Of a stretch of 64,000 nucleotides of DNA, positions 1-64,000 are shown one piece after another; within the stretch, counting starts at the first letter, position 1, and every line of letters starts with the position of its first letter. The DNA lies in the IMG/VR virus record IMGVR_UViG_3300042386_001406, positions 1 through 64,000 of that record. One strand, given 5' to 3'. This stretch comes from a virus. The position numbers and the translations under genes are program-made. Under the pieces are notes generated by a model. It worked only from the letters and a program-made list of their open reading frames with translations. It made no database searches and had not been told where the DNA came from.

Positions 1-2
1 AT

Positions 3-692
3 ACTGATTATTATAATCCTCCTGTTATACAATCAACTATTATAACAGCGGTACTTTCAACTAGACCTTTAATTCCAGGAGGTACATCCACTCCAACTAG
101 TTATGTAACTTCTTCTATAGATAATAAACCATATTTTTCAGTACATTTAAGTTCATCAAATATATTATATGCTTCACCAGTGTTATCTAATAACTACCCA
201 GGTGTAACTAGTGCTAGTTATACTAGTGAAGGATTTTATTTTAATGGTGTTGATTATAACCAATCAATAACTCCTCCATCTGTAATATATGGAGAAGCAG
301 ATTATGTATTCCAATTAAATCCAGGTGATTTAATTAGATTATATAATACAAGTTCTTCACCAACAGGGTTTTCAATACTTGAAGAATATGAGATTTCTGA
401 AGTATTCCCTCCAACTCCAACATTCCCAACATTATCATTTGCTTTGAATCGTAATATAAATTTAAATTCTATTCAATTTACATCTAACCAAACTGGTAGT
501 ATTAGACGATATATTATTAGTAGAAGAATACCTGATGAAACAAATGTTGTTATTAACTATCAAAAACGCTCTGGACAAACATCAGCAGGAATTGTTAAAA
601 ATCCTAACTTAGCACCGGATGTTGATGCTAAGATGGCTAATATTGTGAGTGACTTGAAGAGCAAGATATTTAGTACAGTTCTCATTCCGTAA
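3..692 (+). CDS. virion structural protein, 5'-truncated by the window edge
   Basis: Frame is open from position 3 (no stop before the listed GTG at 180); S/T-rich; lies directly upstream of baseplate-like genes. Confidence 0.6.
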   Translation, partial: TDYYNPPVIQSTIITAVLSTRPLIPGGTSTPTSYVTSSIDNKPYFSVHLSSSNILYASPVLSNNYPGVTSASYTSEGFYFNGVDYNQSITPPSVIYGEADYVFQLNPGDLIRLYNTSSSPTGFSILEEYEISEVFPPTPTFPTLSFALNRNINLNSIQFTSNQTGSIRRYIISRRIPDETNVVINYQKRSGQTSAGIVKNPNLAPDVDAKMANIVSDLKSKIFSTVLIP

Positions 693-718
693 CATATTTA
701 TATAAAACATATTAAAAG

Positions 719-1387
719 ATGTCATTTTTAAACAACCAATTAGTAACAATTGATGCCGTATTAACAAAGAAGGGCCGCGAATTAATGGCTCGTAACGACG
801 GATCATTTCAGATTACTCAATTTGCATTAGCTGATGATGAGATTGATTATACTTTATACAATCCAAATCACCCATCAGGTTCAGCTTTCTTTGGTGAAGC
901 AATTGAGAAAATGCCTTTGTTACAAGCATTCACTGATGAAACTCAAAACTTAAAATACAAGTTAGTAACTTTACCACGTGGTACTTCTAAGTTACCTGTA
1001 TTGAACCTTGGATACACAACTGTGACATTACGTCAATCAGCTGCGTTAACTATTACTCCTCAAACATTAAACTACTTAGGTGCTGTTTCAACTTTTGAAC
1101 CATCAGGTTATTTAATGACTGTGGGAGATTCAAGATTCTTAAGTACATTTACAGGTGCTGGTATTGATACAACTTCATTAGGTACAAGTATTCCTGTTCC
1201 AAACTCAAGTGGAGCTAGTTTATCAGTAAGCCAAATTGGTACTTCATTTAGTTTAATTGCTACAACAATTAACACTTTATTTGGTACTTCAGCTTTACCA
1301 GGTGCTACTATCACAACTACAATAACAACTATTGGTAGAGATAGTGGAGCTAGAGTTACTATTCCTTTAACAATTATTAAAACCTAA
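719..1387 (+). CDS. baseplate/tail-associated structural protein
   Basis: N-terminal VLTKKGRELMA...ITQFALADDEIDY resembles tail-collar/baseplate proteins; preceded by ATATTTAT. Confidence 0.6.
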   Translation: MSFLNNQLVTIDAVLTKKGRELMARNDGSFQITQFALADDEIDYTLYNPNHPSGSAFFGEAIEKMPLLQAFTDETQNLKYKLVTLPRGTSKLPVLNLGYTTVTLRQSAALTITPQTLNYLGAVSTFEPSGYLMTVGDSRFLSTFTGAGIDTTSLGTSIPVPNSSGASLSVSQIGTSFSLIATTINTLFGTSALPGATITTTITTIGRDSGARVTIPLTIIKT

Positions 1388-1394
1388 TTAATAT

Positions 1395-2429
1395 ATGTCA
1401 TTCACACCATTCGCTCCTGATGATTCAGTAGTAAGTTCAGATGCTTCCATATCTCCGATGTGGACAGGTGATGTAACTACATTACTTACTTACTATAGTA
1501 GCTCTGCTCAAGAATCATCTAATGCTGGTAAATTCTATTTGGATGTTTACCAAACCTCTTCTTCTGATCTAGATGCTGTAGTTCAATTTTCTGTAGCATA
1601 TGGTCATATAAGTGGTTCAGGTTCAGCTTATTTTAACGCTGCAGTACCTAGTAAAACTCCAACAAGAGATATATTTGGACAATTTAGAACTTTAATTTAT
1701 GGAGATGAAAACTCTTCATTTACTTTTGGTTCATCAACTGTATCTTCAAAAGACATTATTGTATTATCAGTCAATAGAACTTGTTTTAAAGAATCATTCA
1801 ATCCAGGCTCAATGACATTAACATTAGGTACTGGTAGTGCTGTTTTAAAATTAACTGATGATTCTACTGTAACAACAGCTGCTACTTATATTGGTACATC
1901 TCGTGTTTACCAATTATTAAGTGGTTCTTTTGATAGTGTATATTCTACAAACTATACAGTAAGTGGTTCTTATGGTATTATGATTCCTGATGAAGGATTA
2001 GTTATACTAAACCCACGTGCTCTTGCTTTATCAGTTGGTGCTTTAGGTGGTTTAAATGTAACTTGGAATGAAGATAGTTCAACAACTGTTGCTTCAGCAA
2101 ATCCATCTTACAACTATAATAATAGAAAAGTATACGAATTATTAACTACAGGAGCTAATTTCCGCTTACAAAACTACGAAACAATATCTTCACGTTACTT
2201 CTTTGTACGTGTTAAAAATGCAGAAGATAATTACACAACAAACCCAACAGTAATTGATTCTAATGGTAATTTACTATATACATCTTTAATTTATAACCCA
2301 CAAACTTATATCACAACAGTAGGTTTATATAATACCTCTGGTGATTTAGTAGCTGTGGCTAAATTAAACAAACCATTAGTAAAAGATTTCACTAAGGAAT
2401 TGTTATTACGTGTTAAATTAGATTTCTAA
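1395..2429 (+). CDS. baseplate/tail-associated structural protein
   Basis: C-terminal [20 protein letters not shown] motif typical of baseplate/tail-collar proteins; S/T/G-rich. Confidence 0.6.
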
Positions 2430-2439
2430 TGTTTCGCCA

Positions 2440-3606
2440 ATGTCAGCATTCAAACGAATTAACGTATCAGACTACTTTGTAGTTCCATATACAGCCAATA
2501 AAAGCTGGAATATTAAGTCGGGGTCTTTAGCTGACTATCAAATAACTGTAAATCCAGGAGTTAAATTTACTAGTTCATTATTTGATCCTTATAATGAGCT
2601 TGAAACTAATGATCAATATGATCGTTTAGTTTATGATATGGTAAATACTACTTACTATCCTGATTTTTTGCCAACATATGTAGATACAAGTTCTAAATCA
2701 AGTACTATTTTAAATAATGGTACTTTATCTACATCGTCATATTATAATGGATTTGTTGAGTTAGGTAACTTAGATACTGTAAAATTTTTTCCAACAGGAA
2801 ATGGATCAATAATTTATGTTATTAACTTCCCACGTCAGTTAACTAGTGAAAAAATATTACCAACTACATTTGAATTAAGTTTTTATAGTGGTTCTAATAC
2901 TTACACAATTTATGATGATGGAAATTATAACTTACGTTATAGTGGAAGTACTATAGGATGTTCTTTAGGTACATTTATATCTCAAAGTTCATATATTGGT
3001 AATGTATTTTATGAGCAAAACATAGCTGTATTAAGTATAATTCCTAATGGATTTATGCCTACACCTACACCAACTCCAACACCAACACCTACTGTTACTC
3101 CAACTCCAACTAATACATTTACTCCAACCCCAACACCAACAGCAACTAACACACCAACTCCTACACCAACCCCAACTAATACATTTACACCAACACCAAC
3201 ATTAACCCCAACTCCTTCTCCAACTCCAACTAACACACCAACACCAGGACCATCACCTACTCCAACACCAACTCCTACTAGCACTCCTACACCACCACCT
3301 CCAACAAACACACCTACACCAACCCCAACAAACACCCCAACGCCAACTCCTACAGCAACTAACACACCAACACCAACTCCAGATACTAATACTTACTATA
3401 ATGCAACTCAGTACTTAAACTGTGTTCAAAATAGTTCTCCAGGAGCCTTTATATTACGTGTACCAAGTGCTGTAGGTGGAAGTACATGGTGGTGTGGTGA
3501 TGATGGATTCCAATATCAGTTTGATTCTAATATATCTCCTAATCCACCATCTTTTGATATAACTGCTACATCAACAGCTATAAGTTGTGGAAGTTTATCA
3601 TGTTAA
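2440..3606 (+). CDS. structural protein with long Pro-Thr stalk and Cys-rich C-terminal domain
   Basis: N-half resembles the N-half of 1395..2429, followed by ~105 aa of PT repeat and a 4-Cys tip. Confidence 0.6.
3058..3381 (+). repeat. Pro-Thr coding repeat
   Basis: CCN-ACN codon repeats encoding (PT)n. Confidence 0.95.
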
Positions 3607-3619
3607 AATAAATTAAAAA

Positions 3620-4093
3620 ATGATTAGAACTATAGTACCAAATTTTGATGTTAAGTTTAAAAACAACCACGTTGTTTATGAGACTTTTATCAAATGTACT
3701 GTAAAGGACTATGAGTTCAATGCGTCATATAACTCAACATTACTATCAGGTTCTCAAGGTGTTATGACACCATTTAGTTCATCAGTTAGTGGAAGTGTAG
3801 TTTATATTACATCTCAAGATAACTACGGTATATTAAAAGATTTCGCTACTGGTTCTATTTCAGGTTCAGAATTTTCACCTTATGTTTCAACAGTAGGTTT
3901 ATATAATGATGCTCAAGAGTTATTAGCAGTGGCTAAAATGGCGGCTCCAATGCCATTATCACCTGACACAGACCAAACATTTTTAGTGAAATGGGATTTG
4001 AATTTTGTAAGTGAATATCAACCTACTCCAACACCAACTCCTACCACAGGACCAACTCCTACCCCAACTCCTACTCCTACAGGTACTCCTTAA
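3620..4093 (+). CDS. baseplate-associated protein with PT tail
   Basis: YVSTVGLYNDAQELLAVAK is paralogous to the C-half of 1395..2429; C-terminal PT repeat. Confidence 0.6.
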   Translation: MIRTIVPNFDVKFKNNHVVYETFIKCTVKDYEFNASYNSTLLSGSQGVMTPFSSSVSGSVVYITSQDNYGILKDFATGSISGSEFSPYVSTVGLYNDAQELLAVAKMAAPMPLSPDTDQTFLVKWDLNFVSEYQPTPTPTPTTGPTPTPTPTPTGTP

Positions 4094-4113
4094 TATTTAT
4101 ATAAAATAATGTT

Positions 4114-4542
4114 ATGAAATGGAATTACTGGGATAAATTAAATCCTGAAGATTATATCGGTTTTGTTTATAAAATCACTAACTTAACAGATGGTAAGTTT
4201 TATATCGGGAAGAAATACTTTTGGTATAATAAAAAGAAAAAACTAACCAAAAAACAACTCGCTGAATTACCATCAACACCAGGCCGTAAACCAACTCATG
4301 AAATAGTTAGAGTTGAAAGTGACTGGAAAACATATTGGGGTTCATCTAAGGAACTACTTGAATCAGTTAAAGTATTAGGTGAGGATCATTTTGAATGTAT
4401 GATACTCATGCCTTGCAAAACCAAAAAACAACTCACATACTACGAAATGCACTACCAGTGCAAATATGAGTGTCTAATTCCAGGTACTAGATCATATAAT
4501 GATAATATATTAGGTAAGTTTTTCACTAAAGACTTGGCCTAA
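4114..4542 (+). CDS. GIY-YIG family nuclease
   Basis: GFVYKITNLTDGKFYIGKK motif. Confidence 0.75.
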   Translation: MKWNYWDKLNPEDYIGFVYKITNLTDGKFYIGKKYFWYNKKKKLTKKQLAELPSTPGRKPTHEIVRVESDWKTYWGSSKELLESVKVLGEDHFECMILMPCKTKKQLTYYEMHYQCKYECLIPGTRSYNDNILGKFFTKDLA

Positions 4543-4569
4543 TAAAATATTTTAGTTATATTATTAGTT

Positions 4570-5505
4570 ATGATTAATGCTGCCTTACTGCATACAGTGA
4601 ACAGTGTACTAGGAAAAGGAAAAGAAACGAGTAGTAATAACTACGCGTATAAGTGTCCTTTCTGCAACCATCATAAGCCTAAACTCGAAGTGAACATGGT
4701 ACCTAACATGAAAGGAGAAAATCCATGGCATTGTTGGGTATGTAATAAGAAAGGTAGAACACTGATTGGTTTATTTAAGAAAATAAAAGTTGTTCCTGAA
4801 AAACTATCTGAGTTAAGATCAATACTTGGTTACACACAGAAAGAAGAAGTTATTAGTGATAAAACTAAAGTTGAATTACCTAAAGAATATAAACCACTAA
4901 TTAATCTCGCACGCACAGATATTATAGCTAAACACGCTTTAATGTATTTAAAAAAACGAGGTATTAATAAGGCGGACATATTGAAGTATAATATAGGTTA
5001 TTGTGAAGAAGGCAGGTATGGGGGCCGAGTTATTATACCATCATATGATGCTAATGGTGACTTAAATTACTTTATAGCTCGAGACATCAATCCAGACTCA
5101 AAGAAAAAATATGATGCTCCTAAATGTAATAAAAATGAGATTATAGGACTAGAATATTTTATTAACTGGAATGTACCTGTAATATTATGTGAAGGTATTT
5201 TTGATGCTATTGCTATTAAACGTAATGCAGTTCCATTACTTGGAAAAACATTTTCCAAAGCACTAATGTTAAAATTAGTTCAAAACAATGTTAAAACAGT
5301 ATACGTGTCTTTAGATAAGGACGCTTTAAAAGACGCTCTAAAATACGCTGAAGAATTACTCAATTTAGGTAAAGACGTTTATCTAATTGACATGAAGGAT
5401 AAGGATCCTTCAGAAATGGGCTTCGAAAAATTTACCAAATTAGTTCATGAAGCCGAGCAACTATCTCTAGGTGAACTAATATACAAAAAGCTAGAATTAG
5501 CATGA
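4570..5505 (+). CDS. DNA primase (Zn finger + TOPRIM)
   Basis: CPFC...HCWVC zinc finger, RVIIP, CEGIFD and LDKDA TOPRIM motifs. Confidence 0.85.
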   Translation: MINAALLHTVNSVLGKGKETSSNNYAYKCPFCNHHKPKLEVNMVPNMKGENPWHCWVCNKKGRTLIGLFKKIKVVPEKLSELRSILGYTQKEEVISDKTKVELPKEYKPLINLARTDIIAKHALMYLKKRGINKADILKYNIGYCEEGRYGGRVIIPSYDANGDLNYFIARDINPDSKKKYDAPKCNKNEIIGLEYFINWNVPVILCEGIFDAIAIKRNAVPLLGKTFSKALMLKLVQNNVKTVYVSLDKDALKDALKYAEELLNLGKDVYLIDMKDKDPSEMGFEKFTKLVHEAEQLSLGELIYKKLELA

Positions 5506-6287
5506 TTGATAGAAACGTCAATATAATTAAAGACCCAAAAATCAAACGCATTGTAGAGTACAATGAGGGAGATAGGCAAGTAAATGTTTTAGACTCTCGT
5601 TTTTATAGACGAGGAGAAGAATATTACCCATCAGTAACATCAGTATTAAATTATTTTCCTAAAAATCAATTTTTTCATAATTGGCTTAAAGATGTAGGAC
5701 ATAATAGTGATATTATAGCCTCTAAAGCAGCAAATGAAGGTACTCAAGTACACACTGCAATTGATCGTTTTTTAAACGGAGAAGAAATTCAATGGTTAGA
5801 TCAAAATGGTAGAGCAGAATACAGTATGGATGTATGGAAAATGATTCTTAAGTTTGCTGACTTTTGGAACACACACAAACCAGAACTCATAGTAGGTGAG
5901 TATCATTTATTTTCTGATGAGTATAAGTACGCTGGTACAGCTGACTTAGTTGTTCGTATGAATGAAAAATTATGGTTATTAGATATTAAAACATCTAACT
6001 CACTTCATACATCATATGATTTACAGTTAGCCGCTTACTCTAAAGCATGGAATGAAACACATACTGATAAAATAGAGGAAACAGGTATTTTATGGCTTAA
6101 AGCAAATACCCGTAGTGAAGGTAAAAAAGATAAAATACAAGGTAAAGGATGGGAATTAAAAGTTATAAGTGATATTGAAGCTAACTTTAAAATGTTCATG
6201 AATATATACGAGATATATAAACTTGAAAATCCTAACTTCAAACCCTCAACTGAAACATTACCTACATCAGTCAAAGTTTCTTTTTAA
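5502..6287 (+). CDS. PD-(D/E)XK exonuclease (Cas4/RecB-like phage family)
   Basis: YPSVTSVL, GTQVH, YAGTAD, LLDIKTS, QLAAY motifs. Confidence 0.85.
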   Translation: MIDRNVNIIKDPKIKRIVEYNEGDRQVNVLDSRFYRRGEEYYPSVTSVLNYFPKNQFFHNWLKDVGHNSDIIASKAANEGTQVHTAIDRFLNGEEIQWLDQNGRAEYSMDVWKMILKFADFWNTHKPELIVGEYHLFSDEYKYAGTADLVVRMNEKLWLLDIKTSNSLHTSYDLQLAAYSKAWNETHTDKIEETGILWLKANTRSEGKKDKIQGKGWELKVISDIEANFKMFMNIYEIYKLENPNFKPSTETLPTSVKVSF

Positions 6288-6354
6288 TATTTATCAGTGC
6301 AAATAAAATTGCCAAAATGTTATATAATTATATCTATATAGAATAAACTCTGTT

Positions 6355-6387
6355 AGAGGACGCCTGTGCGTCCTCTTTCTATTTTTT
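6355..6387 (+). promoter_or_regulatory. terminator-like hairpin in the 5' leader of the TonB receptor gene
   Basis: AGAGGACGC-ctgt-GCGTCCTCT followed by TTCTATTTTTT. Confidence 0.6.
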
Positions 6388-6403
6388 AACCAAAAAAACA
6401 TGT

Positions 6404-9400
6404 ATGAAAAAAACAATTCTGTTCTCGGTTTTCAGCTTGCTTGCTTTTGTTGGATTTGGTCAGATTACCACTTCAGCAATTTCAGGTATTGTAATTAACG
6501 AGAAAAAGGAAGTGTTGGTAGGTGCTACAATCCATGCAACCCACCTTCCAACAGGAACGCAGTACACTGCTACTGCAAACAAACAAGGTGTATATGTTTT
6601 ACCTGCTGTGAGAGTAGGTGGACCTTACACAATTCATTCTTCTTATGTAGGATATAAGAAGGGTGAAGTAACAGAAGTTAACACACAGTTAGGTTTAACA
6701 TCTAACGTTGACTTTGTTTTGATTGATGAAGTGAAAGCTCTCAAAGAAGTAGTTATTAGTGGTAATAGTACTTTTTCAAGACAAAAGACAGGTGCCGCTC
6801 AACAATTCGGACGTAGAGAATTAACTTCAATTCCTATTACAGGAGCTAGAACAATTGATGGTATTACCAAGTACAATCCATTTGGTAATGGTACCTCATT
6901 CGGCGCTCAAGACAGCCGTATGAACAACTTCACTATTGATGGTTCTCAGTTCAACAACAACTTTGGATTAGGATCTTCAGCTCAAGCTGGTGGCCGTACA
7001 GGTGCTTCAGCAATCTCACTTGACGCTATTGATCAACTTCAAGTTAACATTGCTCCATTTGACATTCGTCAGTCTGGATTTACAGGTGCTGGTATCAATG
7101 CTGTAACACGCTCTGGTACTAATGACATTGAGGGTAGTGTTTATGGTACTCAACGTAATAACTCATCTCGTTATGTAGGTGATAACGCACGTGGTACTAC
7201 TGTAACAGCACAAAAATTCGATGAAAAAGTATTAGGTTTCCGTTTAGGTGCTCCAATTATCAAAAACAAATTGTTTATCTTTGGTAACTACGAGCAAATT
7301 GATAGAACAGAACCTGGTACCACTTGGATTTCAGCTGGTTCACCTCTTACAGGTAGTCAAGTATCTCGTGTTAGATACTCTGCAATGGATAGTCTTTCTA
7401 AATTCATGAAAGACAAGTTTAATTATACAACTGGTCCATGGGAGGGGTACTCGAATACGAATTCATCTAATAAATTTCTCGTTCGTCTTGATTGGAACAT
7501 CGATGCTAAGAATAAACTTACTGCTCGTTATGTTCACCATAACTCATCAGCTGAGATAAACATTTCTAACTCTCAATCAGCTGGTGCTGGTAACCGTACC
7601 ACTCAGTTTAATGCTATGTCGTTCCAAAACAGTGGATACATTATCCAAGACAACACTCGCTCAGCTGTATTAGAACTTAACTCTAAGTTAACTAATACAC
7701 TTCATAATAACTTGATCGTTTCTTACGATAAGCAAATTGAAGATAGAGCTTATATGAGTAATATGTTCCCAACAATTGATATTCGTGAGGGTTCTGCTAC
7801 TTATACTTCAGTAGGATTTGATCCATTTACACCTGATAACAAGTTAAACTATTGGACATTTAACATTACTAATAACTTGACTAAGTATTTTGGCAAGCAT
7901 ACAGTAGTTGGTGGTGTGAATTTCCAAAGATATCAATCAAACAACTTGTTCTTCCCAGCATCTAATGGTGTTTATATTTTTAATAGTTTGAATGACTTCT
8001 ATACTGCCGCTAATCAATCATTAGCAAATGGTGGTCGTCCTTCAACTTTTGCACCTGCTCGTTTCCAACTTCGCTATTCTGCCTTACCAGGTGGAATTGC
8101 ACCAATGCAAACTTTAGAATCTTATAGAACCGACATTTATCTACAAGATGAATATAACGGTTTTAAAAATCTAAAGCTAACTGCTGGTATTAGAGCAAAT
8201 ATTATTGAAATTGAGAATACTGCTCTAGAAAACCCAGCTATTACAGCAATGACTTTTGCTAATGGTGAAAAATGGAATACAAGTGTAATGCCTAAAACAC
8301 AGGTATTATTTGAACCACGTTTAGGATTTAACTGGAATGTTAAAGGTACAGGTAAAACACAAGTAAGAGGTGGTACTGGTATTTTCACAGGTCGTCCTCC
8401 TCTTGTATTCTTATCTAACCAAATTGGTAATAATGGTGTATTATCAGGATTTATTGATGTATCTGGTGCAGCAGCTGCCGCTTATGGCTTTACTGCTAAT
8501 CCAAATCAGTATTTCATCCCATCAACTCCAACTTTACCATCTACATTTGATTTAGCTTTAACAGATCCAAATTATAAGTTTCCACAAGTATGGAAAAATA
8601 ACTTAGCTGTTGATCAAAAATTACCTTGGTTAGGTTTGATCGCTAGTGTTGAAGTATTGTATAACCAAACAATTAATGCTGTTCATTACTATAACGCTAA
8701 CCTAGATAAGCCAGTTGGTAATTTATTAGGTGTAGATACAAGACCCTTGTATGCAGGAAATGATAATGGTGTTCGTGTAAACGACAACGTATCAATGGCT
8801 GCTGTTTTAACAAACAGAAATGGTGCTTATAATCGTTCTATTACTTATAAATTAGAAAAACCAGTATCTAAAGGTATTTGGGGATATGTAGCATATACAA
8901 ATGCTCAAGCCGAAGACTTTATGAGTGCTGGGTCTATTGCCTCAGGTTCTTGGCAGTCAGCTCAATCGGTATTTGGTAATAATACTCTTAATTTAACAAC
9001 TTCAGATTTCGTAGTTAGAAATCGTATTGTTGGTTTATTAGGATACCGTATTGAAGGTGGTAAGAAATATGGTACTGCTACTACATTAACCTTAGGTTAT
9101 GTAGGATCACAAAACAATCCATTCTCATATATTGTTGCTGGTGATTTGAATGGTGACCGTGTAAGTAATAACGATTTGATATTTGTACCACATAAAGCAT
9201 CTGATATTCGCTTTGCCCCATTAACTGTGGGTACAGGAGCTACAGCTGTAACTTACACTGAAGCTCAACAACAAGCTGCTTTCGATGCATTTATTAATCA
9301 AGATCCATATTTGTCAACTCGTAGAGGACAATATGCTGAAAGAAATGGATTAGCATTACCTTTCTTACATAGATTTGATCTATCAGCCGCTCAAGATTTC

Positions 9401-9682
9401 TTTGTAAAGATTAAAGGTAAGCGTAACAGCTTCCAAATCCGTGCTGATATCTTGAACTTTGGTAATATGTTAAGTAACAAATGGGGTGTATCACAACGTG
9501 CTGGTGCTCCACAATTGTTGAACTTTGTTAGCCGTGACGCTGCAGGTGTTCCAACATATAGATTATCAACTCAACGTGATGCAACAAGTACTTACTTAGC
9601 AAAAGATACATATCAATACAATTCATCAGTATTTGATGTGTGGACAGCTCAGTTAGGTATTCGTTATACTTTCGGTAAGTAA
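6404..9682 (+). CDS. TonB-dependent outer-membrane receptor (Oar-like, with N-terminal carboxypeptidase-regulatory-like domain)
   Basis: Signal peptide; QITTSAISG...YTI N-domain; plug motifs NNFTIDG and INAVTRSGTN; PRLGFNW; C-terminal QLGIRYTF beta strand. Confidence 0.9.
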   Translation: MKKTILFSVFSLLAFVGFGQITTSAISGIVINEKKEVLVGATIHATHLPTGTQYTATANKQGVYVLPAVRVGGPYTIHSSYVGYKKGEVTEVNTQLGLTSNVDFVLIDEVKALKEVVISGNSTFSRQKTGAAQQFGRRELTSIPITGARTIDGITKYNPFGNGTSFGAQDSRMNNFTIDGSQFNNNFGLGSSAQAGGRTGASAISLDAIDQLQVNIAPFDIRQSGFTGAGINAVTRSGTNDIEGSVYGTQRNNSSRYVGDNARGTTVTAQKFDEKVLGFRLGAPIIKNKLFIFGNYEQIDRTEPGTTWISAGSPLTGSQVSRVRYSAMDSLSKFMKDKFNYTTGPWEGYSNTNSSNKFLVRLDWNIDAKNKLTARYVHHNSSAEINISNSQSAGAGNRTTQFNAMSFQNSGYIIQDNTRSAVLELNSKLTNTLHNNLIVSYDKQIEDRAYMSNMFPTIDIREGSATYTSVGFDPFTPDNKLNYWTFNITNNLTKYFGKHTVVGGVNFQRYQSNNLFFPASNGVYIFNSLNDFYTAANQSLANGGRPSTFAPARFQLRYSALPGGIAPMQTLESYRTDIYLQDEYNGFKNLKLTAGIRANIIEIENTALENPAITAMTFANGEKWNTSVMPKTQVLFEPRLGFNWNVKGTGKTQVRGGTGIFTGRPPLVFLSNQIGNNGVLSGFIDVSGAAAAAYGFTANPNQYFIPSTPTLPSTFDLALTDPNYKFPQVWKNNLAVDQKLPWLGLIASVEVLYNQTINAVHYYNANLDKPVGNLLGVDTRPLYAGNDNGVRVNDNVSMAAVLTNRNGAYNRSITYKLEKPVSKGIWGYVAYTNAQAEDFMSAGSIASGSWQSAQSVFGNNTLNLTTSDFVVRNRIVGLLGYRIEGGKKYGTATTLTLGYVGSQNNPFSYIVAGDLNGDRVSNNDLIFVPHKASDIRFAPLTVGTGATAVTYTEAQQQAAFDAFINQDPYLSTRRGQYAERNGLALPFLHRFDLSAAQDFFVKIKGKRNSFQIRADILNFGNMLSNKWGVSQRAGAPQLLNFVSRDAAGVPTYRLSTQRDATSTYLAKDTYQYNSSVFDVWTAQLGIRYTFGK

Positions 9683-9707
9683 TATAGAACGTTAGTTTCT
9701 AATATAT

Positions 9708-9740
9708 AAGTGGCTCGGAGAAATCCGGGCCACTTTTTTT
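9708..9740 (+). terminator. intrinsic terminator
   Basis: AAGTGGCTCGGA-gaaa-TCCGGGCCACTT followed by a T run. Confidence 0.9.
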
Positions 9741-9741
9741 A

Positions 9742-9768
9742 TTGACCGCGACTCCTGGCGTATCTTTA
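9742..9768 (+). promoter_or_regulatory. host-type (Bacteroidota-like) promoter
   Basis: TTGACCGC...TATCTTTA, with 16 nt between TTG and the TAnnTTTA box; paralleled at 10030-10056. Confidence 0.55.
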
Positions 9769-9791
9769 GTGTATAATAAAAATTGAAAGTT

Positions 9792-10028
9792 ATGAATAAC
9801 GAGATTAAAGAAATGAGTATTTGTGAGGTCATGGATATTCTTTATCCGAATTTTGAAGATCAAATTCAGTTATCGTGGGAGGAAGAGTGTGATGTTGTGT
9901 TGAATTTTTGTAAACAACATAACTATATGTTATACGAACGTGTTCGTGAACAGTTTTTCAAATGGGAAGGTTATGATTTAGCGGTCAAAGGTGGTTATAG
10001 TGGAGTTGTTTATAGTGACTTAAGCTAA
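9792..10028 (+). CDS. hypothetical protein
   Basis: ORF after the promoter; ATG at 9792 preferred to TTG at 9783. Confidence 0.6.
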   Translation: MNNEIKEMSICEVMDILYPNFEDQIQLSWEEECDVVLNFCKQHNYMLYERVREQFFKWEGYDLAVKGGYSGVVYSDLS

Positions 10029-10029
10029 A

Positions 10030-10056
10030 TTGACCGCAATTCATTTACTATATTTA
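10030..10056 (+). promoter_or_regulatory. host-type (Bacteroidota-like) promoter
   Basis: TTGACCGC...TATATTTA with the same spacing as 9742. Confidence 0.55.
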
Positions 10057-10073
10057 ATATATAAATAAAATAT

Positions 10074-10235
10074 ATGCAATTAAAAGAATCAAAAACAAAT
10101 TGGCATTTTAATATTAGTTTAGCCAAATCATGTCTACGAATTATGGCTGGAGTAACACTAATTAGAGGTGAACTATTAATATCAGGTGTATTATTTATAT
10201 TAGCTGAAGTATTAGGTATTATTGAAGAATTTTAA
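10074..10235 (+). CDS. small membrane protein (53 aa, not in ORF track)
   Basis: MQLKESKTNWHFNISLAKSCLRIMAGVTLIRGELLISGVLFILAEVLGIIEEF; fills the gap after the promoter. Confidence 0.75.
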   Translation: MQLKESKTNWHFNISLAKSCLRIMAGVTLIRGELLISGVLFILAEVLGIIEEF

Positions 10236-10246
10236 AAAAATAAGTT

Positions 10247-10723
10247 ATGAAAGTAATTGACGTTGACGCCCCAATTGTACCACGTAAGGTATATGTAGTT
10301 GAAGCTGATGAACAACAATATTTAGAGTTTACTGAAGGTATTGAAGTATTACCAGCTCAATATTATGAAACTGATCCTGGATGTAAGTTTTACTTTAAGA
10401 AAAAACATGAAGATGGTGAACCAGGATGGAGTGGTGGTGGCTATGAGTGTATAGAAGAAAATGGTGCACGTCGTGCGTTTCACTTAGACTCATTAATTGT
10501 ACATCCACGTTATTTCAAACGTAAAGCTAAAGCAGAAAAAATACGTACTAGTTCAGGTAAACGTGGACGTCCAAAAATGGATCCGGCTCTTAAGAAAACG
10601 CCTGTAGTGTATGTTAAAACTGGCGGTAAACGTGGCCGTCCAAAAATGGATCCAACATTGAAAAAATCAACAGTGTATGTTAAAACTGGCGGTAAACGTG
10701 GGCGCCCAAGAAAGAACAGTTAA
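10247..10723 (+). CDS. AT-hook repeat DNA-binding protein
   Basis: Three GKRGRP(K/R) motifs in tandem 69/66-bp repeats (starts 10556, 10625, 10691). Confidence 0.7.
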   Translation: MKVIDVDAPIVPRKVYVVEADEQQYLEFTEGIEVLPAQYYETDPGCKFYFKKKHEDGEPGWSGGGYECIEENGARRAFHLDSLIVHPRYFKRKAKAEKIRTSSGKRGRPKMDPALKKTPVVYVKTGGKRGRPKMDPTLKKSTVYVKTGGKRGRPRKNS

Positions 10724-10751
10724 TATTTATCGGTAGTAAATACTATTAAAA

Positions 10752-11015
10752 ATGAAGCAAAATATCAACGAAATTAAGAAAATGCAGCGTATCGCTGGAT
10801 TAATTACCGAGAGTGAATACCAAGAATCAATAATGAAAGAAAATACAATACTTTCAGATGAGGCATATGATCGTATAGATGGTTTAGTTAACCAAAAAGA
10901 TATGGATATGTTACGTGATGGTGGTAGAAATATAGTACTTGATTTAACAGATGAGGGATTTGAAGACGATGAAATAATTGAGTATATATGCAGATATTTG
11001 AAAAATTTTCTATAA
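10752..11015 (+). CDS. putative head-internal protein
   Basis: N-terminal KKMQRIAGLITE resembles the scaffold C-terminus; ATATTTAT upstream. Confidence 0.55.
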   Translation: MKQNINEIKKMQRIAGLITESEYQESIMKENTILSDEAYDRIDGLVNQKDMDMLRDGGRNIVLDLTDEGFEDDEIIEYICRYLKNFL

Positions 11016-11021
11016 TAAGTA

Positions 11022-11771
11022 ATGAAGATTAGAATCAAAGAGGCACAACAAATGCCACAGGCGATATTCATGGCCGGCCCAGCTGGGGCTGGCAAATCCT
11101 TTGTTTCTAAATCATTACCACTCTCTAAATTCCAAGTAATAAATGTCGACGACGCTTATGAGGAAATGCTCAAAGCAGCTGGTATTGGAATGAAGATTAA
11201 AGACTTTACTCCTGATGAATTGTCACAAGCCGCTAAATTAATGGCGCAGGCTCAAAAAACAACTAAGGATAAATACGCCAAAGCACTCGAAAATTTAAAC
11301 GACATTATTATTGATGGAACAGGTGCAGCATCTAAGCCTTTACTCAAGAAAAAGGCAGAATTAGAGGCTTTAGGATATGAAACTATGATGGTAATGATAT
11401 ATGTTTCACCTGTAACTTCACTTGAACGTAATGCTAATAGAGAACGTTCATTAATGCCTGGTCAAGTTTTAAATACTTGGGAAAAAGTAAATAGTAACAT
11501 CAAAACATATGAACAAGCATTTGGTGACAATTTTATTTTAATAAACAATGATCCAAAAGATGCTGACATAAGTTTTGATCCTCAAGAAATAAAGCGTAGA
11601 TTTTTTGATACTGCTAAGGCTAAAGGTAAACCAAAAACACCAGAGGAATTAGCTAAGAAAAAAGCTGAAGTAGAAGCAATGAATAAAAACATTGAACAAC
11701 TACTTAAACAAAAACCAAAATTCACTCCTAGAGATCAAGCTATCTCTAAAATAAAGGCATTTATTAAATGA
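11022..11771 (+). CDS. P-loop kinase, zeta-toxin/AAA_33-like
   Basis: MAGPAGAGKS Walker A, INVDD, IIIDGT, SLERNANRER. Confidence 0.75.
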   Translation: MKIRIKEAQQMPQAIFMAGPAGAGKSFVSKSLPLSKFQVINVDDAYEEMLKAAGIGMKIKDFTPDELSQAAKLMAQAQKTTKDKYAKALENLNDIIIDGTGAASKPLLKKKAELEALGYETMMVMIYVSPVTSLERNANRERSLMPGQVLNTWEKVNSNIKTYEQAFGDNFILINNDPKDADISFDPQEIKRRFFDTAKAKGKPKTPEELAKKKAEVEAMNKNIEQLLKQKPKFTPRDQAISKIKAFIK

Positions 11772-13753
11772 TAGATTTAAATACAATATTAAACGAGTTA
11801 ACTGAAGATGATGGACAAACAACTCCACCAGCTATCTGTTACTACCCAGGTGGATTTAAACCACCACATGAAGGACACTATGAGGCTCTTAAAGATTTAG
11901 TGTCACGTCCTTACATTACTAAAGTAATAGTTTTAATTGGACATAAAACACGTGATGGTATAACTAAAGAACAAAGTAAACGTATTTGGGATTTATATTT
12001 AGCCACTACACCAATGGCTAAAGTAAGTGTTAGAATAAGTGAAGATGCCTCTCCAATTAAAGATCTATTTAGTGCCTTTGACTCTGACTTAGAACTAAAA
12101 GCATATGTCGCTGGAGCTAAATCAGAGGTAGAAGAACAAGATTATTTTACCCCATTACAAAAAGCATTTAGTACAAGAGTAATGCCTATATCAATTGATG
12201 AAAAAGTTGTTACTCAAGGTAAACGCTTGTCAGGAACTCAAGTACGTGGTTTAGTAACACAACTTAAAAAAGCAGTATTACAGTTACGTTCAATAGCTGA
12301 TAAATCATCAACTGAGTATTCTAAAGCTAGAAATGCTTATTTAAACACATATGAAGAGTTAAAAGGATGCTTTCCAGAAGCAGTTGTTCAAAAAGGACAA
12401 TATGATGATATTCTTAAAATATTAGGGATACCAGTTTTAAATGTAGACCAACTTCAAGAAAATCAAGAAGATGGTAATTTAATTATACGTGTACCTTATG
12501 CTTTAACAACTAAGATTGAGAATTTTTTAAATACAATGTTAATACCATTTGAATACTCTCAACAAGCATTTGGTGGTAAAGAAAGACGTATGTTAATTCC
12601 TAATCTAAGTGATAATAACGAACAAAAAGAAAAAGTACTTAATTATTTAAGTAAACATAACATACCTGTTAATATTGAAGAAGATTTATTTACTATTAAT
12701 TGGTGGAAACAAAGTTTAGAAGAAATTCAACTTGATGTCCCTACACCAGATGAAAAAGATGTTGATCCTGAACAACTAAAAAAAGGAATTGAAGTAGAAA
12801 AAGAACACACCAACGATGAAAAAACAGCTAAGAAAATAGCGTTAGCTCATTTAGGTGAAGATCCAAAATATTATTCTAAGTTAAAAAAAGCAGGTTTAGA
12901 AGAAACATTAACTGAACCACAAGATAAGACAGACAATATTATAGCTGATTTTATTGATTTTGCCGCTAATGCTCTTGACTTACAAAAAGTACCTAAAATT
13001 ACTTTTAGTGATGATGAGAATTTAGCTAAACAAATGCACGCGTTAGGTGCTTATCAACCTAAAACTGATGAATTATTAGTTGTTAAAGGATCAAGACTAA
13101 CAGCAGATATTTTACGCACATTAGCTCATGAGTTAGTACATCGTAAACAAGCTGAAATGGGTCCATTAGATAAAGAAGATGGTAAAACAGGTTCAGAAGT
13201 AGAAAATGAAGCTAATGCCGCCGCTGGTGTATTACTAAGACAATTTGGTAAATACAGACCAGAAATATTTGAAGAAGCAGATGCGATGAAAGGTGATTAT
13301 AAGATATACTGTGATATGGATGGTGTGTTAGTTGATTTTGATAAAGGGTATGAAGAATTAACAGGTAAAAAAGCTAGTTTTGACACACCAAAAGAAGAAT
13401 TTTGGGAACCAATTTCAAAAGCAGGTGCAGCGTTTTGGATTAAATTACAATGGATGCCTGATGGAAAACAATTATGGAATTATATTAAACCATACAATCC
13501 AGATTTACTATCAGCTCCATCACGTGAAGAATCATCTAAAATAGGTAAATTTACTTGGGTGAAAAGAAACTTACCTGGTACTAAACTTATCTTACGTTCA
13601 GCTGATCGTAAACAAGAATTTGCAACACCAAACTCTATCTTAATTGATGATAGAGCAGATAATATACAACGTTGGAAAGATGCGGGTGGTATAGGTATTC
13701 ATCACACATCAGCTGCTGATACAATACAACAATTGAAAGATTTAGGGCTATGA
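11768..13753 (+). CDS. multidomain protein: HxGH nucleotidyltransferase + DUF5661-like + HExxH domain + HAD nucleotidase
   Basis: YPGGFKPPHEGH/LSGTQVR; GIEVEKEH...AHLGEDPKYY; LAHELVH...ENEANA; YCDMDGVLVDF...LIDD. Confidence 0.75.
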   Translation: MIDLNTILNELTEDDGQTTPPAICYYPGGFKPPHEGHYEALKDLVSRPYITKVIVLIGHKTRDGITKEQSKRIWDLYLATTPMAKVSVRISEDASPIKDLFSAFDSDLELKAYVAGAKSEVEEQDYFTPLQKAFSTRVMPISIDEKVVTQGKRLSGTQVRGLVTQLKKAVLQLRSIADKSSTEYSKARNAYLNTYEELKGCFPEAVVQKGQYDDILKILGIPVLNVDQLQENQEDGNLIIRVPYALTTKIENFLNTMLIPFEYSQQAFGGKERRMLIPNLSDNNEQKEKVLNYLSKHNIPVNIEEDLFTINWWKQSLEEIQLDVPTPDEKDVDPEQLKKGIEVEKEHTNDEKTAKKIALAHLGEDPKYYSKLKKAGLEETLTEPQDKTDNIIADFIDFAANALDLQKVPKITFSDDENLAKQMHALGAYQPKTDELLVVKGSRLTADILRTLAHELVHRKQAEMGPLDKEDGKTGSEVENEANAAAGVLLRQFGKYRPEIFEEADAMKGDYKIYCDMDGVLVDFDKGYEELTGKKASFDTPKEEFWEPISKAGAAFWIKLQWMPDGKQLWNYIKPYNPDLLSAPSREESSKIGKFTWVKRNLPGTKLILRSADRKQEFATPNSILIDDRADNIQRWKDAGGIGIHHTSAADTIQQLKDLGL

Positions 13754-14289
13754 TTAAATTAATAGACATATTAAAAGAAGAAATTAATTTAGAAAAATAT
13801 GTTGAAGATTGGTTAAGTAAAGGAGGAATACATGATGACTCTAATATTAATAGAGCATTTACTATTAAACTAAAACAATTAGGTTACGAAAATTATGGAA
13901 CTATATATCGAGTTTTATTTGTCAAAAAAGATAATAAAATATCCAATTTAAAATCTTATATTTGGGACAAATATAATGGAAAATATATATCTTTTTCTGA
14001 AACTTTAGAGGGAGCAAATAAATTTATGGACCTATTAATAAATGATGGTCTGCTTAAAAAAGGAGAAATACTTGTTGTTATAAAACAAAAATCTAATTAT
14101 TATAATTTACATAAATGGGTAGAAGATAAAATAAAAGAATATGGAGGTCCTTGGCAATTTGCTGATAAAAAAGGTGTTTGGGTTGGAGGGTTGTATAGAG
14201 AAACTCAAAAAACAAAAGAAGTTTTATCAACATTAGATAATAATTTTGAAATAGTAAGACAATATTCTAAAAAAGGAAAAATGTTATGA
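13750..14289 (+). CDS. putative ADP-ribosyltransferase-fold protein
   Basis: IYRV / ISFS / late KEVL arrangement fits the R-S-E ART pattern; MIKLIDILKE leader. Confidence 0.4.
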   Translation: MIKLIDILKEEINLEKYVEDWLSKGGIHDDSNINRAFTIKLKQLGYENYGTIYRVLFVKKDNKISNLKSYIWDKYNGKYISFSETLEGANKFMDLLINDGLLKKGEILVVIKQKSNYYNLHKWVEDKIKEYGGPWQFADKKGVWVGGLYRETQKTKEVLSTLDNNFEIVRQYSKKGKML

Positions 14290-14867
14290 ATGAATCAAAT
14301 TTAAAAAAAGAGTTTTCAAAACGTGATGTACAAAGAATGAGAAATATAATCAGTGGTAATGCTAGTTCAGCCACTGGTATTCAAGTAGGTTATAGTAAAC
14401 AATCTCAAGACTACCAAGAAGGAGATGTGTGGGAAGAAAATGATAAACAATGGACCATTAAAAATGGCATCAAACAAACTGTTACTAAACATGATAAATT
14501 AAGACAGTTAGTTACTATGCCTTTAGCTTGTCCTGAATGTGATAAACCATTTAAAAATACTCCTGTAAATAAGAAAATGTGGGTTATTCATAAGATGTGT
14601 CGTGACTGTGTTATTGATATGGAGGCTAAAATTAGATTAGAAGGTAAGTGGGATGAGTATGAGCATAATATGATGAATGCTAATAAAAATGCTGATGTAG
14701 ATGAGTTTGAAAAAGCATTTAATGAATTTGTAAAAACAAGTACTGATAAAAGTTCATTTATAACTGAGGCGGGTGATATAGAAACATGGAGTGGGGGTAA
14801 AATTAATGAAGAAGAAATAAAACAAGTCAAAGAATATATAAAAAAACTGCGCGAAACAGAAATATAA
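14286..14867 (+). CDS. conserved phage protein with Zn ribbon
   Basis: EGDVWEE...WTIKNG; CPEC...CRDC. Confidence 0.6.
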   Translation: MNESNLKKEFSKRDVQRMRNIISGNASSATGIQVGYSKQSQDYQEGDVWEENDKQWTIKNGIKQTVTKHDKLRQLVTMPLACPECDKPFKNTPVNKKMWVIHKMCRDCVIDMEAKIRLEGKWDEYEHNMMNANKNADVDEFEKAFNEFVKTSTDKSSFITEAGDIETWSGGKINEEEIKQVKEYIKKLRETEI

Positions 14868-14885
14868 ATATATTTATTTTCAGCA

Positions 14886-15197
14886 ATGGAAGCAATGGAT
14901 AACATTTATACGGTCATTATAACAGCAATTACAGTTCTAGGTAGTGCTACAGCATTTCGATTTTATGAAAAGAAATCTATGCGTAAAGAACGTGATGAAG
15001 AATTTATTCGCCACGATTGTAAAGATCGTATTGCTAAATTAGAAGCATTGCTTGTTGAATCTGCTCGTGAAAAAGATGAGTTACGTAAAATGGTATTACA
15101 GCTTACAAAAGAAGTAGCTGCGTTAAGTACTAAAGTTGAATTTTTTGAAAAAGGCGCGCCTATAGTATCTGTCAAATCTCGAAAAGCTACTAAATAA
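14886..15197 (+). CDS. single-TM coiled-coil protein (possible holin/lysis accessory)
   Basis: N-terminal hydrophobic helix followed by a coiled coil; late motif upstream. Confidence 0.45.
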   Translation: MEAMDNIYTVIITAITVLGSATAFRFYEKKSMRKERDEEFIRHDCKDRIAKLEALLVESAREKDELRKMVLQLTKEVAALSTKVEFFEKGAPIVSVKSRKATK

Positions 15198-15251
15198 TCA
15201 TTACCTATTATTGCCCATTAATATATTTATATAGGATAAAAACTATATAAG

Positions 15252-15827
15252 ATGCCATATACTCGTAAAGGTAATTGTGTTTACAAAGAAACTGGTAAGA
15301 AAATGGGCTGCTCTAAAGACACTAAGGCAGCTGAAAAATATATGCGTGCTTTATATGCCGCTGAAGCAGGTAATATCAAGGAAGGATATGATTTAGATAC
15401 TATCAGCCCTGACCAACCTGAACTTGCTATAACTGTTGAATTGCCAAACCCTATACAGGTTATGGCTTCTTTTGTCTCTACATTAATGTCATCTCGTACA
15501 CAAGCTCACATATTCCACTGGCGTTGTAAAGGCGTAGGTGCTGGATGGATGCATACAGCATTAGGTGAGTATTATGATGGTATTGTAGATATATTAGATA
15601 AATTAGTTGAGTCAACTCAAGGCCGCTATGGTTTATTAGAAGGATATAAATGTGATGGACAATTTATGGAAGATGTAACTAAAGCAATTCCATATTTTGA
15701 AGCATTATGTTTGTATGTTGAAAAAAATCGTGGTTCATTACCTCAAGATTCATATATTCAAAATCAAATAGATGAAATAGTTGAGTTAATTGAAACAACT
15801 AAATATAAATTAGTAAACTTACAGTAA
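15252..15827 (+). CDS. ferritin/Dps-like protein (DUF5856-like) with N-terminal extension
   Basis: QAHIFHW...HTALGEYYD...DKLVESTQG...NQIDEI...KYKL. Confidence 0.75.
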   Translation: MPYTRKGNCVYKETGKKMGCSKDTKAAEKYMRALYAAEAGNIKEGYDLDTISPDQPELAITVELPNPIQVMASFVSTLMSSRTQAHIFHWRCKGVGAGWMHTALGEYYDGIVDILDKLVESTQGRYGLLEGYKCDGQFMEDVTKAIPYFEALCLYVEKNRGSLPQDSYIQNQIDEIVELIETTKYKLVNLQ

Positions 15828-16474
15828 TGCGTATTCGTATAATTAAAGAAGCTATAGCAACTGATATAACTGATATAGTAAAAAATACTATTGGACTTAA
15901 AGCCACTGTTAAACGCTTTAAGAATAATATATTAGTAGCTTCACCAGGTGGATTCTTCTCACCTAGCCGTTTACAAAATATGGCTGATGAATTGAATGAT
16001 AGAATACCTGAACCCTGGTTAGAAAGTCCTGTAAGTGTAGGTACAGGTGGTGCTACTGAAGGTTTACTTATTATAAGATTGAATGATGAGGGTATGAAAC
16101 ATACCAATTTATTTGAAGCAGAAGAGGATTTTACACCAATTGAAGATCCAAAGGAACCAAAACCAGCAGCTAAACAATTTCAAATATTAGCTTCAATGAT
16201 CACTAACACTAAAGTTAATGATCAAACTAATATATTATCAGCAATGAGAGCATTACCAGGTGTTACTATTGTTAACTCACAAGCAGCAATTCCAGGTTCA
16301 AATTCAGAAGGACAACTCCGCTATAAAACAAATGTTGACATTAAAATTGATACTTCAGCACTCAGTGGTGATATAAAAACTGCTATTAAGAAAATAATTG
16401 AAGATATTAAGAAAATTGAAGGTGTAGTTGAGTTTAAAGTATTACCAAAAGCAAAAGAAACAACTCCATACTAA
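15827..16474 (+). CDS. hypothetical protein, C-terminal ACT/ferredoxin-like module
   Basis: ILSAMRALPGVTIV...IKKIEGV; MRIRIIKE leader. Confidence 0.5.
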   Translation: MRIRIIKEAIATDITDIVKNTIGLKATVKRFKNNILVASPGGFFSPSRLQNMADELNDRIPEPWLESPVSVGTGGATEGLLIIRLNDEGMKHTNLFEAEEDFTPIEDPKEPKPAAKQFQILASMITNTKVNDQTNILSAMRALPGVTIVNSQAAIPGSNSEGQLRYKTNVDIKIDTSALSGDIKTAIKKIIEDIKKIEGVVEFKVLPKAKETTPY

Positions 16475-17127
16475 TGAATAAGATACAATTAAAGGAGCAT
16501 ATTGAAAAAATCATTAACTATGTAGGCCAAGAATACAATCATGGTCCTAAGTTAGTTATGAATGAATCTAAAGAACCAGTCTTTATTTCTGAAGGCTTAT
16601 ATTACCATATTGAAAATAACTTACCACTAAACGAATCAATATATCGTCCTCAATCAGCAATGTTTTTAAAATTATTTGTTGAAGCAAGAAACTTATATGA
16701 TTCTAAGCGTTTAGTATTATGTGAATCAGATCAATATTATTTTGACAATACAGATATAGGTACATTTGGTGAGTATAATGGTATTAAAGTGCCACTAGAC
16801 TTACCTCTGACCGAGGAATTTCTAACAGAAGCATTAGAAGAAGAAAAAAAACAACCAGCATTAGGTAAACCTAAGCGTGGTGGTTCTAAAAAATTCTATG
16901 TGTATGTTAAAGATCCTAAAACCAAACGTATTAAAAAAGTATCATTTGGTATGGCAGGTGGTGGCTTAAGAGCCAAATTAAACAACCCAAAAGCTAGACA
17001 AGCGTTTTCTAAACGCCACAATTGTCCTCAAAAGAAAGACAAAACTAAAGCTTCATATTGGAGTTGTCGTTTACCTCGCTATGCTAAACTATTAGGATTT
17101 AAAACAACATTTAGTGGATTTTGGTAA
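16474..17127 (+). CDS. conserved phage protein, basic C-terminal domain
   Basis: KKFYVYVK...KKVSFG...FSKRHNC...YWSCR. Confidence 0.6.
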   Translation: MNKIQLKEHIEKIINYVGQEYNHGPKLVMNESKEPVFISEGLYYHIENNLPLNESIYRPQSAMFLKLFVEARNLYDSKRLVLCESDQYYFDNTDIGTFGEYNGIKVPLDLPLTEEFLTEALEEEKKQPALGKPKRGGSKKFYVYVKDPKTKRIKKVSFGMAGGGLRAKLNNPKARQAFSKRHNCPQKKDKTKASYWSCRLPRYAKLLGFKTTFSGFW

Positions 17128-17744
17128 TGATTAGTCTAATTGACATATTACATGAAATGTATCCACCATATAAAGCAAATATGGTATCAAAAGTTAGATA
17201 TAAAGCATCTGATGTTTGGACTAATGACCAAGAATTAGCTGTAAAAAGAGGATACTTGGAAAGTGATGAACCTGAAAAAGGCACAGGTAAAAAACCTAAA
17301 GGATCTAGTCGTCGTTTATACACAGATGAAGATCCAAAAGATACAGTTAAAATTAAATTCAAAACCGCTCAAGATGTTAAAGATACATTATCAAAAAAGA
17401 CATTTAAAGCAAAACCACATGCTCGTAAGTCACAAATTATTAATGTAATCCATCAGCGTGTCAGAGCAGCTTATAATAGAGCTAAAGATCCAGATGTTAA
17501 ATCTAGATTAAAACGTGCTTTGGATTATATTGAAAAGCGTAAAGAAGCATCTAAAGAAAAAACTAAAAGTTTAAATAAAGAAACATCAGATCCACAATCA
17601 GGTAAAGCAGCACCATATGGTTCAGGATATGCTCCTATACAACAGAATGAAGACATATTAAATGAAAAATGCTGGCCTGGATATACTAAAAAAGGAATGA
17701 AAACAATGTTTGGAAAAAAATACCCTAATTGTGTAAAAAAATGA
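17127..17744 (+). CDS. basic multi-module phage protein
   Basis: ATG at 17127 gives MISLIDILHE; RRLYTDEDPKDTV module; terminal CWPGY...PNCV mini-domain. Confidence 0.6.
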   Translation: MISLIDILHEMYPPYKANMVSKVRYKASDVWTNDQELAVKRGYLESDEPEKGTGKKPKGSSRRLYTDEDPKDTVKIKFKTAQDVKDTLSKKTFKAKPHARKSQIINVIHQRVRAAYNRAKDPDVKSRLKRALDYIEKRKEASKEKTKSLNKETSDPQSGKAAPYGSGYAPIQQNEDILNEKCWPGYTKKGMKTMFGKKYPNCVKK

Positions 17745-18058
17745 TAAAACTAACTCAACTACTAACTGAAGTAAAAGAAACATTTGAAAGTTTTGCCACT
17801 ATTCGTGGTAAAGGTGCTGCTAAAATTGCCGCCACTGCTGAAGAAAAAGGTGGATTATCTCTATTAACATGGCATCATTTTAAAGTAAAAGCTCCGTACT
17901 ATAAAAAAGCAACTGAGGGTAAATTTGATAAAGAAGTTGCTAAAAAAGAATTTGAACAAACATATAAAAAGATATCATTAAACATGACTCAAACTGAATT
18001 TCAACGTGAAGTTGGTCGTTTAGAGGTATTAGGTGAACTGTTAATAGAAAATAAATAA
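17741..18058 (+). CDS. hypothetical protein with MIKLTQLLTE leader
   Basis: ATG at 17741 overlaps the upstream stop. Confidence 0.6.
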   Translation: MIKLTQLLTEVKETFESFATIRGKGAAKIAATAEEKGGLSLLTWHHFKVKAPYYKKATEGKFDKEVAKKEFEQTYKKISLNMTQTEFQREVGRLEVLGELLIENK

Positions 18059-18060
18059 TA

Positions 18061-18324
18061 ATGAGTCAACCTTATGTAGACTTAGTTGTGACAGATGAAT
18101 ATGTGATTAGGGAATTTGATAAAAACATTGACCCTATAGAGCTAATGTGGCATCGAGATGATGAAAACAGGATGGTTGAAGCTATAGAACCAACAGATTG
18201 GCTAGTACAACTAGACAACCAGTTACCAATGTCTATGACCCAACCAATATTTATACCACGTCATATGTGGCATAGAACTATAAAAGGCACAGGTAAATTA
18301 AAGATAAAAATATATAAATCATGA
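18061..18324 (+). CDS. cupin-like protein
   Basis: WHRDDENR...FIPRHMWHRTIKG. Confidence 0.6.
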   Translation: MSQPYVDLVVTDEYVIREFDKNIDPIELMWHRDDENRMVEAIEPTDWLVQLDNQLPMSMTQPIFIPRHMWHRTIKGTGKLKIKIYKS

Positions 18325-18761
18325 AAAAATCTGAATTAAAACAATTAATCAGAGAAGCAATCGAAGAAGTAAAACCTAAAGTTGAAGAAGATGTAATCAA
18401 CGAAGGATTTGCTCCTGAAACTGATGAAGTTGGCTCATTTTGGGTGGTTGAAAAACCATCTACTAGCGCTACTTTAGATGACATTTGCTTTGAATGCGAA
18501 AATGTAATGTACTTTGCTCGTCAAATTGCTGGTGGTTTAAAACCAGAAGATATCAAAGGTGTATTCACTAAAGAAGCTAAAGCTAAAAAGTTAGCTGAAA
18601 AATTACTTAAAGCTCGTGACACTAAAAAAGAAGAAGTAAAACAAGCAGCTGAAGCTTATAAAAAAATGAAAGAAGAAACTTTAGCAAAAGTACAAGAGTA
18701 CATGAAAAATAAGAAAGCTACTAAACAAGTAGTTGACGAGTTAAAAGACGAAGTTAAGTAA
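18321..18761 (+). CDS. hypothetical protein with MKKSELKQLIRE leader
   Basis: Leader motif plus charged helical C-terminus. Confidence 0.55.
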   Translation: MKKSELKQLIREAIEEVKPKVEEDVINEGFAPETDEVGSFWVVEKPSTSATLDDICFECENVMYFARQIAGGLKPEDIKGVFTKEAKAKKLAEKLLKARDTKKEEVKQAAEAYKKMKEETLAKVQEYMKNKKATKQVVDELKDEVK

Positions 18762-19135
18762 TGAAGTTAACAGACATATTACTTGAAACTCTGCTTGAAA
18801 AGAAAAAAGACAGATGTCATCGTATCGCTGATAGGCGTTATGATAAACCATCTGCTTATAAGTCAGGTGCTATAGTGAGATGTCGCCAAGGTAAAATTTG
18901 GAAAGATCTTAAAGAAGATGAATCATTACGTAAATGGTTTGGTCGCAGAGGCGCAGCTGGTAAAGAAGGTGGATGGGTTGATTGTAACACATGTCGCAAA
19001 GTAGATGGTAAAACCAAATGTAAACCTTGTGGTAGAAAAGAAGGTGAAAAACGAGCTAAATACCCATCATGTCGACCAACACCTGCTGGATGTAAGAAAA
19101 AAGGAAAAGGTAAAACTTGGGGAAAAACAAAATAA
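18761..19135 (+). CDS. basic Cys-containing phage protein
   Basis: PSAYKSGAIVRCR; LRKWF...WVDC...CGR...YPSCRP. Confidence 0.6.
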   Translation: MKLTDILLETLLEKKKDRCHRIADRRYDKPSAYKSGAIVRCRQGKIWKDLKEDESLRKWFGRRGAAGKEGGWVDCNTCRKVDGKTKCKPCGRKEGEKRAKYPSCRPTPAGCKKKGKGKTWGKTK

Positions 19136-19137
19136 AT

Positions 19138-19596
19138 ATGCAAGACAATTTTAACATACATGGTTGGCGTTTAAATCAAGCCATTAAAGAAGTAGAAGAA
19201 GCTACATTCACAAACAAACATGATGACAATCCTAAATTAAAAGGTGGACAGAAAAAATTACCTGATGAATTACAAGCGGGAATCTTAAAGAAAGAAGACA
19301 CAACAGGATACTCTACTGATTATAAAAAAGGATATAGAGATGGATATCAAGATGGAAAAGAAGGTAAATTTGGTAAACAATTCGCTGTAAAAGAAGGTGA
19401 AGACCATGAAGTAGCAATGGCTAAATCTAGTCTACAATCTATTATGAGTTCAGCCTCAAAATTAATGGTAATGTTAGGTGATGAAGAGCGTAACATACCA
19501 GGATGGATTCAAGATCATATTACTAATGCTGAAAACTATATTGATCAAGCTGCTCAAGGCTTTCATGAATTAGAAAATAACAATGAAGAAGATTAA
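19138..19596 (+). CDS. hypothetical multi-module protein
   Basis: MQDNFNI leader; YKKGYRDGYQDG; DHEVAMA...PGWIQDHIT module. Confidence 0.55.
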   Translation: MQDNFNIHGWRLNQAIKEVEEATFTNKHDDNPKLKGGQKKLPDELQAGILKKEDTTGYSTDYKKGYRDGYQDGKEGKFGKQFAVKEGEDHEVAMAKSSLQSIMSSASKLMVMLGDEERNIPGWIQDHITNAENYIDQAAQGFHELENNNEED

Positions 19597-21079
19597 AATC
19601 ATAAAATCAAGACCAATAAAGGAAGAAGAAGAAGTAATTGATCAGGTACCTCAAGACACAGCTCCTGAGCAACCTGAGATTACTTATGAATCTAATCCTT
19701 TAGAGTTTATACTTCAAAAATATCCAACATTAACTGAAACATTAGTTAAATTATTAACTGATGATTTCAGAAACTATATTATTGGTGTTTATATAATGGC
19801 TCCAAAGCCAACTATATTCAAGATTGTTTTACATAACAATCGCTCATTTTATTTAACATATATGGGTAAGTGTTATGAAGCTAAAGTAAGTGGTAAGAAA
19901 TTCTGGCTATTAAAAGTAAGTGAACTTGAAACAGCCACCATTGAAATAGCTAACTTATTAATGCTAGGTACTCCTCCATCAGTTAAAGGACCTGAAGCTG
20001 AAATGACAGCGGCTCCTGAGGAAACACCAACAGAAGAAGCACCAGCAGAAGAAACTCCACCAGCAGAAGAAGAAGCACCTGAAGAATTAGCTGAAGATGT
20101 TATTAAAGAAGATCTTAACACAACTAAAAAAGAATTAACTAAGTTAGGGTATAAAGATGAAGATATTGTTCCTATAACTAAAAGTAAAATTAAGTTATTA
20201 GTACCTGCTAAAGAAAGAATGAATGTTATTAATACTTTAGTTGACAAGTTAAAATATACTTGGGATAAAGATATTAAAGGTTCTTCTATTGGTGGAGTAA
20301 TAGCTAAAGATGGTGAAACAGTAATTATACCAAAACCAAAAGAAAAACAAGGTGGTGGTAGTGCTGGTTTAGGAAATGAATCATTTTTAGCAAATAAAAT
20401 TAAATCTACTGTTGAAGAAGTAGGTGGTCCTATCACTGTTGTTGTTAAAGGCGACAATGGTAAAAGTATAAGATTTAATGGTGTTACTGACGCTGAAGAA
20501 GCAGGACGTGACACAGCTGGAAATAAAAAATCAGACATCAGATTATTAGCTGGGAGTAAAGTTGTAGGTAACTTATCATTAAAGCAAAAAAATGCTTCAA
20601 TGTGGGAAAGTGCTGACAAGCGTTATAAAGACTTGATGATTAAACTTGTAGAAAAATTACTTAAAAAACCATATAAAAATTTAGGTTTAACTAAAACTGA
20701 TAAAAAAGATATTTACAGATTATATAATCCATCTACTGGTCAAGAATATAGTGGTATTATCATAACAGATTTAGATAATAAAGATATGGCTTCTATTGTA
20801 TTTGGATCTGATAAACCACAAACAGTAGTAGTTAAAGAAACATTTGATGAAAGTGATTTTACATTAAACAGTAAAGTATTAACAATCAGTGTTGATAATT
20901 TAGCTACAAGTTTAGAAGATATTGTTGGAACAAAATATGAACCAATATTAGTAGTAAGACATGATTCAACTAGAACAGCTACAGCTGGTTTAAGACCAAT
21001 TGTATACACTAAAGAATCTGTTTACAAAGGAGACAAAGTATCTGGTAACAGAATAGAATTATCTTATAATAAAATTTAA
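19583..21079 (+). CDS. two-part protein with C-terminal restriction-endonuclease-like PD-(D/E)XK domain
   Basis: Acidic P/E linker, then GLGNE...KSDIRL...LSLK pattern. Confidence 0.5.
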   Translation: MKKIKIIKSRPIKEEEEVIDQVPQDTAPEQPEITYESNPLEFILQKYPTLTETLVKLLTDDFRNYIIGVYIMAPKPTIFKIVLHNNRSFYLTYMGKCYEAKVSGKKFWLLKVSELETATIEIANLLMLGTPPSVKGPEAEMTAAPEETPTEEAPAEETPPAEEEAPEELAEDVIKEDLNTTKKELTKLGYKDEDIVPITKSKIKLLVPAKERMNVINTLVDKLKYTWDKDIKGSSIGGVIAKDGETVIIPKPKEKQGGGSAGLGNESFLANKIKSTVEEVGGPITVVVKGDNGKSIRFNGVTDAEEAGRDTAGNKKSDIRLLAGSKVVGNLSLKQKNASMWESADKRYKDLMIKLVEKLLKKPYKNLGLTKTDKKDIYRLYNPSTGQEYSGIIITDLDNKDMASIVFGSDKPQTVVVKETFDESDFTLNSKVLTISVDNLATSLEDIVGTKYEPILVVRHDSTRTATAGLRPIVYTKESVYKGDKVSGNRIELSYNKI

Positions 21080-21143
21080 TATTTATTAACACATACAGAA
21101 CAGATTCATTGCCTGTTTGCTTATAAAAGATAAAAATTGGAGT

Positions 21144-21175
21144 AGTGGCCCACCAAAAAGGTGGGCTACTTTTTT
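21144..21175 (+). terminator. intrinsic terminator
   Basis: AGTGGCCCACC-aaaaa-GGTGGGCTACT followed by TTTTT. Confidence 0.9.
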
Positions 21176-21210
21176 GCCTGCGCAAAATAAAGATGTTATA
21201 TTTAAACCTA

Positions 21211-21717
21211 ATGAATATATTTTACATAGACTCTGATCCAACAATTGCAGCTAAGGAAATGGTTGATGACCATATTCGTAAAATGCAAATTGAATCAGCT
21301 CAAATGTTATGTACAACATTTTGGCATTATGGTTTTGAAGCACCATATAAAAAAGCTCATTACAATCATCCATCAACTAAATGGGTTCGTGAATCAATTC
21401 ATCATTTTAATTGGTTATTGACTCATGGTTTGGTTATTTGTGATGAATTTGCTTTACGTTATGGTAAACAACATGCAACTAAAAATGTATTATTGTGGAT
21501 TAGAGACAATAAAGATATGTTGTATGGTAAAATACCTACAACACCATTTGTACCTCCACCTCAATGTATGCCTGATCAATATAAGAAAGAAGATACAATA
21601 GAAGCCTATAGAAATTTTTATATTCAAGATAAGATTGGAATTAAACAACTAAACTATAATAAATTAAATAACATACCAAAATGGATAAGCGAATCGTCAT
21701 TGTTGGAGCAGGCGTAG
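21211..21717 (+). CDS. pyrimidine-dimer DNA glycosylase / DenV-like family
   Basis: MNIFYID...DDHIRKMQIESAQML...HYNHPSTKW...PQCMPD; start re-assigned to 21211. Confidence 0.8.
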   Translation: MNIFYIDSDPTIAAKEMVDDHIRKMQIESAQMLCTTFWHYGFEAPYKKAHYNHPSTKWVRESIHHFNWLLTHGLVICDEFALRYGKQHATKNVLLWIRDNKDMLYGKIPTTPFVPPPQCMPDQYKKEDTIEAYRNFYIQDKIGIKQLNYNKLNNIPKWISESSLLEQA

Positions 21718-23027
21718 CAGGTATCAACGCAGCAACCAAATTAGTAGACAACGGATACCCAGGAGAACTAATCACTATTATTGATAAAGGAAACGATCCT
21801 ATTAATCGTTTACCTGAAGAAGTAATGACAGGTATGCTTGGTGCTGGTGGTTGGAGTGATGGTAAATTAACATACCATACAGCAATTGGTGGTCAATTGT
21901 CTAAATACTGTGGTGAAGAAAAAGCAATGGAATTGATGAAACAAGTAGTAGATAACTTTACTCGTTTCCATCCTAAACCAGATGAAATATTCATGTCTGA
22001 TCCACAGGAAGAACCTGAATTTATTAAACCATACTTTGGTTTGAGAATGTTTCCTGTATGGCACATTGGATCTAATTTTCTACATGAAATTGCTAAAACA
22101 TGGTATCAATATTTGTTAGATAAAGGAGTTAATTTTTGGTGGAATACAGTAGTATCTAATATTGATTTTAATAATAATAATATATTATTTAACCCACTTG
22201 GCATATCAGGTCCTACCCTCAGATTAAAATATGATGAATTAATATTTGCAGTAGGTAAATCAGGTATTGATTTTGCTCAAAAATTAGCTGATGAATATAC
22301 ATTACCTAATGAACCTAAATCAGTACAAATTGGTGTTCGTTTTGAAGCACCACAAAAATACTTCCAAAAACTAATTGATGTATCTTATGATTTCAAATTA
22401 TATCAAAAATTTGATAATGTTAGTTTGCGATCGTTTTGCACTAACAATAATGCAGCTTATGTGGCTGTTGAGGAAACCTATGGCGACATTAGCTACAATG
22501 GTCATGCTAAGAAAGGAAAGGAATTTGAAAACCAAATGACTAACTTTGGTATATTGATGGAAATCAAGGGTATTGAAGATCCATTTAAATGGTCAAGAGA
22601 TGTAGTAGAATTATGTCAAGCTAATAAAACAGGACTATATTACTCACCTAACATGACTCGCAAACCAGGATTAACATCTGAAGGAACAACAGTATCAGCT
22701 TGGGAAATATCAGAACATTCATTAGGTAATGTTAGACATGCTATGGGTGGATATTTTGAACATATTGAAAACTTTATTGATGATATGAATAAAATATTCG
22801 AGTTTGGTGATGATTGGGGTATGTATATTCCTGAAGTAAAGTATTTAAGTCCTGAACCATTAGTGAATTACCATGACTTATCATTAAAACAATTTCCAAA
22901 TGTGCATTTTGTAGGAGATGCTTTAAGTGCTCGTGGTATTACAGTTGCTGGTTCACAAGGAATTTATGTAGCTGAATCAATTATTAGAAAAGAAGCACTT
23001 ATTGAATTAATGAACATGGGTGAATAA
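21681..23027 (+). CDS. FAD-dependent oxidoreductase
   Basis: IVGAGVAG, GAGGWSDGKL, IGVRFE, FVGD...RGI. Confidence 0.85.
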   Translation: MDKRIVIVGAGVAGINAATKLVDNGYPGELITIIDKGNDPINRLPEEVMTGMLGAGGWSDGKLTYHTAIGGQLSKYCGEEKAMELMKQVVDNFTRFHPKPDEIFMSDPQEEPEFIKPYFGLRMFPVWHIGSNFLHEIAKTWYQYLLDKGVNFWWNTVVSNIDFNNNNILFNPLGISGPTLRLKYDELIFAVGKSGIDFAQKLADEYTLPNEPKSVQIGVRFEAPQKYFQKLIDVSYDFKLYQKFDNVSLRSFCTNNNAAYVAVEETYGDISYNGHAKKGKEFENQMTNFGILMEIKGIEDPFKWSRDVVELCQANKTGLYYSPNMTRKPGLTSEGTTVSAWEISEHSLGNVRHAMGGYFEHIENFIDDMNKIFEFGDDWGMYIPEVKYLSPEPLVNYHDLSLKQFPNVHFVGDALSARGITVAGSQGIYVAESIIRKEALIELMNMGE

Positions 23028-23065
23028 CCTGGATTAATAACTTATATTTAATTAAATTAAATTAT

Positions 23066-23299
23066 ATGGCTAAACAAACAAGCGGAGTTAGAAAAATTAA
23101 AACACCTGATGGTACAATTATATACATGCTTGAAGGTAAACTCCATAATTGGGAAGAACCAGCTGTGATACATCCAAATGGTAAAAAAGAATATTGGTTA
23201 TTTGGATATCAATATAGTAAAGATGAGTTTATGGACCGTAAACGTGACACTAATGGTATTCCACCAGCTAAGGATCCAAAATATGATACACGTCTCTAA
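23066..23299 (+). CDS. small MORN-like repeat protein
   Basis: GKLHNWEEPAVIHPNGKKEYWL. Confidence 0.6.
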   Translation: MAKQTSGVRKIKTPDGTIIYMLEGKLHNWEEPAVIHPNGKKEYWLFGYQYSKDEFMDRKRDTNGIPPAKDPKYDTRL

Positions 23300-23313
23300 C
23301 AAATAAAAATAAT

Positions 23314-23835
23314 ATGAAGATAGGATTATGTGGAACAATGTCAGTTGGTAAAACAACCTTAGTTAAGGATTTAGCTAAACTTGAGATATTTAAAGACTAT
23401 AAATTAGCAACTGAACGTAGTAAATACTTAAGAGATTTAGGTATTCCATTAAATACAGATTCAACAGTTAATGGTCAGTTTGTATTTTTAGCTGAACGTG
23501 CTAGTGAATTATTACATGAAAATGTTTTAACAGATAGAACAATATGGGATGTATGTGCGTTTACAATGCTAGCTAAATCAATCAGTCTAACTGACAAGTC
23601 TAGTTTTGTGACAGCAGCAATGACATTAAGAGAACAATATGATGTTGTGTTCTATATTGATCCTATTGGAACTATGATGGAAGATAATGGTGTACGAGAA
23701 ACAGATCTTGATTACAGATATGACATAAACCAGGAAATATTGCGCTTAATAACGCTTTATCCGCCTAAAAAACTAGTAGTTTTACGTGGTTCTACAGGTA
23801 GTCGTATAAATACTATATTAGATAATATATTTTAA
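23314..23835 (+). CDS. P-loop nucleotide kinase (NadR/AAA_28-like)
   Basis: GTMSVGKTT, LTDRTIWD, YDVVFY, DNGVRE. Confidence 0.75.
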   Translation: MKIGLCGTMSVGKTTLVKDLAKLEIFKDYKLATERSKYLRDLGIPLNTDSTVNGQFVFLAERASELLHENVLTDRTIWDVCAFTMLAKSISLTDKSSFVTAAMTLREQYDVVFYIDPIGTMMEDNGVRETDLDYRYDINQEILRLITLYPPKKLVVLRGSTGSRINTILDNIF

Positions 23836-23863
23836 AATATTTATTAACACATAACAATTAAAC

Positions 23864-24832
23864 ATGGCAGACAATTTTGATCTTAGAAAATTTATTACTG
23901 AAGCGAAACTTAAAATTAAAGTTCCTGTAAAGGAAATGGCGCGTATCGCTAAAGAAAAATATAAACTCAATCCAGACTTTCCACAAATTGAAGATAGAAT
24001 TGCTAATCCTAGCAACTTTAAAACAGATAGAAAACAACAAGTAGTTAATTACTTTGTTAAAAAAGCAAAAGACGAGAGTATTGATCCAATGGAAGTTGAA
24101 TTGCTAAAAAGTGATATTGAAAAAAATTCAGCTCCTGGTATTAACTGGTCTTTCACTCCTGATATTCGTAATCAACTTTTAAAAGCCACAACTGTTAAAC
24201 CAGAAAAAGCAGCTGATGAAGAACCAGGTGAAGGTGATATATTTGGTGGCGCTGATGATGCTGAAGATTTGTTTGTAGGTAAAGGTAAACTTAAATCTAA
24301 AAAAGCAAAACCAGAAACAGGGGATGAAGAGCCAGGTGAAACAGATATCACTAAAATTAAAGCACCAAAATCAACAGCTGCTGGTTCTAAAGCTGGTGAG
24401 TGGTTTGTAGATAACAGTGACTTAATTGATCGTATTATTAAACAATATGCTCAATCAAATATTAAAACAGGACGCGCTGTTAAAGAAGCAGAAGATGGTG
24501 GTTTATCAAGTGCTGATTTCAAAGCAGCTCAAGCTAAATCTAAAGAAGCAGCTAAAGCTGGTTTACCTGACTTAGTAAAACGTCTTGTAGACAAAATTGA
24601 AGTTTTAAAAGATGAAGATTATAATGCTTATGTTAAAGTATTAAATGATCTTGACAAATATAAATTCGGAGCTACTAATACTAAAGGAGTAATGAAAATG
24701 ATCCTTAAATCATTAGGCGAAGATAAACTTCCAGCTATTGGATCTAAGAGAAAAGATAGTGAAGAAGATGAATTTAAAAAATTAGGTATTGATGATACAG
24801 ACATTGAAATTGATGGTGAAGAGGAACTCTAA
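23864..24832 (+). CDS. putative head-internal protein
   Basis: MADNFDLRKFITE leader; highly charged; late motif upstream. Confidence 0.5.
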   Translation: MADNFDLRKFITEAKLKIKVPVKEMARIAKEKYKLNPDFPQIEDRIANPSNFKTDRKQQVVNYFVKKAKDESIDPMEVELLKSDIEKNSAPGINWSFTPDIRNQLLKATTVKPEKAADEEPGEGDIFGGADDAEDLFVGKGKLKSKKAKPETGDEEPGETDITKIKAPKSTAAGSKAGEWFVDNSDLIDRIIKQYAQSNIKTGRAVKEAEDGGLSSADFKAAQAKSKEAAKAGLPDLVKRLVDKIEVLKDEDYNAYVKVLNDLDKYKFGATNTKGVMKMILKSLGEDKLPAIGSKRKDSEEDEFKKLGIDDTDIEIDGEEEL

Positions 24833-25166
24833 AACCATCGGAAAGTTATTTATTGTGATAGGTGGGGTTATATTTTTATACTTATTTATCCTATTGGTTA
24901 CATCAAAGCAAGGTATGCCTGCTGATATTAAGGCTACTATTGACTCATTAACAGCAGTTAATAAGCAATTAATTGAGCATCAACAACAAATTGACAGTAC
25001 AATTAATGCTTATGAGGCTGAAGTTGATCAAATTGACTTTCAAGTAGATAACATTAAGGAAAAAACAACTATTATTCGTGAGTATTACCATGAAGTAGGT
25101 CAACAAGCTGAGCAATATACTCCAACACAGGTAGATTCATTTTTTAAAGCTAGATACGGATACTAA
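24813..25166 (+). CDS. membrane-anchored coiled-coil protein (spanin-like)
   Basis: N-terminal TM plus coiled coil; ATG at 24813 preferred. Confidence 0.45.
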   Translation: MVKRNSKTIGKLFIVIGGVIFLYLFILLVTSKQGMPADIKATIDSLTAVNKQLIEHQQQIDSTINAYEAEVDQIDFQVDNIKEKTTIIREYYHEVGQQAEQYTPTQVDSFFKARYGY

Positions 25167-25558
25167 TGAAATACATTTTAATTATATTAGCGTTTTTACC
25201 TATATTTGGTTACGCTCAACAAGATACTATTAAAATACCATCTCCTGTAGCTAAATTAATTGTTAAAGATTTAGTTAGTGGTGATAGTGCTAAGGCTGAG
25301 TTAAAATTATGTAATGAAAATATTACATTATTAGAAAAGAAAGTAACATTAAAAGATAGTATTATATCAGGACATGTTCAAAAAGGTATGTTATATGAAG
25401 AACGTATCAAAAATGAACAGTTAAAATTTGATGCTCAACAATTATGGGTTGATCAATTAAGAAAAGATAATAAGAAATTAAAAGCTAAATTAGTTTTCAC
25501 TAAACTATTAGGAACTGCTGTTATAGGCGGTTTAGGCTATTTATATTTAACTAAATAA
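25166..25558 (+). CDS. secreted coiled-coil protein with C-terminal TM (spanin-like)
   Basis: Signal peptide (GYA/QQD), coiled coil, C-terminal hydrophobic segment. Confidence 0.45.
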   Translation: MKYILIILAFLPIFGYAQQDTIKIPSPVAKLIVKDLVSGDSAKAELKLCNENITLLEKKVTLKDSIISGHVQKGMLYEERIKNEQLKFDAQQLWVDQLRKDNKKLKAKLVFTKLLGTAVIGGLGYLYLTK

Positions 25559-25580
25559 GATCCTTGCAATCCCATGCACT

Positions 25581-25611
25581 GAGGCTTAACCGGTAAGGTT
25601 AGGCCTCTTTT
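25581..25611 (+). terminator. intrinsic terminator
   Basis: GAGGCTTAACC-ggtaa-GGTTAGGCCTC followed by TTTT. Confidence 0.85.
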
Positions 25612-25635
25612 ATATATTTATATACAAACAGTTGC

Positions 25636-27228
25636 ATGAGCGATCAACAACAGAATATTAAAGATATTATTAAACAGGAATATGTTAAATGTGCTACTGA
25701 TCCTGTTTATTTTATGAAAAAATATTATTGGATTCAACACCCACAACGTGGTCGTATCCAATTTAATTTATATCCATTTCAGGAAGGTGTATTACATCAG
25801 TTTAAAAAGAATCGTTACAGTATAGTTAACAAGTCAAGACAGTTAGGTATCTCTACTCTAGTGTCAGCTTATTCACTTTGGTTAATGTTATTTAACAAAG
25901 ACAAAAACGTACTTTGTATAGCCACTAAGCAAGAAACTGCTAAAAACATGGTTACCAAAGTAAAATTTGCTTATGATAACCTACCCAGCTGGCTTAAAAT
26001 AAATGCTTTAGAAAACAATAAACTAAGTTTAAAACTAGCAAATGGATCTCAGATAAAAGCAATTGGTGCTACTGGCGACGCAGGTCGATCTGAAGCAGTA
26101 TCATTACTGTTACTAGATGAGGCCGCCTTTATTGAAGGTATAGATGAGATATTTGCCTCTGCTCAACAAACTTTGGCCACTGGTGGTCAATGTATAGCTA
26201 TTTCAACTCCATTTGGTACAGGTAACTGGTTCCATAGAACATTTATTGGTGGTGAAGAAGGAAAAAACGGATTTGTATCTATAAAATTACCTTGGACAGT
26301 ACACCCAGAACGAACTCAAAAATGGAGAGATGAACAAGATGCTATCTTAGGAATTAGAAACGCCGCTCAAGAATGTGATTGTGACTTTACAACTTCAGGT
26401 GATACAGTTGTTGAACCTGATATTTTAAATTTTTATATATCAACATATCAAGTAGATCCTATCTCAAAAGGTGGATTTGATGGTAACTTATGGCGTTGGG
26501 AATTTCCAGATTATACAAAACAATATATGGTTGTTGCTGACGTAGCTAGAGGTGATGGTAAAGATTATTCAGCTTGTCATGTTATTGATATAGCTGAAGC
26601 TAAACAAGTAGAAGAATATAAAGGACAAATTGGTACTCGTGACTATGGTCATCTATTAGTATCAATAGCTACAGAATGGAACAATGCTTTGTTAGTAATT
26701 GAAAATGCTAATATAGGATGGGACACAATTCAAACAGTTATAGATAGAGGATACCAAAACATGTATTACTCATCTAAATCAGACACAGCTAATATTACAA
26801 TGGATAATTTCTTAAGTCGAAACGACAGTAATTTAATACCTGGTTTTACCAACTCAACAAAAACTAGACCACTTGTAGTAGCTAAATTAGAGGCTTATAT
26901 GCGTGATAGAGCTTGTGTTATTCAATCACGTCGATTATTAGAAGAATTAAGAACATTTGTTTGGAAGAATGGTAAAGCACAAGCTAATGATGGATATAAT
27001 GACGACTTGATAATGGCTTTTGGTATTGGTATGTTTTTACGTGATACAGCTTTAAAATTCTCTCAAACAGGTATGGACTTAACTCGCGCTTCACTTGGAG
27101 GTATAGGAAAAATTTCATATAATACCGGACCAAGTGGCTTTTATACCCCACATAGTCCGCAACAAAATAATCCTTGGCAAATGGATAATGGTAGAGGACA
27201 AATGGAAGATATTAGCTGGTTGGTTTAG
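25636..27228 (+). CDS. terminase large subunit (T4 gp17-like)
   Basis: LYPFQ, KSRQLGIST, LLLDEAAF, ISTPFG, ADVARG, DDLIMA. Confidence 0.95.
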   Translation: MSDQQQNIKDIIKQEYVKCATDPVYFMKKYYWIQHPQRGRIQFNLYPFQEGVLHQFKKNRYSIVNKSRQLGISTLVSAYSLWLMLFNKDKNVLCIATKQETAKNMVTKVKFAYDNLPSWLKINALENNKLSLKLANGSQIKAIGATGDAGRSEAVSLLLLDEAAFIEGIDEIFASAQQTLATGGQCIAISTPFGTGNWFHRTFIGGEEGKNGFVSIKLPWTVHPERTQKWRDEQDAILGIRNAAQECDCDFTTSGDTVVEPDILNFYISTYQVDPISKGGFDGNLWRWEFPDYTKQYMVVADVARGDGKDYSACHVIDIAEAKQVEEYKGQIGTRDYGHLLVSIATEWNNALLVIENANIGWDTIQTVIDRGYQNMYYSSKSDTANITMDNFLSRNDSNLIPGFTNSTKTRPLVVAKLEAYMRDRACVIQSRRLLEELRTFVWKNGKAQANDGYNDDLIMAFGIGMFLRDTALKFSQTGMDLTRASLGGIGKISYNTGPSGFYTPHSPQQNNPWQMDNGRGQMEDISWLV

Positions 27229-27258
27229 ATAAATATTTATAACATATACTAAGATATT

Positions 27259-29148
27259 ATGGGATTATTTGATAATTTAAAACGATTATTCTCTTCAGAT
27301 GTCGTTATTCGTAATGTAGGCGGCGATGAACTAAGAGTAATTGATACAGATCGTATACAGTCATTAGGTACTTTACAAACTAATGCACTTGTAGACCGAT
27401 TTACCAAAATTTATACAACATCTGGTGCTGGTATTTACAACGTTAACAACGTTTATAACTACCAAACACTAAGAGTTCAACTTTATACTGACTATGAAGC
27501 TATGGATACTGACGCTATTGTAGCTTCAGCACTTGATATTATAGCCGATGAGTGTACTTTAAAAAATGAACATGGTGAAATGCTCCATGTTCGCTCTAGT
27601 GATGAAAATATTCAAAAGATATTATACAACTTATTCTATGATGTGTTAAATATCGAATTCAACTTATGGAGTTGGGCTCGTAACATGTGTAAGTATGGTG
27701 ACTTTTATCTTAAATTAGAAATAGCTGAGAAATTTGGTGTATATAATGTTATACCATTCTCCGCTTACTCAATTATCAGAGAGGAAGGTACTAATCCTAA
27801 AAATCCTACTTATGTAAGATTTAAATATGATCCTACATCAGTATCTGGTATCACTACTCCTCAAACACAGTACGCTTTAGGTACATCAACATCAGATATT
27901 TACTTTGAAAACTATGAAATGGCTCACTTTAGATTAATAAGTGATGTTAACTATTTACCTTATGGTAGAAGTTATTTAGAGCCAGGCCGTAAGATATTCA
28001 AACAAATGATATTAATGGAAGATGCGATGTTAATTCATCGTATTGTTCGTGCTCCTGAAAAACGTATTTTCTATATGAATGTAGGTGCTATTCCTCCAAA
28101 TGAGGTAGAAGCATTTATGCAAAAAACAGTACAAAAACTTAAGAAAGTACCTTTTGTAGATCCAACAACAGGCCAATATAACCTTAAGTACAATATGATG
28201 AACATGATGGAAGACTTTTACATTCCTGTAAGAGGTAACGACCAATCAACTCGTATTGATACAGCAAAAGGTTTAGAATATAATGGTATTGAAGACGTAG
28301 CTTACTTAAGAGATAAGTTATTCGCTGCTCTTAAGATACCTAAAGCATTTATGGGTTATGAAAAAGACTTAACTGGTAAAGCTACATTAGCCGCTGAAGA
28401 TATTAGATTTGCTCGTACAGTAGAACGTATTCAAAAGATATTATTATCAGAATTAACTAAGATTGCCTTAGTACACTTATATACTCAAGGATATGATGGT
28501 GAAATGTTAACCAACTTTGAGTTAAACTTAACTACACCTTCTATCATTTATGATCAAGAACGTGTTAACTTAATGAAAGAAAAAGTTGAGTTAGCAAGTA
28601 ACATTATGGAGTCTAATTTATTACCAACTGATTGGATTTATGATAACTTATTCCATTTCAGCCAAGACCAATATGATGAATATCGTGATTTAATTATTGA
28701 AGATAAAAAACGTAAGTTTAGATTAGCTCAAATTGAAGGTGAAGGTAATGACCCAGATGAATCAGGCCAGGTATATGGTACACCACACCAATTAGCTGTC
28801 GCTTATGGTAAGGGTAGAAAAGATGGAGCTGTGCCAACAGGATATAACGAGAAAAATCCTAATGAACCTGTACACTTAGTTGGCCGTCCTGAGGCTTCAG
28901 TATCAAATATTAATCGTCAAGATAATCCATTTGGTAAAGATAGATTAGGTACTAAATCATATAGCACAGCAGGTGTAGACCAAGAAGATACATTAGCAAA
29001 AACTCAATGGAAAGGTGGATCACCATTAGCATTAGAAACATATCTTAAAAACAAGAAAATGTTTGATGGATTACCAGTAAATCGCCGTACAACTTTATTT
29101 GAAAGTGATTTACTGAATGAAAACAACATCCGCGACGAGATCAAATAA
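27259..29148 (+). CDS. portal protein (T4 gp20-like)
   Basis: ALDIIADE, LMEDAMLIHRIVRAPEKRIFY, EDFYIPVRG, ALKIPK, EDIRF. Confidence 0.95.
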   Translation: MGLFDNLKRLFSSDVVIRNVGGDELRVIDTDRIQSLGTLQTNALVDRFTKIYTTSGAGIYNVNNVYNYQTLRVQLYTDYEAMDTDAIVASALDIIADECTLKNEHGEMLHVRSSDENIQKILYNLFYDVLNIEFNLWSWARNMCKYGDFYLKLEIAEKFGVYNVIPFSAYSIIREEGTNPKNPTYVRFKYDPTSVSGITTPQTQYALGTSTSDIYFENYEMAHFRLISDVNYLPYGRSYLEPGRKIFKQMILMEDAMLIHRIVRAPEKRIFYMNVGAIPPNEVEAFMQKTVQKLKKVPFVDPTTGQYNLKYNMMNMMEDFYIPVRGNDQSTRIDTAKGLEYNGIEDVAYLRDKLFAALKIPKAFMGYEKDLTGKATLAAEDIRFARTVERIQKILLSELTKIALVHLYTQGYDGEMLTNFELNLTTPSIIYDQERVNLMKEKVELASNIMESNLLPTDWIYDNLFHFSQDQYDEYRDLIIEDKKRKFRLAQIEGEGNDPDESGQVYGTPHQLAVAYGKGRKDGAVPTGYNEKNPNEPVHLVGRPEASVSNINRQDNPFGKDRLGTKSYSTAGVDQEDTLAKTQWKGGSPLALETYLKNKKMFDGLPVNRRTTLFESDLLNENNIRDEIK

Positions 29149-29184
29149 TATACATATTTATAATTAGTATCATTATACTAAACT

Positions 29185-30039
29185 ATGCGTATAAAACATA
29201 ACAAATTTCGCAACACTGGTGTATTATTTGAGCTATTAGTGCGTCAAATAGCATCAGACACATTGGCGAATACTGATTCTAAGGCGGTAAAGATTGTGAA
29301 AAAATATTTTCATAGTAATGAAATAGCAAAAGAGCATAAACTCTATCATACTATTTTAACAGCGCCACGCTTAAGTGAAGGTAAAGCTGAAGCATTAGTT
29401 AATACTACTGTTGACTTAGCTAAAAAATTAAATAAAGAAACATTACTTAAGGAAAAATACAACTTAATTAAAGAAATTAAGAAGCATTATAATCTTGAAA
29501 GTTTCTTTAAAGCTAAAGTTAACAACTATAAAGCTCTAGCTGCTGCTTACACATTATTTGAAGCCGCTATGGATAATAAGTTTGTTGAGCCTAAACAATT
29601 AGTGCTTAATAAACTTACTGTAATGGAACATATCACTAAGAAAACCTTAGTTGAAAATAAAGAAAACGAAGTTGAACAAGTATTAGCTAAAGAAGATAAA
29701 AATGTACGTTTATTAGCATATAAAATGTTAATTGAGAAGTTCAACACTAAATACTCAACATTAAGTACACGTCAAAAGTTAGTACTTAAAGAATTCATTA
29801 ACAATATTTCTAATCCTGAACACCTTAAAACATATATCAACGAGAACCTTAATAAGGTTAAAACTGAGTTAACTGATTTAGTTAAACAAGTTAATGACAA
29901 AACAACTGAAATTAAGTTAAACGAAGTTATAACGTTGATAAAGCCAATATCTAACAAGTCGTCTGTAAAAGATGAACATTTAGTAGCATTACTTCAATAT
30001 CAGCAACTAGCTGAGGAAATTAAGAAAGTAAATGGATAA
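29185..30039 (+). CDS. conserved head-module protein
   Basis: MRIKHNKFRNTGVLFELL; helical; lies between portal and protease. Confidence 0.55.
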   Translation: MRIKHNKFRNTGVLFELLVRQIASDTLANTDSKAVKIVKKYFHSNEIAKEHKLYHTILTAPRLSEGKAEALVNTTVDLAKKLNKETLLKEKYNLIKEIKKHYNLESFFKAKVNNYKALAAAYTLFEAAMDNKFVEPKQLVLNKLTVMEHITKKTLVENKENEVEQVLAKEDKNVRLLAYKMLIEKFNTKYSTLSTRQKLVLKEFINNISNPEHLKTYINENLNKVKTELTDLVKQVNDKTTEIKLNEVITLIKPISNKSSVKDEHLVALLQYQQLAEEIKKVNG

Positions 30040-30679
30040 GAAAAAATTAGGAATTAAACTTAAAAAAGAAACATCGGCCACAGGAACCGGTGCTTCTGTA
30101 ACTCCAGGTGTTGGTATGGGCGTAGCTACAAAATATGCTTTTAAGAAAAAAGTAAAAGAAGATGCCCCACAACTAGCAGCTGGTAAAGTAAAAGATAACT
30201 ATGCTGTGTCTCATTTTGGTTTTACTAATGCTCCATCTAAACCAAATCGTTCTTCAAAAGCAATTGACTATAAAGAACTATGGGAAGCAGGTGAATATGA
30301 GTCTTTAGCAGATATGTTAGCACAATTAGGTGCTGAAGAAGATGCTGTTAAAGTACTTGTAAAAGCAGTTGAAATGGGAGCTTTAAAACCAACTGATGCT
30401 ATTGAAATTGTTAAAAAAACAGTTAGCTTAAATGAAGGATACGCTCAGTTTAGAAATGAAACTAAAATGCGTTCTAAACCAGATCAGTTCCATCAAGCAG
30501 TTAAACAAATAAAAAGAAAAATGAACGAAATCAATCGCATATTTGAATACGTTGATCGTTTAAAAAGTGAATTAAGTGAAGGTGAAGATTTAAAATATAA
30601 AAAATATACTGAAAATGCATTCCAACAAATTAAAGAGAGTGCAAAATCATTATTTTTAAAATCTACAAAACTAAAATAA
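30032..30679 (+). CDS. head-module hypothetical protein
   Basis: ATKYAF motif; C-terminal coiled coil. Confidence 0.5.
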   Translation: MDKKKLGIKLKKETSATGTGASVTPGVGMGVATKYAFKKKVKEDAPQLAAGKVKDNYAVSHFGFTNAPSKPNRSSKAIDYKELWEAGEYESLADMLAQLGAEEDAVKVLVKAVEMGALKPTDAIEIVKKTVSLNEGYAQFRNETKMRSKPDQFHQAVKQIKRKMNEINRIFEYVDRLKSELSEGEDLKYKKYTENAFQQIKESAKSLFLKSTKLK

Positions 30680-30680
30680 A

Positions 30681-31538
30681 ATGGCAGATAATTTTGACAT
30701 GAAACAATTCCTAGTTGAAAACAAATTAGGTGCTTATTCTAAATTAAGAGAAAATCCAGAGCAACAATATTATGTTCATGATGAAGAAGGATTAGAAGAA
30801 CCAATTGGTCCTTTCTCATTAGAACAAGCTAAAGCTGAAGTAATTAAACAAGGTGAAGGCTGGAAATTGATTGATGCTGAAACAGCTAAAGAAATTTGGT
30901 CACATTTAGGTGAAGGTGAAGCTGCTTATGAATATGAGAAAGGTAAAGCCGCTGGTGAAAAAGAAGAAAAAGAAAAATTAGCTAAAGAAGATCTAGGACA
31001 AGATCGTACTGATGCTGAAGCAGAAAAAATGATGGATTTCTTAGCTGAGAAAAATGTAGAAGAAGTAAGCCAAAATACATTCATGGTTGTTGATAGAATT
31101 GAAGAAATTGTTAGTAATTTAGCTCGCAATATCTCAACTAACTCAAATATTCCAACACAAGATAAAATTGGTTTAGTACAAGCTCTTAAAGAATTAAAAG
31201 AGTATGTTGAAGATTTAGGTGTTGAACTTGAAATGAATGAAACTAAAAAACCAGTAAAAGAAGGTGAAGATATTTTCGCTGATATTGAAGATGATCTTAT
31301 GCATGGAACTGATAGTAAGAGAGATCAAATTGAATACTTACAAGAAGTTATTGACTGGTGTCAAAATAAAATAGAGAAAATTAAAGACACTAATATGGAT
31401 GAAGCTATGGGTGGTAAAAATCCAGAAGGTGATAAATTAGTATTACGCTTTTTAAAAGGTGTAGCTAAAAAATTTGACTACCCTGTAGCACAAGCTGCTA
31501 TATTTGTTAAAGATACAATTAAAAGTTTAGGATATTAA
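30681..31538 (+). CDS. putative head-internal polyprotein
   Basis: MADNFDMKQFLVE leader; short modules (incl. GYF-like GPFSLEQ) separated by x-x-E motifs. Confidence 0.5.
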   Translation: MADNFDMKQFLVENKLGAYSKLRENPEQQYYVHDEEGLEEPIGPFSLEQAKAEVIKQGEGWKLIDAETAKEIWSHLGEGEAAYEYEKGKAAGEKEEKEKLAKEDLGQDRTDAEAEKMMDFLAEKNVEEVSQNTFMVVDRIEEIVSNLARNISTNSNIPTQDKIGLVQALKELKEYVEDLGVELEMNETKKPVKEGEDIFADIEDDLMHGTDSKRDQIEYLQEVIDWCQNKIEKIKDTNMDEAMGGKNPEGDKLVLRFLKGVAKKFDYPVAQAAIFVKDTIKSLGY

Positions 31539-31540
31539 TT

Positions 31541-31666
31541 ATGGCAAAAGCAATAAGAGGCGAAAGCCGCAAAGTTACATTTGGTAAACGTAAAGGCGGT
31601 AACGCTAAAAAATCATATAACAAACATAGCCCTCGCCCAAAAGCATATCGTGGTCAGGGCCGTTAA
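31541..31666 (+). CDS. small very basic peptide (41 aa, not in ORF track)
   Basis: MAKAIRGESRKVTFGKRKGGNAKKSYNKHSPRPKAYRGQGR; exactly fills the gap. Confidence 0.75.
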   Translation: MAKAIRGESRKVTFGKRKGGNAKKSYNKHSPRPKAYRGQGR

Positions 31667-31677
31667 TATTTATTAGT

Positions 31678-33063
31678 ATGAAAAAACCAATCAACGAAAT
31701 AGAAAGACTTAAACTTATCGCTGGTTTAATTAACGAAATTAATTATAATGACTCAGTATACGGCGTTAAAAGAACAACATTAACTGAGGGTAAAAAGAAA
31801 AAAGAAGTTAAAGAATTATCTATAGACGTTGCTAACCCATACGAATACCGTATGGGTCTTCAATATGAACTAGAGCAAATGGATGACTATAGTAATGAAT
31901 CTTTAGAAAAAGCTAAATCAATTGTATTGAAGAACTTAGCTAAAGATGTTAACTTCTATACTACTTTACTTAACCAAGATCAATCACCTTATAAGTTTGA
32001 AGCTCCTGAAACAGACAAACCAGGTATGCAAGCTAAAGCTGATGGTTATTTAAAGAAAGAATTAAAGAAAGATGCTAAAGCTAATGTACAAGATACATTA
32101 GGTAAAAAAGAAGCAGGTTCTAAAAAACCTAAAGGTGTTAAAGTAATGCCTGATAAAGGTGTAACTGGCTCTGAAAAAACCATTAAAGAGAATCTTATTA
32201 ATGAGGTAATATTAAAAGTATATCATTATGATCCATCATCAGGTGATTTAGAAGATGTGGATGTTGAATATTTTAGTTCTGAAGAAGAAGCTAAAAAAGC
32301 TGCTTTAGCTCATCATTGGCAAGTAGCTTTTGATAATGGAGATACAGATCTTAGTAAAGAAGATTTTATATCTCAAACTAACTTTGATGACTTTGAACCA
32401 TATAACAACTACGATTATAAAATAGTATCTGATAAAGGTAATATTAAAGAAGGATTAGAAGAAGCTTCAAAAGATCCACATGACAAAGCTAAGGTAATGA
32501 AAGTGGATGGTAAATTCGAAGTTTATACAACTCAAGATGGTGAAATAAAAACATTCGATAAAGAAGCTGATGCTAAAGCATTTGCTGATAAATATAACAG
32601 TGAGAATGTTAAAGAAGGTTCATTCATGGGTGGTGTTGATTTAGGTGCTTCATTTGATAAAATGAAAGGACAAATGAATGCTGAAGATGAATTTAATTCA
32701 TTAATGTCTAAGTATGACTGGTATTATGAAATGAGCGATGATCCACGTGCTTATGATCGTGGAACAGCTATGAATAGTAAATTAAAGATGTTAGGTAAGC
32801 AAATTGGTGTTGATAAAGCTATTGAATTATTCAACTCTAAAGCTCCATCTGATAGAAAAATAACATCTTCTTTCTTTATGGAAGGTGAAGATAAGCATTC
32901 TAAAATTAAAGAAGCATTAAAAGCTGCTTTAAAGAAAGCTTTAAAAGAAGAAGATCCAGCTATGGCTAGAATAGAAAAAGACGAAGAAGCCGCTGAAAAA
33001 GCTTTAGCACAAATATTAACAAAGAAAGCAGCTGTATTAGCTAAACCAGGAACCCAAGGATAA
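31678..33063 (+). CDS. putative head-internal polyprotein
   Basis: RLKLIAGLINE leader; DUF5661-like MGLQYE...KNLAKDVNFY; YDWYYEMSDD module. Confidence 0.5.
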   Translation: MKKPINEIERLKLIAGLINEINYNDSVYGVKRTTLTEGKKKKEVKELSIDVANPYEYRMGLQYELEQMDDYSNESLEKAKSIVLKNLAKDVNFYTTLLNQDQSPYKFEAPETDKPGMQAKADGYLKKELKKDAKANVQDTLGKKEAGSKKPKGVKVMPDKGVTGSEKTIKENLINEVILKVYHYDPSSGDLEDVDVEYFSSEEEAKKAALAHHWQVAFDNGDTDLSKEDFISQTNFDDFEPYNNYDYKIVSDKGNIKEGLEEASKDPHDKAKVMKVDGKFEVYTTQDGEIKTFDKEADAKAFADKYNSENVKEGSFMGGVDLGASFDKMKGQMNAEDEFNSLMSKYDWYYEMSDDPRAYDRGTAMNSKLKMLGKQIGVDKAIELFNSKAPSDRKITSSFFMEGEDKHSKIKEALKAALKKALKEEDPAMARIEKDEEAAEKALAQILTKKAAVLAKPGTQG

Positions 33064-33692
33064 TGAACAAACAAGTATTAATAGAATATTATTCATTTAC
33101 ACCTTCGCCTCGTGCTTTGCATGAGGCAAAGTTGTCTCCATCTAAAAACTTAATTGTTGAAGGTGTAGTACAACGCGCAGATGCTAAAAACCAAAACGGA
33201 CGTGTTTATCCTAAAGACACATTGAAACGTGAAGTTGAAAAATATATCCTTGGTCCAATAGCTGAAAACAGAGCATTAGGTGAACTAGACCACCCAGACT
33301 CATCAATCATTAACTTAAAGAATGTATGTCATAACATTAAATCTTTATGGTGGGATGGTGATGATTTAATGGGTAAAATTGAAGTATTACCTACACCAAG
33401 TGGTAATATATTAAAAGAATTATTTTTAAATAATATAACTGTTGGTATTTCTTCTCGTGGTATGGGTTCAGTAAAACCACTAGGTGAAGGAACAATGGAG
33501 GTACAAGATGACTTTGAATTATTATGTTGGGATTTTGTTTCAACACCATCAACTCAAGGCGCATTTATGAGACCAACAGGACTAAGTGAAAGTTATGTAC
33601 CTGGTACTCGTTCATTTGGTAAGTATACTAAAGTAAATAATCTAATCTCAGAAATTATTTGTAGTCAAACAGGTGTTTGCTGCATTAGATAA
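33063..33692 (+). CDS. prohead protease (T4 gp21-like)
   Basis: NQNGRVYP, ALGELDHP, GISSRGMGS, DFVSTPS. Confidence 0.95.
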   Translation: MNKQVLIEYYSFTPSPRALHEAKLSPSKNLIVEGVVQRADAKNQNGRVYPKDTLKREVEKYILGPIAENRALGELDHPDSSIINLKNVCHNIKSLWWDGDDLMGKIEVLPTPSGNILKELFLNNITVGISSRGMGSVKPLGEGTMEVQDDFELLCWDFVSTPSTQGAFMRPTGLSESYVPGTRSFGKYTKVNNLISEIICSQTGVCCIR

Positions 33693-33721
33693 GCCCCGCT
33701 ATAGTCTCAGCATTATAGCTC

Positions 33722-33755
33722 TGAACCCAGCCCCGTAAGGCTGGGTTTCATTTTT
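33722..33755 (+). terminator. intrinsic terminator
   Basis: AACCCAGCC-ccgtaa-GGCTGGGTT followed by a T run. Confidence 0.85.
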
Positions 33756-33885
33756 ATCGCTTTGAGCACTTTTCACATATTTATGAACATCCCACATATG
33801 AGATCTCCAATATCTCATTAATTTAACGTTTTTAATCTTATATTGCTTCCCCTACTAATAAGCAATCAAAAAGGAGAAAATTCAG

Positions 33886-35223
33886 ATGACAAATCAAGAA
33901 TTATTCAGTCAAGCAATTGCTGATGCTAAAGCTGTTCGCGACGCTGCGGTAGCAAATGCTAAAGCCGCTCTTGAAGAAACATTTACTCCAAAAATCATGT
34001 CTATGCTTTCAGCTAAATTAAATGAGTTGGAAGAAGAAGGATTAGAAGAGAAAATGGAAAAAGAAGAAGAAGGCTACAAAAAAGAAGAAGGCCATGAAGC
34101 CGAAATTGGTTATGGAGCTGCTTCACAAAAACCTCAAATTGAAGGTGAAATGGAAGAAGCTGACAACATGGAAGAAGCTGATCTAGAAGAAATCTTAGCC
34201 CAACTTGAAGCTGAAGAAAAAGGCAAGAAAGAAGAAGGCAAAGAAGAAATGGAAGAGGCTAAAAAAGACATGGAAGAAGGTAAAAAAGAAGTTGAAGAAG
34301 CTAAGAAAAAAGACAACGACAAAAAAGAAAAAGTTGAAGAGTCTTTAGAAGAAGCTGAAGGTGACGACGAAGTTACTGAACTCACTGTCGATGAGCTTAA
34401 AGACATTATCCGTGACGTATTAAAAGACGTAATGGGTGGTGGAGAAGAAGCTGGTGAAGAAGAACTTGAAATGGATGATGAAGCTGGTGAAGAAGAGGAA
34501 ACTGAAGATGAAGAATCTATCAGCCTCGATGAATTATTAGCTGAATTAGACAAAGAAGAAGGTAAGAAAGTTGAAGAGAAAAAAGAAGTTGAGGAAAAGA
34601 AAGAAAAAGTTGAAGAAGCCACAGAAGTAGAAGAAGGCATCTCTGATGTTAAAAATTTCTTCTTAAAAGTAGCTGATGACATTAAAAAAGGACTTGGTTT
34701 AGCATGTGTTCAAGAATACAATGCTGCTATCAAAGCTGGTAAATCAGACAAAGAAGCAAGAATCATATATGACACTTGCTTATCTGGTGAAAAAGGCGGA
34801 TTCCAAGGTCCATCTGTTACTAAAGCTACATCTGGTATTGCTGAAAAGAAAGATGAAATGGAAGAAGCTAAGAAAGACTTAGAAGAAGCTATTTCTACTA
34901 TCAAGACTTTGCAAACTGAACTTAACGAAGTTAATCTCTTAAATGCGAAACTTCTTTATACAAATAAGATCTTCAAAGCTAAGTCTTTAAATGAAGCTCA
35001 AAAAGTTAAGGTATTAAAAGCTTTTGATAAAGCTACAAATGTAAGCGAAGTTAAAACTGTTTACAACACTTTATCTGAGTCTTTTGAAACTAAAACTAAA
35101 ACTACAATTAAAGAATCAGTTGGATTTGCTTCTAAAGCAGTAGGTGTTGCCCCTGCCCAACCGATTGTAGAAGGTGATGCTGCTATTCGCCGTATGCAAC
35201 AATTAGCGGGAATCGTAAAATAA
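33886..35223 (+). CDS. prohead core/scaffold protein
   Basis: Extremely E/K-rich; between protease and capsid; LNEVNLLNAKLLY; C-terminal RRMQQLAGI. Confidence 0.85.
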   Translation: MTNQELFSQAIADAKAVRDAAVANAKAALEETFTPKIMSMLSAKLNELEEEGLEEKMEKEEEGYKKEEGHEAEIGYGAASQKPQIEGEMEEADNMEEADLEEILAQLEAEEKGKKEEGKEEMEEAKKDMEEGKKEVEEAKKKDNDKKEKVEESLEEAEGDDEVTELTVDELKDIIRDVLKDVMGGGEEAGEEELEMDDEAGEEEETEDEESISLDELLAELDKEEGKKVEEKKEVEEKKEKVEEATEVEEGISDVKNFFLKVADDIKKGLGLACVQEYNAAIKAGKSDKEARIIYDTCLSGEKGGFQGPSVTKATSGIAEKKDEMEEAKKDLEEAISTIKTLQTELNEVNLLNAKLLYTNKIFKAKSLNEAQKVKVLKAFDKATNVSEVKTVYNTLSESFETKTKTTIKESVGFASKAVGVAPAQPIVEGDAAIRRMQQLAGIVK

Positions 35224-35252
35224 ACAATTTAAAAAACAAAAATTCATTCAAA

Positions 35253-36920
35253 ATGAGTCAAATTCAATCTTTAATCGAATCTGCTAACCCATGGCAGTCA
35301 CAGCAAGGCGAGGCTTCTCGTTTAGCTAACAAGTGGGAAAAATCAGGTTTGTTAGAAGGTCTTACTGACTACAACAAATCTAATATGGCTGTAATGCTTG
35401 AGAACCAAGCTAAGCAATTAGTTGTTGAACAGTCAAACACTGGAACTGGTGGTACTTTTACTCCAGGAACTGGTGAGCAGTGGGCTGGCGTAGCTTTACC
35501 ACTCGTTCGTAAGGTATTCGGACAAATCGCTTCTAAAGAATTCGTTTCTGTACAACCAATGAGCTTACCAGCTGGTTTAGTGTTCTTCTTAGATTTCCAA
35601 TACGGAACTAATAAAGATCCATTCACTTCTGGTAATTCACTTTATGGTACAGCTTACACTCAAGGTGATTCTGGCTTTGGTAACTTAGCTCAGGGTGGTC
35701 TTTATGGTGCTGGCCGTTGGGGTTATTCAGTTAACCAATTCTCATCTTCATTAACTGGTGCTACATCTGCAGCTGCTGCTACATTTGATGCTATCAACTG
35801 GGATTCTGATTATTCTCAGTCTATTGTTAATAGCAAGATCATTCAAATTGCTTTCACAACTGGTTCAGCTGGTTTCCCAACTAACTTTGATGTGAATGGT
35901 GTTCGTGATCTTTATTTGATCGATGGTACTCCTGCTTCTCCAGGAACTGTTATCACTTCAGCTACATTATTACCTCAGTTTACTACAATTGCTGGTGGTA
36001 CAGTTAAGTTATTCGTAACTGCTTCTGGTGTTGCTGCTGTTAACGCTATCACAGGTGGTATGACTTTATTCTTCAACAAGAAGACTGCTGATAACGCTCG
36101 TGGTGATTTTGAAAATGCTGCTGGTGCTGGTTATCCAAACGCAGAAAGCAATACAGAAATCGTAATCCCAGAGATCAATGTACAATTACGTTCTGAGACT
36201 ATTGCTGCTAAAACTCGTAAGTTAAAAGCACAATGGACTCCAGAATTCGCTCAAGACTTAAACGCTTACCAAAACTTGGATGCTGAAGCTGAATTAACTT
36301 CTATGTTATCAGAGTACATCTCTTTAGAGATCGACTTAGAAATCATGGATATGTTAATCCAGAACGCTCCAATCGTTGAACAATGGTCAGCTAAAGTGGG
36401 CGGTACTGTAACTGCAGGTTCATCTAACATTGCTTACAACACATCAGGTGTTTATTACACTCAGATGACTTGGTTCCAAACTTTAGGTATCAAATTACAA
36501 AAAGTTTCTAACCAAATTCACCAACGTACTTTACGTGGTGGTGCTAATTTCATGGTAGTTTCTCCAACTGTAGCTACTATCCTTGAGTCAATTCCAGGAT
36601 TTGCAGCTGATACAGACGGTGCAGCTGACAACATGAAGTATGCATTCGGCGTACAGAAAATTGGTCAATTAAACAGCCGTTACAAAGTTTACAAGAATCC
36701 TTACATGATCGAGAATACTATCTTAATGGGATTCCGTGGTAACCAATTCTTAGAGACTGGTGCTGTTTATGCTCCATACATTCCGTTAATCATGACTCCA
36801 TTAGTGTACGATCCAAATACCTTCACTCCAAGAAAAGGTATCATGACTCGTTACGCGAAGAAAATGGTACGTCCTGAATTCTACGGTAAGGTATTTATTG
36901 CTGACTTACAAGTTATCTAA
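35253..36920 (+). CDS. major capsid protein (T4 gp23-like)
   Basis: VQPMSLPAGLVF, AKTRKLKAQWTPEFAQDL, YAPYIPL, FTPRKGIMTRY. Confidence 0.95.
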   Translation: MSQIQSLIESANPWQSQQGEASRLANKWEKSGLLEGLTDYNKSNMAVMLENQAKQLVVEQSNTGTGGTFTPGTGEQWAGVALPLVRKVFGQIASKEFVSVQPMSLPAGLVFFLDFQYGTNKDPFTSGNSLYGTAYTQGDSGFGNLAQGGLYGAGRWGYSVNQFSSSLTGATSAAAATFDAINWDSDYSQSIVNSKIIQIAFTTGSAGFPTNFDVNGVRDLYLIDGTPASPGTVITSATLLPQFTTIAGGTVKLFVTASGVAAVNAITGGMTLFFNKKTADNARGDFENAAGAGYPNAESNTEIVIPEINVQLRSETIAAKTRKLKAQWTPEFAQDLNAYQNLDAEAELTSMLSEYISLEIDLEIMDMLIQNAPIVEQWSAKVGGTVTAGSSNIAYNTSGVYYTQMTWFQTLGIKLQKVSNQIHQRTLRGGANFMVVSPTVATILESIPGFAADTDGAADNMKYAFGVQKIGQLNSRYKVYKNPYMIENTILMGFRGNQFLETGAVYAPYIPLIMTPLVYDPNTFTPRKGIMTRYAKKMVRPEFYGKVFIADLQVI

Positions 36921-36938
36921 TAAATAACCCTTAGAGTT

Positions 36939-36975
36939 AAAGAAAGACCCGAGCGCAAGCTCGGGTTTTTTCTTT
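36939..36975 (+). terminator. intrinsic terminator
   Basis: ACCCGAGC-gcaa-GCTCGGGT followed by a T run. Confidence 0.9.
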
Positions 36976-36999
36976 CATATTTATAGCAAATAATGTTAT

Positions 37000-37668
37000 A
37001 TGCGTGAACCAAATCGTGAGAGGAAGAATGACATTAAATCTATTAATGCGTTACAGTTAAATGAAGAACAAAAAGAAGCAAAACGATTAATAGTAGAAAA
37101 TCAAGTAGTAATTATAACAGGTAGAGCGGGATCAGGTAAATCATTAGTATGTGCTCAAGCCGCCTTAGATTTTCTTAAGAAAAAACAAATTAGTTGTATT
37201 TACAACACACGAGCAGCTATTGAAGTAGGTAAATCATTAGGATTTCTACCAGGTGATATTAATGGTAAGTTTGATCCATACATGGAAGCATTAGTTGAAA
37301 ATCTAGTTAAATGTTGTTCAAATAAAAATGAAGTACCTGAATTAATTGAGGAAGGTAAAGTTAAAGCTATGCCTGTACAATTTATTAGAGGTAAAACTAT
37401 AGACGACATACTAATTGTAGAAGAGGCTCAAAACCTAACTAAAGGCGAAATGTTAGCTATATTAACTCGTTTAGGTAAAACAGGTAAAATAGTGATTAAC
37501 GGCGATAATGAGCAAACTGATATCAAAACACCTACTGGTGAAATAAACGGGTTATCTTACGCTATTGAATTATCTAAAAAGATTGAAGAAATTAAGTGGA
37601 TTAAACTAAAAGAAAACCACAGATCTGATTTAGTAGGTAAAATACTTGAATACGAATACGGGAAATAA
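37000..37668 (+). CDS. phoH: PhoH-like ATPase
   Basis: GRAGSGKS, LGFLPGD, FIRGKT, EEAQN, LTRLG, GDNEQTD, HRS. Confidence 0.9.
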   Translation: MREPNRERKNDIKSINALQLNEEQKEAKRLIVENQVVIITGRAGSGKSLVCAQAALDFLKKKQISCIYNTRAAIEVGKSLGFLPGDINGKFDPYMEALVENLVKCCSNKNEVPELIEEGKVKAMPVQFIRGKTIDDILIVEEAQNLTKGEMLAILTRLGKTGKIVINGDNEQTDIKTPTGEINGLSYAIELSKKIEEIKWIKLKENHRSDLVGKILEYEYGK

Positions 37669-37699
37669 TAATATTTATATTAGAATAATACTAATATAA

Positions 37700-39340
37700 A
37701 TGGCGCAAAACCTTACACAATTATACGGAGCTGGTAACATATCAACTGGATTTGGTTCTTTAACTACAGTTAAAGGCAATACCCCGTTTGGATATTTTGA
37801 CAATGATACAGAGTTTGTTAGAGATGCTAAAAACTGTACTGTATTTGTAGCCCAACGTTTAGGAATTACATCTGGTATTGGTGCTGGTTTATTTTTAAAT
37901 TTAAGTGATATTGGTGTTTATGCCGCATTTGAAGAAGCAGTATTAACATATGGTAACATGGTTTACCAATATAAAATCAGAGACAACTATATTAACTTAG
38001 AAGGTTCTGAAACAGATGTATTTAACCAATCTAGTACAACTTTAATTAATAGTGTTTCTAACAGAACACCTATATTCTGGTCTCCAGCTCGTACTGCTAA
38101 ATGGGATGAAATTGGAAATGATACTTTCTATTCTCAATCTATTGTAGATAGTGAGGTATTTGTAATGTCAGCTTCATTAAGTGACTTTGTTGCTCCAAAT
38201 TTAGATTTTTTAAATAACTTTACTTTAGCAGGTGATGCTTTTTATAATGGTAGTAGTAATGTCAATTTATCAAGAGTTGTATTAAATCAATTTAATAAAG
38301 TAGCTGGCCCAACTTCTGGATCAAACAATATTATAACTAATGGTAGTGACTTTATTTATTTCTTTACTGTTGATCCAGGTGTGAGTGGAGGATATCCATC
38401 TCGTTTTAATAACTATTCTACAAATGGTATTCCAACAGTTTATTATCAAGCTCGTTTACAAAACGAATTGAATAATAAAGTATTAAATAATAACTTAGCA
38501 GCTCAAATTAGAATAGCTGACACTTATGGAGGTGAAGCTAGTGTAGGTGGTACAGTATTAGAATATACTGGATCACTTACTTTAATTCCTAACCAACAAA
38601 ATTATGACTTAAATGCTTGGGCCGCTGATTCTGCCTCATTACAAGATGGAGATTCAATAGAAGTAAGACAAATATTTTATCAAGAACCTCCAGCAATTGT
38701 AAGATACTTTGATCCATATGCTGGTACAGGTACTGGTGTTCAAGGATTACTTGAAACATTTGGATTTGGTTCTTACTCACCTGGTATTAACTTTATGTTA
38801 ATGCCTGTATATTGGGACATTCAAAAGATTCAAGCAATTGAATTTAACGACCAAGTAAGAAAATCAGCTTTTAGCTTTGATTTAGTTGATAATCAACTTA
38901 GATTATTTCCTGTACCTGGTGACATATATATAGGGCATAAATTATGGTTTAGATATGTTAAGAAAATGGATAAAAACAAACCTACAGTTAGTACTGTGAG
39001 GAATGTTGTATCTGATGTAATGAGAGTTCCTTATCGTAATCCAATTTACTCTAATATTAACCATGTAGGTAGAATGTGGGTTTATAGATATACTTTAGCT
39101 ATCTGTAAAGAAATAGAAGGACAAGTTAAAACAGCCTTAGATACAGGACAAATTCCAGGTATGTTTAAAGGTACTGAATTATTAACTGATGCTAGACAAG
39201 AAAAACAAGACTTAATGACTGAATTAAAAGAGATGCTTAATGAAGTTTCTCGTAGAGCTCAATTAGAGCGTAAACAACAAGAGGCTGACTTTACTCGTCA
39301 ATCAATGAATCAAGTACCATTATTAATTTACGCTTTATAA
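37700..39340 (+). CDS. neck/head-tail adaptor protein (T4 gp13-like)
   Basis: Position after capsid; [11 protein letters not shown]; [12 protein letters not shown]. Confidence 0.6.
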
Positions 39341-39344
39341 TATT

Positions 39345-40112
39345 ATGTTTTCAAATACTTATCCAAGAAGATTTTTCATGCCTGATGATCCAAATGATGG
39401 AAATGGACCTATAAACCAAGCTACACCAACACCTACCCCAACACCAGGACCAACATCCACTCCAACTCCAACTCCTACAGCAACACCAACTGGGGCTCCT
39501 ACTTTTACACCAACCCCAACTCCATTACCAACATCTACACCTACACCAACTGAAACTCCTATACCTACAGATACACCAACTCCAACACCAACTCCAACAC
39601 CAACACCACAATGTATTGACTTTGCTAGTCCACAACTAGTACAAGCATCACTTGTATCATTTTTAACTGATAGAGTACTTTACTATAAGTTAAATTTAGA
39701 GCAAACTCAAAAGAATATATATGGTGAATCATTAGAAAAATGGTATTATGAGGCTATAGAAACAAAAGGAGCTGTAACAAGAGATCCTGAAACTATAGAT
39801 AATGAAATGTTTGGACCTGATATAATGCAGCATATCACTATTCAGTTACCTGAGGCTGTATTAAATCCAAATAATCCATTTAATATAATAGTTCCTATAA
39901 ACATAATACCAGAAATAGGAGATATAATTTTTGATATTGGTAGAGAAAGATATTATGAAATACATAACATAGTAATAGACTATTATCCTATAGTTTCAAA
40001 TATTGGTGTTACAAGTCTAAGTTGCCCTCCAGTTAAAATACTGAAGTATGATTTAGATTGTTATATGACAAGAGTAAGTAGACTTAATTTATTACCTTAT
40101 AAATTATTATAA
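39345..40112 (+). CDS. neck/head-closure protein (T4 gp14-like) with N-terminal PT stalk
   Basis: YYKL...NIYGES, PEIGDII...YYEI; PT repeat at 39423-39608. Confidence 0.6.
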
Positions 40113-41350
40113 TGCCTAAAACTAGAAAACCAAGACCAAAAAATCTTCGTGAGATATATGATGAAGCATTAGGCACTAATGCTCAAGATCCTAATTTAGG
40201 ATTAAGAGCATCAGATAACTTTGTCAATAGAGGAAACGAAGTATCTACAAAAGGTGATAGAACAAAAGATATATCCATTAGTATAATGGATATTGATACT
40301 TCTATTATTAAATATATTGAACAAAAAGTTAAACCATCTATAATGCAAGATGGTAATCGACTTCAAGTACCTGTAATGTATGGTTTCCCAGAGCGTTGGG
40401 CAACAATTCAAGAAAAAGGATTTTTAAGAGAATACTCAGGAAGATTTGTAGCACCTGTTATTGTATTGAAACGTGATAGTTTAGAGGCAAATAGAACTTT
40501 AGGAACTAAAATTGATGCTAACCGACCACAAAATATATATGCATTTGAAGTACCATATACAAAGAAAAATCAATACGATAATTTTGCAGCTCTCTCAAAT
40601 AGAATCCCTGTTAAGGAATATAGGATGGTTGTAATGCCTGAATATGTTACTTTAAAGTATAGTGCTGTTGTGTTTACAAATCATTTAGAACAAAATAATA
40701 AAATTATAGAGGCATTACAATATGCCGCTAACACATATTGGGGTGAAGAAGGTAGATTTCAATTTAGAGCTAATATTGGTTCTTTTACTACATCAACAGA
40801 ATATAGTGTAGGACAAGATAGAACAACAAGAACTAACTTTGATATCACTTTAAATGGATACATCATTCCAGACACAGTAAATAGAGATATTTCTTATCCT
40901 AAAAAATATTTATCAAAAGCACAATTAGTATTTAATTTAGAAACTGATGATGTAGATATATTCACTATTGGAACTACACCATCAAATACTGTTAAAAAAC
41001 AAGCTGTTAACTTCCCAACACCAGCTCAAAATATTGAGATTGTAGATGCTTCAAATGCTGTTGTAGCTTATTTAGCAGGTATTGTGACTAAAACTGGAGG
41101 TGACTTACAAATTATGAGTTACAACACTTTACGTGTATTAAATAGTACCATAACACCAGCACCACCTCCATTACCTCCTACTGATAAAACTGCTTTTGAG
41201 GTGGTAATCAACGCAACTTATATACCTAACAACCTTATTGTATCTGTAACACAAAATGGAGCTAATGTTGATATAGTTATTGACACAGTAGGATTAGGGT
41301 ACAATTTAACAACAACAAATGGAGTTTCAGTAGTTGGTAAATTCTCGTAA
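40112..41350 (+). CDS. tail terminator/sheath stabiliser (T4 gp15-like)
   Basis: VPVMYGFPERW, PEYVTLKY, NKIIE, LNGYIIP. Confidence 0.6.
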   Translation: MPKTRKPRPKNLREIYDEALGTNAQDPNLGLRASDNFVNRGNEVSTKGDRTKDISISIMDIDTSIIKYIEQKVKPSIMQDGNRLQVPVMYGFPERWATIQEKGFLREYSGRFVAPVIVLKRDSLEANRTLGTKIDANRPQNIYAFEVPYTKKNQYDNFAALSNRIPVKEYRMVVMPEYVTLKYSAVVFTNHLEQNNKIIEALQYAANTYWGEEGRFQFRANIGSFTTSTEYSVGQDRTTRTNFDITLNGYIIPDTVNRDISYPKKYLSKAQLVFNLETDDVDIFTIGTTPSNTVKKQAVNFPTPAQNIEIVDASNAVVAYLAGIVTKTGGDLQIMSYNTLRVLNSTITPAPPPLPPTDKTAFEVVINATYIPNNLIVSVTQNGANVDIVIDTVGLGYNLTTTNGVSVVGKFS

Positions 41351-41355
41351 AAAAC

Positions 41356-41628
41356 ATGGCAAATTTAATACAAGGATATCAGTTAGACATACCATTTTAC
41401 CTGAGCGGAAGTTCAGGTACATTTTTATTTAGTGGGAGTTATGTTGAAATTAATTCTATAACTTCTAGTACTGATTTCTTTATTATTAAAGATAATGGAC
41501 AACAAGTATTTAAAGTTAACAAACAGGGTGTTGTTGAATTTAAAGAGATTTTAAACACACCAACAGTTGTAACTGGAGGTTTATTTTATAGTGCCTCAGA
41601 TGAATGGTTTTTATATCATAGACAATAA
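41356..41628 (+). CDS. small structural protein
   Basis: C-terminus paralogous to the next gene (VNKQGV...PT.V.GG.FY). Confidence 0.55.
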   Translation: MANLIQGYQLDIPFYLSGSSGTFLFSGSYVEINSITSSTDFFIIKDNGQQVFKVNKQGVVEFKEILNTPTVVTGGLFYSASDEWFLYHRQ

Positions 41629-41634
41629 TTAATA

Positions 41635-42054
41635 ATGGGTACTTTTTTAAAAATAGCGCCCCAATACAGTAATGTTACCTTTAACTCTGTAGAAGCAAGT
41701 ACAATTATCTCTGCTACTTCAGCTTCATTTTCTTCAGCATCAGGTTACTTTACAGGTACATTTAGTGGATCATTTATTGGTTTACCTACTAGTAGTAATT
41801 TAACACCATTTAGTGTCACCGCCTCTAAAGGTTATTTAACATATACTAATACATCAACTTTAACAATAGTTAACACTGGGTCTACAGACAATATATTATC
41901 TATACAAAACTCAACAGGAAGTGCGTTTACTATTAATAATCAAGGAGTAGCTATTATGAAAGTATGTACAGGCTCAGCACCTACTCCAGTATTAGGTGGT
42001 ATTTACTTTGATTCTTACGATATGTATATTGGAATAGAGGACATAGCTCCTTAA
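41635..42054 (+). CDS. small structural protein
   Basis: S/T-rich; INNQGV...PTPVLGGIYF. Confidence 0.55.
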   Translation: MGTFLKIAPQYSNVTFNSVEASTIISATSASFSSASGYFTGTFSGSFIGLPTSSNLTPFSVTASKGYLTYTNTSTLTIVNTGSTDNILSIQNSTGSAFTINNQGVAIMKVCTGSAPTPVLGGIYFDSYDMYIGIEDIAP

Positions 42055-42073
42055 AATTAAAATATAAAACGCC

Positions 42074-43051
42074 ATGGCAGGTTGGAAAAAAATAATAGTA
42101 TCAGGTAGTAACGCGATACTTAATCAATTAAATGTTGGAACTAATCAACAAATTAGTACCTCTCCATCAACTACATTTTTAAGTGGTTCATTTAGTGGAT
42201 CATTTAGTGGTGTTTTTAGTGGTTCTACCAACTTACCTGACTTAACTCAAGGTACTGGCATTGTGCCATTTATATATGATGGTAATACTACAGCTACAGT
42301 AGCTGTTAGTGGTGCCTCTAGTTTAAATACTAATGCTATTACAAAGTGGACTGGTGATGCATTTGCTAATTCAAGTTTAACAGATAATGGTACTGTAATA
42401 TCTGGTTCTACTTCAATTGTATTAACCGGCGCTAATTCAAGTTTAACTGGTTCATTTAGTGGATCATTCAAAGGTGATGGTTCAGGATTAACTGGCTTAG
42501 CAACAACTTTAACTATAACTGGTTCAAACGGTTCAAGCGGCTCAGTTAGCTTAGTAACTCAAGGTTTAACAATTACAGGTACAGCTAATGAAATTGAAAC
42601 TTCAGTTTCTAACCAAACTGTAACTATTGGATTACCTAATGATATTATTGTTTCAAATGATTTAACTGTATTAGGTGACTTAACAGTTGCTGGTACAGCT
42701 AGTTTTAATAACCAAACATCACTTTTAATAGCTGATAGATTTGCTTTATTAGCTTCTGGTTCTAACACATTAACAGATGGTGGTTTAATTATAAGTTCAG
42801 GTCCAGGATTATCAGGTTCAGCTTGGTATTTAGAATCAACTTCAACTGGTGATTACGGAAGATGGGCTGTAGCTCCAAATGTTAATGCTGGTGAATCATC
42901 AGTAACAGCTGATGAATATGCTGTAACAGCTAAATTATCAGCTACTTCAGCTCCATCAGATGGTACACCTCCAACATGGGGTGGATCAACAAATGGTAAA
43001 GGTAATATCTGGATTAAAGAAGATACAGGTGATATTTATATATGGGCTTAA
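42074..43051 (+). CDS. fibre-like structural protein
   Basis: MAGWKKIIVSGSNA start shared with 43432; SFSG repeats; FKGDGSGLTG. Confidence 0.65.
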   Translation: MAGWKKIIVSGSNAILNQLNVGTNQQISTSPSTTFLSGSFSGSFSGVFSGSTNLPDLTQGTGIVPFIYDGNTTATVAVSGASSLNTNAITKWTGDAFANSSLTDNGTVISGSTSIVLTGANSSLTGSFSGSFKGDGSGLTGLATTLTITGSNGSSGSVSLVTQGLTITGTANEIETSVSNQTVTIGLPNDIIVSNDLTVLGDLTVAGTASFNNQTSLLIADRFALLASGSNTLTDGGLIISSGPGLSGSAWYLESTSTGDYGRWAVAPNVNAGESSVTADEYAVTAKLSATSAPSDGTPPTWGGSTNGKGNIWIKEDTGDIYIWA

Positions 43052-43329
43052 TAAATAAAATTACAAATACAGTTATGGGATTTAAGTTTAATAAGGTTTC
43101 AATTAAAGGTGAAACAGATAATAAAGAAAATATAGCAGAAGAGACAATTAAGTCTCAACCTGAAGTGGTTCAACAAGCATTGTTTGAACCACCATCTGTT
43201 CATTTAACTAAAGCTGAAGTTGAGACATTACTAATCATGGTTCGCCAAGCTTCATTTAAAGGTGAACATGTACAATTAGTATATGATCTTGTTTCAAAAC
43301 TTCAAAAATACTATACTCAGTTACCTTAA
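43042..43329 (+). CDS. small helical protein (possible fibre chaperone)
   Basis: LTKAEVETLL...FKGEHVQLVY...KLQ. Confidence 0.5.
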   Translation: MGLINKITNTVMGFKFNKVSIKGETDNKENIAEETIKSQPEVVQQALFEPPSVHLTKAEVETLLIMVRQASFKGEHVQLVYDLVSKLQKYYTQLP

Positions 43330-43341
43330 TTTTTTCATATT

Positions 43342-43427
43342 TATTACAAATATACTGTTGGCCGAAAGGAAGTAGGCATATACACGGCATAAGTGTATGT
43401 ATCTAACCACAGTTAAAATTTGTAATA
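43342..43427 (+). ncRNA. candidate structured cis-regulatory RNA (three-way junction) in fibre-gene leader
   Basis: Nested complementary segments, see findings. Confidence 0.55.
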
Positions 43428-43431
43428 TACT

Positions 43432-46400
43432 ATGCCAAATTGGAAAAAAGTCATTGTTAGTGGCTCAAATGCTACTTTAAACTCTGTAAATGTTACAACA
43501 AATGTTGTAGCTCAATCATTCACAGGCTCCTTACAAGGTACATCAAGTTGGGCTGTAAATGCTTTAACAGCATCTTATGCTGACAACTTCACAGTAGCAG
43601 GTACTTTAACAGCCCAAACAATTGTTGTCCAAACAATAACTTCCAGTACAGACTATGTTACTGGTTCAACCATATTTGGCTCTCAATTATCTAATACCCA
43701 TCAGTTTACAGGTAGTGTATCAATTACAGGTTCATTAACTGTTAATGGAGTAAGTAACTTAACAGCATCAAATGCTATAACAGCATCTTATGCTATAAAT
43801 GCTTTAACAGCATCATACGCTTTAACTGCTTCATTTTCTCAAAATGCTCAAACAGCATCTAATATTCAAGGTGGTGCTACTAACTATATACCTGTATTTA
43901 AAACACCTACCTCATTATCTAGTAGTGTAGTATATCAATCAGGATCTCACATTGGTATTAACATAACTAACTTTACAAGTGGTGACCCTGAAGCATTATA
44001 TGTTTTCCAAACACATCCTACATCATTCAATGTTATAACAGGTAAAGGTAACTCAAATAACTACTTACAACTTAACATACAAAATACTAACACTGGTACC
44101 ACTGCTTCTTCAGATATTGTAGCTACAGCAGACAACGGTACTGAAACTAGTAATTATATTGATATGGGTATCAATGGATCTAATTTCTCAGGTCCAATTG
44201 GTGATCCAAATGATGCTTATTTATATTCTGCAGGTAATCACTTACATATTGGTAATATAACACCTGGCCAACCATTACAATTCTTTGTTGGAGGTGATGA
44301 TACCAATTTAAATAGAAAATTACAATTAAACGATAATAACCAGCATAACATGACTGGTTCGTTAAATGTAAGTGGAAGCATTACAGCGTTTAGTTTTACA
44401 GGTTCACTACAAGGTACATCTAGTTGGGCTGAAAATGCTATAACAGCCTCTCACGCTGTAAATGCTTTAAGTGCCTCATATGCTTTAAACGCTACAAATG
44501 CTATAAGTGCATCATATGCTATAAGCGCCTCTCATGCTAACAACGCTACTAGTGCATCATATGCCTTAAATGCTACAAATGCCTCTACAGCATCATATGT
44601 TTTAAACGCAGTATCAGCATCATTTGCTACTACAGCTATAACTGCGTCATATGCTGATAATTTCACAGTAGCAGGTACATTAACTGCTCAAACTATTGTA
44701 GTTCAAACAATAACTTCATCTACTGATTATGTTACTGGTTCAACTATATTTGGTTCTTTACTCTCTAATACTCATCAGTTTACAGGATCTGTAAGTATAA
44801 CAGGTTCATTATCTGTAAATGGTTCAAATGTAATTCTTACTAACCAGACATCTTCAATGACTGTGTTAAGTAGTAGTTATGCTATTTCAGCATCATATGC
44901 TATAAATGCTGATTTCTTAGATGGACAAAATGGTTCAGCATTTGCAACTACTGGTTCAAATATCTTTATTGGTAATCAAACAGTAACTGGTAGTTTATTT
45001 ACTAATGGATCAAATACATTAGTTGGTTCTACTACATTAACTGGTAGTTTAAATATAACTGGATCTACTACTCAAACAGGTAATAATACTTTAATTGGTA
45101 ATACAACATTATCAGGTAGTATTATAATATCAGGATCTACTGGACCTGGTGCTGCAACAGCATCAGTACAAATATATGGTGATATTAGACAAACAGGTTA
45201 TCATAGATTTGATCCTGTAACTACAAATATAGATACTTCAATAACTGCATCTTATATTTTTGTAAGTGGATCTACAAACGACTTATATTTTTCTCAAAAT
45301 AGTGCTGGGTATAGTAACGTAACTCGTTTACGTTGGTTAGAAGGTAACTTATATACTGGTTTATTAAATGGAGGTTTAATTACAGCTGCTACAGGATCTA
45401 CTGTTTATCAAGTAAGTAGTGGTAGTGGTATTATTGTAAACTTAAATGCATCATTAAATGATAATCCGTACCCAACTATTCAGTATCTTAACTGGGGTAA
45501 TTTATCAGCTAGTATTGCTCCTTTAACAGCATCATATCAACAAGCTTTCGTTTCTATTGATTCAAGTGGTAATATTTACCAACAAGGAACACCTTATGCC
45601 GCAGGACAATTTGACACAGAAATTAACATAGGTGTTGTATTATTTCAAAACGGATCTACAATTAACGGTGTTAAAACACAGCCTACTGTAGCATACGGTT
45701 TTGAACAACAACAAAATATATTTAATAGAGCATTTGGACCTTTAAAATTATCAGGATATACTTTAGCACCAAGTGGCTCTTCAACAGGTAGTTTAATAGT
45801 AGCAAGCGGTACAGCTTACTCACCTGGTTCTAACTATCCTATAGATCCAAATAATCCATCCTACACTACTGATAGTGGAACTAATGTATCTAAAATCTTT
45901 AGATATAGACAATCAGGTTCTACTTGGGTATATGATACAAATGCCGGTTTAGGATATGGTGCAATAGACCCAACACAATACTCAGATAATGGTGTACTAA
46001 CAGCAGTACCAGGAACGGGTATTAATAGAGAATTTTCTATTCAAAGAGTATTTTATTTCCCTAACTCAGTTGCAAAAGCTATAGTCGTTTATTATGGTAA
46101 TGCTACATATGCAAGTCTAGTAGATGCAACATCAAATATTGCTTTTGAATCGTTTGTTGAAGCACCAAATACAGCAGCAAACGCAATCTATTTAGGAGCA
46201 ATTATTGTAAGAAATGACGCTAATTTTACAGTTACTGACTCATATGCTATTCAGGCAGGAGGTCTATTTAGATCAGTAGGAGGATCAGGAGGTGGAGGAT
46301 CAACAATAACTCAAACTCTATCCAGTTTATCTGATGTACTAATCTCAGGACCTACAAATGGTCAAGCATTAGTTTATGATACAACTGCTGCTAAATGGAG

Positions 46401-47808
46401 AAACTTATCATCTATTAGTGCTTCTATTTCAGGAAACGCTGCTACAGCAACAACAGCATCTTATGCTTTTACTGCCTCATTTGCTCAAAATGCTCAAACA
46501 GCATCATATGCTTTAACTGCTACAAGCGCCTCATATGCTTTAAATGCTCTAAGTGCTTCATATGCTTTAAATGCTACAACCGCCTCTCACGCTGTAAATA
46601 CATTAAGTGCATCATATGCCTTAACTGCTACAACATCATCCCACGCTATAAGTGCTTTAAGCGCATCATATGCCTTAACTGCTACAAGTGCATCATATGC
46701 AGCTACCGCCTCATCAGCAGATAACTTTACCGTTAGAGGTACTTTAACTGCTCAAACAATTGTAGTCCAAACTATTACATCATCTACTGACTTTGTAACT
46801 GGCTCTACACGCTTTGGAAGCTTATTATCAAACACTCACCAATTCACTGGTAGTGTTAGTATAACTGGAAGTTTAACTGCTATAGGAAATACTAATATTA
46901 CTGGTTCTTTAGGAGTAACTTCAACTGTATCAGCTTCACTTATATATCAGTCTCCAAACACAGGTAATGCTTTTACATCATTAGCAAGCAGTGGAAATAC
47001 TGCTTTAGTTACTATTTCTAGTACAGGAGCTACCATCAACATGGGTAGAGTAGGAGCAATAGGTTTACTTGCTAACTCTACTGATGGTGGTATTATAATG
47101 AATGATGGAGCATATCTTGGAGTATCATCAGGCACACTTAGAATTGGTAGTAACCTTGCTGCTAATAATGTTGTCATAGGTAATTTTGCTGGTTCAACAG
47201 CAACAATAAATGGTAATACTACTATAAGTGGTTCACTAACAGTATTCACAGGTAGCGCAGTTGAATTCCAAGTCACAAATACTGGTGTTAAAATAGGTAA
47301 TATAATTACCGATGTTCATACAGTAACAGGTTCATTAAATATCAGTGGAAGCGTAACCGCAACTAACTTTACAGGCAGTTTGTTTGGTACTGCAAGTTGG
47401 GCTAATAATGCTACTACAGCATCATACGTTTTAAATGCTGTAAGTGCATCGTTTGCATCTACTGCCTCAACAGCGAATAATGGGTTTACTATTGGTATCA
47501 CACAAACATACACCAATACAGTAGCATCATCAGTAGTAGGTTCAAATAATGTATTTACTCAAACAACAGGTTCTTACACATCCGCTTTCTACAAATACAC
47601 TGTGTCAAATGGTGCTAATGCTAGATCAGGTGAAGTAATAGCTGTATGGAATGGATCTTCAGCTCAATATACTGATTATTCAACATTAGATATTGGATCA
47701 ACATCAGGTGTTACACCATCAGTTTCTGTGGTTGGCTCAGATATTTTATTTAACATTACTACAGGTACATCAGGATGGAGATTAAAATCAACAGTAACTT
47801 ATTTATAA
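43432..47808 (+). CDS. long tail fibre / fibre-like adhesin
   Basis: (T/S)ASYA repeats; three copies of the AQTIVVQTITSS...NTHQFTGS module. Confidence 0.8.
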   Translation: MPNWKKVIVSGSNATLNSVNVTTNVVAQSFTGSLQGTSSWAVNALTASYADNFTVAGTLTAQTIVVQTITSSTDYVTGSTIFGSQLSNTHQFTGSVSITGSLTVNGVSNLTASNAITASYAINALTASYALTASFSQNAQTASNIQGGATNYIPVFKTPTSLSSSVVYQSGSHIGINITNFTSGDPEALYVFQTHPTSFNVITGKGNSNNYLQLNIQNTNTGTTASSDIVATADNGTETSNYIDMGINGSNFSGPIGDPNDAYLYSAGNHLHIGNITPGQPLQFFVGGDDTNLNRKLQLNDNNQHNMTGSLNVSGSITAFSFTGSLQGTSSWAENAITASHAVNALSASYALNATNAISASYAISASHANNATSASYALNATNASTASYVLNAVSASFATTAITASYADNFTVAGTLTAQTIVVQTITSSTDYVTGSTIFGSLLSNTHQFTGSVSITGSLSVNGSNVILTNQTSSMTVLSSSYAISASYAINADFLDGQNGSAFATTGSNIFIGNQTVTGSLFTNGSNTLVGSTTLTGSLNITGSTTQTGNNTLIGNTTLSGSIIISGSTGPGAATASVQIYGDIRQTGYHRFDPVTTNIDTSITASYIFVSGSTNDLYFSQNSAGYSNVTRLRWLEGNLYTGLLNGGLITAATGSTVYQVSSGSGIIVNLNASLNDNPYPTIQYLNWGNLSASIAPLTASYQQAFVSIDSSGNIYQQGTPYAAGQFDTEINIGVVLFQNGSTINGVKTQPTVAYGFEQQQNIFNRAFGPLKLSGYTLAPSGSSTGSLIVASGTAYSPGSNYPIDPNNPSYTTDSGTNVSKIFRYRQSGSTWVYDTNAGLGYGAIDPTQYSDNGVLTAVPGTGINREFSIQRVFYFPNSVAKAIVVYYGNATYASLVDATSNIAFESFVEAPNTAANAIYLGAIIVRNDANFTVTDSYAIQAGGLFRSVGGSGGGGSTITQTLSSLSDVLISGPTNGQALVYDTTAAKWRNLSSISASISGNAATATTASYAFTASFAQNAQTASYALTATSASYALNALSASYALNATTASHAVNTLSASYALTATTSSHAISALSASYALTATSASYAATASSADNFTVRGTLTAQTIVVQTITSSTDFVTGSTRFGSLLSNTHQFTGSVSITGSLTAIGNTNITGSLGVTSTVSASLIYQSPNTGNAFTSLASSGNTALVTISSTGATINMGRVGAIGLLANSTDGGIIMNDGAYLGVSSGTLRIGSNLAANNVVIGNFAGSTATINGNTTISGSLTVFTGSAVEFQVTNTGVKIGNIITDVHTVTGSLNISGSVTATNFTGSLFGTASWANNATTASYVLNAVSASFASTASTANNGFTIGITQTYTNTVASSVVGSNNVFTQTTGSYTSAFYKYTVSNGANARSGEVIAVWNGSSAQYTDYSTLDIGSTSGVTPSVSVVGSDILFNITTGTSGWRLKSTVTYL

Positions 47809-47820
47809 AAATATTAAATT

Positions 47821-47994
47821 ATGTTTGAAGTACAAATGCAATTTATCCCAGGAAATGATATGATTTGGGTTGCTAGATTAAATCCAGATGATCCTATCTA
47901 TCAATATGATAATGAAGCTGAAACACAAGCTAAAGCTGATGAATTACAAGCTAATGATCCAACAGGTAGAAAATATAGAGTAGTAAAAATATAA
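47821..47994 (+). CDS. small protein (57 aa, not in ORF track)
   Basis: MFEVQMQFIPGNDMIWVARL...TGRKYRVVKI; fills the gap. Confidence 0.7.
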   Translation: MFEVQMQFIPGNDMIWVARLNPDDPIYQYDNEAETQAKADELQANDPTGRKYRVVKI

Positions 47995-48000
47995 TTATTT

Positions 48001-48711
48001 ATGGGATTAAATTATGGACCAGTGTATACAAGTGTTTCCCAAATTAAGGGACCATCTGGATGGTACAATGTCCGAATAAATGGAGTTGTGGTTATTGTTT
48101 ATGTAAATCAAACTTATAGTGGAGGCGGATGGGTGATGGTATTAGCAAATAGTGCTAGTACTGGAGGAATGAATAATTTAACATACACTAACGCAGTGTC
48201 AGGAGTTAATTATAGATTAAGTGGAACAACAGTGACACCTGAGAGTCGTATAAATACTTCTTTAGCTAGCACTAATTGCTGGATTGGAGTAAGCTATTGG
48301 TTTGCTTTAGCAGGTAGATTAACATCAAATACTGTGACAGTATCTCAATTTGTATCTACTGTCAATGGTGATAGTATAGGTGGATCTAATACAAAACGAT
48401 ATAGATGGAGTTTTAATAGTTTTAACGCTACATATGGAATGGGAGGTGTAACAGCTATAAGTGATGAAACTGGAACTGGATCTCCTGGTTTTTATAGTTA
48501 TCATGCCGCTAATGGATTTTCATTAACAACTTATGATAATGATCAAGACGTTTATGGAGCTAACTGTTCTAATTTATATAATAATAATCCTTTCTGGTAT
48601 GGTGCTTGTTGGTCAGGAAACTATTTTGCAGGTGGAGGTTATGCTGATGCCCCTTATTGGGATGGTTCAGGAGGAGATTATCATAACTACGGAGCAGTAT
48701 ATATAAAATAA
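48001..48711 (+). CDS. fibrinogen C-terminal-like domain protein
   Basis: VYVNQTYSGGGWVMV; FSLTTYDNDQD...NCS...FWYGACW. Confidence 0.75.
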   Translation: MGLNYGPVYTSVSQIKGPSGWYNVRINGVVVIVYVNQTYSGGGWVMVLANSASTGGMNNLTYTNAVSGVNYRLSGTTVTPESRINTSLASTNCWIGVSYWFALAGRLTSNTVTVSQFVSTVNGDSIGGSNTKRYRWSFNSFNATYGMGGVTAISDETGTGSPGFYSYHAANGFSLTTYDNDQDVYGANCSNLYNNNPFWYGACWSGNYFAGGGYADAPYWDGSGGDYHNYGAVYIK

Positions 48712-48715
48712 AAAT

Positions 48716-48940
48716 ATGGGAAATTTATCATTACCACCAATGAAATTAATAATGTCTTTAAACCAAGATAATACTTGGAATAAGATTGTAACTTATATAT
48801 CTGATGGAAGTGTTGTGTCTGAAGAATTAAATTTATTTTTATCACCAGATGATATGAATAAAGAATATTTTGATACTTGGGAAACTCAAATGAAGTCTCT
48901 CCCTCTTTATAATATTGTTGAAGTAGAAAGATTTATATAA
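48716..48940 (+). CDS. hypothetical protein
   Basis: Tightly packed ORF. Confidence 0.55.
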   Translation: MGNLSLPPMKLIMSLNQDNTWNKIVTYISDGSVVSEELNLFLSPDDMNKEYFDTWETQMKSLPLYNIVEVERFI

Positions 48941-48941
48941 T

Positions 48942-49577
48942 ATGCCAATAGCATCAGGACCAAATATAACAACAGACGGATTAATACTAGTATGGGATGC
49001 AGCTGACAAAAACTCATACCCGGGATCAGGTACTACTATATACGATGTAAGTGGAAATGGATACCATGGAACTTTATATAATGGAGTAGGATATAGTACA
49101 GCAAATGGAGGTGTGTTAGTATTTGATGGTTCAAATGATTATGTGTTTGGTGGTCCTAATATGTCTTCAACTAATTACACTGTTATAGGAGCTGCTAAAT
49201 ACGTCTCTATAAGTGGTAGAGTAATAGCAGGAGCAAATAACTGGTTATTAGGACACTGGGCCGGTTACACAAACGATCATTACGCTGAAGGATGGGTTTA
49301 TTATAATCCTTCTATTTCAAATACAGCATGGGCAATATATACTGCTACAGGAAATATAGGTGCAGATAGCTATGGGTTTTATATGAACAATGTTTTATTA
49401 GCTCAAAATAATGGAGGTTCACAAGGACCTAATGGAATATCACTTGGTGCTGGAGGAGCTGGTGGATATGAATTTAGTAATGCACAAGTTAGTTTTATAT
49501 ATGTTTACAACCGTGTATTAACAACAGAAGAAATAACTCAAGTATATAATACACATAAAACACGTTACAATTTATAG
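48942..49577 (+). CDS. LamG/concanavalin A-like domain protein
   Basis: DGLILVWDAADKNSYPGSGTT...FDGSND...YNRVLT. Confidence 0.8.
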   Translation: MPIASGPNITTDGLILVWDAADKNSYPGSGTTIYDVSGNGYHGTLYNGVGYSTANGGVLVFDGSNDYVFGGPNMSSTNYTVIGAAKYVSISGRVIAGANNWLLGHWAGYTNDHYAEGWVYYNPSISNTAWAIYTATGNIGADSYGFYMNNVLLAQNNGGSQGPNGISLGAGGAGGYEFSNAQVSFIYVYNRVLTTEEITQVYNTHKTRYNL

Positions 49578-49581
49578 TAAT

Positions 49582-51120
49582 ATGGCAGTAGGAACAGGAT
49601 ATAGCAAAATAATAACAGATGGGTTAGTATATGCCCATGATGTATCTGATGTTTTAAACTCATACATAGGAGAACCTACTACAAATCTTATACCAGATGC
49701 CCCTAACAATGGTCAATTTACATTATCTAATAGTTGGGCTACTTATAACACAAACCAATATTGTGGAAATAATGGATGTGGAACATATTGGGCTATACCT
49801 GCTATTGCTAGTGTGTCAAACAATATTGTTACAACAGTAAGTGCTCACCAAATTAGAACATATGATGTTATTCAACCAAACGCTACAGGTGGTGGTGTAA
49901 ATGCAGGCCAAAACTATTTTGCAAAGAAAATATCTGACACACAATTTTCTCTTCATGAATATAATGGATCACAAGATGGATCTCAAGGATATATAAATTC
50001 AGCTACATTGTTGCCTAAAGTATGGGACAGCATAGGATATGATCAAAGAGTATCAGTTAATGCTTCCAGTTTCCCTACAGGATGGTGGGGTTATCCTCAC
50101 TTACCAAATTCAGGTTTGGTTAAAGAAGTAGTATCAGGAGGTGGAAGAAGACCAGGAACAAACTGTATGAGATTTAATGTATGGAGAGGAGATGGAGTAG
50201 CAGATGGTATGGCTTATGGAGTTTATACCCCAGTAACAGCCGGAGATATTATTACTGTTTCCTTCTACGCAAGAGCTGCTACGCCAACGGCTGTTGGTAA
50301 AGGAGGATATTATTCAACATATTTTGGAGGATATGGATCTGGTGGCGGATCATGGGTTACTGGAGCTTATGGAGAATGGGTAAGAAATGTATTTACTTGG
50401 ACAGCATCAGTGACATTTAGTTTTTATTCATATTTCTTCCCAGATGGATCTGGAGATCGATACTCTATGGATATAGCAGATTTACAAGTTGAAGTAAATA
50501 AAGGACATGCTACTCCATTTACAACAGGAACTAGATCTAATACACAAGCATTATTAGACATATCAAGTAAAAATAATACTTTAACTTTAAATAATTTGTC
50601 TTATGATAGTAATGCTCAATTCTTTTTTGATGGAACTGATGATGATATAAGAACATTAGTGAGCAATTCAAAAACTAATGTAACTATGGAAGGAATAGTA
50701 TATGTTAATTTAGGTACAATAGGAACTTTTTTAAGTAATGGAGATGATCCTGGAGGATATTGTATAGGAATAGGACAATATTTTGGTAGTACTGATAATC
50801 AAATAGTAGCATTATTTGGTTATGTCAGATGGATTTTAACAGGAGTTTATTACCAATATACAGGTTATCATCATATAGTGATGACTCTAGATAGTACTTC
50901 AACTCCTTCAATATACATTAATGGAAATCTTATAGGAACATACCCTGGTTCAGCACCTAATAATATATCAGCAGGTACAGGTTTTTGTTTAGGTTCACAA
51001 TGGGGTATTAGATATGCTAATACAAGAATACCTGTGGCAAAATTTTATGATAGTGCTCTAACAGCAGCAGAAATACGTGACAACTACTCTCACTACAAAA
51101 CTCGCTTTAATCTACCATAA
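49582..51120 (+). CDS. LamG-like protein with inserted carbohydrate-binding-like domain
   Basis: ITDGLV...TTNL...QVE...ATPFT...FDGTDD...FYDSALT. Confidence 0.75.
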   Translation: MAVGTGYSKIITDGLVYAHDVSDVLNSYIGEPTTNLIPDAPNNGQFTLSNSWATYNTNQYCGNNGCGTYWAIPAIASVSNNIVTTVSAHQIRTYDVIQPNATGGGVNAGQNYFAKKISDTQFSLHEYNGSQDGSQGYINSATLLPKVWDSIGYDQRVSVNASSFPTGWWGYPHLPNSGLVKEVVSGGGRRPGTNCMRFNVWRGDGVADGMAYGVYTPVTAGDIITVSFYARAATPTAVGKGGYYSTYFGGYGSGGGSWVTGAYGEWVRNVFTWTASVTFSFYSYFFPDGSGDRYSMDIADLQVEVNKGHATPFTTGTRSNTQALLDISSKNNTLTLNNLSYDSNAQFFFDGTDDDIRTLVSNSKTNVTMEGIVYVNLGTIGTFLSNGDDPGGYCIGIGQYFGSTDNQIVALFGYVRWILTGVYYQYTGYHHIVMTLDSTSTPSIYINGNLIGTYPGSAPNNISAGTGFCLGSQWGIRYANTRIPVAKFYDSALTAAEIRDNYSHYKTRFNLP

Positions 51121-51131
51121 TATTTATTTAC

Positions 51132-51479
51132 ATGACAGATAATTTATACCCAGATCGCCGTTGGTTAGTAATACCAACAACAATTACAAATTCAATTGAT
51201 TTTAATCAAGTTGAAGAATCATCTATTGACACACTACGTTTGTCTATAGATAAATCAGAGACATTTGTGAAATATCCTGTCACTGTAGTTACAGCATCTT
51301 ACACACAATCTTATTGGAATCCTGAAACAATGGAATCAGGAAGCTACATAGTAGAAGCAGGAACATATGGACGTCCAGATATATATTCTCCAGCATATCC
51401 AGAATATGAATATCCACCAATGCTTGAATTATTAGCTACACCAGCTTGGACTTCAGGTAGTATGCCAACAACAATATAA
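51132..51479 (+). CDS. small adhesin-array accessory protein
   Basis: IDFNQVEESSIDTLRLSIDKSETFVKY; paralog of 53653. Confidence 0.65.
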   Translation: MTDNLYPDRRWLVIPTTITNSIDFNQVEESSIDTLRLSIDKSETFVKYPVTVVTASYTQSYWNPETMESGSYIVEAGTYGRPDIYSPAYPEYEYPPMLELLATPAWTSGSMPTTI

Positions 51480-51490
51480 AATTTTAAGTT

Positions 51491-52195
51491 ATGGCATTTA
51501 CCAATGGACCAAAAATAGGAGGAATAACATTAAATCGTCAATACTTTCAAGACCCAGTATTAGGTAAATCTTTTACTGGAGGAACTACTACTACTAATTT
51601 AGTAGAAAATTCATCATATAACGCCGCTAACGCAACTGGTAAATTAACTAATGGTACTTATTTTTCATCATTAGGAGCTGGTTCTTTTTATTTTGATGGA
51701 AGTGATGATCAGATTAGATATGATCAAGGAGCTAACACTTATGATCCTTTATTGTTACCTACTGTTTGTACAGTTTATGCTTGGGTATATCCTTTGTCTT
51801 CAACAGGAGGTATATTTTCACATTGGAGTGGAGGACCAGTAAATTTAGGATATTGGATAAATGGAGGAAAAATAGCTGTTTATCAATATGATGGTGTTTG
51901 GACCAATTATGATAGTTCAGGAGCATCAGTATCAACAAATGCATGGTCTCAAATTGCTTGGGTTAGATCAAGTTCATCCAGTATGAGTTTATATTTAAAT
52001 GATAGTTTAAATGGAACTTTAACAGCTACTTCTCCAAGAGTTTTTGGAGGTGGAAATAATGGTGTGTTAGGATCTTTATGGGGATGGCAGTTTTTTAATG
52101 GTTATATGGGTGTATTTATGATATATTTTGAAGCTCATAGTTTATCTCAAGTACAACAAACGTATAACATATTTCGTGATCGTTACGGAGTATAA
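51491..52195 (+). CDS. LamG-like domain protein
   Basis: FYFDGSDD, WSQIAW, FFNGYMG. Confidence 0.75.
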   Translation: MAFTNGPKIGGITLNRQYFQDPVLGKSFTGGTTTTNLVENSSYNAANATGKLTNGTYFSSLGAGSFYFDGSDDQIRYDQGANTYDPLLLPTVCTVYAWVYPLSSTGGIFSHWSGGPVNLGYWINGGKIAVYQYDGVWTNYDSSGASVSTNAWSQIAWVRSSSSSMSLYLNDSLNGTLTATSPRVFGGGNNGVLGSLWGWQFFNGYMGVFMIYFEAHSLSQVQQTYNIFRDRYGV

Positions 52196-52208
52196 AACAA
52201 ATTAATAA

Positions 52209-52922
52209 ATGGGAATATCAGCTGGACCAGATATAATACAAGATGGATTAGTACTAAATCTAGATGCTAGTGATAAGAATTCTTATCCTGGGTCAGGTAC
52301 TACTTGGTTTGATATATCTCAAGGATTAGTATTTAATTCTTATGGAACTACAACTTCTTGGGATATTGTTGGAGGAAGTAGAGCATTTACATTTAATGGC
52401 TCAGGTTATTGGGAATGTGGCTCAGGATTCAGTAATGTTAATTTAGGAGGTGATTGTACAATAATATTATGGTTATATGAAGTAGGGCATAGTGTTAGAA
52501 AAACTATTTTTGAAAAAGCAGGAACAACATATGCCTCTTATCAACAAGAGGTAGCTATGACTTGGGAAGTAGGACAAGATATATCTTGGTATAGTAGAGC
52601 TATACCAGATTATGACTATGCTAGTACTAATGCGTGCACAACTAATGCTTGGAATATGATGGCTATTAAAATGTCTACAGGATTAACTTCTACATCTAGA
52701 ACAGGATTTTATAGTAAAAATGGAGGACCTTTTATATCAACTTATACTTCACGTAGTAATACAGCATTAATACCTGCTGGCGCTATAAGAGTAGGGACAG
52801 GATATGCTGGAACTGTAGATAATGGGAGTATATCTAGTGTATTATGTTATAATAGAATGTTAAGTGATACTGAAATTTCCCAAAACTACAACGCTCAAAA
52901 ATCCCGCTTCGGCCTCAAATAA
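52209..52922 (+). CDS. LamG-like domain protein
   Basis: DGLVLNLDASDKNSYPGSGTTW...YNRMLS...NYNAQKSRFG. Confidence 0.8.
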   Translation: MGISAGPDIIQDGLVLNLDASDKNSYPGSGTTWFDISQGLVFNSYGTTTSWDIVGGSRAFTFNGSGYWECGSGFSNVNLGGDCTIILWLYEVGHSVRKTIFEKAGTTYASYQQEVAMTWEVGQDISWYSRAIPDYDYASTNACTTNAWNMMAIKMSTGLTSTSRTGFYSKNGGPFISTYTSRSNTALIPAGAIRVGTGYAGTVDNGSISSVLCYNRMLSDTEISQNYNAQKSRFGLK

Positions 52923-52940
52923 TCAAATAGTTATACCCGT

Positions 52941-53645
52941 ATGGCAACACAATTCGCAAATGGTAAAATAGTAACAGACGGTTTAGTATTAAATCTAAAC
53001 GCAGCTGATAGAAATTCATATCCTGGATCAGGTACGACGTGGACTGATATGAGTAGTGGAGGCTACAATGGTACCCTGACTAACGGGCCTATGTATTCAA
53101 CCGGAGACGGCGGTAGTATTGTTTTCGACGGAAGTGATGATTACGTTCAAGTAACATCCCCGTTTGGAAACGTAGATTGGTCTTCAAGAGCATGGTCTTT
53201 TAGTGCTTTTATGAAGTTAGACGTTTTAGGAGATAGATGTTTAGTAAATTTAAATTCTGCAAACAGTAGTGATTATGTTGTAACAAACGTGTTTTACACA
53301 GACGGAAAGAGCTATTGGTATTTTATAAAAAACTCAACTGCAGTACAGACAAACTTTGTCCAAACGACTAGTAATTTTTCAACTGGTCAAATTTTTCATT
53401 TCGTAATGACCTATAACGGAAATGGTCTATCTACAGGAAATATATTTTTCTATAAAAATGGAGTTCAACTAACAACAACAAACGGAGGTAGTGCAGGATT
53501 AGCAAATCAAACCGGATTACAAATAGGCGGAAATTATTTTCTTGATGGAAACGTCTACAACTTTATCATGTACAATAGAGCACTCTCAGCCTCAGAAGTA
53601 CTACAAAATTTTAACGCCCAAAAATCACGCTTCGGATTAATATAA
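52941..53645 (+). CDS. LamG-like domain protein
   Basis: DGLVLNLNAADRNSYPGSGTTW...YNRALS...NFNAQKSRFG. Confidence 0.8.
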   Translation: MATQFANGKIVTDGLVLNLNAADRNSYPGSGTTWTDMSSGGYNGTLTNGPMYSTGDGGSIVFDGSDDYVQVTSPFGNVDWSSRAWSFSAFMKLDVLGDRCLVNLNSANSSDYVVTNVFYTDGKSYWYFIKNSTAVQTNFVQTTSNFSTGQIFHFVMTYNGNGLSTGNIFFYKNGVQLTTTNGGSAGLANQTGLQIGGNYFLDGNVYNFIMYNRALSASEVLQNFNAQKSRFGLI

Positions 53646-53652
53646 TAAAAAT

Positions 53653-53931
53653 ATGGAAACACAATTACAAGAGTATGACAACAGAGAATTCATGATATTT
53701 AATGTATCTGAATTACCACAAATTGATTTTACCCAAGTATTAGAAACATCAGCTGATACTGTTAGAAAATCAGTTGATGAAACAAAAACATTTGTTAAAT
53801 GGGATGGCACTATACCTCAATGTGTAGCTGATTTAACTACTAAGGAAGGACCATATAATTATGATGAAATTTTAGCAATTCTTGCTACACCAGAATGGTC
53901 AAATCCTGATACAGGTAGCATGAAACCTTAA
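53653..53931 (+). CDS. small adhesin-array accessory protein
   Basis: IDFTQVLETSADTVRKSVDETKTFVKW; paralog of 51132. Confidence 0.65.
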   Translation: METQLQEYDNREFMIFNVSELPQIDFTQVLETSADTVRKSVDETKTFVKWDGTIPQCVADLTTKEGPYNYDEILAILATPEWSNPDTGSMKP

Positions 53932-53948
53932 TATTTATACCAAACCCG

Positions 53949-53974
53949 TATCTCAGGGACAGTGAACTGAGGTA
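53949..53974 (+). promoter_or_regulatory. leader hairpin occluding an SD-like GAGGT
   Basis: TATCTCAG-ggacagtgaa-CTGAGGTA, ending 8 nt before the ATG. Confidence 0.5.
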
Positions 53975-53982
53975 ATATAAGT

Positions 53983-56900
53983 ATGGCTAATGAATTTGTT
54001 GCTCGCAATGGTATCATTGCGTTGAATGACTCTCAAATAACCGGATCGTTAAGTGTTGGCAGTAATGTTACTGCCTCTAATGCGCTTATCACAGGTACAA
54101 TAACTGCCCAAACTTTATTAGTACAGAATATTACCTCATCTAGAGATTATGTGACGGGTTCTACTGTATTTGGATCATCACTTTCTAACACACACCAATT
54201 TACAGGTTCTGTTTCAATAACAGGAAGTTTAACTATACCTTCTATTCCACAAGGTACTACTGAAACTAATATATTAGTAATAGATGGTGATGGTGGATTT
54301 AAATATAGAAATAATTTAAGTTTACAAGGTGCCCAAGGTGCCACTGGACCTCAAGGTGCCCAAGGTGCTGTTGGACCACAGGGAGCTCAAGGAGCCCAAG
54401 GTGCTGTTGGTCCACAGGGTATTCAAGGTATACAAGGAGCCCAAGGTGCAGTTGGGCCTCAAGGTATTCAAGGTATACAAGGAGCCCAAGGGGCTACTGG
54501 ACCGCAGGGAGCACAAGGCGCTCAAGGCGCTCAAGGTGCAACAGGACCTCAAGGAGCCCAAGGCGCCCAAGGAGCTACAGGACCCCAAGGTATACAAGGT
54601 ATACAAGGTATACAAGGCGCACAGGGTGCAACTGGACCTCAAGGTGCCCAAGGCGCTCAAGGTGCTCAAGGAGCTACAGGCCCACAAGGAGCTCAAGGAG
54701 CTACAGGACCCCAAGGTATACAAGGTATTCAAGGTATTCAAGGTATTCAAGGCGCACAGGGTGCAACTGGACCTCAAGGTGCCCAAGGCGCACAAGGTAC
54801 ACAAGGCGCAACAGGACCTCAAGGTATTCAAGGTATTCAAGGTATTCAAGGTATTCAAGGCGCCCAAGGTGCTACAGGTCCTCAGGGTGCCCAAGGCGCT
54901 CAAGGAGCTCAAGGAGCTACAGGTCCACAAGGAATCCAAGGTGTACAAGGAGCTCAAGGAGCTACAGGTCCACAAGGAATCCAAGGTGTACAAGGAGCTC
55001 AAGGTGCTACAGGACCTCAAGGTATTCAAGGTATTCAAGGTGCCCAAGGTGCTACAGGCCCTCAGGGTGCCCAAGGCGCCCAAGGTGCTCAAGGTGCAAT
55101 TGGACCACAAGGCGCCCAAGGTGCAACTGGACCAAACGCTGGAATTACTTCATATACAAATCCAGGTGATAATCGTGTTATCACTTCAGTTAACTCATCT
55201 ACTATTAATGGTGAGGCTAACTTATTATTTGATGGTTCAACCTTAAGAATAACAGGATCTTTAATACAATCTGGATCAACAGGTGCTTCATTATATGGAA
55301 GTGGTTCAGGTGTATTTACAGTAGATGGTACTGTAGGTAGATTATTCCAAGTAGATGATTCACTTACAGGATCATTATTCTCAGTTAATACAGCTGGTGG
55401 TTTACCTGTAATAGAAGCCTTCTCAGACAATACAGTTAAAATTGGTAAATATGGATCTGAAGCGATTGTAATATCTGGTAGTAATAATACAACCCAAATC
55501 AGTGGTTCAATTAAATTACCTTCATTAGGTTCAACTTCAGACACAACTGTAGTAACATTTAATACTACAACTAAAACAATAGGATATAATACAGTAGCAG
55601 GACCTCAGGGAGCCCAAGGCGCAACTGGACCTCAAGGCGCCCAAGGTGCTACAGGTCCTCAGGGTGCCCAAGGCGCTCAAGGTGCTCAAGGCGCAACAGG
55701 ACCTCAAGGTATTCAAGGTATTCAAGGTGCCCAAGGCGCCCAAGGCGCAACAGGTCCACAAGGTGCTCAAGGTGCCCAAGGCGCTCAGGGCGCGACTGGA
55801 CCTCAAGGCGCTCAAGGAGCCCAAGGAGCCCAAGGTGCTCAAGGAGCAACTGGGCCTCAAGGTGCACAAGGCGCTCAGGGAGCCCAAGGCGCGACTGGAC
55901 CTCAAGGCGCTCAAGGTAACCAAGGCGCTCAGGGAGCCCAAGGTGCACAAGGTATTCAAGGTATTCAAGGTATTCAAGGAGCTCAAGGTTCACAAGGTGC
56001 CCAAGGTTCTCAAGGTGCACAAGGTGCAACTGGGCCTCAAGGAGCTCAAGGTGCTACTGGTCCAAATGCAGGTATAACTTCATATACAAATCCAGGCGAT
56101 AATAGAGTATTAACTTCAGTTAACTCATCTACTATCAATGCTGAGACAAATTTAACATTTGATGGATCTACATTAACTGTATCTGGAAGTACAGCAAATA
56201 AAGTATCAGTTATAGGTTCAGGTAGTGGTGTAAATACAACTCTATTCTCAGTAGATGGAGCTAATGGTAGATTATTTGAAGTATCAGATGATTTATCTAA
56301 CTCACTATTTTCAGTTAATACTATTGCAGGTATTCCTGTAATTGAAGCATTCGCTGATAATACAGTTAAATTAGGTAAGTTTGGAGCTGAAGCTATTGTA
56401 ATATCAGGAAGTAACAATACAACTCAGATTAGTGGTTCTATTAAATTACCGAGTTTAGGATCTACATCTGATACTACAGTTGTTACTTTTAATACAACAA
56501 CAAAAACTATAGGATATAATACAGTAGCAGGTCCTCAAGGTGCACAGGGTGCTCAAGGTGCACAGGGTGCTCAAGGTGCTCAAGGTGCTCAAGGTATTCA
56601 AGGTATTCAAGGCTCTCAAGGAGCCCAAGGCTCTCAAGGTGCCCAAGGAGCCCAAGGTGCAACAGGCCCTCAAGGTGCCCAAGGTGCTCAAGGATCTCAA
56701 GGTGCACAAGGCGCCCAAGGCGCTCAAGGCGCGACAGGCCCTCAAGGTGCCCAAGGTGCTCAAGGATCTCAAGGTGCACAAGGCGCACAAGGAGCCCAAG
56801 GCGCGACAGGCCCACAAGGTGCTCAGGGTAGCCAAGGCGCTCAAGGAGCACAGGGTGCCCAGGGAGCATCTGGCGCCACTATCTTAGGTAGTGCTAATAC

Positions 56901-57942
56901 ATGGACTGGTGCTAACTATTTCCAAAGCAATCTTGGTGGATATGCTGGTGTTTTAAGTAGTCCTCCTCTTCAAGCATATTCAACATCTAACAACTCAGCA
57001 TTTATGTCTTTTCATAAAGGAGGAGTATATGCTGTTAATATGGGATTAGATGCTGATGATGTTTTAAGAATTGGTGGATGGAGTGCTTCAGCTAATAGAT
57101 GGCAACTTGACATGAGCGGTAATAATACTGTTGCTAGTTCTTTCAGAGCCCCAATATTCTATGATTCGGATAATACAGGATATTATTTAAATCCAGCTAG
57201 TACATCTAATATAAATCAAACCCAGTTAGACTATAATATGGCTACTGGTGTTGGTAATAATAGTTTTAATGTATCTAAATCTTTACTAGGTAGTATTCAT
57301 ATAGTAAATGGAGCTGGTCCTTCATCTGGTGATGGAAGACAAGCAGGTATTACTTTTATGGGAAGTTCAGCTTCAGAAGCTCAAGCTGGTATATATGTTG
57401 GTAATAATAACAGTGCTGGTACTTACATGGGATTTGCTACAACAGATTCTTATGCTACTGGTCCTCAATTATTCATGTCAGCTTATAATGGTGGATATGT
57501 TTACTTTCATAGATCATATGTTGAAGCTGCGGGTTCATTCCGTGCTCCAATATTCTATGATTCAGCTAATACAGCATATTACTTTGATGGTTCAGCTACA
57601 GGTGACTCAATTCGTGTAGCTGGTGATGTAGTAGCTTATTACTCAGATGAACGTTTAAAAGATATTAAATGTAATATATCAGATGCTTTATCTAAAGTAA
57701 TGACTTTAAATGGTTTCTATTATGAACCAAATAAAATAGCTCAGTCATTTGGATATGAGAAAAAATTACAAATAGGTTTATCAGCCCAACAAGTAGAAAC
57801 TGTTTTACCTGAAGTTATTAAAGATGCTCCTATAGGAAATGGATATAAAACATTAGATTATTCTAAATTAGTACCATTACTTATTGAAGCCATCAAAGAA
57901 CAACAAAAACAAATTGATGAGTTAAAAACTAAATTAAAATAA
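53983..57942 (+). CDS. collagen-like tail fibre with C-terminal S74 intramolecular chaperone
   Basis: Three G-X-Y tracts; YSDERLK...GLSAQQV...[16 protein letters not shown]. Confidence 0.9.
54328..56880 (+). repeat. collagen G-X-Y tracts (54328-55137, 55600-56067, 56530-56880)
   Basis: [15 protein letters not shown] triplets; two duplicated spacer domains between the tracts. Confidence 0.95.
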
Positions 57943-57949
57943 AGTTTTT

Positions 57950-58873
57950 ATGGCTTTACCAGCTAGTGGACAAATATCAATGAATAATATTAGAACTGAG
58001 TTAGGGATATCTACTCAATCACCTTTCTCTCTAGATACTGCTATAGATGGTGGATATGTTTATCTTAATGAATGTAGCGCTGCTAGACCAAACGCTGCTA
58101 CCCCACAAACAATAAGTGAATGGTATAGCTATAATCATAGCGCTGTTTGTACAAATAGAGGTAGTTTTAAATTTAGCAGCACTAGTTGTGCTGATGCTTG
58201 TACTGGACCTTTTACAACAACTCTTTATTCTTGTGGATTATCAATTGGAAATATTCTTAGATCAGGATTAATATCTCCAGGTAACTACTGTGGAGGTCCT
58301 GTTATTAATATTGTTGGATATTATAGCAATGGAACAACATGTTATCAAGTTACTGATCAAACTATTGTAGCTATATCTTCTTGTCCTACTCCAACACCTA
58401 CACCAACACCAACCCCTACTCCAACACCAACACCTACTCCAACACCTACACCAACACCTACACCAACACCTTCATCAGGTGTTACTATTACAGTATATAC
58501 TAAACAAAATACTAATGGTGTTGGAAATGGATATAGTGTTTATTATCGTCTAAACGGATGTAGTGGAAAGGGTGCATGGCAACAGTTATCTTGTGGTAGT
58601 TGCCCAACTAGTGATAGCTGCTCAGCTTGCTCTGGTACTATCTCAGCTAATTCAAACCAAGATATATCAATCGCTATACTAGATTGTAGTCTTGGAACAG
58701 GTATATCATTTAATGCTAGTGATAATACAAGTACTTGTCCTTCAAACGCAGCTAACTATTGTGATAATGCTGACTGTACAGGTACACCATTCACATTTAA
58801 TTCTGGTACATCAAATAAAAATATAGCAATTAATGTTTATACAGGTAAACTTGGATATTTGTATTGCTTATAA
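57950..58873 (+). CDS. fibre-associated protein: two Cys-rich domains joined by a PT stalk
   Basis: MALPASGQISMNNIRTE start typical of genes following S74 fibres; PT at 58385-58472. Confidence 0.65.
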   Translation: MALPASGQISMNNIRTELGISTQSPFSLDTAIDGGYVYLNECSAARPNAATPQTISEWYSYNHSAVCTNRGSFKFSSTSCADACTGPFTTTLYSCGLSIGNILRSGLISPGNYCGGPVINIVGYYSNGTTCYQVTDQTIVAISSCPTPTPTPTPTPTPTPTPTPTPTPTPTPTPSSGVTITVYTKQNTNGVGNGYSVYYRLNGCSGKGAWQQLSCGSCPTSDSCSACSGTISANSNQDISIAILDCSLGTGISFNASDNTSTCPSNAANYCDNADCTGTPFTFNSGTSNKNIAINVYTGKLGYLYCL

Positions 58874-58887
58874 TAAATTAATTAATT

Positions 58888-59730
58888 ATGCCATATAGTG
58901 AAGGTACAAAACAATATGTTGGAAGAAGTACAGTAACAAATTATTCAATACCAAGTCCAAATCCTTTTGCTGAAGGTAGTATATCAGTACCTAGAGTATT
59001 AAATTACACAAATGGTATAAGAACTGTTCCTATAATGCATAGAGCATTTAGAAATTTAGAGATAAAATATGCTAATGCTTTAGTAGCCACAGCTTGTGAA
59101 TATAGAGGTGTTAGTGCTGGTAGTTTAAGAGTTTTAGATATTGGATATGGATTAGGATATAGTACCCAAAGATTCTATGAATTAGGAGTTGGTACTTATC
59201 ACTGTGTTGAATTAAATGAAAGTATATGGAATGACGCTAATAGCCATGATTATGCTCAAGGCAGTGGTGCAGCAGTGGCTATCCCTGAAAGTTATCAGTT
59301 TTTTTGGACTAGTTTTGAACAATACGCTGATGGCTATGAGGGGGGAAAAGGTGAGGAGGCACAATGGTATGATATAATATATTATAGTCCAAGTGATGAT
59401 TTTGGTAATATGGGAATATTTAATATCCTTAGACGAGTAAGTAAACAAGGCACTATATTAGGTGTTCAAGGTATCCCTTTATTTGGTAGCGCGGTGAATA
59501 TAGGTGACTTTGTTGTTCAAACACCAAGTGGAGTAGCTCCAGATGCTGATGTTTATGATTCTTCTTTTACAGTTGGTATGTATAATGCTCTAAATAATAT
59601 AGGATATTTTAGTGTATATTTTCAATACTTAAATTGTGATGGAGGAGATGGATTCGGTCTTCCATTCCCTATTGAGGTTGGAAGTCCATGCGGTAATGGA
59701 ACATGGATGTCTGATCAACCACGTTTATAA
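58888..59730 (+). CDS. class I SAM-dependent methyltransferase-like protein
   Basis: VLDIGYGLG motif I, HCVELN motif II, YDIIY. Confidence 0.7.
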   Translation: MPYSEGTKQYVGRSTVTNYSIPSPNPFAEGSISVPRVLNYTNGIRTVPIMHRAFRNLEIKYANALVATACEYRGVSAGSLRVLDIGYGLGYSTQRFYELGVGTYHCVELNESIWNDANSHDYAQGSGAAVAIPESYQFFWTSFEQYADGYEGGKGEEAQWYDIIYYSPSDDFGNMGIFNILRRVSKQGTILGVQGIPLFGSAVNIGDFVVQTPSGVAPDADVYDSSFTVGMYNALNNIGYFSVYFQYLNCDGGDGFGLPFPIEVGSPCGNGTWMSDQPRL

Positions 59731-59791
59731 AAATTACAATTTGGTTACCTTACAAATCTAATATATATTTATATATAACAATAAATAAATT

Positions 59792-60250
59792 ATGGGAAAA
59801 ATCACATTAAAGTTACATGAAATTTATTCACTACATGGTGAATTAAACGGTTTAGTAAATAATCAAACTGGTGAAGTTGTTTCAAAAGGATTATTAGCTG
59901 AAAAACTTAAACTAAGTACCAAATACTATGTTACTGAATTAGCTAAAACCGTTGATAAAGAAAGAGAAATAGTTGATAAAGTAAAAGAAGAATTAATTAA
60001 AAAACATGGTGAAGTAGATGAAAATGGAGGTGTTTTCATTTCACGATTTATCAACACTGTAAAAAATGAAGAAGGTAAGATCATATCAGGAGATATTAAT
60101 CCTAAGATAATATCTTTTGAAAAAGAATTTAATGAGTTTCTTCAAGATGAAAAAACCATTGAATATAAAGAATTTAAACTATCTGATTTTGATGGTATTG
60201 AAACTGAAGGTATTTACACTACTTTTTTTAAACTTGTAAAACCTGAATAA
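59792..60250 (+). CDS. phage protein (possible tail assembly chaperone)
   Basis: LIKKHG...FNEFL; helical. Confidence 0.5.
   Translation: MGKITLKLHEIYSLHGELNGLVNNQTGEVVSKGLLAEKLKLSTKYYVTELAKTVDKEREIVDKVKEELIKKHGEVDENGGVFISRFINTVKNEEGKIISGDINPKIISFEKEFNEFLQDEKTIEYKEFKLSDFDGIETEGIYTTFFKLVKPE

Positions 60251-64000: not shown

Follow-up and report, generated by a model that had tools for sequence, protein, structure and literature searches.

A TonB-dependent transporter gene of probable Flavobacteriales origin in a variable slot of a phage genome

The virus record studied here carries an intact gene for a TonB-dependent transporter (TBDT), and comparison with its relatives supports a genuine, conserved, host-derived phage gene. 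The analysis covered a stretch of 64,000 nucleotides (IMG/VR record IMGVR_UViG_3300042386_001406, positions 1 to 64,000), referred to as the window. Its carrier is best explained as a large tailed, lake-type phage of a Flavobacteriales-like host. We consider the evidence evenly poised on the reading that we prefer, in which this host-derived TBDT, carried as a discrete cassette, is an auxiliary uptake gene of the phage. Judged from gene content, infection by the phage probably changes the surface through which the cell takes up nutrients.

Gene and predicted protein

The reading frame starts with ATG, has no internal stops and had been described in a first-pass annotation as complete from signal peptide to barrel. 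The ATG-to-stop frame of 1092 amino acids (aa), the Pfam domains and an AF2 model agree with that description. The gene and the parts of its predicted product are:

6404..9682, plus strand: TonB-dependent transporter gene, 1092 aa plus stop (Pfam, AF2 model, structural alignment)
6404..6460, plus strand: signal peptide, aa 1-19, MKKTILFSVFSLLAFVGFG followed by QITT, predicted cleavage before Gln20
6479..6721, plus strand: N-terminal extension, CarboxypepD_reg beta-sandwich, aa 26-106 (Pfam PF13620, E 2.5e-15)
6740..6763, plus strand: TonB-box-like segment (aa 113-120, LKEVVISG) within a disordered linker
6776..7123, plus strand: plug domain, aa ~125-240 (VIA alignment to FusA; entropy)
7130..9673, plus strand: beta-barrel, aa 243-1090 (PF25183; DSSP strands; FusA alignment)

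The signal peptide was read from the sequence as MKK and a hydrophobic stretch, followed by Gly and Gln at the cleavage site. Gln20 is invariant in 45 homologues, and aa 1-19 have a pLDDT below 50 in the AF2 model. The extension behind it is also matched by PF13715 (E 3.2e-09; both families together span aa 26-118) and shows beta strands at aa 24-106 in the model, in agreement with a beta-sandwich. It lies between the signal peptide and the TonB-box-like segment, the arrangement that marks the Oar type, and is the most variable part in an entropy profile of 29 phage copies. LKEVVISG precedes the plug and is a candidate TonB box; its residues E115 and V116 recur in at least 90 % of the 45 homologues, and the surrounding linker (aa 112-122) has a pLDDT below 50. 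Across the 29 copies the plug varies least (entropy 0.06-0.24 over aa 141-240). With the 1092-aa protein Pfam Plug (PF07715) did not reach the E 0.01 threshold, and one homologue scored only 14.5 bits. The structural alignments to FusA, PirA and YddB start at model residues 121-125 and chain residues 31-60, so that the plug is included.

The barrel was matched by OMP_b-brl_4 (PF25183) at aa 234-1022 (E 4.5e-47). Its DSSP pattern, in which the strands were counted by hand rather than from coordinates, fits 22 strands with long extracellular loops. The C-terminal strand ends in GIRYTFGK, with Y1088 invariant and F1090 conserved in at least 90 % of the homologues. The AF2 model has a pLDDT of 87 and a pTM of 0.83. 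Foldseek returned the ferredoxin receptor FusA as top match (E 2.7e-35), and VIA aligned 685 residues with it (Z 34.1, rmsd 4.1; model 125-1090, chain 60-867). About 50 solved TBDTs gave Z values of 29-34, covering the model from ~92/125 to 1090. The model thus confirms that the intact gene encodes a predicted complete, confidently folded TBDT. Its architecture is best explained as Oar-type, with a predicted signal peptide, CarboxypepD_reg extension, TonB box, plug and 22-strand-type barrel.

Homologues in phages and chromosomes

Full-length homologues with 70-92 % identity were found at 43 IMG/VR loci, in at least seven gene contexts that are all phage-like. Many of the carrier phages are about 160-180 kb. 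Among the carriers are two DTR-complete genomes (321,283 and 179,381 bp), with the homologue at about 127 kb and about 85 kb, respectively. Two carriers encode a second TBDT. Among the 50,697 records of INPHARED tblastn gave a single match, on a 6-kb fecal contig with 31 % identity. The earlier characterization of the gene as uncommon phage cargo agrees with INPHARED, in contrast to the 43 loci in IMG/VR.

A phylogeny against host receptors, which had been proposed as a check, placed all phage copies in one clade (SH-aLRT 100), apart from cellular sequences and sister to chromosomal Flavobacteriales genes. Among 401 Flavobacteriales genomes the best cellular match reached 62 % identity; a GTDB pattern scan, in which two mis-binned phage contigs were set aside, gave 60 % at best. 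The chromosomal Flavobacteriales orthologues (e.g. the Flavobacterium MAG loci L046, L048 and L062, and the loci L047, L077 and L170) are 56-62 % identical to the phage TBDT and share with it length, domain order, a signal peptide followed by Gln, and an A-rich leader. Unlike the phage copy they lie in housekeeping neighbourhoods, in which pgi is followed by the TBDT gene, a gene for a fasciclin-domain protein, and purH and mreB. In Flavobacterium the fasciclin-domain protein, which has a lipoprotein-like N-terminus, comes directly after the TBDT; this gene was not taken along by the phage. Boxes of the Bacteroidota -7 type (TAnnTTTG) serve the orthologues, but none stands before the phage copy. 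We know of no characterized member of this orthologue family. The sister position of the Flavobacteriales genes, the invariant Gln20 and an A-rich leader without Shine-Dalgarno sequence support the Bacteroidota host that had been suggested earlier.

That the gene entered the record by chimeric assembly, or that a bacterial fragment was mis-called viral, is hardly credible. The source record is a linear fragment, estimated by CheckV to be 48 % complete, and two near-identical homologues occur in MAGs labelled Gammaproteobacteria and Cyanobium. However, the contigs in both MAGs bear the same phage genes around the TBDT and are therefore taken to be mis-binned phage. The identical junction of exonuclease and TBDT genes recurs in at least ten independent assemblies, and one of the two terminal-repeat-complete carriers (G002, 179 kb) has the same gene context as the window. 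Identity to cellular genomes never exceeded 62 %, and composition is continuous across the gene (GC 0.357 against about 0.32). A chimera had been named in the first-pass annotation as the main objection to its reading; it failed on three counts (recurring junctions, complete carriers, no near-identical cellular genome). The phage gene stands and the artefact reading is effectively refuted.

A recently captured host gene without a role for the phage, neutral or decaying, might likewise be missing from the closest relatives of its carrier, as this gene is, and L044, one of the homologues, carries a disruption in the stretch aa 297-319. Yet nearly all recovered full-length copies are intact, and the phage clade is set apart from all cellular sequences. 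Within this clade the median pairwise dN/dS is 0.13 (382 usable pairs of 29 intact copies; range 0.03-0.23), and dS reaches about 2, a synonymous divergence near saturation. As judged from these coding-sequence comparisons, the TBDT is shown to be kept in phages by strong purifying selection. A mere passenger, very improbable in our estimate, is contradicted by these selection data.

Cassette, slot and expression signals

The phage context that had been noted around the gene was found on both sides, with replication genes upstream and head genes downstream, all on the plus strand. A GIY-YIG SegE-like endonuclease gene (4114-4542), a primase gene (4570-5505) and the PD-(D/E)XK exonuclease gene precede the TBDT gene; genes for a P-loop kinase, TerL, the portal and the major capsid protein follow. 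The absence of mobile-element scars claimed earlier holds for adjacent transposases and integrases, although the second gene upstream encodes a homing endonuclease. The reported likeness in codon style to the capsid gene is compatible with the data (RSCU correlation 0.81) but weak, because all compared sequences are AT-rich; the correlation is 0.89-0.91 with pooled phage genes and 0.74 with a Flavobacterium orthologue. The following elements surround the coding sequence:

5502..6287, plus strand: PD-(D/E)XK exonuclease gene, left border of the variable cargo slot
6276..9701, plus strand: insert relative to the closest TBDT-less relatives, comprising the cassette and the upstream hairpin (blastn)
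6287..6294, plus strand: ATATTTAT box, a promoter-like backbone motif that recurs in the phage and here overlaps with the stop codon of the exonuclease gene
6355..6376, plus strand: terminator-like GC-rich hairpin (9 pairs, 6 GC) with T tract, between the ATATTTAT box and the ATG
6373..6403, plus strand: conserved leader, T-rich then A-rich (TATTTTTTAACCAAAA...), which travels with the coding sequence
9708..9735, plus strand: intrinsic terminator (12-bp stem and T-run), a backbone element found directly 3' of the exonuclease gene in TBDT-less relatives

In blastn comparisons with four relatives that share a 90-92 % identical exonuclease gene (L144, L114, L115 and L116), homology stops at window positions 6263-6278. 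For L144 it resumes at 9702, where window positions 9702-9811 correspond to L144 positions 6800-6911, just past its exonuclease stop. With L002, from an unrelated context, homology is restricted to 6373-9685, i.e. leader and coding sequence. An AU test rejected a single clade for the copies from the same context (p about 1e-64), and the TBDT tree does not follow the phage backbone. These comparisons of sequences show that leader and coding sequence have moved as a unit between phage backbones that are unrelated.

Synteny in relatives, another check that had been called for, revealed that the exonuclease-TBDT junction recurs and that the content directly downstream of the exonuclease gene is variable across 47 related loci. 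Besides the gene studied here, the slot was found to hold:

a 986-aa PF25183 TBDT, 28 % identical
an 838-aa CarbopepD_reg+Plug TBDT
a 748-aa Plug+OMP_b-brl_3 TBDT with a 400-aa lipoprotein
a Porin_O_P protein (phosphate-selective porin)
a 388-aa lipoprotein

The TBDT is dispensable, since the closest relatives of the window phage do without the gene. We tentatively suggest, as a possibility that we rate below an even chance, a dedicated, exchangeable slot for outer-membrane cargo. Hairpin-bounded uptake cassettes (at least four TBDT types, the phosphate porin and lipoproteins) would be swapped in it within the phage lineage, the Oar-type cassette having reached at least seven unrelated backbones; the leader hairpin would make expression conditional. 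If this is true, phage populations adapt the surface through which infected Flavobacteriales take up nutrients to whatever is locally limiting.

The window contains 23 ATATTTAT boxes on the plus strand, 21 of which lie within 120 nt upstream of a plus-strand gene start, where about 3 are expected by position alone. Most are 12-31 nt from the ATG, including those before the TerL and portal genes. The promoter that the TBDT gene had been credited with is supported only in part: the one recognisable promoter box upstream is of the phage type, but the terminator-like hairpin stands between this box and the ATG. A hairpin with T-run occupies this position in most phage loci (contexts A-E, G and H) with unrelated stem sequences, and is lacking in the three F-context loci shown. 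The leader is conserved across phage gene contexts, and an exact match to TATTTTTTAAC occurs only once in the window. The gene's own terminator, also noted earlier, is matched by an equivalent hairpin after the stop codon in every phage homologue. A host -7 promoter box was considered and dropped: in the window the Bacteroidota TA..TTTG box shows no enrichment before genes (3 of 47 copies lie there) and GTATATTTG occurs at chance level. It is speculation that the T-tract TATTTTTT is a degenerate -7 box. Between promoter box and hairpin, relatives with the same context have TTACA-type repeats or palindromes, and the window has an AT-only palindrome.

Possible functions and comparison with known systems

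In the preferred reading, uptake, the TBDT would be exported by host Sec during infection, inserted in the outer membrane by host BAM and energised by host TonB-ExbBD. TonB_C was not found in the six phage records searched, and the transporter must therefore rely on TonB of the host. Uptake of a scarce nutrient would be added or replaced, so that the infected cell would keep feeding phage replication. Uptake is favoured because the alternatives in the slot are other transporters and a phosphate porin. The substrate may perhaps be phosphorus- or nucleic-acid-derived compounds. This weak hint comes from the phosphate porin and the TBDT-lipoprotein pairs in the slot and from an exported nuclease in other phages, where the TBDT gene is followed by a gene for a signal-peptide-bearing Endonuclease_NS protein (E and F contexts). 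Against uptake, an outer-membrane barrel made in a lytic cycle has little time to pay off, and the closest relatives manage without it.

Searches of PHROGs, NCBIfam (no model match, E up to 1) and PDB (no sequence relative) gave no substrate. Receptors for siderophores, B12, colicins and ferredoxin tie among the structural matches, and FusA as top match is uninformative on the ligand because so many TBDTs lie at Z 29-34. A SusC/RagA-type PUL reading was rejected as well: no lipoprotein gene adjoins the TBDT in the window as SusD-like partner, NCBIfam gave no match, and SusC chains rank below classical TBDTs among the structural matches.

TBDTs are well-known phage receptors, and for this reason remodelling of the cell surface fits the same data. 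In this main rival explanation, which we regard as unlikely, the phage barrel would alter which receptors the infected cell displays. It could dilute, replace or mask a host TBDT used by the same or competing phages, or act as a decoy on vesicles or debris, resulting in less superinfection or fewer progeny lost on lysed cells. Alleles that follow host strains or competitors would produce such a decoupling of gene tree and backbone, the variable parts are surface-exposed loops and the N-domain, and the structural matches include the FhuA-pb5 and FhuA-Llp complexes. Such a role was proposed for outer-membrane proteins of huge phages in a preprint that cites lambda Lom-LamB (bioRxiv 10.64898/2026.10.24.761521). 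However, conservation is highest in the plug and the candidate TonB box, and a passive decoy or mask would need neither. Overall pairwise dN/dS gives no sign of diversifying selection, and uptake is the simpler explanation for a slot that in other phages holds a phosphate-selective porin or other transporter types.

The architecture that the protein shares with Oar would also suit a TBDT that exports a protein of phage or host through the outer membrane, e.g. the nuclease encoded next to it in the E and F contexts. Export of this kind is improbable. The likeness to Oar is one of described architecture, and the window phage has no exported nuclease beside the TBDT. In Bacteroidetes no TBDT form is commoner than the Oar type, for which import is the usual association (PMC6434023).

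As auxiliary cargo a gene for an outer-membrane barrel is unlikely: it takes up 3.3 kb, needs host machines for export and assembly, and pays off only if the infected cell goes on feeding for some time. Purifying selection and passage between many lake phages suggest that outer-membrane uptake or cell-surface make-up limits phage yield in Flavobacteriales. These bacteria dominate the turnover of bloom-derived organic matter. Natural presence/absence variants and alternative cassettes in one slot form a ready-made comparative experiment, and the slot variants could help to assign a substrate to the widespread Bacteroidota transporter family PF25183.

A literature search for earlier reports of TBDTs in freshwater phages found only one preprint, of October 2026, which already reports phage-encoded 22-stranded outer-membrane proteins including a TBDT (bioRxiv 10.64898/2026.10.24.761521). 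This structure-based survey of phages over 200 kb describes beta-barrel outer-membrane proteins of huge phages, among which a transcribed 22-stranded receptor in Lak phages. Like the window TBDT they are phage-encoded, host-related and of the 22-strand class; freshwater phages frequently have them, the hosts concerned are Bacteroidota, transport genes are often close by, and both uptake and receptor interference were raised as ideas. The Oar-type clade and its monophyly, the cassette boundaries and the variable slot are not described in the accessible part of the preprint (bioRxiv 10.64898/2026.10.24.761521), and many carriers of the present family fall under its size cut-off.

Oar of Myxococcus xanthus has the CarboxypepD_reg extension, a TonB box near residue 115-120, the plug and the 22-strand barrel in about 1060-1090 aa, as has the phage TBDT with its candidate TonB box, a likeness of described architecture that is generic in Bacteroidetes. 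The TonB box of Oar at E118/I122 matches LKEVVISG in position, and Oar is tied to secretion of the PopC protease, with a dedicated Ton system (PMC6434023). FusA (PDB 4zgv), the best structural match, and YddB (PDB 6ofr; Z 29.0 over 676 residues) are large plug-and-barrel TBDTs as well, but they share only 11-13 % identity with the phage TBDT and lack its CarboxypepD_reg extension. Siderophore and B12 transporters, dozens of them, trail the best match by no more than about 4 Z units, and for that reason no substrate can be inferred from structure.

The closest functional parallel to an uptake gene of this kind may be psbA and pstS of cyanophages, which are host-derived, duplicate a membrane or uptake function of the host and are considered to sustain its physiology during infection. 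Expression and function of these genes have been measured. The predicted product of the TBDT gene differs in that it would have to pass two membranes, with assembly by BAM completed before the latent period ends. With psbA and pstS the TBDT shares its host origin, a clade of phage sequences, purifying selection and a patchy presence among related phages.

A complete transporter gene in a phage setting

The gene at window 6404-9682 (+) comprises 1092 codons in one uninterrupted reading frame. Its product, a TonB-dependent transporter (TBDT) referred to here as TBDR, had no match in PHROGs, NCBIfam or a PDB sequence search. Its parts were assigned by Pfam and by an AlphaFold2 model based on an input alignment of 45 sequences (pTM 0.83, pLDDT 87).

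Regions of the TBDR protein
aa 1-19, signal peptide, disordered (model)
aa 24-106, beta-sandwich (model)
aa 26-106, CarboxypepD_reg domain (Pfam)
aa 112-122, flexible linker bearing LKEVVISG (model)
after the linker and before the barrel, plug, mixed alpha/beta (model)
aa 234-1022, outer-membrane barrel family PF25183 (Pfam, E 4.5e-47)
C-terminal boundary at residue 1090, very large barrel (model)

E115 and V116 of the LKEVVISG segment are kept in at least 90 % of the homologues in the 45-sequence alignment. The best Foldseek match of the model was the ferredoxin receptor FusA (E 2.7e-35), which VIA-align superimposed with Z 34.1 and rmsd 4.1 A over 685 aligned residues across model positions 125-1090. 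As modelled, the fold is that of a complete TBDT; together with the unbroken frame and the Pfam domains this bears out the first-pass annotation, which had described an intact 1092-aa TonB-dependent receptor. About 50 further TBDTs tied with FusA at Z 29-34, and the substrate is therefore not readable from the fold.

The IMG/VR record is 76.5 kb long (CheckV completeness 48 %) and the window covers its first 64 kb; all long ORFs of the window lie on the + strand. The TBDR gene is flanked by a replication block (GIY-YIG SegE-like endonuclease, primase, PD-(D/E)XK exonuclease) on one side and a P-loop kinase on the other, with terminase, portal and major capsid genes further downstream. Its GC content is 0.357 versus ~0.32 in the surroundings, with no break. 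Homologues at 70-92 % identity were found in 43 loci by a pattern scan of IMG/VR, the majority full-length and several truncated by contig ends. Flanking ORFs were clustered into gene contexts labelled A to H, with the window in A, and the gene occurs in at least seven distinct neighbourhoods, all crowded with small unknown ORFs. Phage-typical neighbours across contexts are an endolysin-like PG_binding+GH19 protein, ThyA, a ClpB-like ATPase, an M23 peptidase and GroEL. Direct terminal repeats mark the genomes of two carriers as complete (321,283 bp and 179,381 bp); in the second, the primase, exonuclease and TBDR genes follow one another as in the window.

Among GTDB species representatives the only matches above 80 % were one 'Gammaproteobacteria' and one 'Cyanobium' contig (L045 and L059), which are mis-binned phage since the same phage genes surround their TBDR. 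Such mis-binning in MAGs could mislead taxonomy or host calls. True cellular matches reached at best 56-62 % identity, in Flavobacteriales, and none of 401 Flavobacteriales genomes searched directly exceeded 62 %. The gene is genuinely viral. Its earlier description as embedded among phage genes is upheld by the phage genes on both sides, the complete carriers and the range of phage-like contexts, while the near-identity to a bacterial chromosome expected of a chimeric assembly was found in none of the cellular genomes searched, the two mis-binned contigs being phage. That the locus is an artefact is the least probable of all readings weighed and was set aside.

Descent, constraint and exchange

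The phylogenetic comparison with host TBDRs proposed at first pass was made with IQ-TREE on 77 full-length proteins. One clade (SH-aLRT 100) unites every phage copy and the two mis-binned contigs, and its sisters are Flavobacterium/Flavobacteriales MAG genes and a gene of one unclassified Bacteroidota MAG; the branches farther out are those of Saprospiraceae, Spirosomataceae and Chitinophagales. The cellular sisters reside in housekeeping neighbourhoods (pgi, TBDT, fasciclin-domain protein, purH, mreB), where the N-terminus of the fasciclin-domain protein resembles a lipoprotein signal. Pairwise dN/dS among 29 distinct phage copies ran from 0.03 to 0.23 with a median of 0.13, and dS reached about 2, pointing to long purifying selection on TBDR within phages. 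A neutral passenger, carried without benefit, is accordingly graded very improbable. The plug is nearly invariant among phage copies, whereas the N-terminal domain is, along with several loop regions, the most variable part. One phage copy (L044:1498-4676) is disrupted by a frame switch, with ~21 codons absent between aa 297 and 319; pseudogene formation or an assembly error would explain this.

Within the phage clade the TBDR tree is not congruent with the backbone. The window TBDR clusters with that of L002, a locus of unrelated gene context, and other context-A loci cluster with C- or E-context loci. A single clade of the seven context-A copies, a group chosen after the tree was seen, was rejected by the AU test (delta lnL 752, p about 1e-64). 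With the exonuclease as backbone marker, 47 related loci were retrieved; the phages closest to that of the window (exonuclease 90-97 %, primase 89-95 % identical) have no TBDR behind the exonuclease. The blastn match to one related locus, L144, ends at window 6275 and restarts at 9702, so the terminator downstream of TBDR belongs to the backbone; L144 has it immediately after its exonuclease gene. The match to L002 (86 % nucleotide identity) is limited to 6373-9685, leader plus coding sequence.

Features around the cassette (window coordinates)
4114-4542, GIY-YIG SegE-like homing-endonuclease gene, two genes upstream of the cargo slot; kept in relatives (45-94 % identical)
5502-6287, PD-(D/E)XK exonuclease gene, left border of the slot
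6287-6294, +, ATATTTAT box, 117 nt ahead of the TBDR start
~6321-6332, AT-only palindrome ATATAATTATAT
6355-6376, GC hairpin and T tract, between box and TBDR start
9708-9735, terminator
10076-10237, small hydrophobic ORF (MQLKESKTNWHF...), right border of the slot; conserved in L114, L115, L137 and L144

The + strand of the window has 23 copies of ATATTTAT (for example at 694, 4093, 6287, 10723, 25614, 27233, 29154, 36977 and 37671). Of these, 21 precede a gene start by no more than 120 nt, usually standing 12-31 nt ahead of the ATG, the TerL and portal genes included. The motif probably serves the phage as a promoter-like box of its own. Cellular orthologues bear TAnnTTTG-type boxes instead, and this Bacteroidota host-type motif is not enriched upstream of window genes. 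A hairpin and T-run precede TBDR in most phage loci, with unrelated stem sequences, and are absent from the three F-context loci shown; the hairpin could shield the cassette from upstream transcription or make its expression depend on read-through. The leader that follows, T-rich then A-rich, is conserved across contexts and unique within the window. In the same-context relatives L004, L005, L008 and L045, TTACA...TGTAA-type inverted or 11-bp-spaced repeats lie between promoter box and leader hairpin, ~60-90 nt ahead of TBDR, and resemble an operator or Pho box; the window has only the AT-only palindrome at the corresponding place.

Slot cargo and function

Contents of the slot in related phages
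L118:6826-9786, PF25183 TBDT, 986 aa, only 28 % identical to the window TBDR
L147:6908-9424, CarbopepD_reg+Plug TBDT, 838 aa
L122:6812-10257 and L125, Plug+OMP_b-brl_3 TBDT, 748 aa, overlapping a 400-aa lipoprotein gene, then a GT2 gene
L115:7226-8005, Porin_O_P protein
L116:6820-7986, lipoprotein, 388 aa
L114, L117 and L139, metallophosphoesterase

The best-supported reading, to which we give an even chance, is that TBDR would serve as an auxiliary outer-membrane importer relying on host Sec, BAM and TonB. In its favour, conservation is highest in the parts specific to transport (putative TonB box, plug), the gene is strongly constrained, and what the slot carries in place of TBDR are other uptake proteins, a phosphate-selective porin included. 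A search of the window's record and of five large carriers detected no TonB C-terminal domain. The main rival, in which TBDR would alter the receptor landscape or control superinfection, is consistent with allele distribution independent of backbone and with the variable loops, but leaves the conserved plug and the porin alternative unexplained, and we consider it rather unlikely. Exported nucleases and P-loop kinases adjoin TBDR in contexts E and F; they offer a lead, no more, towards importer substrates derived from nucleic acids or phosphorus. An Endonuclease_NS (NucA-type) gene with signal peptide follows TBDR in two other gene contexts (L014:13355-13990, L021:13355-14505), in one of them with an AAA_28 P-loop protein in between, and TBDR and exported nuclease may form a scavenging module; some C-context loci have a GroEL gene in its place. 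Two large carriers of the Oar-type gene encode another TBDT as well, adjoining it or at a different place in the genome. Both contain Plug and differ from the Oar-type (L159, G003:2066-2335, -; L160, G004:70954-71211, -; open frames 835 and 764 aa long); in the large phage record G004 one directly adjoins the Oar-type copy.

Comparison with known systems

The window TBDR has the same architecture as the Oar subclass, reported to be the dominant TBDT form in Bacteroidetes (PMC6434023). An Oar-like role in export is a minor rival that we hold to be quite improbable. A 2026 preprint describes 22-stranded outer-membrane proteins in phages, with many freshwater cases and, in Lak phages, a TBDR that is transcribed, and puts forward receptor remodelling or superinfection control for phage outer-membrane proteins (bioRxiv 10.64898/2026.10.24.761521). 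Apparently new, as far as could be found, are the finding that phage TBDR copies form a single clade, the long-term constraint on that clade, the exact boundaries of the cassette, the spread of the gene across many backbones, phages below 200 kb included, and the variable outer-membrane cargo slot.

What the first reader, a model, noticed from the sequence alone, without database searches (positions are those of the whole stretch)
10752..33063. Candidate capsid-cargo system: ~16 unrelated proteins share short N-terminal leaders ending in a prohead-protease-type site
Seen: otherwise unrelated genes begin with a few recurrent leader classes, nearly all ending in (I/L/V)-x-E. Class A: MIDLNTILNE (11768), MIKLIDILKE (13750), MISLIDILHE (17127), MIKLTQLLTE (17741), MKLTDILLE (18761). 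Class B: MADNFDLRKFITE (23864), MADNFDMKQFLVE (30681), MQDNFNI...AIKE (19138). Class C: INEIxx(M/L)xxIAGLIxE (10752, 31678). Class D: MKIRIKE, MRIRIIKE, MKKIKIIKSRPIKE (11022, 15827, 19583). Class E: MKKSELKQLIRE (18321), MNKIQLKE (16474). MDKKKLGIKLKKE (30032) is a looser match. The replication and repair enzymes (primase, exonuclease, glycosylase, oxidoreductase) lack these leaders. Known: T4 internal proteins use a ~10-aa capsid-targeting sequence removed by gp21 after (I/L)-x-E and are then injected. Inference: a greatly expanded, multi-class address-label system loading many effectors into the head.
Basis: partly seen in the sequence, partly recalled or inferred. Interest (0 to 1): 0.9.

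Follow-up and report, generated by a model that had tools for sequence, protein, structure and literature searches.

The report
Capsid-loading leader tags on phage proteins
An uncultured T4-type phage of Bacteroidota puts a handful of short N-terminal tags, each ending in the cutting site of its own head protease and one copying the tail of its scaffold protein, on about 16 unrelated proteins. This most likely loads them into the capsid, as T4 does with its internal proteins, but no experiment has tested it.

Summary
All 16 leaders are in the sequence as described, the protein bodies behind them are unrelated, and the pattern exceeds chance. A hydrophobic-x-x-hydrophobic-hydrophobic-x-Glu motif ends at residue 8-20 in 11 of 82 contig proteins (1.7 expected), and 10 of these lie in the region.

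- The phage has a T4-type head module: gp20 portal, S77/gp21 protease with its His and Ser, gp22-like scaffold and gp23 capsid protein. T4's cleavage sites are kept at homologous positions.
- Class A leaders conserve exactly the residues (4, 7, 8, 10) that were mapped as functional in the T4 capsid targeting sequence.
- N-termini chosen only on hydrophobic residues 4, 7 and 8 carry Glu 29 times and Asp 0 times at position 10.
- The class C leader core copies the scaffold's invariant C-terminus (28 bits against 4 for the next best site).
- Orthologues swap leader classes.
- Leader genes sit in operons behind the same upstream motif as the structural genes.
- The class C leader heads about 1,500 protein clusters in metagenomes.

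No virion proteomics exists, so packaging, cutting and injection are inferred. Class D and the 30032 leader are weaker. The scan has noted similar leader systems in other genomes. Verdict: a new variant of a known kind; interest 0.66.

The parts
10752..11015 (+). 87-aa protein with a class C leader (first 20 aa end L-I-T-E, followed by further Y-Q-E and M-K-E sites)
11022..11771 (+). 249-aa P-loop kinase (Zeta_toxin/AAA_33-like) with a short class D leader ending I-K-E. This is a weak class.
11768..13753 (+). 661-aa multi-domain protein with a class A leader: an HxGH nucleotidyltransferase motif, DUF5661, an HExxH region and a C-terminal 5'-nucleotidase. I-F-E-E precedes the nucleotidase domain. 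In immuto that domain is a separate gene with its own leader.
13750..14289 (+). 179-aa protein with a class A leader (L4, I7, L8, E10). Function unknown.
15827..16474 (+). 215-aa protein with a class D leader ending I-K-E (weak class)
16474..17127 (+). 217-aa protein with a variable N-terminal propeptide. In all relatives a conserved PHI-PHI-x-E|S-K/x-x-P junction lies just before the conserved body.
17127..17744 (+). 205-aa protein with a class A leader
17741..18058 (+). 105-aa protein with a class A leader that is kept in its orthologues
18321..18761 (+). 146-aa protein with a class E leader that is kept in its orthologues
18761..19135 (+). 124-aa DUF5872-like protein with a 9-aa class A leader. 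In relatives the two halves occur as separate genes, each with its own leader (class A or E).
19138..19596 (+). 152-aa protein with a class B-like leader ending I-K-E
19583..21079 (+). 498-aa protein with a class D-like leader. Homologues of its body carry class E-like leaders instead.
23864..24832 (+). 322-aa protein with a class B leader, highly conserved across the clade. E13 and E24 are invariant. In the model the leader is a helix followed by a disordered linker.
30032..30679 (+). 215-aa head-module protein. The leader is hypervariable among relatives but always ends in Glu just before the conserved Gly-rich body.
30681..31538 (+). 285-aa head-module protein with a class B leader
31678..33063 (+). 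461-aa protein with a class C leader, directly upstream of the protease
33063..33692 (+). Prohead protease of family S77 (T4 gp21-like). The catalytic His and Ser are kept, and the N-terminus carries an L-I-E site like T4 gp21.
33886..35223 (+). gp22-like scaffold. Its N-terminal site is homologous to T4 gp22's first cleavage site. Its extreme C-terminus (35185-35220) is invariant in relatives and equals the core of the class C leader.
35253..36920 (+). gp23-like major capsid protein. The predicted propeptide cut after Glu59 (V-V-E|Q, codon 35427-35429) aligns with T4's L-T-E|A site.
10723..10730 (+). ATATTTAT upstream motif (presumed late promoter) heading the operon 10752-14867. Further copies lie at 14870, 15223, 23837, 25614 (TerL), 27233 (portal), 29154 and 31666.

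Best explanation
The leaders are capsid-targeting propeptides of the T4 kind.

1. Genes for about 16 unrelated proteins are co-expressed with the head genes from ATATTTAT-type promoters (inferred).
2. Each protein starts with a 7-20 residue amphipathic helix that docks it to the scaffolding core or the inner shell while the prohead assembles (inferred).
3. For class C, docking would work by imitating the scaffold protein's own conserved C-terminal motif. The sequence identity is shown; the binding partner is inferred.
4. The gp21-like S77 protease then cuts after the Glu that ends every leader, as it is predicted to cut the capsid protein, scaffold and itself at homologous T4 sites. This would free the cargo inside the head (inferred).
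5. By analogy with T4 IPI-III and Alt, the cargo would leave with the DNA at infection (the least certain step).

Leaders and bodies are exchangeable modules, so new cargo is recruited simply by acquiring a leader.
For: - Head module of T4 type: Portal_T4 7e-67, Peptidase_S77 2.5e-30, Gp23 3e-78. The protease matches T4 gp21 structure 5JBL at 2.5e-18 with His and Ser kept.
- T4's gp23 cut L-T-E|A aligns with V-V-E|Q here, and this site is invariant in 19 distinct relative sequences. The protease N-terminus carries L-I-E like T4 gp21. The scaffold N-terminus is homologous to gp22's first site.
- The T4 review PMC9026906 states that CTS residues 4 and 7 target and 8 and 10 govern processing, and that Asp at 10 blocks processing. 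Class A leaders conserve L4, I/L7, L8 and E10.
- N-termini selected only on hydrophobic 4, 7 and 8 have Glu 29 of 91 and Asp 0 of 91 at position 10. Internally the rates are 9.0% and 8.7%.
- T4's own gp24, Alt, IPII and IPIII N-termini are found by the same motif.
- A class C matrix built from leaders alone gives the scaffold C-terminus 28.3 bits in the contig (next unrelated site 4.4) and 23.1 bits in immuto (next 3.3). A six-frame regex finds only these three places in each genome. The scaffold tail is invariant in 28 relatives and in Microcystis phage Mel-JY01.
- Orthologues swap leader class, and split genes each gain a leader.
- Leader codons differ at synonymous sites.
- ATATTTAT lies within 45 nt upstream of a start in 23 of 30 plus-strand copies (p 6e-25). 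It precedes TerL, portal, sheath and tube as well as the leader operons. Leaders occur on 13 of 19 genes in such operons against 0 of 7 in others. In immuto, two isolated leader genes each have their own copy.
- All 4 near-complete contigs with a class C leader encode an S77 protease.
Against: - No virion proteome, N-terminal sequence or cleavage assay exists for this phage or any relative. Literature searches found none.
- Some cargo are ordinary-looking nucleotide enzymes (a kinase, a nucleotidyltransferase-nucleotidase fusion), and there is no evident reason to package them.
- 23864 is far more conserved than expected for arms-race cargo (74-98% identity), and its role is unknown.
- The late-promoter reading of ATATTTAT is inferred from position only.
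- Similarity of class A and E leaders to internal scaffold islands is not above background.
- The co-occurrence with S77 is within one clade, so it is not independent evidence.
- Tail and baseplate genes share the promoter motif without leaders, so late expression alone does not predict a leader.
Confidence: 0.62

Rival explanations
1. The leaders are protease-removed propeptides, but the proteins are auxiliary prohead-core or assembly factors. They would be degraded or expelled at maturation, as T4 gp67, gp68 and most of gp22 are, and would not be delivered to the host.
For: Three leader genes (30032, 30681, 31678) sit between portal and protease, where T4 has gp67 and gp68. Many bodies are acidic, modular and rich in further PHI-x-E sites. 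23864 is highly conserved like an assembly factor.
Against: Several bodies are enzymes: a P-loop kinase, and an HxGH nucleotidyltransferase with a 5'-nucleotidase. Cargo families are extremely diverse: about 1,500 clusters for class C, with at least 28 body families in the top 120 hits. That diversity fits exchangeable payloads better than core parts.
Confidence: 0.18
2. The leaders are N-terminal helices with a function unrelated to the capsid. Examples would be docking to another phage complex, a stability or degradation tag, or an aid to translation initiation in a host without Shine-Dalgarno use.
For: The leaders are AT-rich and sit at starts that often overlap the previous stop. Some leader genes in immuto lie among metabolic genes.
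Against: - Synonymous variation at the Leu, Ile and Glu codons shows selection on the peptide.
- Glu 29 to Asp 0 at the leader end fits a Glu-specific protease rather than a generic helix.
- The class C core equals the scaffold C-terminus by more than 20 bits over background.
- Isolated leader genes carry the structural-gene upstream motif.
Confidence: 0.12
3. There is no common function. The resemblance would come from low-complexity composition of an AT-rich genome, or from recombination scars at gene boundaries.
For: The bare [ILV]-x-E motif is expected in 17% of N-termini by chance. The pairwise N-terminal similarity test is only modest in the window itself: 14 pairs against 4.7, with a null maximum of 13.
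Against: - The motif is enriched 6-fold in the contig and 3.5-fold in 80 relatives.
- Immuto has 29 N-terminal pairs scoring at least 26 against 4.7 +/- 2.1 expected.
- The class C and B profiles each find well over a thousand proteins, with the match at the N-terminus in nearly every one of the top-listed hits.
- Upstream DNA is not conserved.
Confidence: 0.04

Closest known systems
Phage T4 capsid targeting sequence (CTS) on IPI, IPII, IPIII (and the propeptides of Alt and gp24), removed by gp21
   Same: A short N-terminal leader of about 10 residues with hydrophobic residues at 4, 7 and 8 and Glu at 10. It is removed by an S77 prohead protease after (L/I)-x-E. The bodies are unrelated and the locus is plastic. 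The head genes are homologous (gp20, gp21, gp22, gp23).
   Different: - There are at least four robust leader classes here, not one.
- About 16 carriers lie in 22 kb, against about 5 in all of T4.
- The carriers include large multi-domain enzymes.
- One class copies the scaffold's C-terminus, and T4 gp22's C-terminus shows nothing comparable.
- Nothing has been tested experimentally.
Propeptides of head and ejection proteins in phiKZ-like giant phages (201phi2-1, phiKZ gp175, SPN3US gp245)
   Same: Many head-internal proteins are processed after Glu by a gp21-related protease. Cleavage sites within propeptides are redundant (PMC9026906).
   Different: Those propeptides are long and not organised as a few short portable classes shared by unrelated proteins. 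They have been verified by mass spectrometry. The phage here is 160-170 kb class, not jumbo.
Scaffold-C-terminus-mediated encapsidation (P22 scaffold helix-turn-helix binding coat; used to load foreign cargo)
   Same: A short scaffold-derived peptide would suffice to bring a protein inside a procapsid. The class C leader carries the scaffold's terminal motif.
   Different: In P22 this is an engineering trick (stated from my own knowledge). Here it appears as a natural, N-terminally placed, protease-removable copy on many genes. Which partner the motif binds is unknown.
Phage P1 Dar antirestriction proteins packaged through N-terminal capsid-targeting regions
   Same: Defence-countering enzymes are loaded into heads by an N-terminal signal (PMC9024508 is listed; I did not read it).
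   Different: The head lineage differs. There is no shared short leader family and no T4-type (L/I)-x-E rule.

Membership tests
T4-type prohead protease system (MEROPS S77, gp21) | Protease homologous to gp21 with the catalytic His and Ser | tested here: met
   PF03420 at 2.5e-30. 5JBL at 2.5e-18. The window keeps His in L-D-H-P and Ser in S-S-R-G, where the crystallised mutant has Ala.
T4-type prohead protease system (MEROPS S77, gp21) | Known substrates (capsid protein, scaffold, protease) keep PHI-x-E sites at positions homologous to T4's | tested here: met
   gp23 site aligned and invariant in relatives. Scaffold N-terminal site and protease L-I-E site are kept.
T4 capsid targeting sequence (CTS) | N-terminal leader of about 10 aa with targeting residues 4 and 7 and processing residues 8 and 10 (Glu) | tested here: met
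   Class A leaders have L4, I/L7, L8 and E10 against the mapping quoted in PMC9026906. Glu 29 to Asp 0 at position 10. Classes B, C and E are longer and differ in sequence.
T4 capsid targeting sequence (CTS) | The same leader on proteins with unrelated mature parts | tested here: met
   No body similarity. Leader swapping among orthologues. At least 28 body families among 120 class C hits.
T4 capsid targeting sequence (CTS) | The leader is sufficient to bring a protein into the prohead | not testable with these tools
   Needs reporter fusions in a cultured relative such as immuto on Flavobacterium sp. LMO8.
T4 capsid targeting sequence (CTS) | The leader is removed after Glu by the prohead protease, and the mature protein is present in virions | not testable with these tools
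   No proteomic data were found for the clade.
Injected internal proteins / effectors (IPI*, Alt) | Cargo is ejected into the host and acts there | not testable with these tools
   Only analogy is available. The functions of most bodies are unknown.

The most novel reading that the evidence does not exclude
A whole, abundant clade of aquatic T4-type phages of Bacteroidota (and relatives such as a Microcystis phage) runs a plug-in capsid-loading system with several interchangeable address tags. At least one tag is a natural copy of the scaffold's own terminal docking motif. The system carries on the order of a thousand different cargo families, including ready-made nucleotide/NAD-type enzymes and likely counter-defence proteins, which are injected with the DNA.
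Probability: 0.35. Interest if true: 0.8.

Novelty: new variant of a known kind. Interest (0 to 1): 0.66.

Why it matters
If the leaders work as inferred, they are a simple sequence key for listing the proteins that an abundant, mostly uncultured phage group carries inside its capsid and delivers at infection. That class of proteins includes anti-restriction and host-takeover factors in T4 and cannot otherwise be recognised from sequence.

The scaffold-tail copy (class C) also suggests how such tags arise and which contact they use. That makes the old question of what the T4 CTS binds to testable in a second system.

The tags are unannotated. No Pfam family covers them, yet the class C tag alone heads about 1,500 protein clusters at 50% identity in public data.

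Tried and rejected
- Megablast of the head region against cultured phages: no match.
- tblastn of the 32-aa class C leader against cultured phages: no match, because the query is too short for that database.
With class matrices the scaffold segments are not separated from background: 9.4 against 9.4, 9.0 and 8.9 for class A, rank 5 for class E, and absent from the top hits in immuto. I reject this beyond class C.
- The bare PHI-PHI-x-E motif by position shows no clear N-terminal excess in immuto or T4.
- The N-terminal pair-similarity test is only modest in the window.
- Function of 23864: no Pfam or PHROG hit; the AlphaFold model has pLDDT 61; Foldseek against PDB finds nothing below E 0.6. 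I could neither confirm nor exclude that it is a small terminase.
- 13750 as an Alt-like ADP-ribosyltransferase: the Atlas look-up was uninformative and I did not pursue it.
I replaced it with the search for related loci plus genome search.
- A DNA-level explanation (shared promoter or recombination box inside the leader) is rejected, because codons vary synonymously and the upstream DNA differs.
Full report
**What the window is**

The window is the first 64 kb of a 76.5-kb viral contig. It has 32% G+C and almost all genes lie on the plus strand. No near-identical cultured phage exists.

The nearest named relative is Flavobacterium phage vB_FspM_immuto, with 56% identity in the capsid protein and the same gene order. 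Further out are Microcystis phage Mel-JY01 (50%) and Rhodothermus phage RM378 (37%).

The head module is of T4 type:
- large terminase, 25636-27228;
- gp20-like portal, 27259-29148 (Portal_T4, 7e-67);
- four genes without family matches, 29185-33063;
- an S77/gp21-like prohead protease, 33063-33692 (2.5e-30);
- a coiled-coil acidic scaffold, 33886-35223;
- a gp23-like capsid protein, 35253-36920 (3e-78).

The protease matches the solved T4 gp21 structure 5JBL (2.5e-18). It keeps His and Ser at the two positions where the crystallised protein carries Ala and wild-type T4 carries His and Ser.

**The observation**

- Past residue 25 the proteins are not similar to each other by blastp. Two leader pairs are picked up on their leaders alone.
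- A seven-residue pattern (hydrophobic, two free, two hydrophobic, one free, Glu) ending at residue 8-20 occurs in 11 of 82 proteins of the contig. The rate inside proteins predicts 1.7 (p about 1e-6). Ten of the eleven lie in the flagged region.
- The bare [ILV]-x-E rule is much weaker, because 17% of proteins are expected to meet it. It still separates the region (17 of 29) from the rest (9 of 53, Fisher 2e-4). Two of the nine outside are the protease and the capsid protein.
- The pairwise N-terminal similarity test is modest in the window and strong in immuto: 29 pairs against 4.7 +/- 2.1.
- The same classes occur in immuto and in 80 related IMG/VR loci fetched with the terminase, where 117 of 935 proteins carry the motif against 33 expected.
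- T4 serves as a calibration. The same pattern finds IPII, IPIII, gp24 and Alt, on a background of about ten chance hits among 264 proteins. The density here is therefore far higher than in T4 itself.

**Is it a peptide signal, and is the Glu special?**

Leader codons vary at synonymous positions (Leu TTA/CTA/CTT, Ile ATA/ATT, Glu GAA/GAG) and the DNA upstream is unrelated. The conserved object is therefore the peptide.

I then chose N-termini only on hydrophobic residues at 4, 7 and 8. Position 10 is Glu in 29 of 91 distinct N-termini and Asp in none. The same pattern inside proteins is followed by Glu 9.0% and Asp 8.7% of the time.

The T4 review PMC9026906 states that in the IPIII targeting sequence residues 4 and 7 carry targeting and residues 8 and 10 carry processing, and that Asp at 10 blocks processing. 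Class A leaders conserve exactly L4, I/L7, L8 and E10.

**Are the protease's rules the same as T4's?**

- T4 gp23 is cut after L-T-E. This aligns with V-V-E|Q at Glu59 here and V-S-E|A in immuto. The site is invariant in 19 distinct relative sequences.
- The protease starts with an L-I-E site like T4 gp21.
- The scaffold N-terminus is homologous to the first gp22 site.

**Link to head assembly**

- The scaffold's last eleven residues are invariant in 28 relatives and also in Mel-JY01.
- A loose regex for the core finds only three places in six frames of the contig: the two class C leaders and the scaffold tail. It likewise finds three in immuto and none in T4.
- A position matrix built from N-terminal leaders alone gives the scaffold tail 28.3 bits, against 4.4 for the next unrelated site among 23,000 positions. 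In immuto the figures are 23.1 and 3.3.
- The same note's claim that class A and E copy internal scaffold islands did not hold, although those islands are conserved.

**Modularity**

- One body occurs with a class A leader in two loci and a class B leader in a third.
- Another body has class E in immuto and a class B-like leader elsewhere.
- The DUF5872-like gene is split in some relatives, and each half then has its own leader.
- The 16474 family has variable N-termini but a fixed PHI-PHI-x-E junction before the body.
- The 30032 family has a hypervariable leader that always ends in Glu before the conserved Gly-rich body. The 19583 family swaps class D-like for class E-like leaders.
- The 5'-nucleotidase domain is fused here behind I-F-E-E. 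In immuto it is a separate gene with its own leader ending L-L-E-E.

**Expression context**

ATATTTAT occurs 30 times on the plus strand of the contig. Twenty-three copies lie within 45 nt upstream of a start codon (p 6e-25). The motif precedes terminase, portal, sheath, tube and baseplate genes. It also precedes the operons starting at 10752, 15252, 23864, 29185 and 31678.

Between 9.7 and 25.6 kb, 13 of 19 genes in such operons carry leaders, against 0 of 7 genes outside them (Fisher 0.005).

In immuto, two isolated leader genes that sit among metabolic genes each have their own copy of the motif.

That the motif is a late promoter is an inference from position. Tail genes share it without leaders, so leaders mark a subset of the genes that carry this motif.

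**Spread**

- A profile of fifteen class C leaders finds 1,496 representatives (50% identity clusters) at E <= 0.001 among 1.84 billion proteins, and 140 at <= 1e-10. The match starts at residue 1 in nearly all of the top 150. None has a Pfam domain, and the top 120 fall into at least 28 body families.
- Class B gives a similar picture. Forty-five of its 120 best hits have a second, internal copy, which suggests fusions or polyproteins.
- Of 16 long viral contigs with a class C leader, 11 encode an S77 protease. All four that are at least 90% complete do. This is one clade, so it shows consistency and is not independent proof.

**Mechanism and limits**

The most economical reading is a T4-type targeting and maturation system: leaders dock cargo to the assembling core, the protease removes them after Glu, and the cargo stays in the head.

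- Shown: the sequence features, their statistics, and the homology of the machinery.
- Inferred: binding, cutting, presence in virions, late timing and, least securely, ejection into the host.

No proteomics exists for the clade. Cargo functions are mostly unknown. A P-loop kinase and a nucleotidyltransferase/nucleotidase fusion are recognisable. For 23864, the model shows a leader helix, a disordered linker and two domains with no fold match. Class D and the 30032 leader are weaker members.

**Comparison and novelty**

The concept (CTS, gp21, plastic internal-protein loci, giant-phage propeptides) is established. What goes beyond it:
- several co-existing leader classes;
- the high fraction of genes that carry a leader;
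- the scaffold-tail copy;
- the size of the metagenomic cargo pool.

The scan's own notes describe similar leader systems in other uncultured T4-type genomes. I did not test those. No paper describing this was found in the library searched.

Noticed in passing
window 6404-9682 (+): A 1092-aa protein with a signal peptide, a CarboxypepD_reg domain and an outer-membrane beta-barrel (TonB-dependent-receptor-like) is encoded inside the phage contig. It lies behind a terminator-like hairpin and has no ATATTTAT motif close to its start.
   Followed up: partly
window 694, 4093, 10723, 14870, 15223, 23837, 25614, 27233, 29154, 31666, 36977, 37671, 59765, 60258 and others (+): ATATTTAT lies 10-33 nt upstream of many starts (23 of 30 plus-strand copies in the contig, p 6e-25). 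It also occurs 31 times on the plus strand against 4 on the minus strand in immuto. It is probably the late promoter of this phage group.
   Followed up: partly
window about 9690-9790 and 10029-10073: ATTGACCGC is repeated upstream of the small genes at 9792 and 10074. This may be a different (early, host-type) promoter class.
   Followed up: no
window 21079-21192: An ATATTTAT copy is followed by a G+C-rich hairpin and a T-run with no ORF before the gene at 21193. It could be a terminator or a small transcript.
   Followed up: no
window 31541-31666 (+); L001 4165-4302: A small, very basic ORF (41 aa) in the head module ends in Y-R-G-Q-G-R. Immuto has a 45-aa counterpart ending Y-R-G-Q-G-K. It has no family match and no leader.
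   Followed up: partly
window 11768-13753; L001 2958-3557: The 5'-nucleotidase domain is fused to a 661-aa multi-domain protein here. In immuto it is a separate gene with its own leader. The junction in the window carries I-F-E-E, which suggests an internal cut site.
   Followed up: partly
proteins P0001, P0003, P0004, P0006, P0035, P0054, P0262-P0285: Many metagenomic proteins carry a second, internal copy of the class C or class B leader, often preceded by Met. They may be gene fusions or polyproteins of leader-cargo units.
   Followed up: partly
window 48942-49577, 52209-52922, 52941-53645 (+): Three tail-fibre-like paralogues share an N-terminal D-G-L-V-L-N-L-D...S-Y-P-G-S-G-T-T block. Immuto has the same paralogue set.
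   Followed up: no
L171 11107-11334: Microcystis phage Mel-JY01 has a ribosomal protein S21 gene annotated inside its head module, between the protease and the scaffold.
   Followed up: no
window 29185-30039 (+): A 284-aa protein follows the portal gene in every one of 54 relatives. It has a conserved I-L-F-E at residues 13-16, which may be a further protease site.
   Followed up: no

Follow-up and report, generated by a model that had tools for sequence, protein, structure and literature searches.

A five-module enzyme chain of a T4-like phage as possible capsid cargo and prohead-protease substrate

The 661-amino-acid protein described here may be capsid cargo of a T4-like phage that is cut by the prohead protease into separate enzymes. 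Cutting of a capsid cargo by this protease is the best-supported explanation of the sequence, and we hold it tentatively, at a likelihood a little below even. The chain would probably be loaded into the capsid and cut, since its leader and every one of its joints carry the motif of the head protease. The window that was analyzed is the whole 64,000-nt stretch at positions 1 to 64,000 of IMG/VR virus record IMGVR_UViG_3300042386_001406. The contig is that of a T4-like phage, with an S77 protease, a gp20-type portal and a gp23-type capsid protein; the protease open reading frame (ORF) matches PF03420 with an E value of 2.5e-30 and phrog_207 with 6.8e-54 (Table 1).

The preliminary description of this stretch had claimed a single ORF with five modules, and the frame is indeed intact, with its coordinates exact. 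The HExxH and HAD DxDGV motifs that it read lie exactly where it placed them, as HELVH at aa 454-458 and as DMDGV from aa 516. The modules are, in order, an HxGH nucleotidyltransferase, a small alpha/beta module (M2), DUF5661, a zincin HExxH peptidase and an NT5C-type HAD nucleotidase, and the catalytic motifs are intact in the three enzyme modules. The nucleotidyltransferase domain resembles NadD, NMNAT and PPAT in Foldseek (E 2e-5 to 3e-4), and its HxGH (aa 34-37) and SxTxxR (aa 155-160) motifs are invariant among homologs. This domain has no Pfam match in the 661-aa protein, PF01467 being matched in three of 43 relatives; the NCBIfam search gave only sub-threshold matches for the protein, with the coaD and NMNAT models far under their cut-offs, and a PDB sequence search with the protein gave no match. 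Pfam matches DUF5661 at aa 330-374, scoring 49.2 bits where the cut-off is 27. The HExxH module has a zincin fold: nearly all of its top 50 VIA-align matches are of that fold (best Z 7.8), the top matches are all zinc metallopeptidases, the peptidase domain of the plasmid protein ArdC is among the structural matches, and in the model a helix and three strands precede the HExxH helix and a helix with the Glu. Assignment of this module to Pfam DUF6782, a putative metallopeptidase, was rejected at 16.4 bits, under the cut-off of 27, and the module is classed by fold instead. The HAD module matches PHROG 2643 (5'-3' deoxyribonucleotidase) over aa 507-660 with an E value of 3.7e-28 and resembles human mdN and cdN in Foldseek; PF06941 is matched in relatives, and the DMDGV and IDD motifs are invariant among homologs. 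Judged by their folds, the enzymes would act on substrates of nucleotide or NAD type, and the fold classes are the one support for the proposed manipulation of NAD or nucleotide defense signals.

Table 1. Features of the 661-aa gene, its neighbors and the prohead protease gene (positions in the window)
Feature	Position	Strand	Remarks
P-loop kinase-like gene	11022..11771	+	upstream, 4-nt overlap
Five-module ORF, 661 aa, uninterrupted	11768..13753	+	overlaps upstream kinase gene and downstream ORF by 4 nt each
N-terminal leader, aa 1-13 (MIDLNTILNE + LTE)	11768..11806	+	candidate cut sites Leu8/Glu10 and Leu11/Glu13
HxGH (HIGH-type) nucleotidyltransferase, aa 21-229	11828..12454	+	HxGH 11867-11878, SxTxxR 12230-12247
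Linker 1, aa 229-236	12452..12475	+	LQE; Leu229 and Glu231 invariant
Small alpha/beta module M2, aa 237-300	12476..12667	+	beta-alpha-beta-beta-alpha unit at aa 238-296 (model)
Linker 2, aa 301-319	12668..12724	+	IEE motif, conserved peptide DLFTINWWK, LEE motif
DUF5661 cassette, 60 aa (aa 317-376)	12716..12895	+	Pfam and flanking 12-nt direct repeats
Linker 3, aa 377-387	12896..12928	+	LEE, then LTE; disordered in model
Zincin-like metallopeptidase module, aa 388-502	12929..13273	+	HELVH 13127-13141; downstream ENE (aa 479-481) 13202-13210
Linker 4, aa 499-510	13262..13297	+	IFE motif (Ile500/Glu502), then variable residues
NT5C-type HAD 5'(3')-deoxyribonucleotidase domain, aa 511-661	13298..13750	+	DMDGV 13313-13327
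179-aa ORF with same leader class (MIKLIDILKE)	13750..14289	+	downstream; unrelated past leader
gp21-type prohead serine protease (Peptidase_S77)	33063..33692	+	own N terminus: LIE ending at residue 8

T4 capsid-targeting sequences are 10 to 19 amino acids long, and their residues 8 and 10 are required for processing (PMC9026906). The leader of the 661-aa protein has this layout, with Leu8, where Leu or Ile is expected, and Glu10. Its Leu4, Ile7, Leu8 and Glu10 are invariant in 20 homologs, and the model has a helix at aa 4-11 with disorder after it. Five ORFs carry a leader of this class (class A), namely the 661-aa ORF and those at 13750, 17127, 17741 and 18761. They have no BLAST similarity past the leader, so that paralogy is ruled out as the cause of the sharing; a recent DNA duplication is likewise ruled out, because codons differ at synonymous sites. 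An [LIV]xE motif ending at residues 7-14 is found in 17 of the 35 ORFs at 9.7-35.3 kb, compared with 4 of the 45 elsewhere and a background of 12%, and the same motif class stands at the N termini of the prohead protease and the capsid protein. Orthologs of the upstream kinase in relatives possess the class A leader, another leader or none.

As the preliminary description had it, a hydrophobic-x-E motif accompanies each boundary: every disordered stretch of the chain holds [LI]xE or directly follows it. The AlphaFold model (pLDDT 80.6, pTM 0.39) shows beads on a string rather than a compact inter-domain structure, with pLDDT below 50 at aa 11-17, 230-236, 303-324, 373-387 and 503-508. Positions P3 and P1 are invariant in 20 homologs and the residues after P1 are variable. 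Relatives have either a 20-aa insert in linker 1 or an entirely different linker in which L-x-E is retained, and linker 2 is invariant in sequence despite its disorder in the model. Enrichment by total count is ruled out, as the 11 [LI]xE motifs of the protein are at chance level (9.1 +/- 2.6 in shuffles), and only their placement is nonrandom. Eight of the 11 fall within the 97 linker-zone residues that make up 15% of the chain (P=2e-4, whole-protein shuffle). When residues are shuffled inside the zones alone, which preserves zone composition, the mean is 2.6 against the eight observed (P=5e-4), and the presence of [LI]xE in all five zones has a P of 0.011. Glu is strongly preferred over Asp at the junctions (98:12, compared with 1134:1393 elsewhere), although the junction windows are Glu-rich overall (271 E to 65 D), a point against the cargo reading. 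Two further points against it are that one motif, the LTE at aa 381-383, has Pro after it and that h-x-E is a loose motif.

The modules are found alone, split and shuffled in relatives, many of them behind leaders, as the preliminary description had anticipated for a cut polyprotein; domain content varies and order is sometimes permuted. The sample consisted of 150 representatives clustered at 50% identity, the best 150 of 11,178 matches at E <= 0.001, many of which are to the nucleotidase alone. It contains 43 distinct architectures, and because the representatives are related to each other this and the following counts are not of independent events. Among the best 150 representatives, [LI]xE stands ahead of the HAD module in 78% (against 16% in the background) and ahead of the zincin module in 86% (against 21%) and is present in 62 of 67 nucleotidyltransferase leaders; taken over all module starts, (L/I)-x-E precedes about 80-90%, against a background of about 20%. 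The junction peptides ahead of the HAD module are varied, yet each has h-x-E as its end, at 5-7 residues from the module. Internal nucleotidyltransferase modules retain a leader-like peptide with another L-x-E ahead of it. Whatever the architecture, the nucleotidyltransferase has the zincin as its constant partner, and partner domains in relatives include ParB_N, lysozyme, Imm5-like and zeta-toxin kinase. Gains and losses of cassettes end exactly at the motif Glu. M2 is missing from two relatives of 523 and 524 aa (L014 and L013), the deletion running from just past LQE to the IEE motif, and DUF5661 is flanked by a 12-nt direct repeat, GTTTAGAAGAAA, at 12714-12725 and 12894-12905, which has no further copy in the window. 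A DUF5661-like module in the head ORF at 31678 was not significant (profile E 0.06) and had no Pfam match. A search for S77 in the IMG/VR fragments that hold relatives gave no match and is uninformative, because these fragments are only 12-63% complete.

[quoted passage not shown] The predicted products are a nucleotidyltransferase of ~25 kDa, a module of ~8 kDa, a DUF5661 protein of ~7 kDa, a zincin of ~14 kDa and a nucleotidase of ~18 kDa. The proposal of the preliminary description that the prohead protease dices an injected polyprotein has the S77 gene, the leader layout and the conserved junctions in its favor; the zincin peptidase inside the chain is a second candidate for the cutting enzyme.

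The likeness to T4 internal proteins IPI-III and Alt extends to a short leader at the N terminus, hydrophobic at residue 8 and with Glu at residue 10, to a gp21/S77 protease, which cuts after (L/I)-x-E, and to a leader that is common to unrelated, fast-changing proteins. Alt is moreover an enzyme of similar size that is trimmed at both ends, being cut at ITE-6 and LTE-619 (PMC5694885). Unlike these proteins, to which it has no sequence similarity, the 661-aa protein has five modules and a candidate cut site at each of its joints, and a single gene would give several products. In phiKZ and SPN3US, a T4-related protease cleaves many proteins of the head interior after Glu, in a number of cases more than once per protein and often so (PMC9026906, PMC5694885). 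The gp21-like protease of these phages acts at S/A-x-E, a different P3 preference, and their inner-body and ejection proteins lose long propeptides and are not strings of enzymes. We found no paper describing prohead-protease polyproteins in T4-like phages, and none on DUF5661, on the family of the 661-aa protein or on its presence in virions.

Several observations stand against the cargo reading. The gene is 12 kb upstream of the head genes, with kinase- and Dps-like genes around it. Phages ordinarily use HxGH transferases and NT5C nucleotidases in the cytoplasm, and many of their stand-alone nucleotidases have no leader. If all ORFs with leader-like N termini encoded cargo, the head would hold ~15 kinds of protein. 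It is conceivable, if unlikely, that the whole protein remains uncut and joins the coupled kinase in acting on nucleotide or NAD-type metabolism of the infected cell, its joints being hinges and recombination seams and its leader a helix with another role. The translational coupling to the P-loop kinase would fit, as would the position of the gene outside the head module, in a unit with terminators at 9708 and 21144 as its limits, the chance-level total of motifs, and the repeats around DUF5661, which show a joint working as a recombination site. Such an enzyme would leave unexplained why unrelated ORFs have a common leader and kinase orthologs swap theirs, why Glu is retained over Asp at P1, why differing junction peptides keep h-x-E 5-7 residues ahead of the HAD module, and why the same motif class begins the protease and the capsid protein. 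The plus-strand motif TATTTATA precedes structural genes and is not directly ahead of the 661-aa gene, its nearest copy being at 10192; the T4 late promoter TATAAATA is not enriched (20 versus 16) and so gives no evidence on timing.

Loading of the chain without internal cutting seems improbable to us. Here the leader would target the prohead and be trimmed, and a single multi-enzyme chain would be injected, as for T4 Alt (~76 kDa), which is packaged and trimmed at its ends only (PMC5694885). The evidence for the leader is stronger than for any single internal site; however, P3 and P1 at the internal sites show the same invariance as in the leader, the ends of module indels fall at the motifs, and the leader-like peptides of internal nucleotidyltransferase modules stand behind a further L-x-E. 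The least probable of the explanations is that the joints are cut by the zincin of the chain in place of the prohead protease, as has been suggested for phage and plasmid polyvalent proteins (Iyer, Burroughs, Anand, de Souza and Aravind 2017, PMC5512222). In those proteins zincin peptidases are the hub and the predicted processors, unrelated catalytic domains are joined in variable architectures, and here too the zincin has an intact HExxH with a downstream Glu, is the standing partner of the nucleotidyltransferase and has the ArdC peptidase domain among its structural matches. In contrast to them, the 661-aa chain is small, has a T4-type leader and has joints that match the prohead protease and not the inferred zincin specificity; a term search of PMC5512222 gave no match for the HxGH transferase or the NT5C nucleotidase. 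Leader and motif also occur on zincin-less proteins (stand-alone HADs, kinases and the ORF at 13750), the motif is the known specificity of the gp21 family, and its occurrence on the protease and the capsid protein again points away from the zincin.

Cutting of a capsid cargo by the prohead protease, if true, would make the few injected proteins of T4 one case of a much larger strategy. Each such protein could bring several ready-made enzymes in with the DNA, before phage gene expression, which is the moment when host defenses by nucleotide or NAD depletion act. With the motif rule, cargo could be predicted from sequence, and there would be a natural model for getting several proteins into T4-type capsids. 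The modules have thousands of matches, in dozens of architectures among the best 150. A bolder extension, which we consider doubtful, is that the (L/I)-x-Glu joint has a dual role in aquatic T4-like phages, as prohead-protease cut site and as coding-level recombination seam for module swaps. Any enzyme placed behind a leader or joint would then become injected cargo in a cassette system whose effector sets are built by short-homology exchange, the DUF5661 cassette being an example caught in the act.

The cargo idea is directly testable in a cultured relative, Flavobacterium phage vB_FspM_immuto, the nearest one, whose capsid protein is 55.6% identical. The papers on immuto deal with DNA modification only, and its gp088 and gp087 are annotated as metabolic enzymes only. 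An S77 protease is present in immuto, as it is in phage Melnitz, and gp088 and gp087 have the same nucleotidyltransferase, zincin and HAD modules. Unlike in the 661-aa chain, these are split between a 907-aa protein, which has one more domain at its N terminus and two HExxH modules, and a separate 199-aa nucleotidase, and this stand-alone HAD has its own leader, ending in LLLEE.

The 661-aa target protein, whose reading frame is uninterrupted, is a chain of five modules: an HxGH nucleotidyltransferase, a small alpha/beta module, DUF5661, a zincin (HExxH) peptidase and an NT5C-type HAD nucleotidase. Pfam recognizes DUF5661 at aa 330-374 (49.2 bits) and gives a metallopeptidase match below threshold at aa 415-473, and PHROGs assigns aa 507-660 to the 5'-3' deoxyribonucleotidases (E 3.7e-28). 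Foldseek places the N-terminal domain in the NadD/NMNAT/PPAT fold, though Pfam and NCBIfam profiles assign the transferase no substrate, and it matches the C-terminal domain to the human mdN/cdN deoxyribonucleotidases; aa 238-296 form a small beta-alpha-beta-beta-alpha unit. A model of the HExxH module alone, taken from a 601-aa relative (pLDDT 85.9, pTM 0.82), has zincin topology, and zinc metallopeptidases make up all but ~3 of its top 50 structural matches in VIA-align, where it matches Spartan (Z 7.8), Wss1, the ERAP1 catalytic domain, IrrE/PprI, minigluzincins and the ArdC peptidase domain. Weak Foldseek matches agree with a zincin, and stand-alone viral copies of the module are labelled IrrE N-terminal-like in BFVD. 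The HxGH, SxTxxR, HExxH with downstream Glu, DxDxV and HAD Asp pair motifs are invariant in 20 homologues, so the three enzymes look active.

The preliminary description proposed that the prohead protease cuts this chain into separate injected enzymes, and regarded a compact inter-domain structure as evidence to the contrary. The AlphaFold model of the whole protein, based on an alignment of 69 sequences, has no such structure: mean pLDDT is 80.6 and pTM just 0.39, and the modules are predicted to fold well with their relative arrangement undefined. Disorder (pLDDT < 50) is modelled at aa 11-17, 230-236, 303-324, 373-387 and 503-508. The strict motif [LI]xE occurs 11 times (Glu at 10, 13, 92, 145, 231, 305, 319, 364, 379, 383 and 502), a total in line with the composition expectation of 9.1 +/- 2.6. 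Eight of the 11 lie in the linker zones, that is, the disordered stretches plus 4 residues on either side, 97 residues together (P=2e-4, whole-protein shuffle); their placement there has P=5e-4 under a shuffle inside the zones that retains the Glu-rich composition. The claim of a hydrophobic-x-E at each boundary holds, all five zones containing [LI]xE (P=0.011). Among 20 homologues (74-93% identity), P3 and P1 at each joint are invariant or almost so and the positions just past P1 vary freely. Linker 1 is wholly different and longer in two relatives, with L-K-E still there.

Within the third disordered stretch, the peptide DLFTINWWK (aa 306-314, window 12683-12709) is invariant despite the modelled disorder. 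It has a cut-type motif on each side, resembles the beginning of the N-terminal leader (DL-x-TI) and is retained even in relatives with neither small module; it may serve the zincin as an internal targeting or regulatory element.

Among 1.84 billion representatives, 11,178 matched the target. Profile mapping of the best 150 of these matches gave 43 architectures of 131-1547 aa, and the separate and shuffled forms that the preliminary description proposed to look for are present among them. The most frequent is transferase - (insert) - zincin - (insert) - nucleotidase; others are stand-alone nucleotidases, transferase-zincin pairs, zincin-nucleotidase pairs, split forms and some permuted orders. 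Inserts and partners in relatives include DUF6934, Imm5-like, superoxide dismutase, zeta-toxin kinase, ParB_N and lysozyme. The same 150 matches are related to one another, so their junction counts exceed the true number of independent events. Of 105 HAD modules, 78% have [LI]xE in the 18 residues that precede them (background 16%), mostly 5-7 residues ahead of the first strand; of 51 zincin modules, 86% have it ahead of their first helix (background 21%); and 62 of 67 transferase leaders contain it. Several kinds of distinct junction peptide share this ending, and an internal transferase keeps its leader-like peptide, with another L-x-E at the place of Met. The ratio of [LI]xE to [LI]xD is 98:12 at the HAD junction and 1134:1393 elsewhere, an excess of Glu that is only in part a motif effect, since junction windows are Glu-rich overall.

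Flavobacterium phage immuto, the nearest cultured relative (capsid protein 55.6% identity), has a 907-aa transferase-zincin protein that stops at the position of the junction in fused forms; its nucleotidase is encoded separately by the next ORF and has a leader of its own that ends in LLLEE. Both immuto and Methylophilales phage Melnitz encode S77. A 650-aa Melnitz protein (locus L002:1587-3539) has the leader MKKFSEIIE, a different HxGH-type transferase and a Cys-rich C-terminal module as in a window ORF; module sharing therefore reaches the Kyanoviridae. Another homologue (locus L008:10001-12112) carries 104 aa after the HAD domain, a Lys-rich, helical-looking tail with a hydrophobic Gly/Ala/Val segment at its end.

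Close homologues are ~601 aa without DUF5661 or ~655-662 aa with it. Two 601-aa proteins are identical to the target at 594 of 601 positions save for a clean 60-aa gap removing DUF5661, and a 12-nt direct repeat encoding the joint, with only two copies in the window, flanks this cassette. One relative with a 77% identical backbone has a cassette 87% identical to the target's, and another with a 96% identical backbone has one that is just 68% identical; the cassette has thus moved separately from the backbone. Among IMG/VR relatives that share the gene order, the 523/524-aa forms lack the small module, the deletion running from just past LQE to the IEE motif.

The target's class A leader (MIDLNTILNE) is hydrophobic at 4 and 7, with Leu8 and Glu10. 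In the T4 capsid-targeting sequence, targeting depends on positions 4 and 7 and gp21 processing on 8 and 10 (PMC9026906, section 2.6); in T4 Alt the cuts fall at ITE-6 and LTE-619 (PMC5694885), and T4 gp21 has LIE-9 (cited review). The same leader class opens four other contig ORFs (13750, 17127, 17741, 18761) with no similarity among them past the leader and with leader codons differing at synonymous sites; what is conserved is therefore the leader peptide. Of the 35 ORFs in 9.7-35.3 kb, 17 have an [LIV]xE whose Glu falls at residues 7-14, compared with 4 of 45 ORFs elsewhere and 12% of random windows. LIE occurs at the N-termini of the S77 protease, where it ends at residue 8, and of the capsid protein, at residue 9. 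The upstream kinase of syntenic relatives has a class A leader, another leader or none. Two further leader classes, MADNFD...F-x-x-E and MK..INEI....IAGLI-x-E, are each common to an ORF pair, one member of which sits between the portal and protease genes, the place of the core proteins gp67/gp68 in T4.

The source record is one viral contig of 76.5 kb encoding a large terminase, a gp20-type portal and a gp23-type capsid protein. The target lies in an ~11-kb gene array bounded by strong terminator-like hairpins and is distant from the head genes. The sequence TATTTATA has 23 copies on the + strand of the contig, 18 of them no more than 60 nt ahead of an ORF start, zones that comprise 6% of the contig; it typically stands 20-30 nt ahead of structural genes and is therefore a candidate late promoter element. 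No copy immediately precedes the target gene.

Coordinates of the target, its neighbours and other features in the window
Feature	Position	Strand	Remark
Terminator-like hairpins	9708-9735; 21144-21170		Bound the array
ORF pair, MK..INEI leader class	10752-11015; 31678-33063		
P-loop kinase-like gene	11022-11771		Upstream of target, 4-nt overlap; PHROG matches
Target ORF	11768-13753	+	
179-aa ORF	13750-14289		Downstream of target, 4-nt overlap
ORF with Cys-rich module	16474-17127		As in Melnitz
ORF pair, MADNFD leader class	23864-24832; 30681-31538		
Prohead protease	33063-33692		Peptidase_S77 (gp21-type)
TATTTATA, example copies	25615, 27234, 29155, 36978, 37672, 47800, 59766	+	
TonB-dependent-receptor-like ORF	6404-9682		1092 aa
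gp23-type capsid protein	35253-36920		555 aa
Collagen-like tail-fibre ORF	53983-57942		1319 aa

The most economical account of the target, which we favor tentatively and at a little under even chances, is capsid cargo cut by the prohead protease. The T4-style leader would load the chain onto the prohead core, the S77 protease would cut past the leader and junction Glu residues, and the separate enzymes would stay in the head to be delivered with the DNA. Their interference with NAD or nucleotide signals of host defence, as suggested in the preliminary description, would be a more speculative step. Against this, the (L/I)-x-E motif is loose, the gene is away from the head genes without the structural-gene promoter motif directly before it, and both enzyme classes are common as cytoplasmic phage functions. 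An uncut cytoplasmic multi-enzyme, in which the joints would be just hinges and recombination seams, is a rival that we consider less likely.

Packaging with trimming of the leader and internal joints left uncut, as in Alt, we consider quite improbable. Slightly less probable again is self-processing by the chain's own zincin, as proposed for polyvalent proteins (PMC5512222). The T4 capsid-targeting sequence, gp21 specificity and zincin-hub polyvalent proteins are already known. The literature searched holds no description of a leader-led enzyme string with a prohead-protease motif at every joint and cassette boundary, and what appears to be new is this combination, with such strings as a putative large family in aquatic T4-like phages.

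The TonB-dependent-receptor-like ORF is complete and lies amid phage genes; it has a signal peptide and a terminator of its own (9708-9735); in syntenic relatives (e.g. loci L010 and L003) the homologue of ORF 5502-6287 directly adjoins small ORFs with no receptor between, which makes the receptor an insertion particular to the source phage. The Pfam match of the capsid protein begins only at aa 284, and a large Ser/Thr/Gly-rich insertion appears to split its fold. The tail-fibre ORF falls within a local peak of GC content (0.48 vs ~0.32 elsewhere).

Follow-up and report, generated by a model that had tools for sequence, protein, structure and literature searches.

The scaffold protein of a distant T4-like myophage was shown to end in a short tail whose motif recurs close to the N-termini of two other proteins encoded by the same phage (class C leaders), and in related phages the same motif was found on a range of unrelated proteins. 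For class C, the sequences showed the shared motif itself, its location at protein termini and its conservation, together with a cut-site consensus next to it and a prohead protease gene in the genome. We propose that class C cargo is loaded into the prohead through the contact made by the scaffold tail and that the protease would then clip off both the tail and the leader, and we give this proposal as a whole a probability of roughly 0.6. The first-pass annotation had suggested that several classes of cargo leaders copy motifs of the scaffold. This was upheld for class C, for which the likeness is conserved, position-specific and portable; for classes A and E the likeness was weak, and other segments of the scaffold that bear cut sites resembled leaders to a similar degree.

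The head module and the scaffold protein

The window (the whole stretch of 64,000 nucleotides analyzed here) is part of a viral contig of 76.5 kb with ~33% GC and is from a Bacteroidota-type myophage, a distant member of the T4-like phages. The head genes were found in the T4 order, i.e. terminase, gp20 portal, S77/gp21 protease, acidic scaffold and gp23 capsid protein (Table 1). Several proteins of no known kind are encoded between the portal and the prohead protease genes, and the gene at 31678–33063 lies directly upstream of the protease gene. The nearest cultured relatives, according to the identity of the capsid protein, were Flavobacterium phage immuto (56%), Microcystis phage Mel-JY01 (50%) and Rhodothermus phage RM378 (37%).

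Table 1. Features of the window referred to in the text, with positions counted from its first nucleotide.
Feature	Position	Strand	Remark
Class C leader MKQNINEIKKMQRIAGLITE, 87-aa protein (gene 10752–11015)	10752–10811	+	Best proteome-wide match to the scaffold tail
Class A leader MIDLNTILNE, 661-aa protein	11768–11797	+	
Class A leader MISLIDILHE	17127–17156	+	1.5 bits against the scaffold profile
Class E leader MKKSELKQLIRE, 146-aa protein	18321–18356	+	Top match in the contig to the island E peptide and profile
Large terminase	25636–27228		
gp20-type portal	27259–29148		
Class C leader MKKPINEIERLKLIAGLINE, 461-aa protein (gene 31678–33063)	31678–31737	+	Second-best proteome-wide match to the scaffold tail
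Prohead protease, Peptidase_S77, T4 gp21 type	33063–33692	+	Pfam PF03420, E 2.5e-30; PHROG 207
Scaffold, protein in T4 gp22 position, 445 aa, acidic, helical	33886–35223	+	
Scaffold island DLEEILAQLE, first repeat copy, class A look-alike	34180–34209	+	Kept clade-wide
Scaffold island TVDELKDIIRDVL, class E look-alike	34384–34422	+	Kept in most clade scaffolds
Scaffold island ISLDELLAEL, second repeat copy, class A look-alike	34519–34548	+	Kept clade-wide; L-A-E is a predicted cut site
P-I-V-E, predicted prohead-protease cut site	35161–35172	+	Cutting would free a 17-residue tail peptide
Scaffold C-terminal tail IRRMQQLAGIVK	35185–35220	+	Predicted helix 432–440 and non-helical AGIVK 'hook' (AF2)
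Major capsid protein, T4 gp23 type	35253–36920	+	Pfam PF07068, E 3e-78

The scaffold gene is located between the S77 protease gene and the gp23-type capsid gene, which is the place of gene 22 in T4. No Pfam or PHROG family was found for the protein and a PDB sequence search likewise gave nothing useful. A homologue search with its C-terminal domain returned only close, unnamed relatives, and none of the more than 7,300 homologues present in public metagenomes has been named. A scaffold profile showed a weak match to T4 gp22 (hhalign E 0.003, probability 9.9%, 48 columns), with L-T-E-S-Q-K-x-K-V in common. The 445-aa protein was called a scaffold because of its position, its composition and this weak gp22 match. 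Like a gp22-type prohead core protein it is acidic, helical and rich in predicted protease sites, and the AF2 model consists of helices with disordered acidic linkers between them. The protease-type sites conserved in the scaffold are L-A-E, within islands, and I-V-E, before the tail. Three conserved islands were seen in the acidic linkers of the scaffold alignment, two of them A-type repeats and one of E type.

The scaffold tail and the class C leaders

Besides a C-terminal helical domain (residues 318–403, pLDDT above 90), AF2 predicted a disordered linker of ~28 residues (404–431) that holds P-I-V-E, followed by a helix (432–440) and a non-helical end (441–445). The model and the conservation both agree with an amphipathic helix with a short hook at the extreme C-terminus, carried on a flexible tether. 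The motif occupies the free C-terminus, 8 residues beyond the P-I-V-E site; in T4, gp21 cuts by an L/I-x-E rule (PMC9026906). The tail consensus R-[MWF]-Q-x-[LI]-A-G-I-[IVK] was C-terminal across the clade and present in Mel-JY01 and RM378 too, and almost every scaffold of the clade had P-I-[VIL]-E within its 17-residue tail region. The clade-wide ending can thus be written as P-I-[VIL]-E, 4–6 residues, and then hydrophobic-x-R-[MWF]-Q-x-[LI]-A-G-I-[IVK]. A MAFFT-based clade profile of the C-terminus was blurred by unequal tail lengths, and regular-expression and BLOSUM scans were therefore used for the tail.

All peptides quoted in the first-pass annotation were recovered from the window; its range for the tail was 3 nt off and took in the stop codon. 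Each scaffold peptide was used as a query against the 23,404 ten-residue windows of the other ORFs of the contig (BLOSUM62). With RRMQQLAGIV as the query, KKMQRIAGLI of ORF 10752 (score 32) and ERLKLIAGLI of ORF 31678 (score 23) ranked first and second among the 23,404 windows, both of them covering residues 9–18 of their proteins, and the next score was 18. For 500 shuffled versions of the tail query, the best score was 21.1 ± 2.5 and never reached 32, which confirms the claimed match between the scaffold C-terminus and the class C leaders. Both top matches were N-terminal in only 0.6% of the shuffles. In the AF2 model of the 87-aa class C protein, a helix (residues 2–14) was followed by non-helical AGLIT and then by a folded domain, i.e. 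the cargo model has the same shape as the scaffold tail, at the opposite end of the protein.

Although tail and leaders are present in one genome, their DNA identity was 44–71% and synonymous sites differed, which shows that the likeness is kept at the protein level. The leaders thus did not arise by recent copying, and the word 'copies' used in the first-pass annotation is appropriate for class C at the protein level only. A recent duplication of tail DNA into the leaders is ruled out by the same nucleotide identity. Convergence on any common partner, the protease included, would give the same picture of tail and leaders.

The tail–leader pair was also found in related phages. For the immuto tail (SRWQKLAGIIK), the top two non-self matches were RRMQKLAGIIT and KRMQFLAGIIT, both located at residue 11 of small ORFs that have nothing else in common (the class C ORFs of immuto are at 111675 and 25061), and one immuto leader matched the scaffold over 16 residues (LSEQFRRMQKLAGIIT compared to VSEQVSRWQKLAGIIK). 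Each of three complete IMG/VR genomes (G001–G003; 155–183 kb) contained the scaffold tail and 2–4 N-terminal leaders at residues 8–24. A survey of 80 IMG/VR loci around capsid homologues (1,128 ORFs, 333k residues) with the pattern [MWFLI]-[QKRE]-x-[LIMF]-A-G-[LIVM] gave 96 occurrences, 70 of them at the C-terminus, 20 within the first 25 residues and six elsewhere, so that 90 of the 96 were terminal. The C-terminal cases were nearly all scaffolds, and three of them were a second, non-scaffold protein encoded beside the scaffold gene in three relatives. The mature parts of the class C proteins belonged to at least 14 unrelated families, which shows that the class C leader, a short N-terminal peptide common to unrelated proteins, is a portable module. 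The orthologue of the 461-aa protein was found to bear the same leader in many related loci. Chance likeness of amphipathic helices without biological meaning would fit the class A pairs quoted within the window; for class C it is refuted by the shuffled queries (0/500), the replication in four other genomes and the terminal positions (90/96), and we regard it as hardly credible.

In RM378 and Mel-JY01 the tails read …LERIKRLAGL and …ERMKKLAGIVK, respectively, and no N-terminal L-A-G leaders were found in either genome. Since these phages have the tail without the leaders, we conclude that the tail is older and has a role of its own, and that the leaders were added later in one sub-clade. No co-variation of the leaders with the tail variant of their own genome was seen in immuto and G001–G003, because M is retained in the leaders at the position at which the scaffolds have W or F. 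A subclade with the variant tail …NRFTELVKFNR (L067–69, 73, 74 and 85) showed neither L-A-G leaders nor any obvious leaders matching the variant tail within the ±10 kb flanks.

Among 27 distinct class C leaders, 25 had a hydrophobic-x-E site directly after A-G-hydrophobic, and 22 had an additional one just upstream of the motif. An ending of the [I/L]-x-E type (25/27 leaders) is thus found together with an S77 protease gene (PF03420) in the genome. The placing of these sites also bears on another reading, in which R-M-Q-x-L-A-G-I would be bound by the prohead protease or its zymogen and would mark substrates by bringing hydrophobic-x-E sites to the enzyme, with no addressing to the shell. The motif was always 3–8 residues from a hydrophobic-x-E site, and the order of site, short spacer and motif was seen in 22 of the 27 leaders and in the scaffold, as would be expected of such an exosite. 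However, the motif is missing from most of the predicted substrates (leaders of classes A, B, and E, the capsid protein and the internal scaffold sites), T4 gp21 works without an exosite of this kind (PMC9026906), and coat-binding tails are classically found at the very C-terminus of scaffolds, which makes an exosite quite improbable.

Class A and E leaders and the scaffold islands

The A repeat of the scaffold, x-[DS]-L-[DE]-E-[IL]-L-A-E-L, has two copies (residues 98–108 and 211–221), and the E island, [ST]-x-[DE]-[DE]-L-K-x-[IF]-I-[RE]-D-V, has one (residues 166–179). The class E island peptide ELKDIIRDVL is encoded at 34393–34422, within a helix predicted for residues 168–184. Class A and class E leaders were each present on several ORFs, and every leader class ended in [I/L/V]-x-E.

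In the peptide scan, ELKDIIRDVL had ELKQLIREAI (ORF 18321, residue 5) as its first-ranked match, with a score of 29 compared to 23 for the next; 6.6% of the shuffled queries scored as high as 29, and the class E likeness put forward in the first-pass annotation is marginal within the window. For class A, ISLDELLAEL scored 23 and DLEEILAQLE 21, values equalled by 43% and 92% of the shuffled queries, respectively, and interior matches tied with the leaders, so that the likeness claimed for these two peptides did not hold within the window. Compared to shuffled queries, the likeness was thus clearly better for class C, borderline for class E and no better for class A in the window.

Clade profiles made from scaffolds only were scored on ~1,000 ORFs of five genomes, with the threshold at 99.9% of the interior. 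Above it, 17 N-terminal matches were found for A and 12 for E, where ~4 were expected for each. Fully permuted profiles gave 5.3 ± 3.4 matches for A and 4.4 ± 2.9 for E, and the observed count was reached by none of 150 permutations for A and by 2.7% for E; when the cut-site columns were fixed and the upstream columns permuted, p was ~0.03 for A and ~0.025–0.03 for E. The N-terminal excess for A and E in clade profiles is therefore dependent on residue order and modest. Thus, across related phages the class C likeness was replicated (immuto, G001–G003 and the 80 loci), and for A and E the comparison gave only modest signals (p ~0.03 and ~0.025). MIDLNTILNEL (11768) was the top match to the scaffold profile, with 16.4 bits compared to 6.9 for the next N-terminal match, and only this leader and MKKSELKQLIREA (18321) stood out against the scaffold profiles. 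The A and E leaders of immuto itself were not among its top ten in the scaffold-profile scan.

In the reverse direction, with leader profiles, the top 3–32 of 20,000–50,000 interior windows included a scaffold segment in seven of seven genomes, in most cases the matching island. Within the contig, island E was the best interior match to the class E leader profile, and ISLDELLAEL was third among the interior matches to the class A leader profile. A scan of all scaffold 10-mers showed raised N-terminal likeness at the three islands and also at residues 40–49, 326–340, 339–348 and 424–433, all of which bear hydrophobic-x-E sites. Only the tail had a large margin, 25–30 bits over the threshold compared to at most 13.5 for every other scaffold segment. 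We conclude that the A and E leaders have a helical, cut-site-bearing pattern in common with the scaffold islands, beyond composition, and that the resemblance of these leaders to internal scaffold helices is real but weak.

Since other hydrophobic-x-E segments are equally leader-like, a shared context of helix and protease site accounts for classes A and E no less well than mimicry of docking. Taken generally, such an explanation would make the leader–scaffold likeness that of helical substrates of one prohead protease, with no docking surface involved, and we consider the odds on it about even. It agrees with the [I/L/V]-x-E ending of all leader classes and the L-A-E within the scaffold A islands, with the leader-like character of other site-bearing scaffold 10-mers, with class A pairs no better than shuffled peptides in the window, and with a signal of only p ~0.03 once the cut-site columns are fixed. 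It fails for class C, where 8–11 common residues (R-hydrophobic-Q-x-hydrophobic-A-G-hydrophobic-hydrophobic) are distinct from the cut site, where the motif lies on opposite sides of that site in scaffold and leader, and where the margin of the tail is matched by no other segment. Because the motif is C-terminal in the scaffold, 8 residues past the site, and is present in leaderless relatives, the class C resemblance is not due to a shared cut site alone. Island E has Asp where a cut site would have Glu, which favours more than a cut site there as well, given that in T4 an Asp in place of the site Glu blocks cutting and not targeting (PMC9026906). Class A and E leaders are probably ordinary T4-type capsid-targeting propeptides, whose likeness to scaffold helices may reflect common helical protease substrates.

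Proposed loading route and known systems

According to the proposed route, the scaffold would end in a docking peptide made up of an amphipathic helix (RRMQQL) and a hook (AGIVK), tied to the scaffold body by the ~28-residue disordered linker with P-I-V-E. In the clade, many unrelated proteins carry the same peptide at their N-terminus, among them the two in the window (ORFs 10752 and 31678), with a predicted [I/L]-x-E protease site directly after the leader motif. Class C proteins would enter the assembling prohead through the contact of the scaffold tail which, by analogy with other phages, would be on the capsid protein, at its inner face or its N-arm, or alternatively on the scaffold core. 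The S77 protease would cut the scaffold at P-I-V-E, by which the scaffold would be freed for removal, and would cut the cargo at the site after the leader, by which the cargo would be freed inside the head. We infer docking, packaging and cleavage, as well as the identity of the receptor, for which the gp23-type capsid protein is the candidate. The route would unite two established principles, the removal of a core-directed leader as in T4 and the copying of a capsid-binding scaffold tail by another protein.

To our knowledge, all comparable cases that have been solved, among them P22, phi29 and herpesvirus, show contact of the scaffold C-terminus with coat protein. Alternatively, the tail, and perhaps the islands, could be self-associating helices that knit the core together, so that cargo would join the bundles and no separate coat receptor would be needed. 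A self-pairing helix predicts an identical motif on both partners, the small A-G pair would allow close packing of helices, and the internal proteins of T4 co-purify with gp22 and have been described as core-targeted (PMC9026906, PMC3012670). However, the predicted helix of only ~9 residues is short for a stable bundle, and the C-termini of the solved comparable scaffolds, that of 80alpha included (PMC5644958), contact coat protein. Coat docking and homotypic pairing are both possible readings, the latter with the odds well against it, and a protease exosite is less likely. In a wider form of the docking proposal, the scaffold could serve as an address board on which the tail and the internal helices act as separate docking channels, each copied by one of the leader classes C, A, and E, with the tail channel on the inner face of the capsid as in 80alpha. 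This extension seems unlikely to us; if true, the phage would set the place and the copy number of dozens of cargo proteins in the prohead.

The targeting sequence of T4 (CTS) has an affinity for the core, addresses proteins to it and is removed at L/I-x-E (PMC9026906, PMC3012670). As with the leaders described here, it is a short N-terminal peptide on unrelated proteins (IPI–IPIII and Alt) with an L/I-x-E end, and it is removed by an S77 protease, gp21. In contrast to T4, several leader classes are present here on far more proteins, and one of them repeats the C-terminal tail of the scaffold; the tail of T4 gp22 (…VYAKVASRF) is without the L-A-G-I motif. A relation of the T4 targeting sequence to the scaffold termini is not described in the T4 reviews consulted, and T4 may, judged by sequence, follow a similar logic of scaffold copies. 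By eye, the N-terminus of T4 gp22 (MLKEQLIAE) resembles the CTS of IPII/IPIII (MKTYQEFIAE) (PMC8442874).

How the T4 CTS is recognized has been a standing question since the 1990s. A leader class equal to the docking tail of the scaffold offers a concrete answer, in which cargo would use the scaffold contact and be freed by the same protease, and this answer would hold for an aquatic and Bacteroidota phage group of great abundance (scaffold family of more than 7,300 members). In that case, the class C leader would provide a naturally occurring, removable tag of ~20 residues by which foreign proteins could be brought into heads of the T4 type, and its motif would give a sequence rule for predicting phage proteins that are delivered into the host with the DNA.

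In encapsulins, which form a shell of the HK97 fold, short terminal peptides direct cargo of various kinds to the inner face of this shell. Unlike the leaders described here, these peptides are usually C-terminal and uncleaved, and there is no scaffold whose tail they copy. In herpesviruses and in phages of the lambda/P2 type, the C-terminal tail of the scaffold binds the major capsid protein, is common to the protease and is released by the maturation protease. As proposed here, the tail is thus shared with another head protein, which is thereby co-packaged; however, in those systems the genes are nested in frame and the protease is the only other protein with the tail, which it also has at its C-terminus, whereas here separate genes carry an N-terminal leader.

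The scaffold of phage 80alpha and the CpmB protein of SaPI1 have a common C-terminal 'helix-and-hook' (RIIK), which consists of the last ~16 scaffold residues, is copied by CpmB and binds one site on the capsid N-arm (PMC5644958). In both cases a second protein bears a copy of the scaffold tail, here predicted to form a short amphipathic helix with a 5-residue non-helical end. Inspection of the two hooks showed a mere resemblance, in that only the ending G-I-[IV]-K is similar to R-I-I-K. CpmB belongs to a parasite and redirects the size of the capsid, whereas the leaders described here are on the phage's own proteins; the copy is N-terminal and accompanied by a predicted protease site. No paper on these motif strings was found in a literature search. 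We rate the finding as a targeting propeptide of the T4 type combined with a copy of the scaffold tail.

Tail motifs on other proteins of the relatives

In three relatives (L009, L021 and L044, loci fetched around capsid homologues), a non-scaffold protein adjoining the scaffold gene was found to carry the scaffold tail at its own C-terminus, ending in …RLKKLAGL, …RLQKLAGLK and …RWQKLAGII, respectively. Two of these three second proteins also contained an MRIRI(I)KE leader at the N-terminus, so that, judged by sequence, both ends of these two would bear an address peptide. Fourth among the matches to the scaffold tail was the C-terminal helix (…LLQYQQLAEEIKKVNG) of the protein encoded downstream of the portal gene in the window, a protein whose counterparts in relatives end in …LMQYYELVNELRTL or similar; this may be another terminal docking helix.

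In the sub-clade comprising loci L067-L069, L073, L074 and L085, the scaffold tail was replaced by …KIYNRFTELVKFNR, which does not contain A-G, and L-A-G leaders were not seen in the 10 kb of flanking sequence available on either side. The sub-clade offers a natural setting in which to ask whether tail and leaders co-evolve.

Scaffold insert and leader-bearing proteins

The non-acidic scaffold insert, not present in the scaffolds of most relatives, was confidently folded by AF2 as two helices (residues 242-283 and 288-300; pLDDT up to 93). In the 87-aa class C protein (ORF 10752), the mature part is a small helical module, which is found again at the C-terminus of several longer proteins from the head region in relatives.

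Coordinates of the features described
Feature	Location	Remark
Second tail-bearing non-scaffold proteins	L009:7638-8498; L021:7868-8659; L044:7765-8643	C-terminal motif
Non-acidic scaffold insert	window 34606-34785	residues ~242-300; AF2
Mature part of class C protein	window 10839-11012	residues 30-87 of ORF 10752
Proteins with ORF 10752-type C-terminal module (examples)	L015:5698-6210; L012:6190-6894; G003 59007-59819	
Conserved gene downstream of portal gene	window 29185-30039	
T4 gene 22	L114:6118-6927	N-terminus compared with T4 IPIII targeting sequence

Two complete class C leaders, MDKMDMNEEFTRIQKLAGVITE and MKKQILNEEFKRMQKLAGIINE, were found 33 residues apart in one reading frame of the 154,840-bp IMG/VR genome G003 (67235-68569), both in the interior of the called ORF; either the start was called wrongly or the leader units are arranged in tandem. 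Separately, a 1,092-aa ORF with phage genes on both sides (window 6404-9682) showed a Bacteroidota-style signal peptide, MKKTILFSVFSLLAFVGFGQ.

Comparison with T4

The capsid targeting sequence of T4 IPII/IPIII (MKTYQEFIAE) is similar to the N-terminus of T4 gp22 (MLKEQLIAE), and the C-termini of gp22 (…VYAKVASRF) and gp21 (…YMALAEAMKKAL) share a loose hydrophobic-x-x-hydrophobic-A pattern. Given these likenesses at both termini, the idea that a leader resembles a scaffold terminus may also fit T4 itself.
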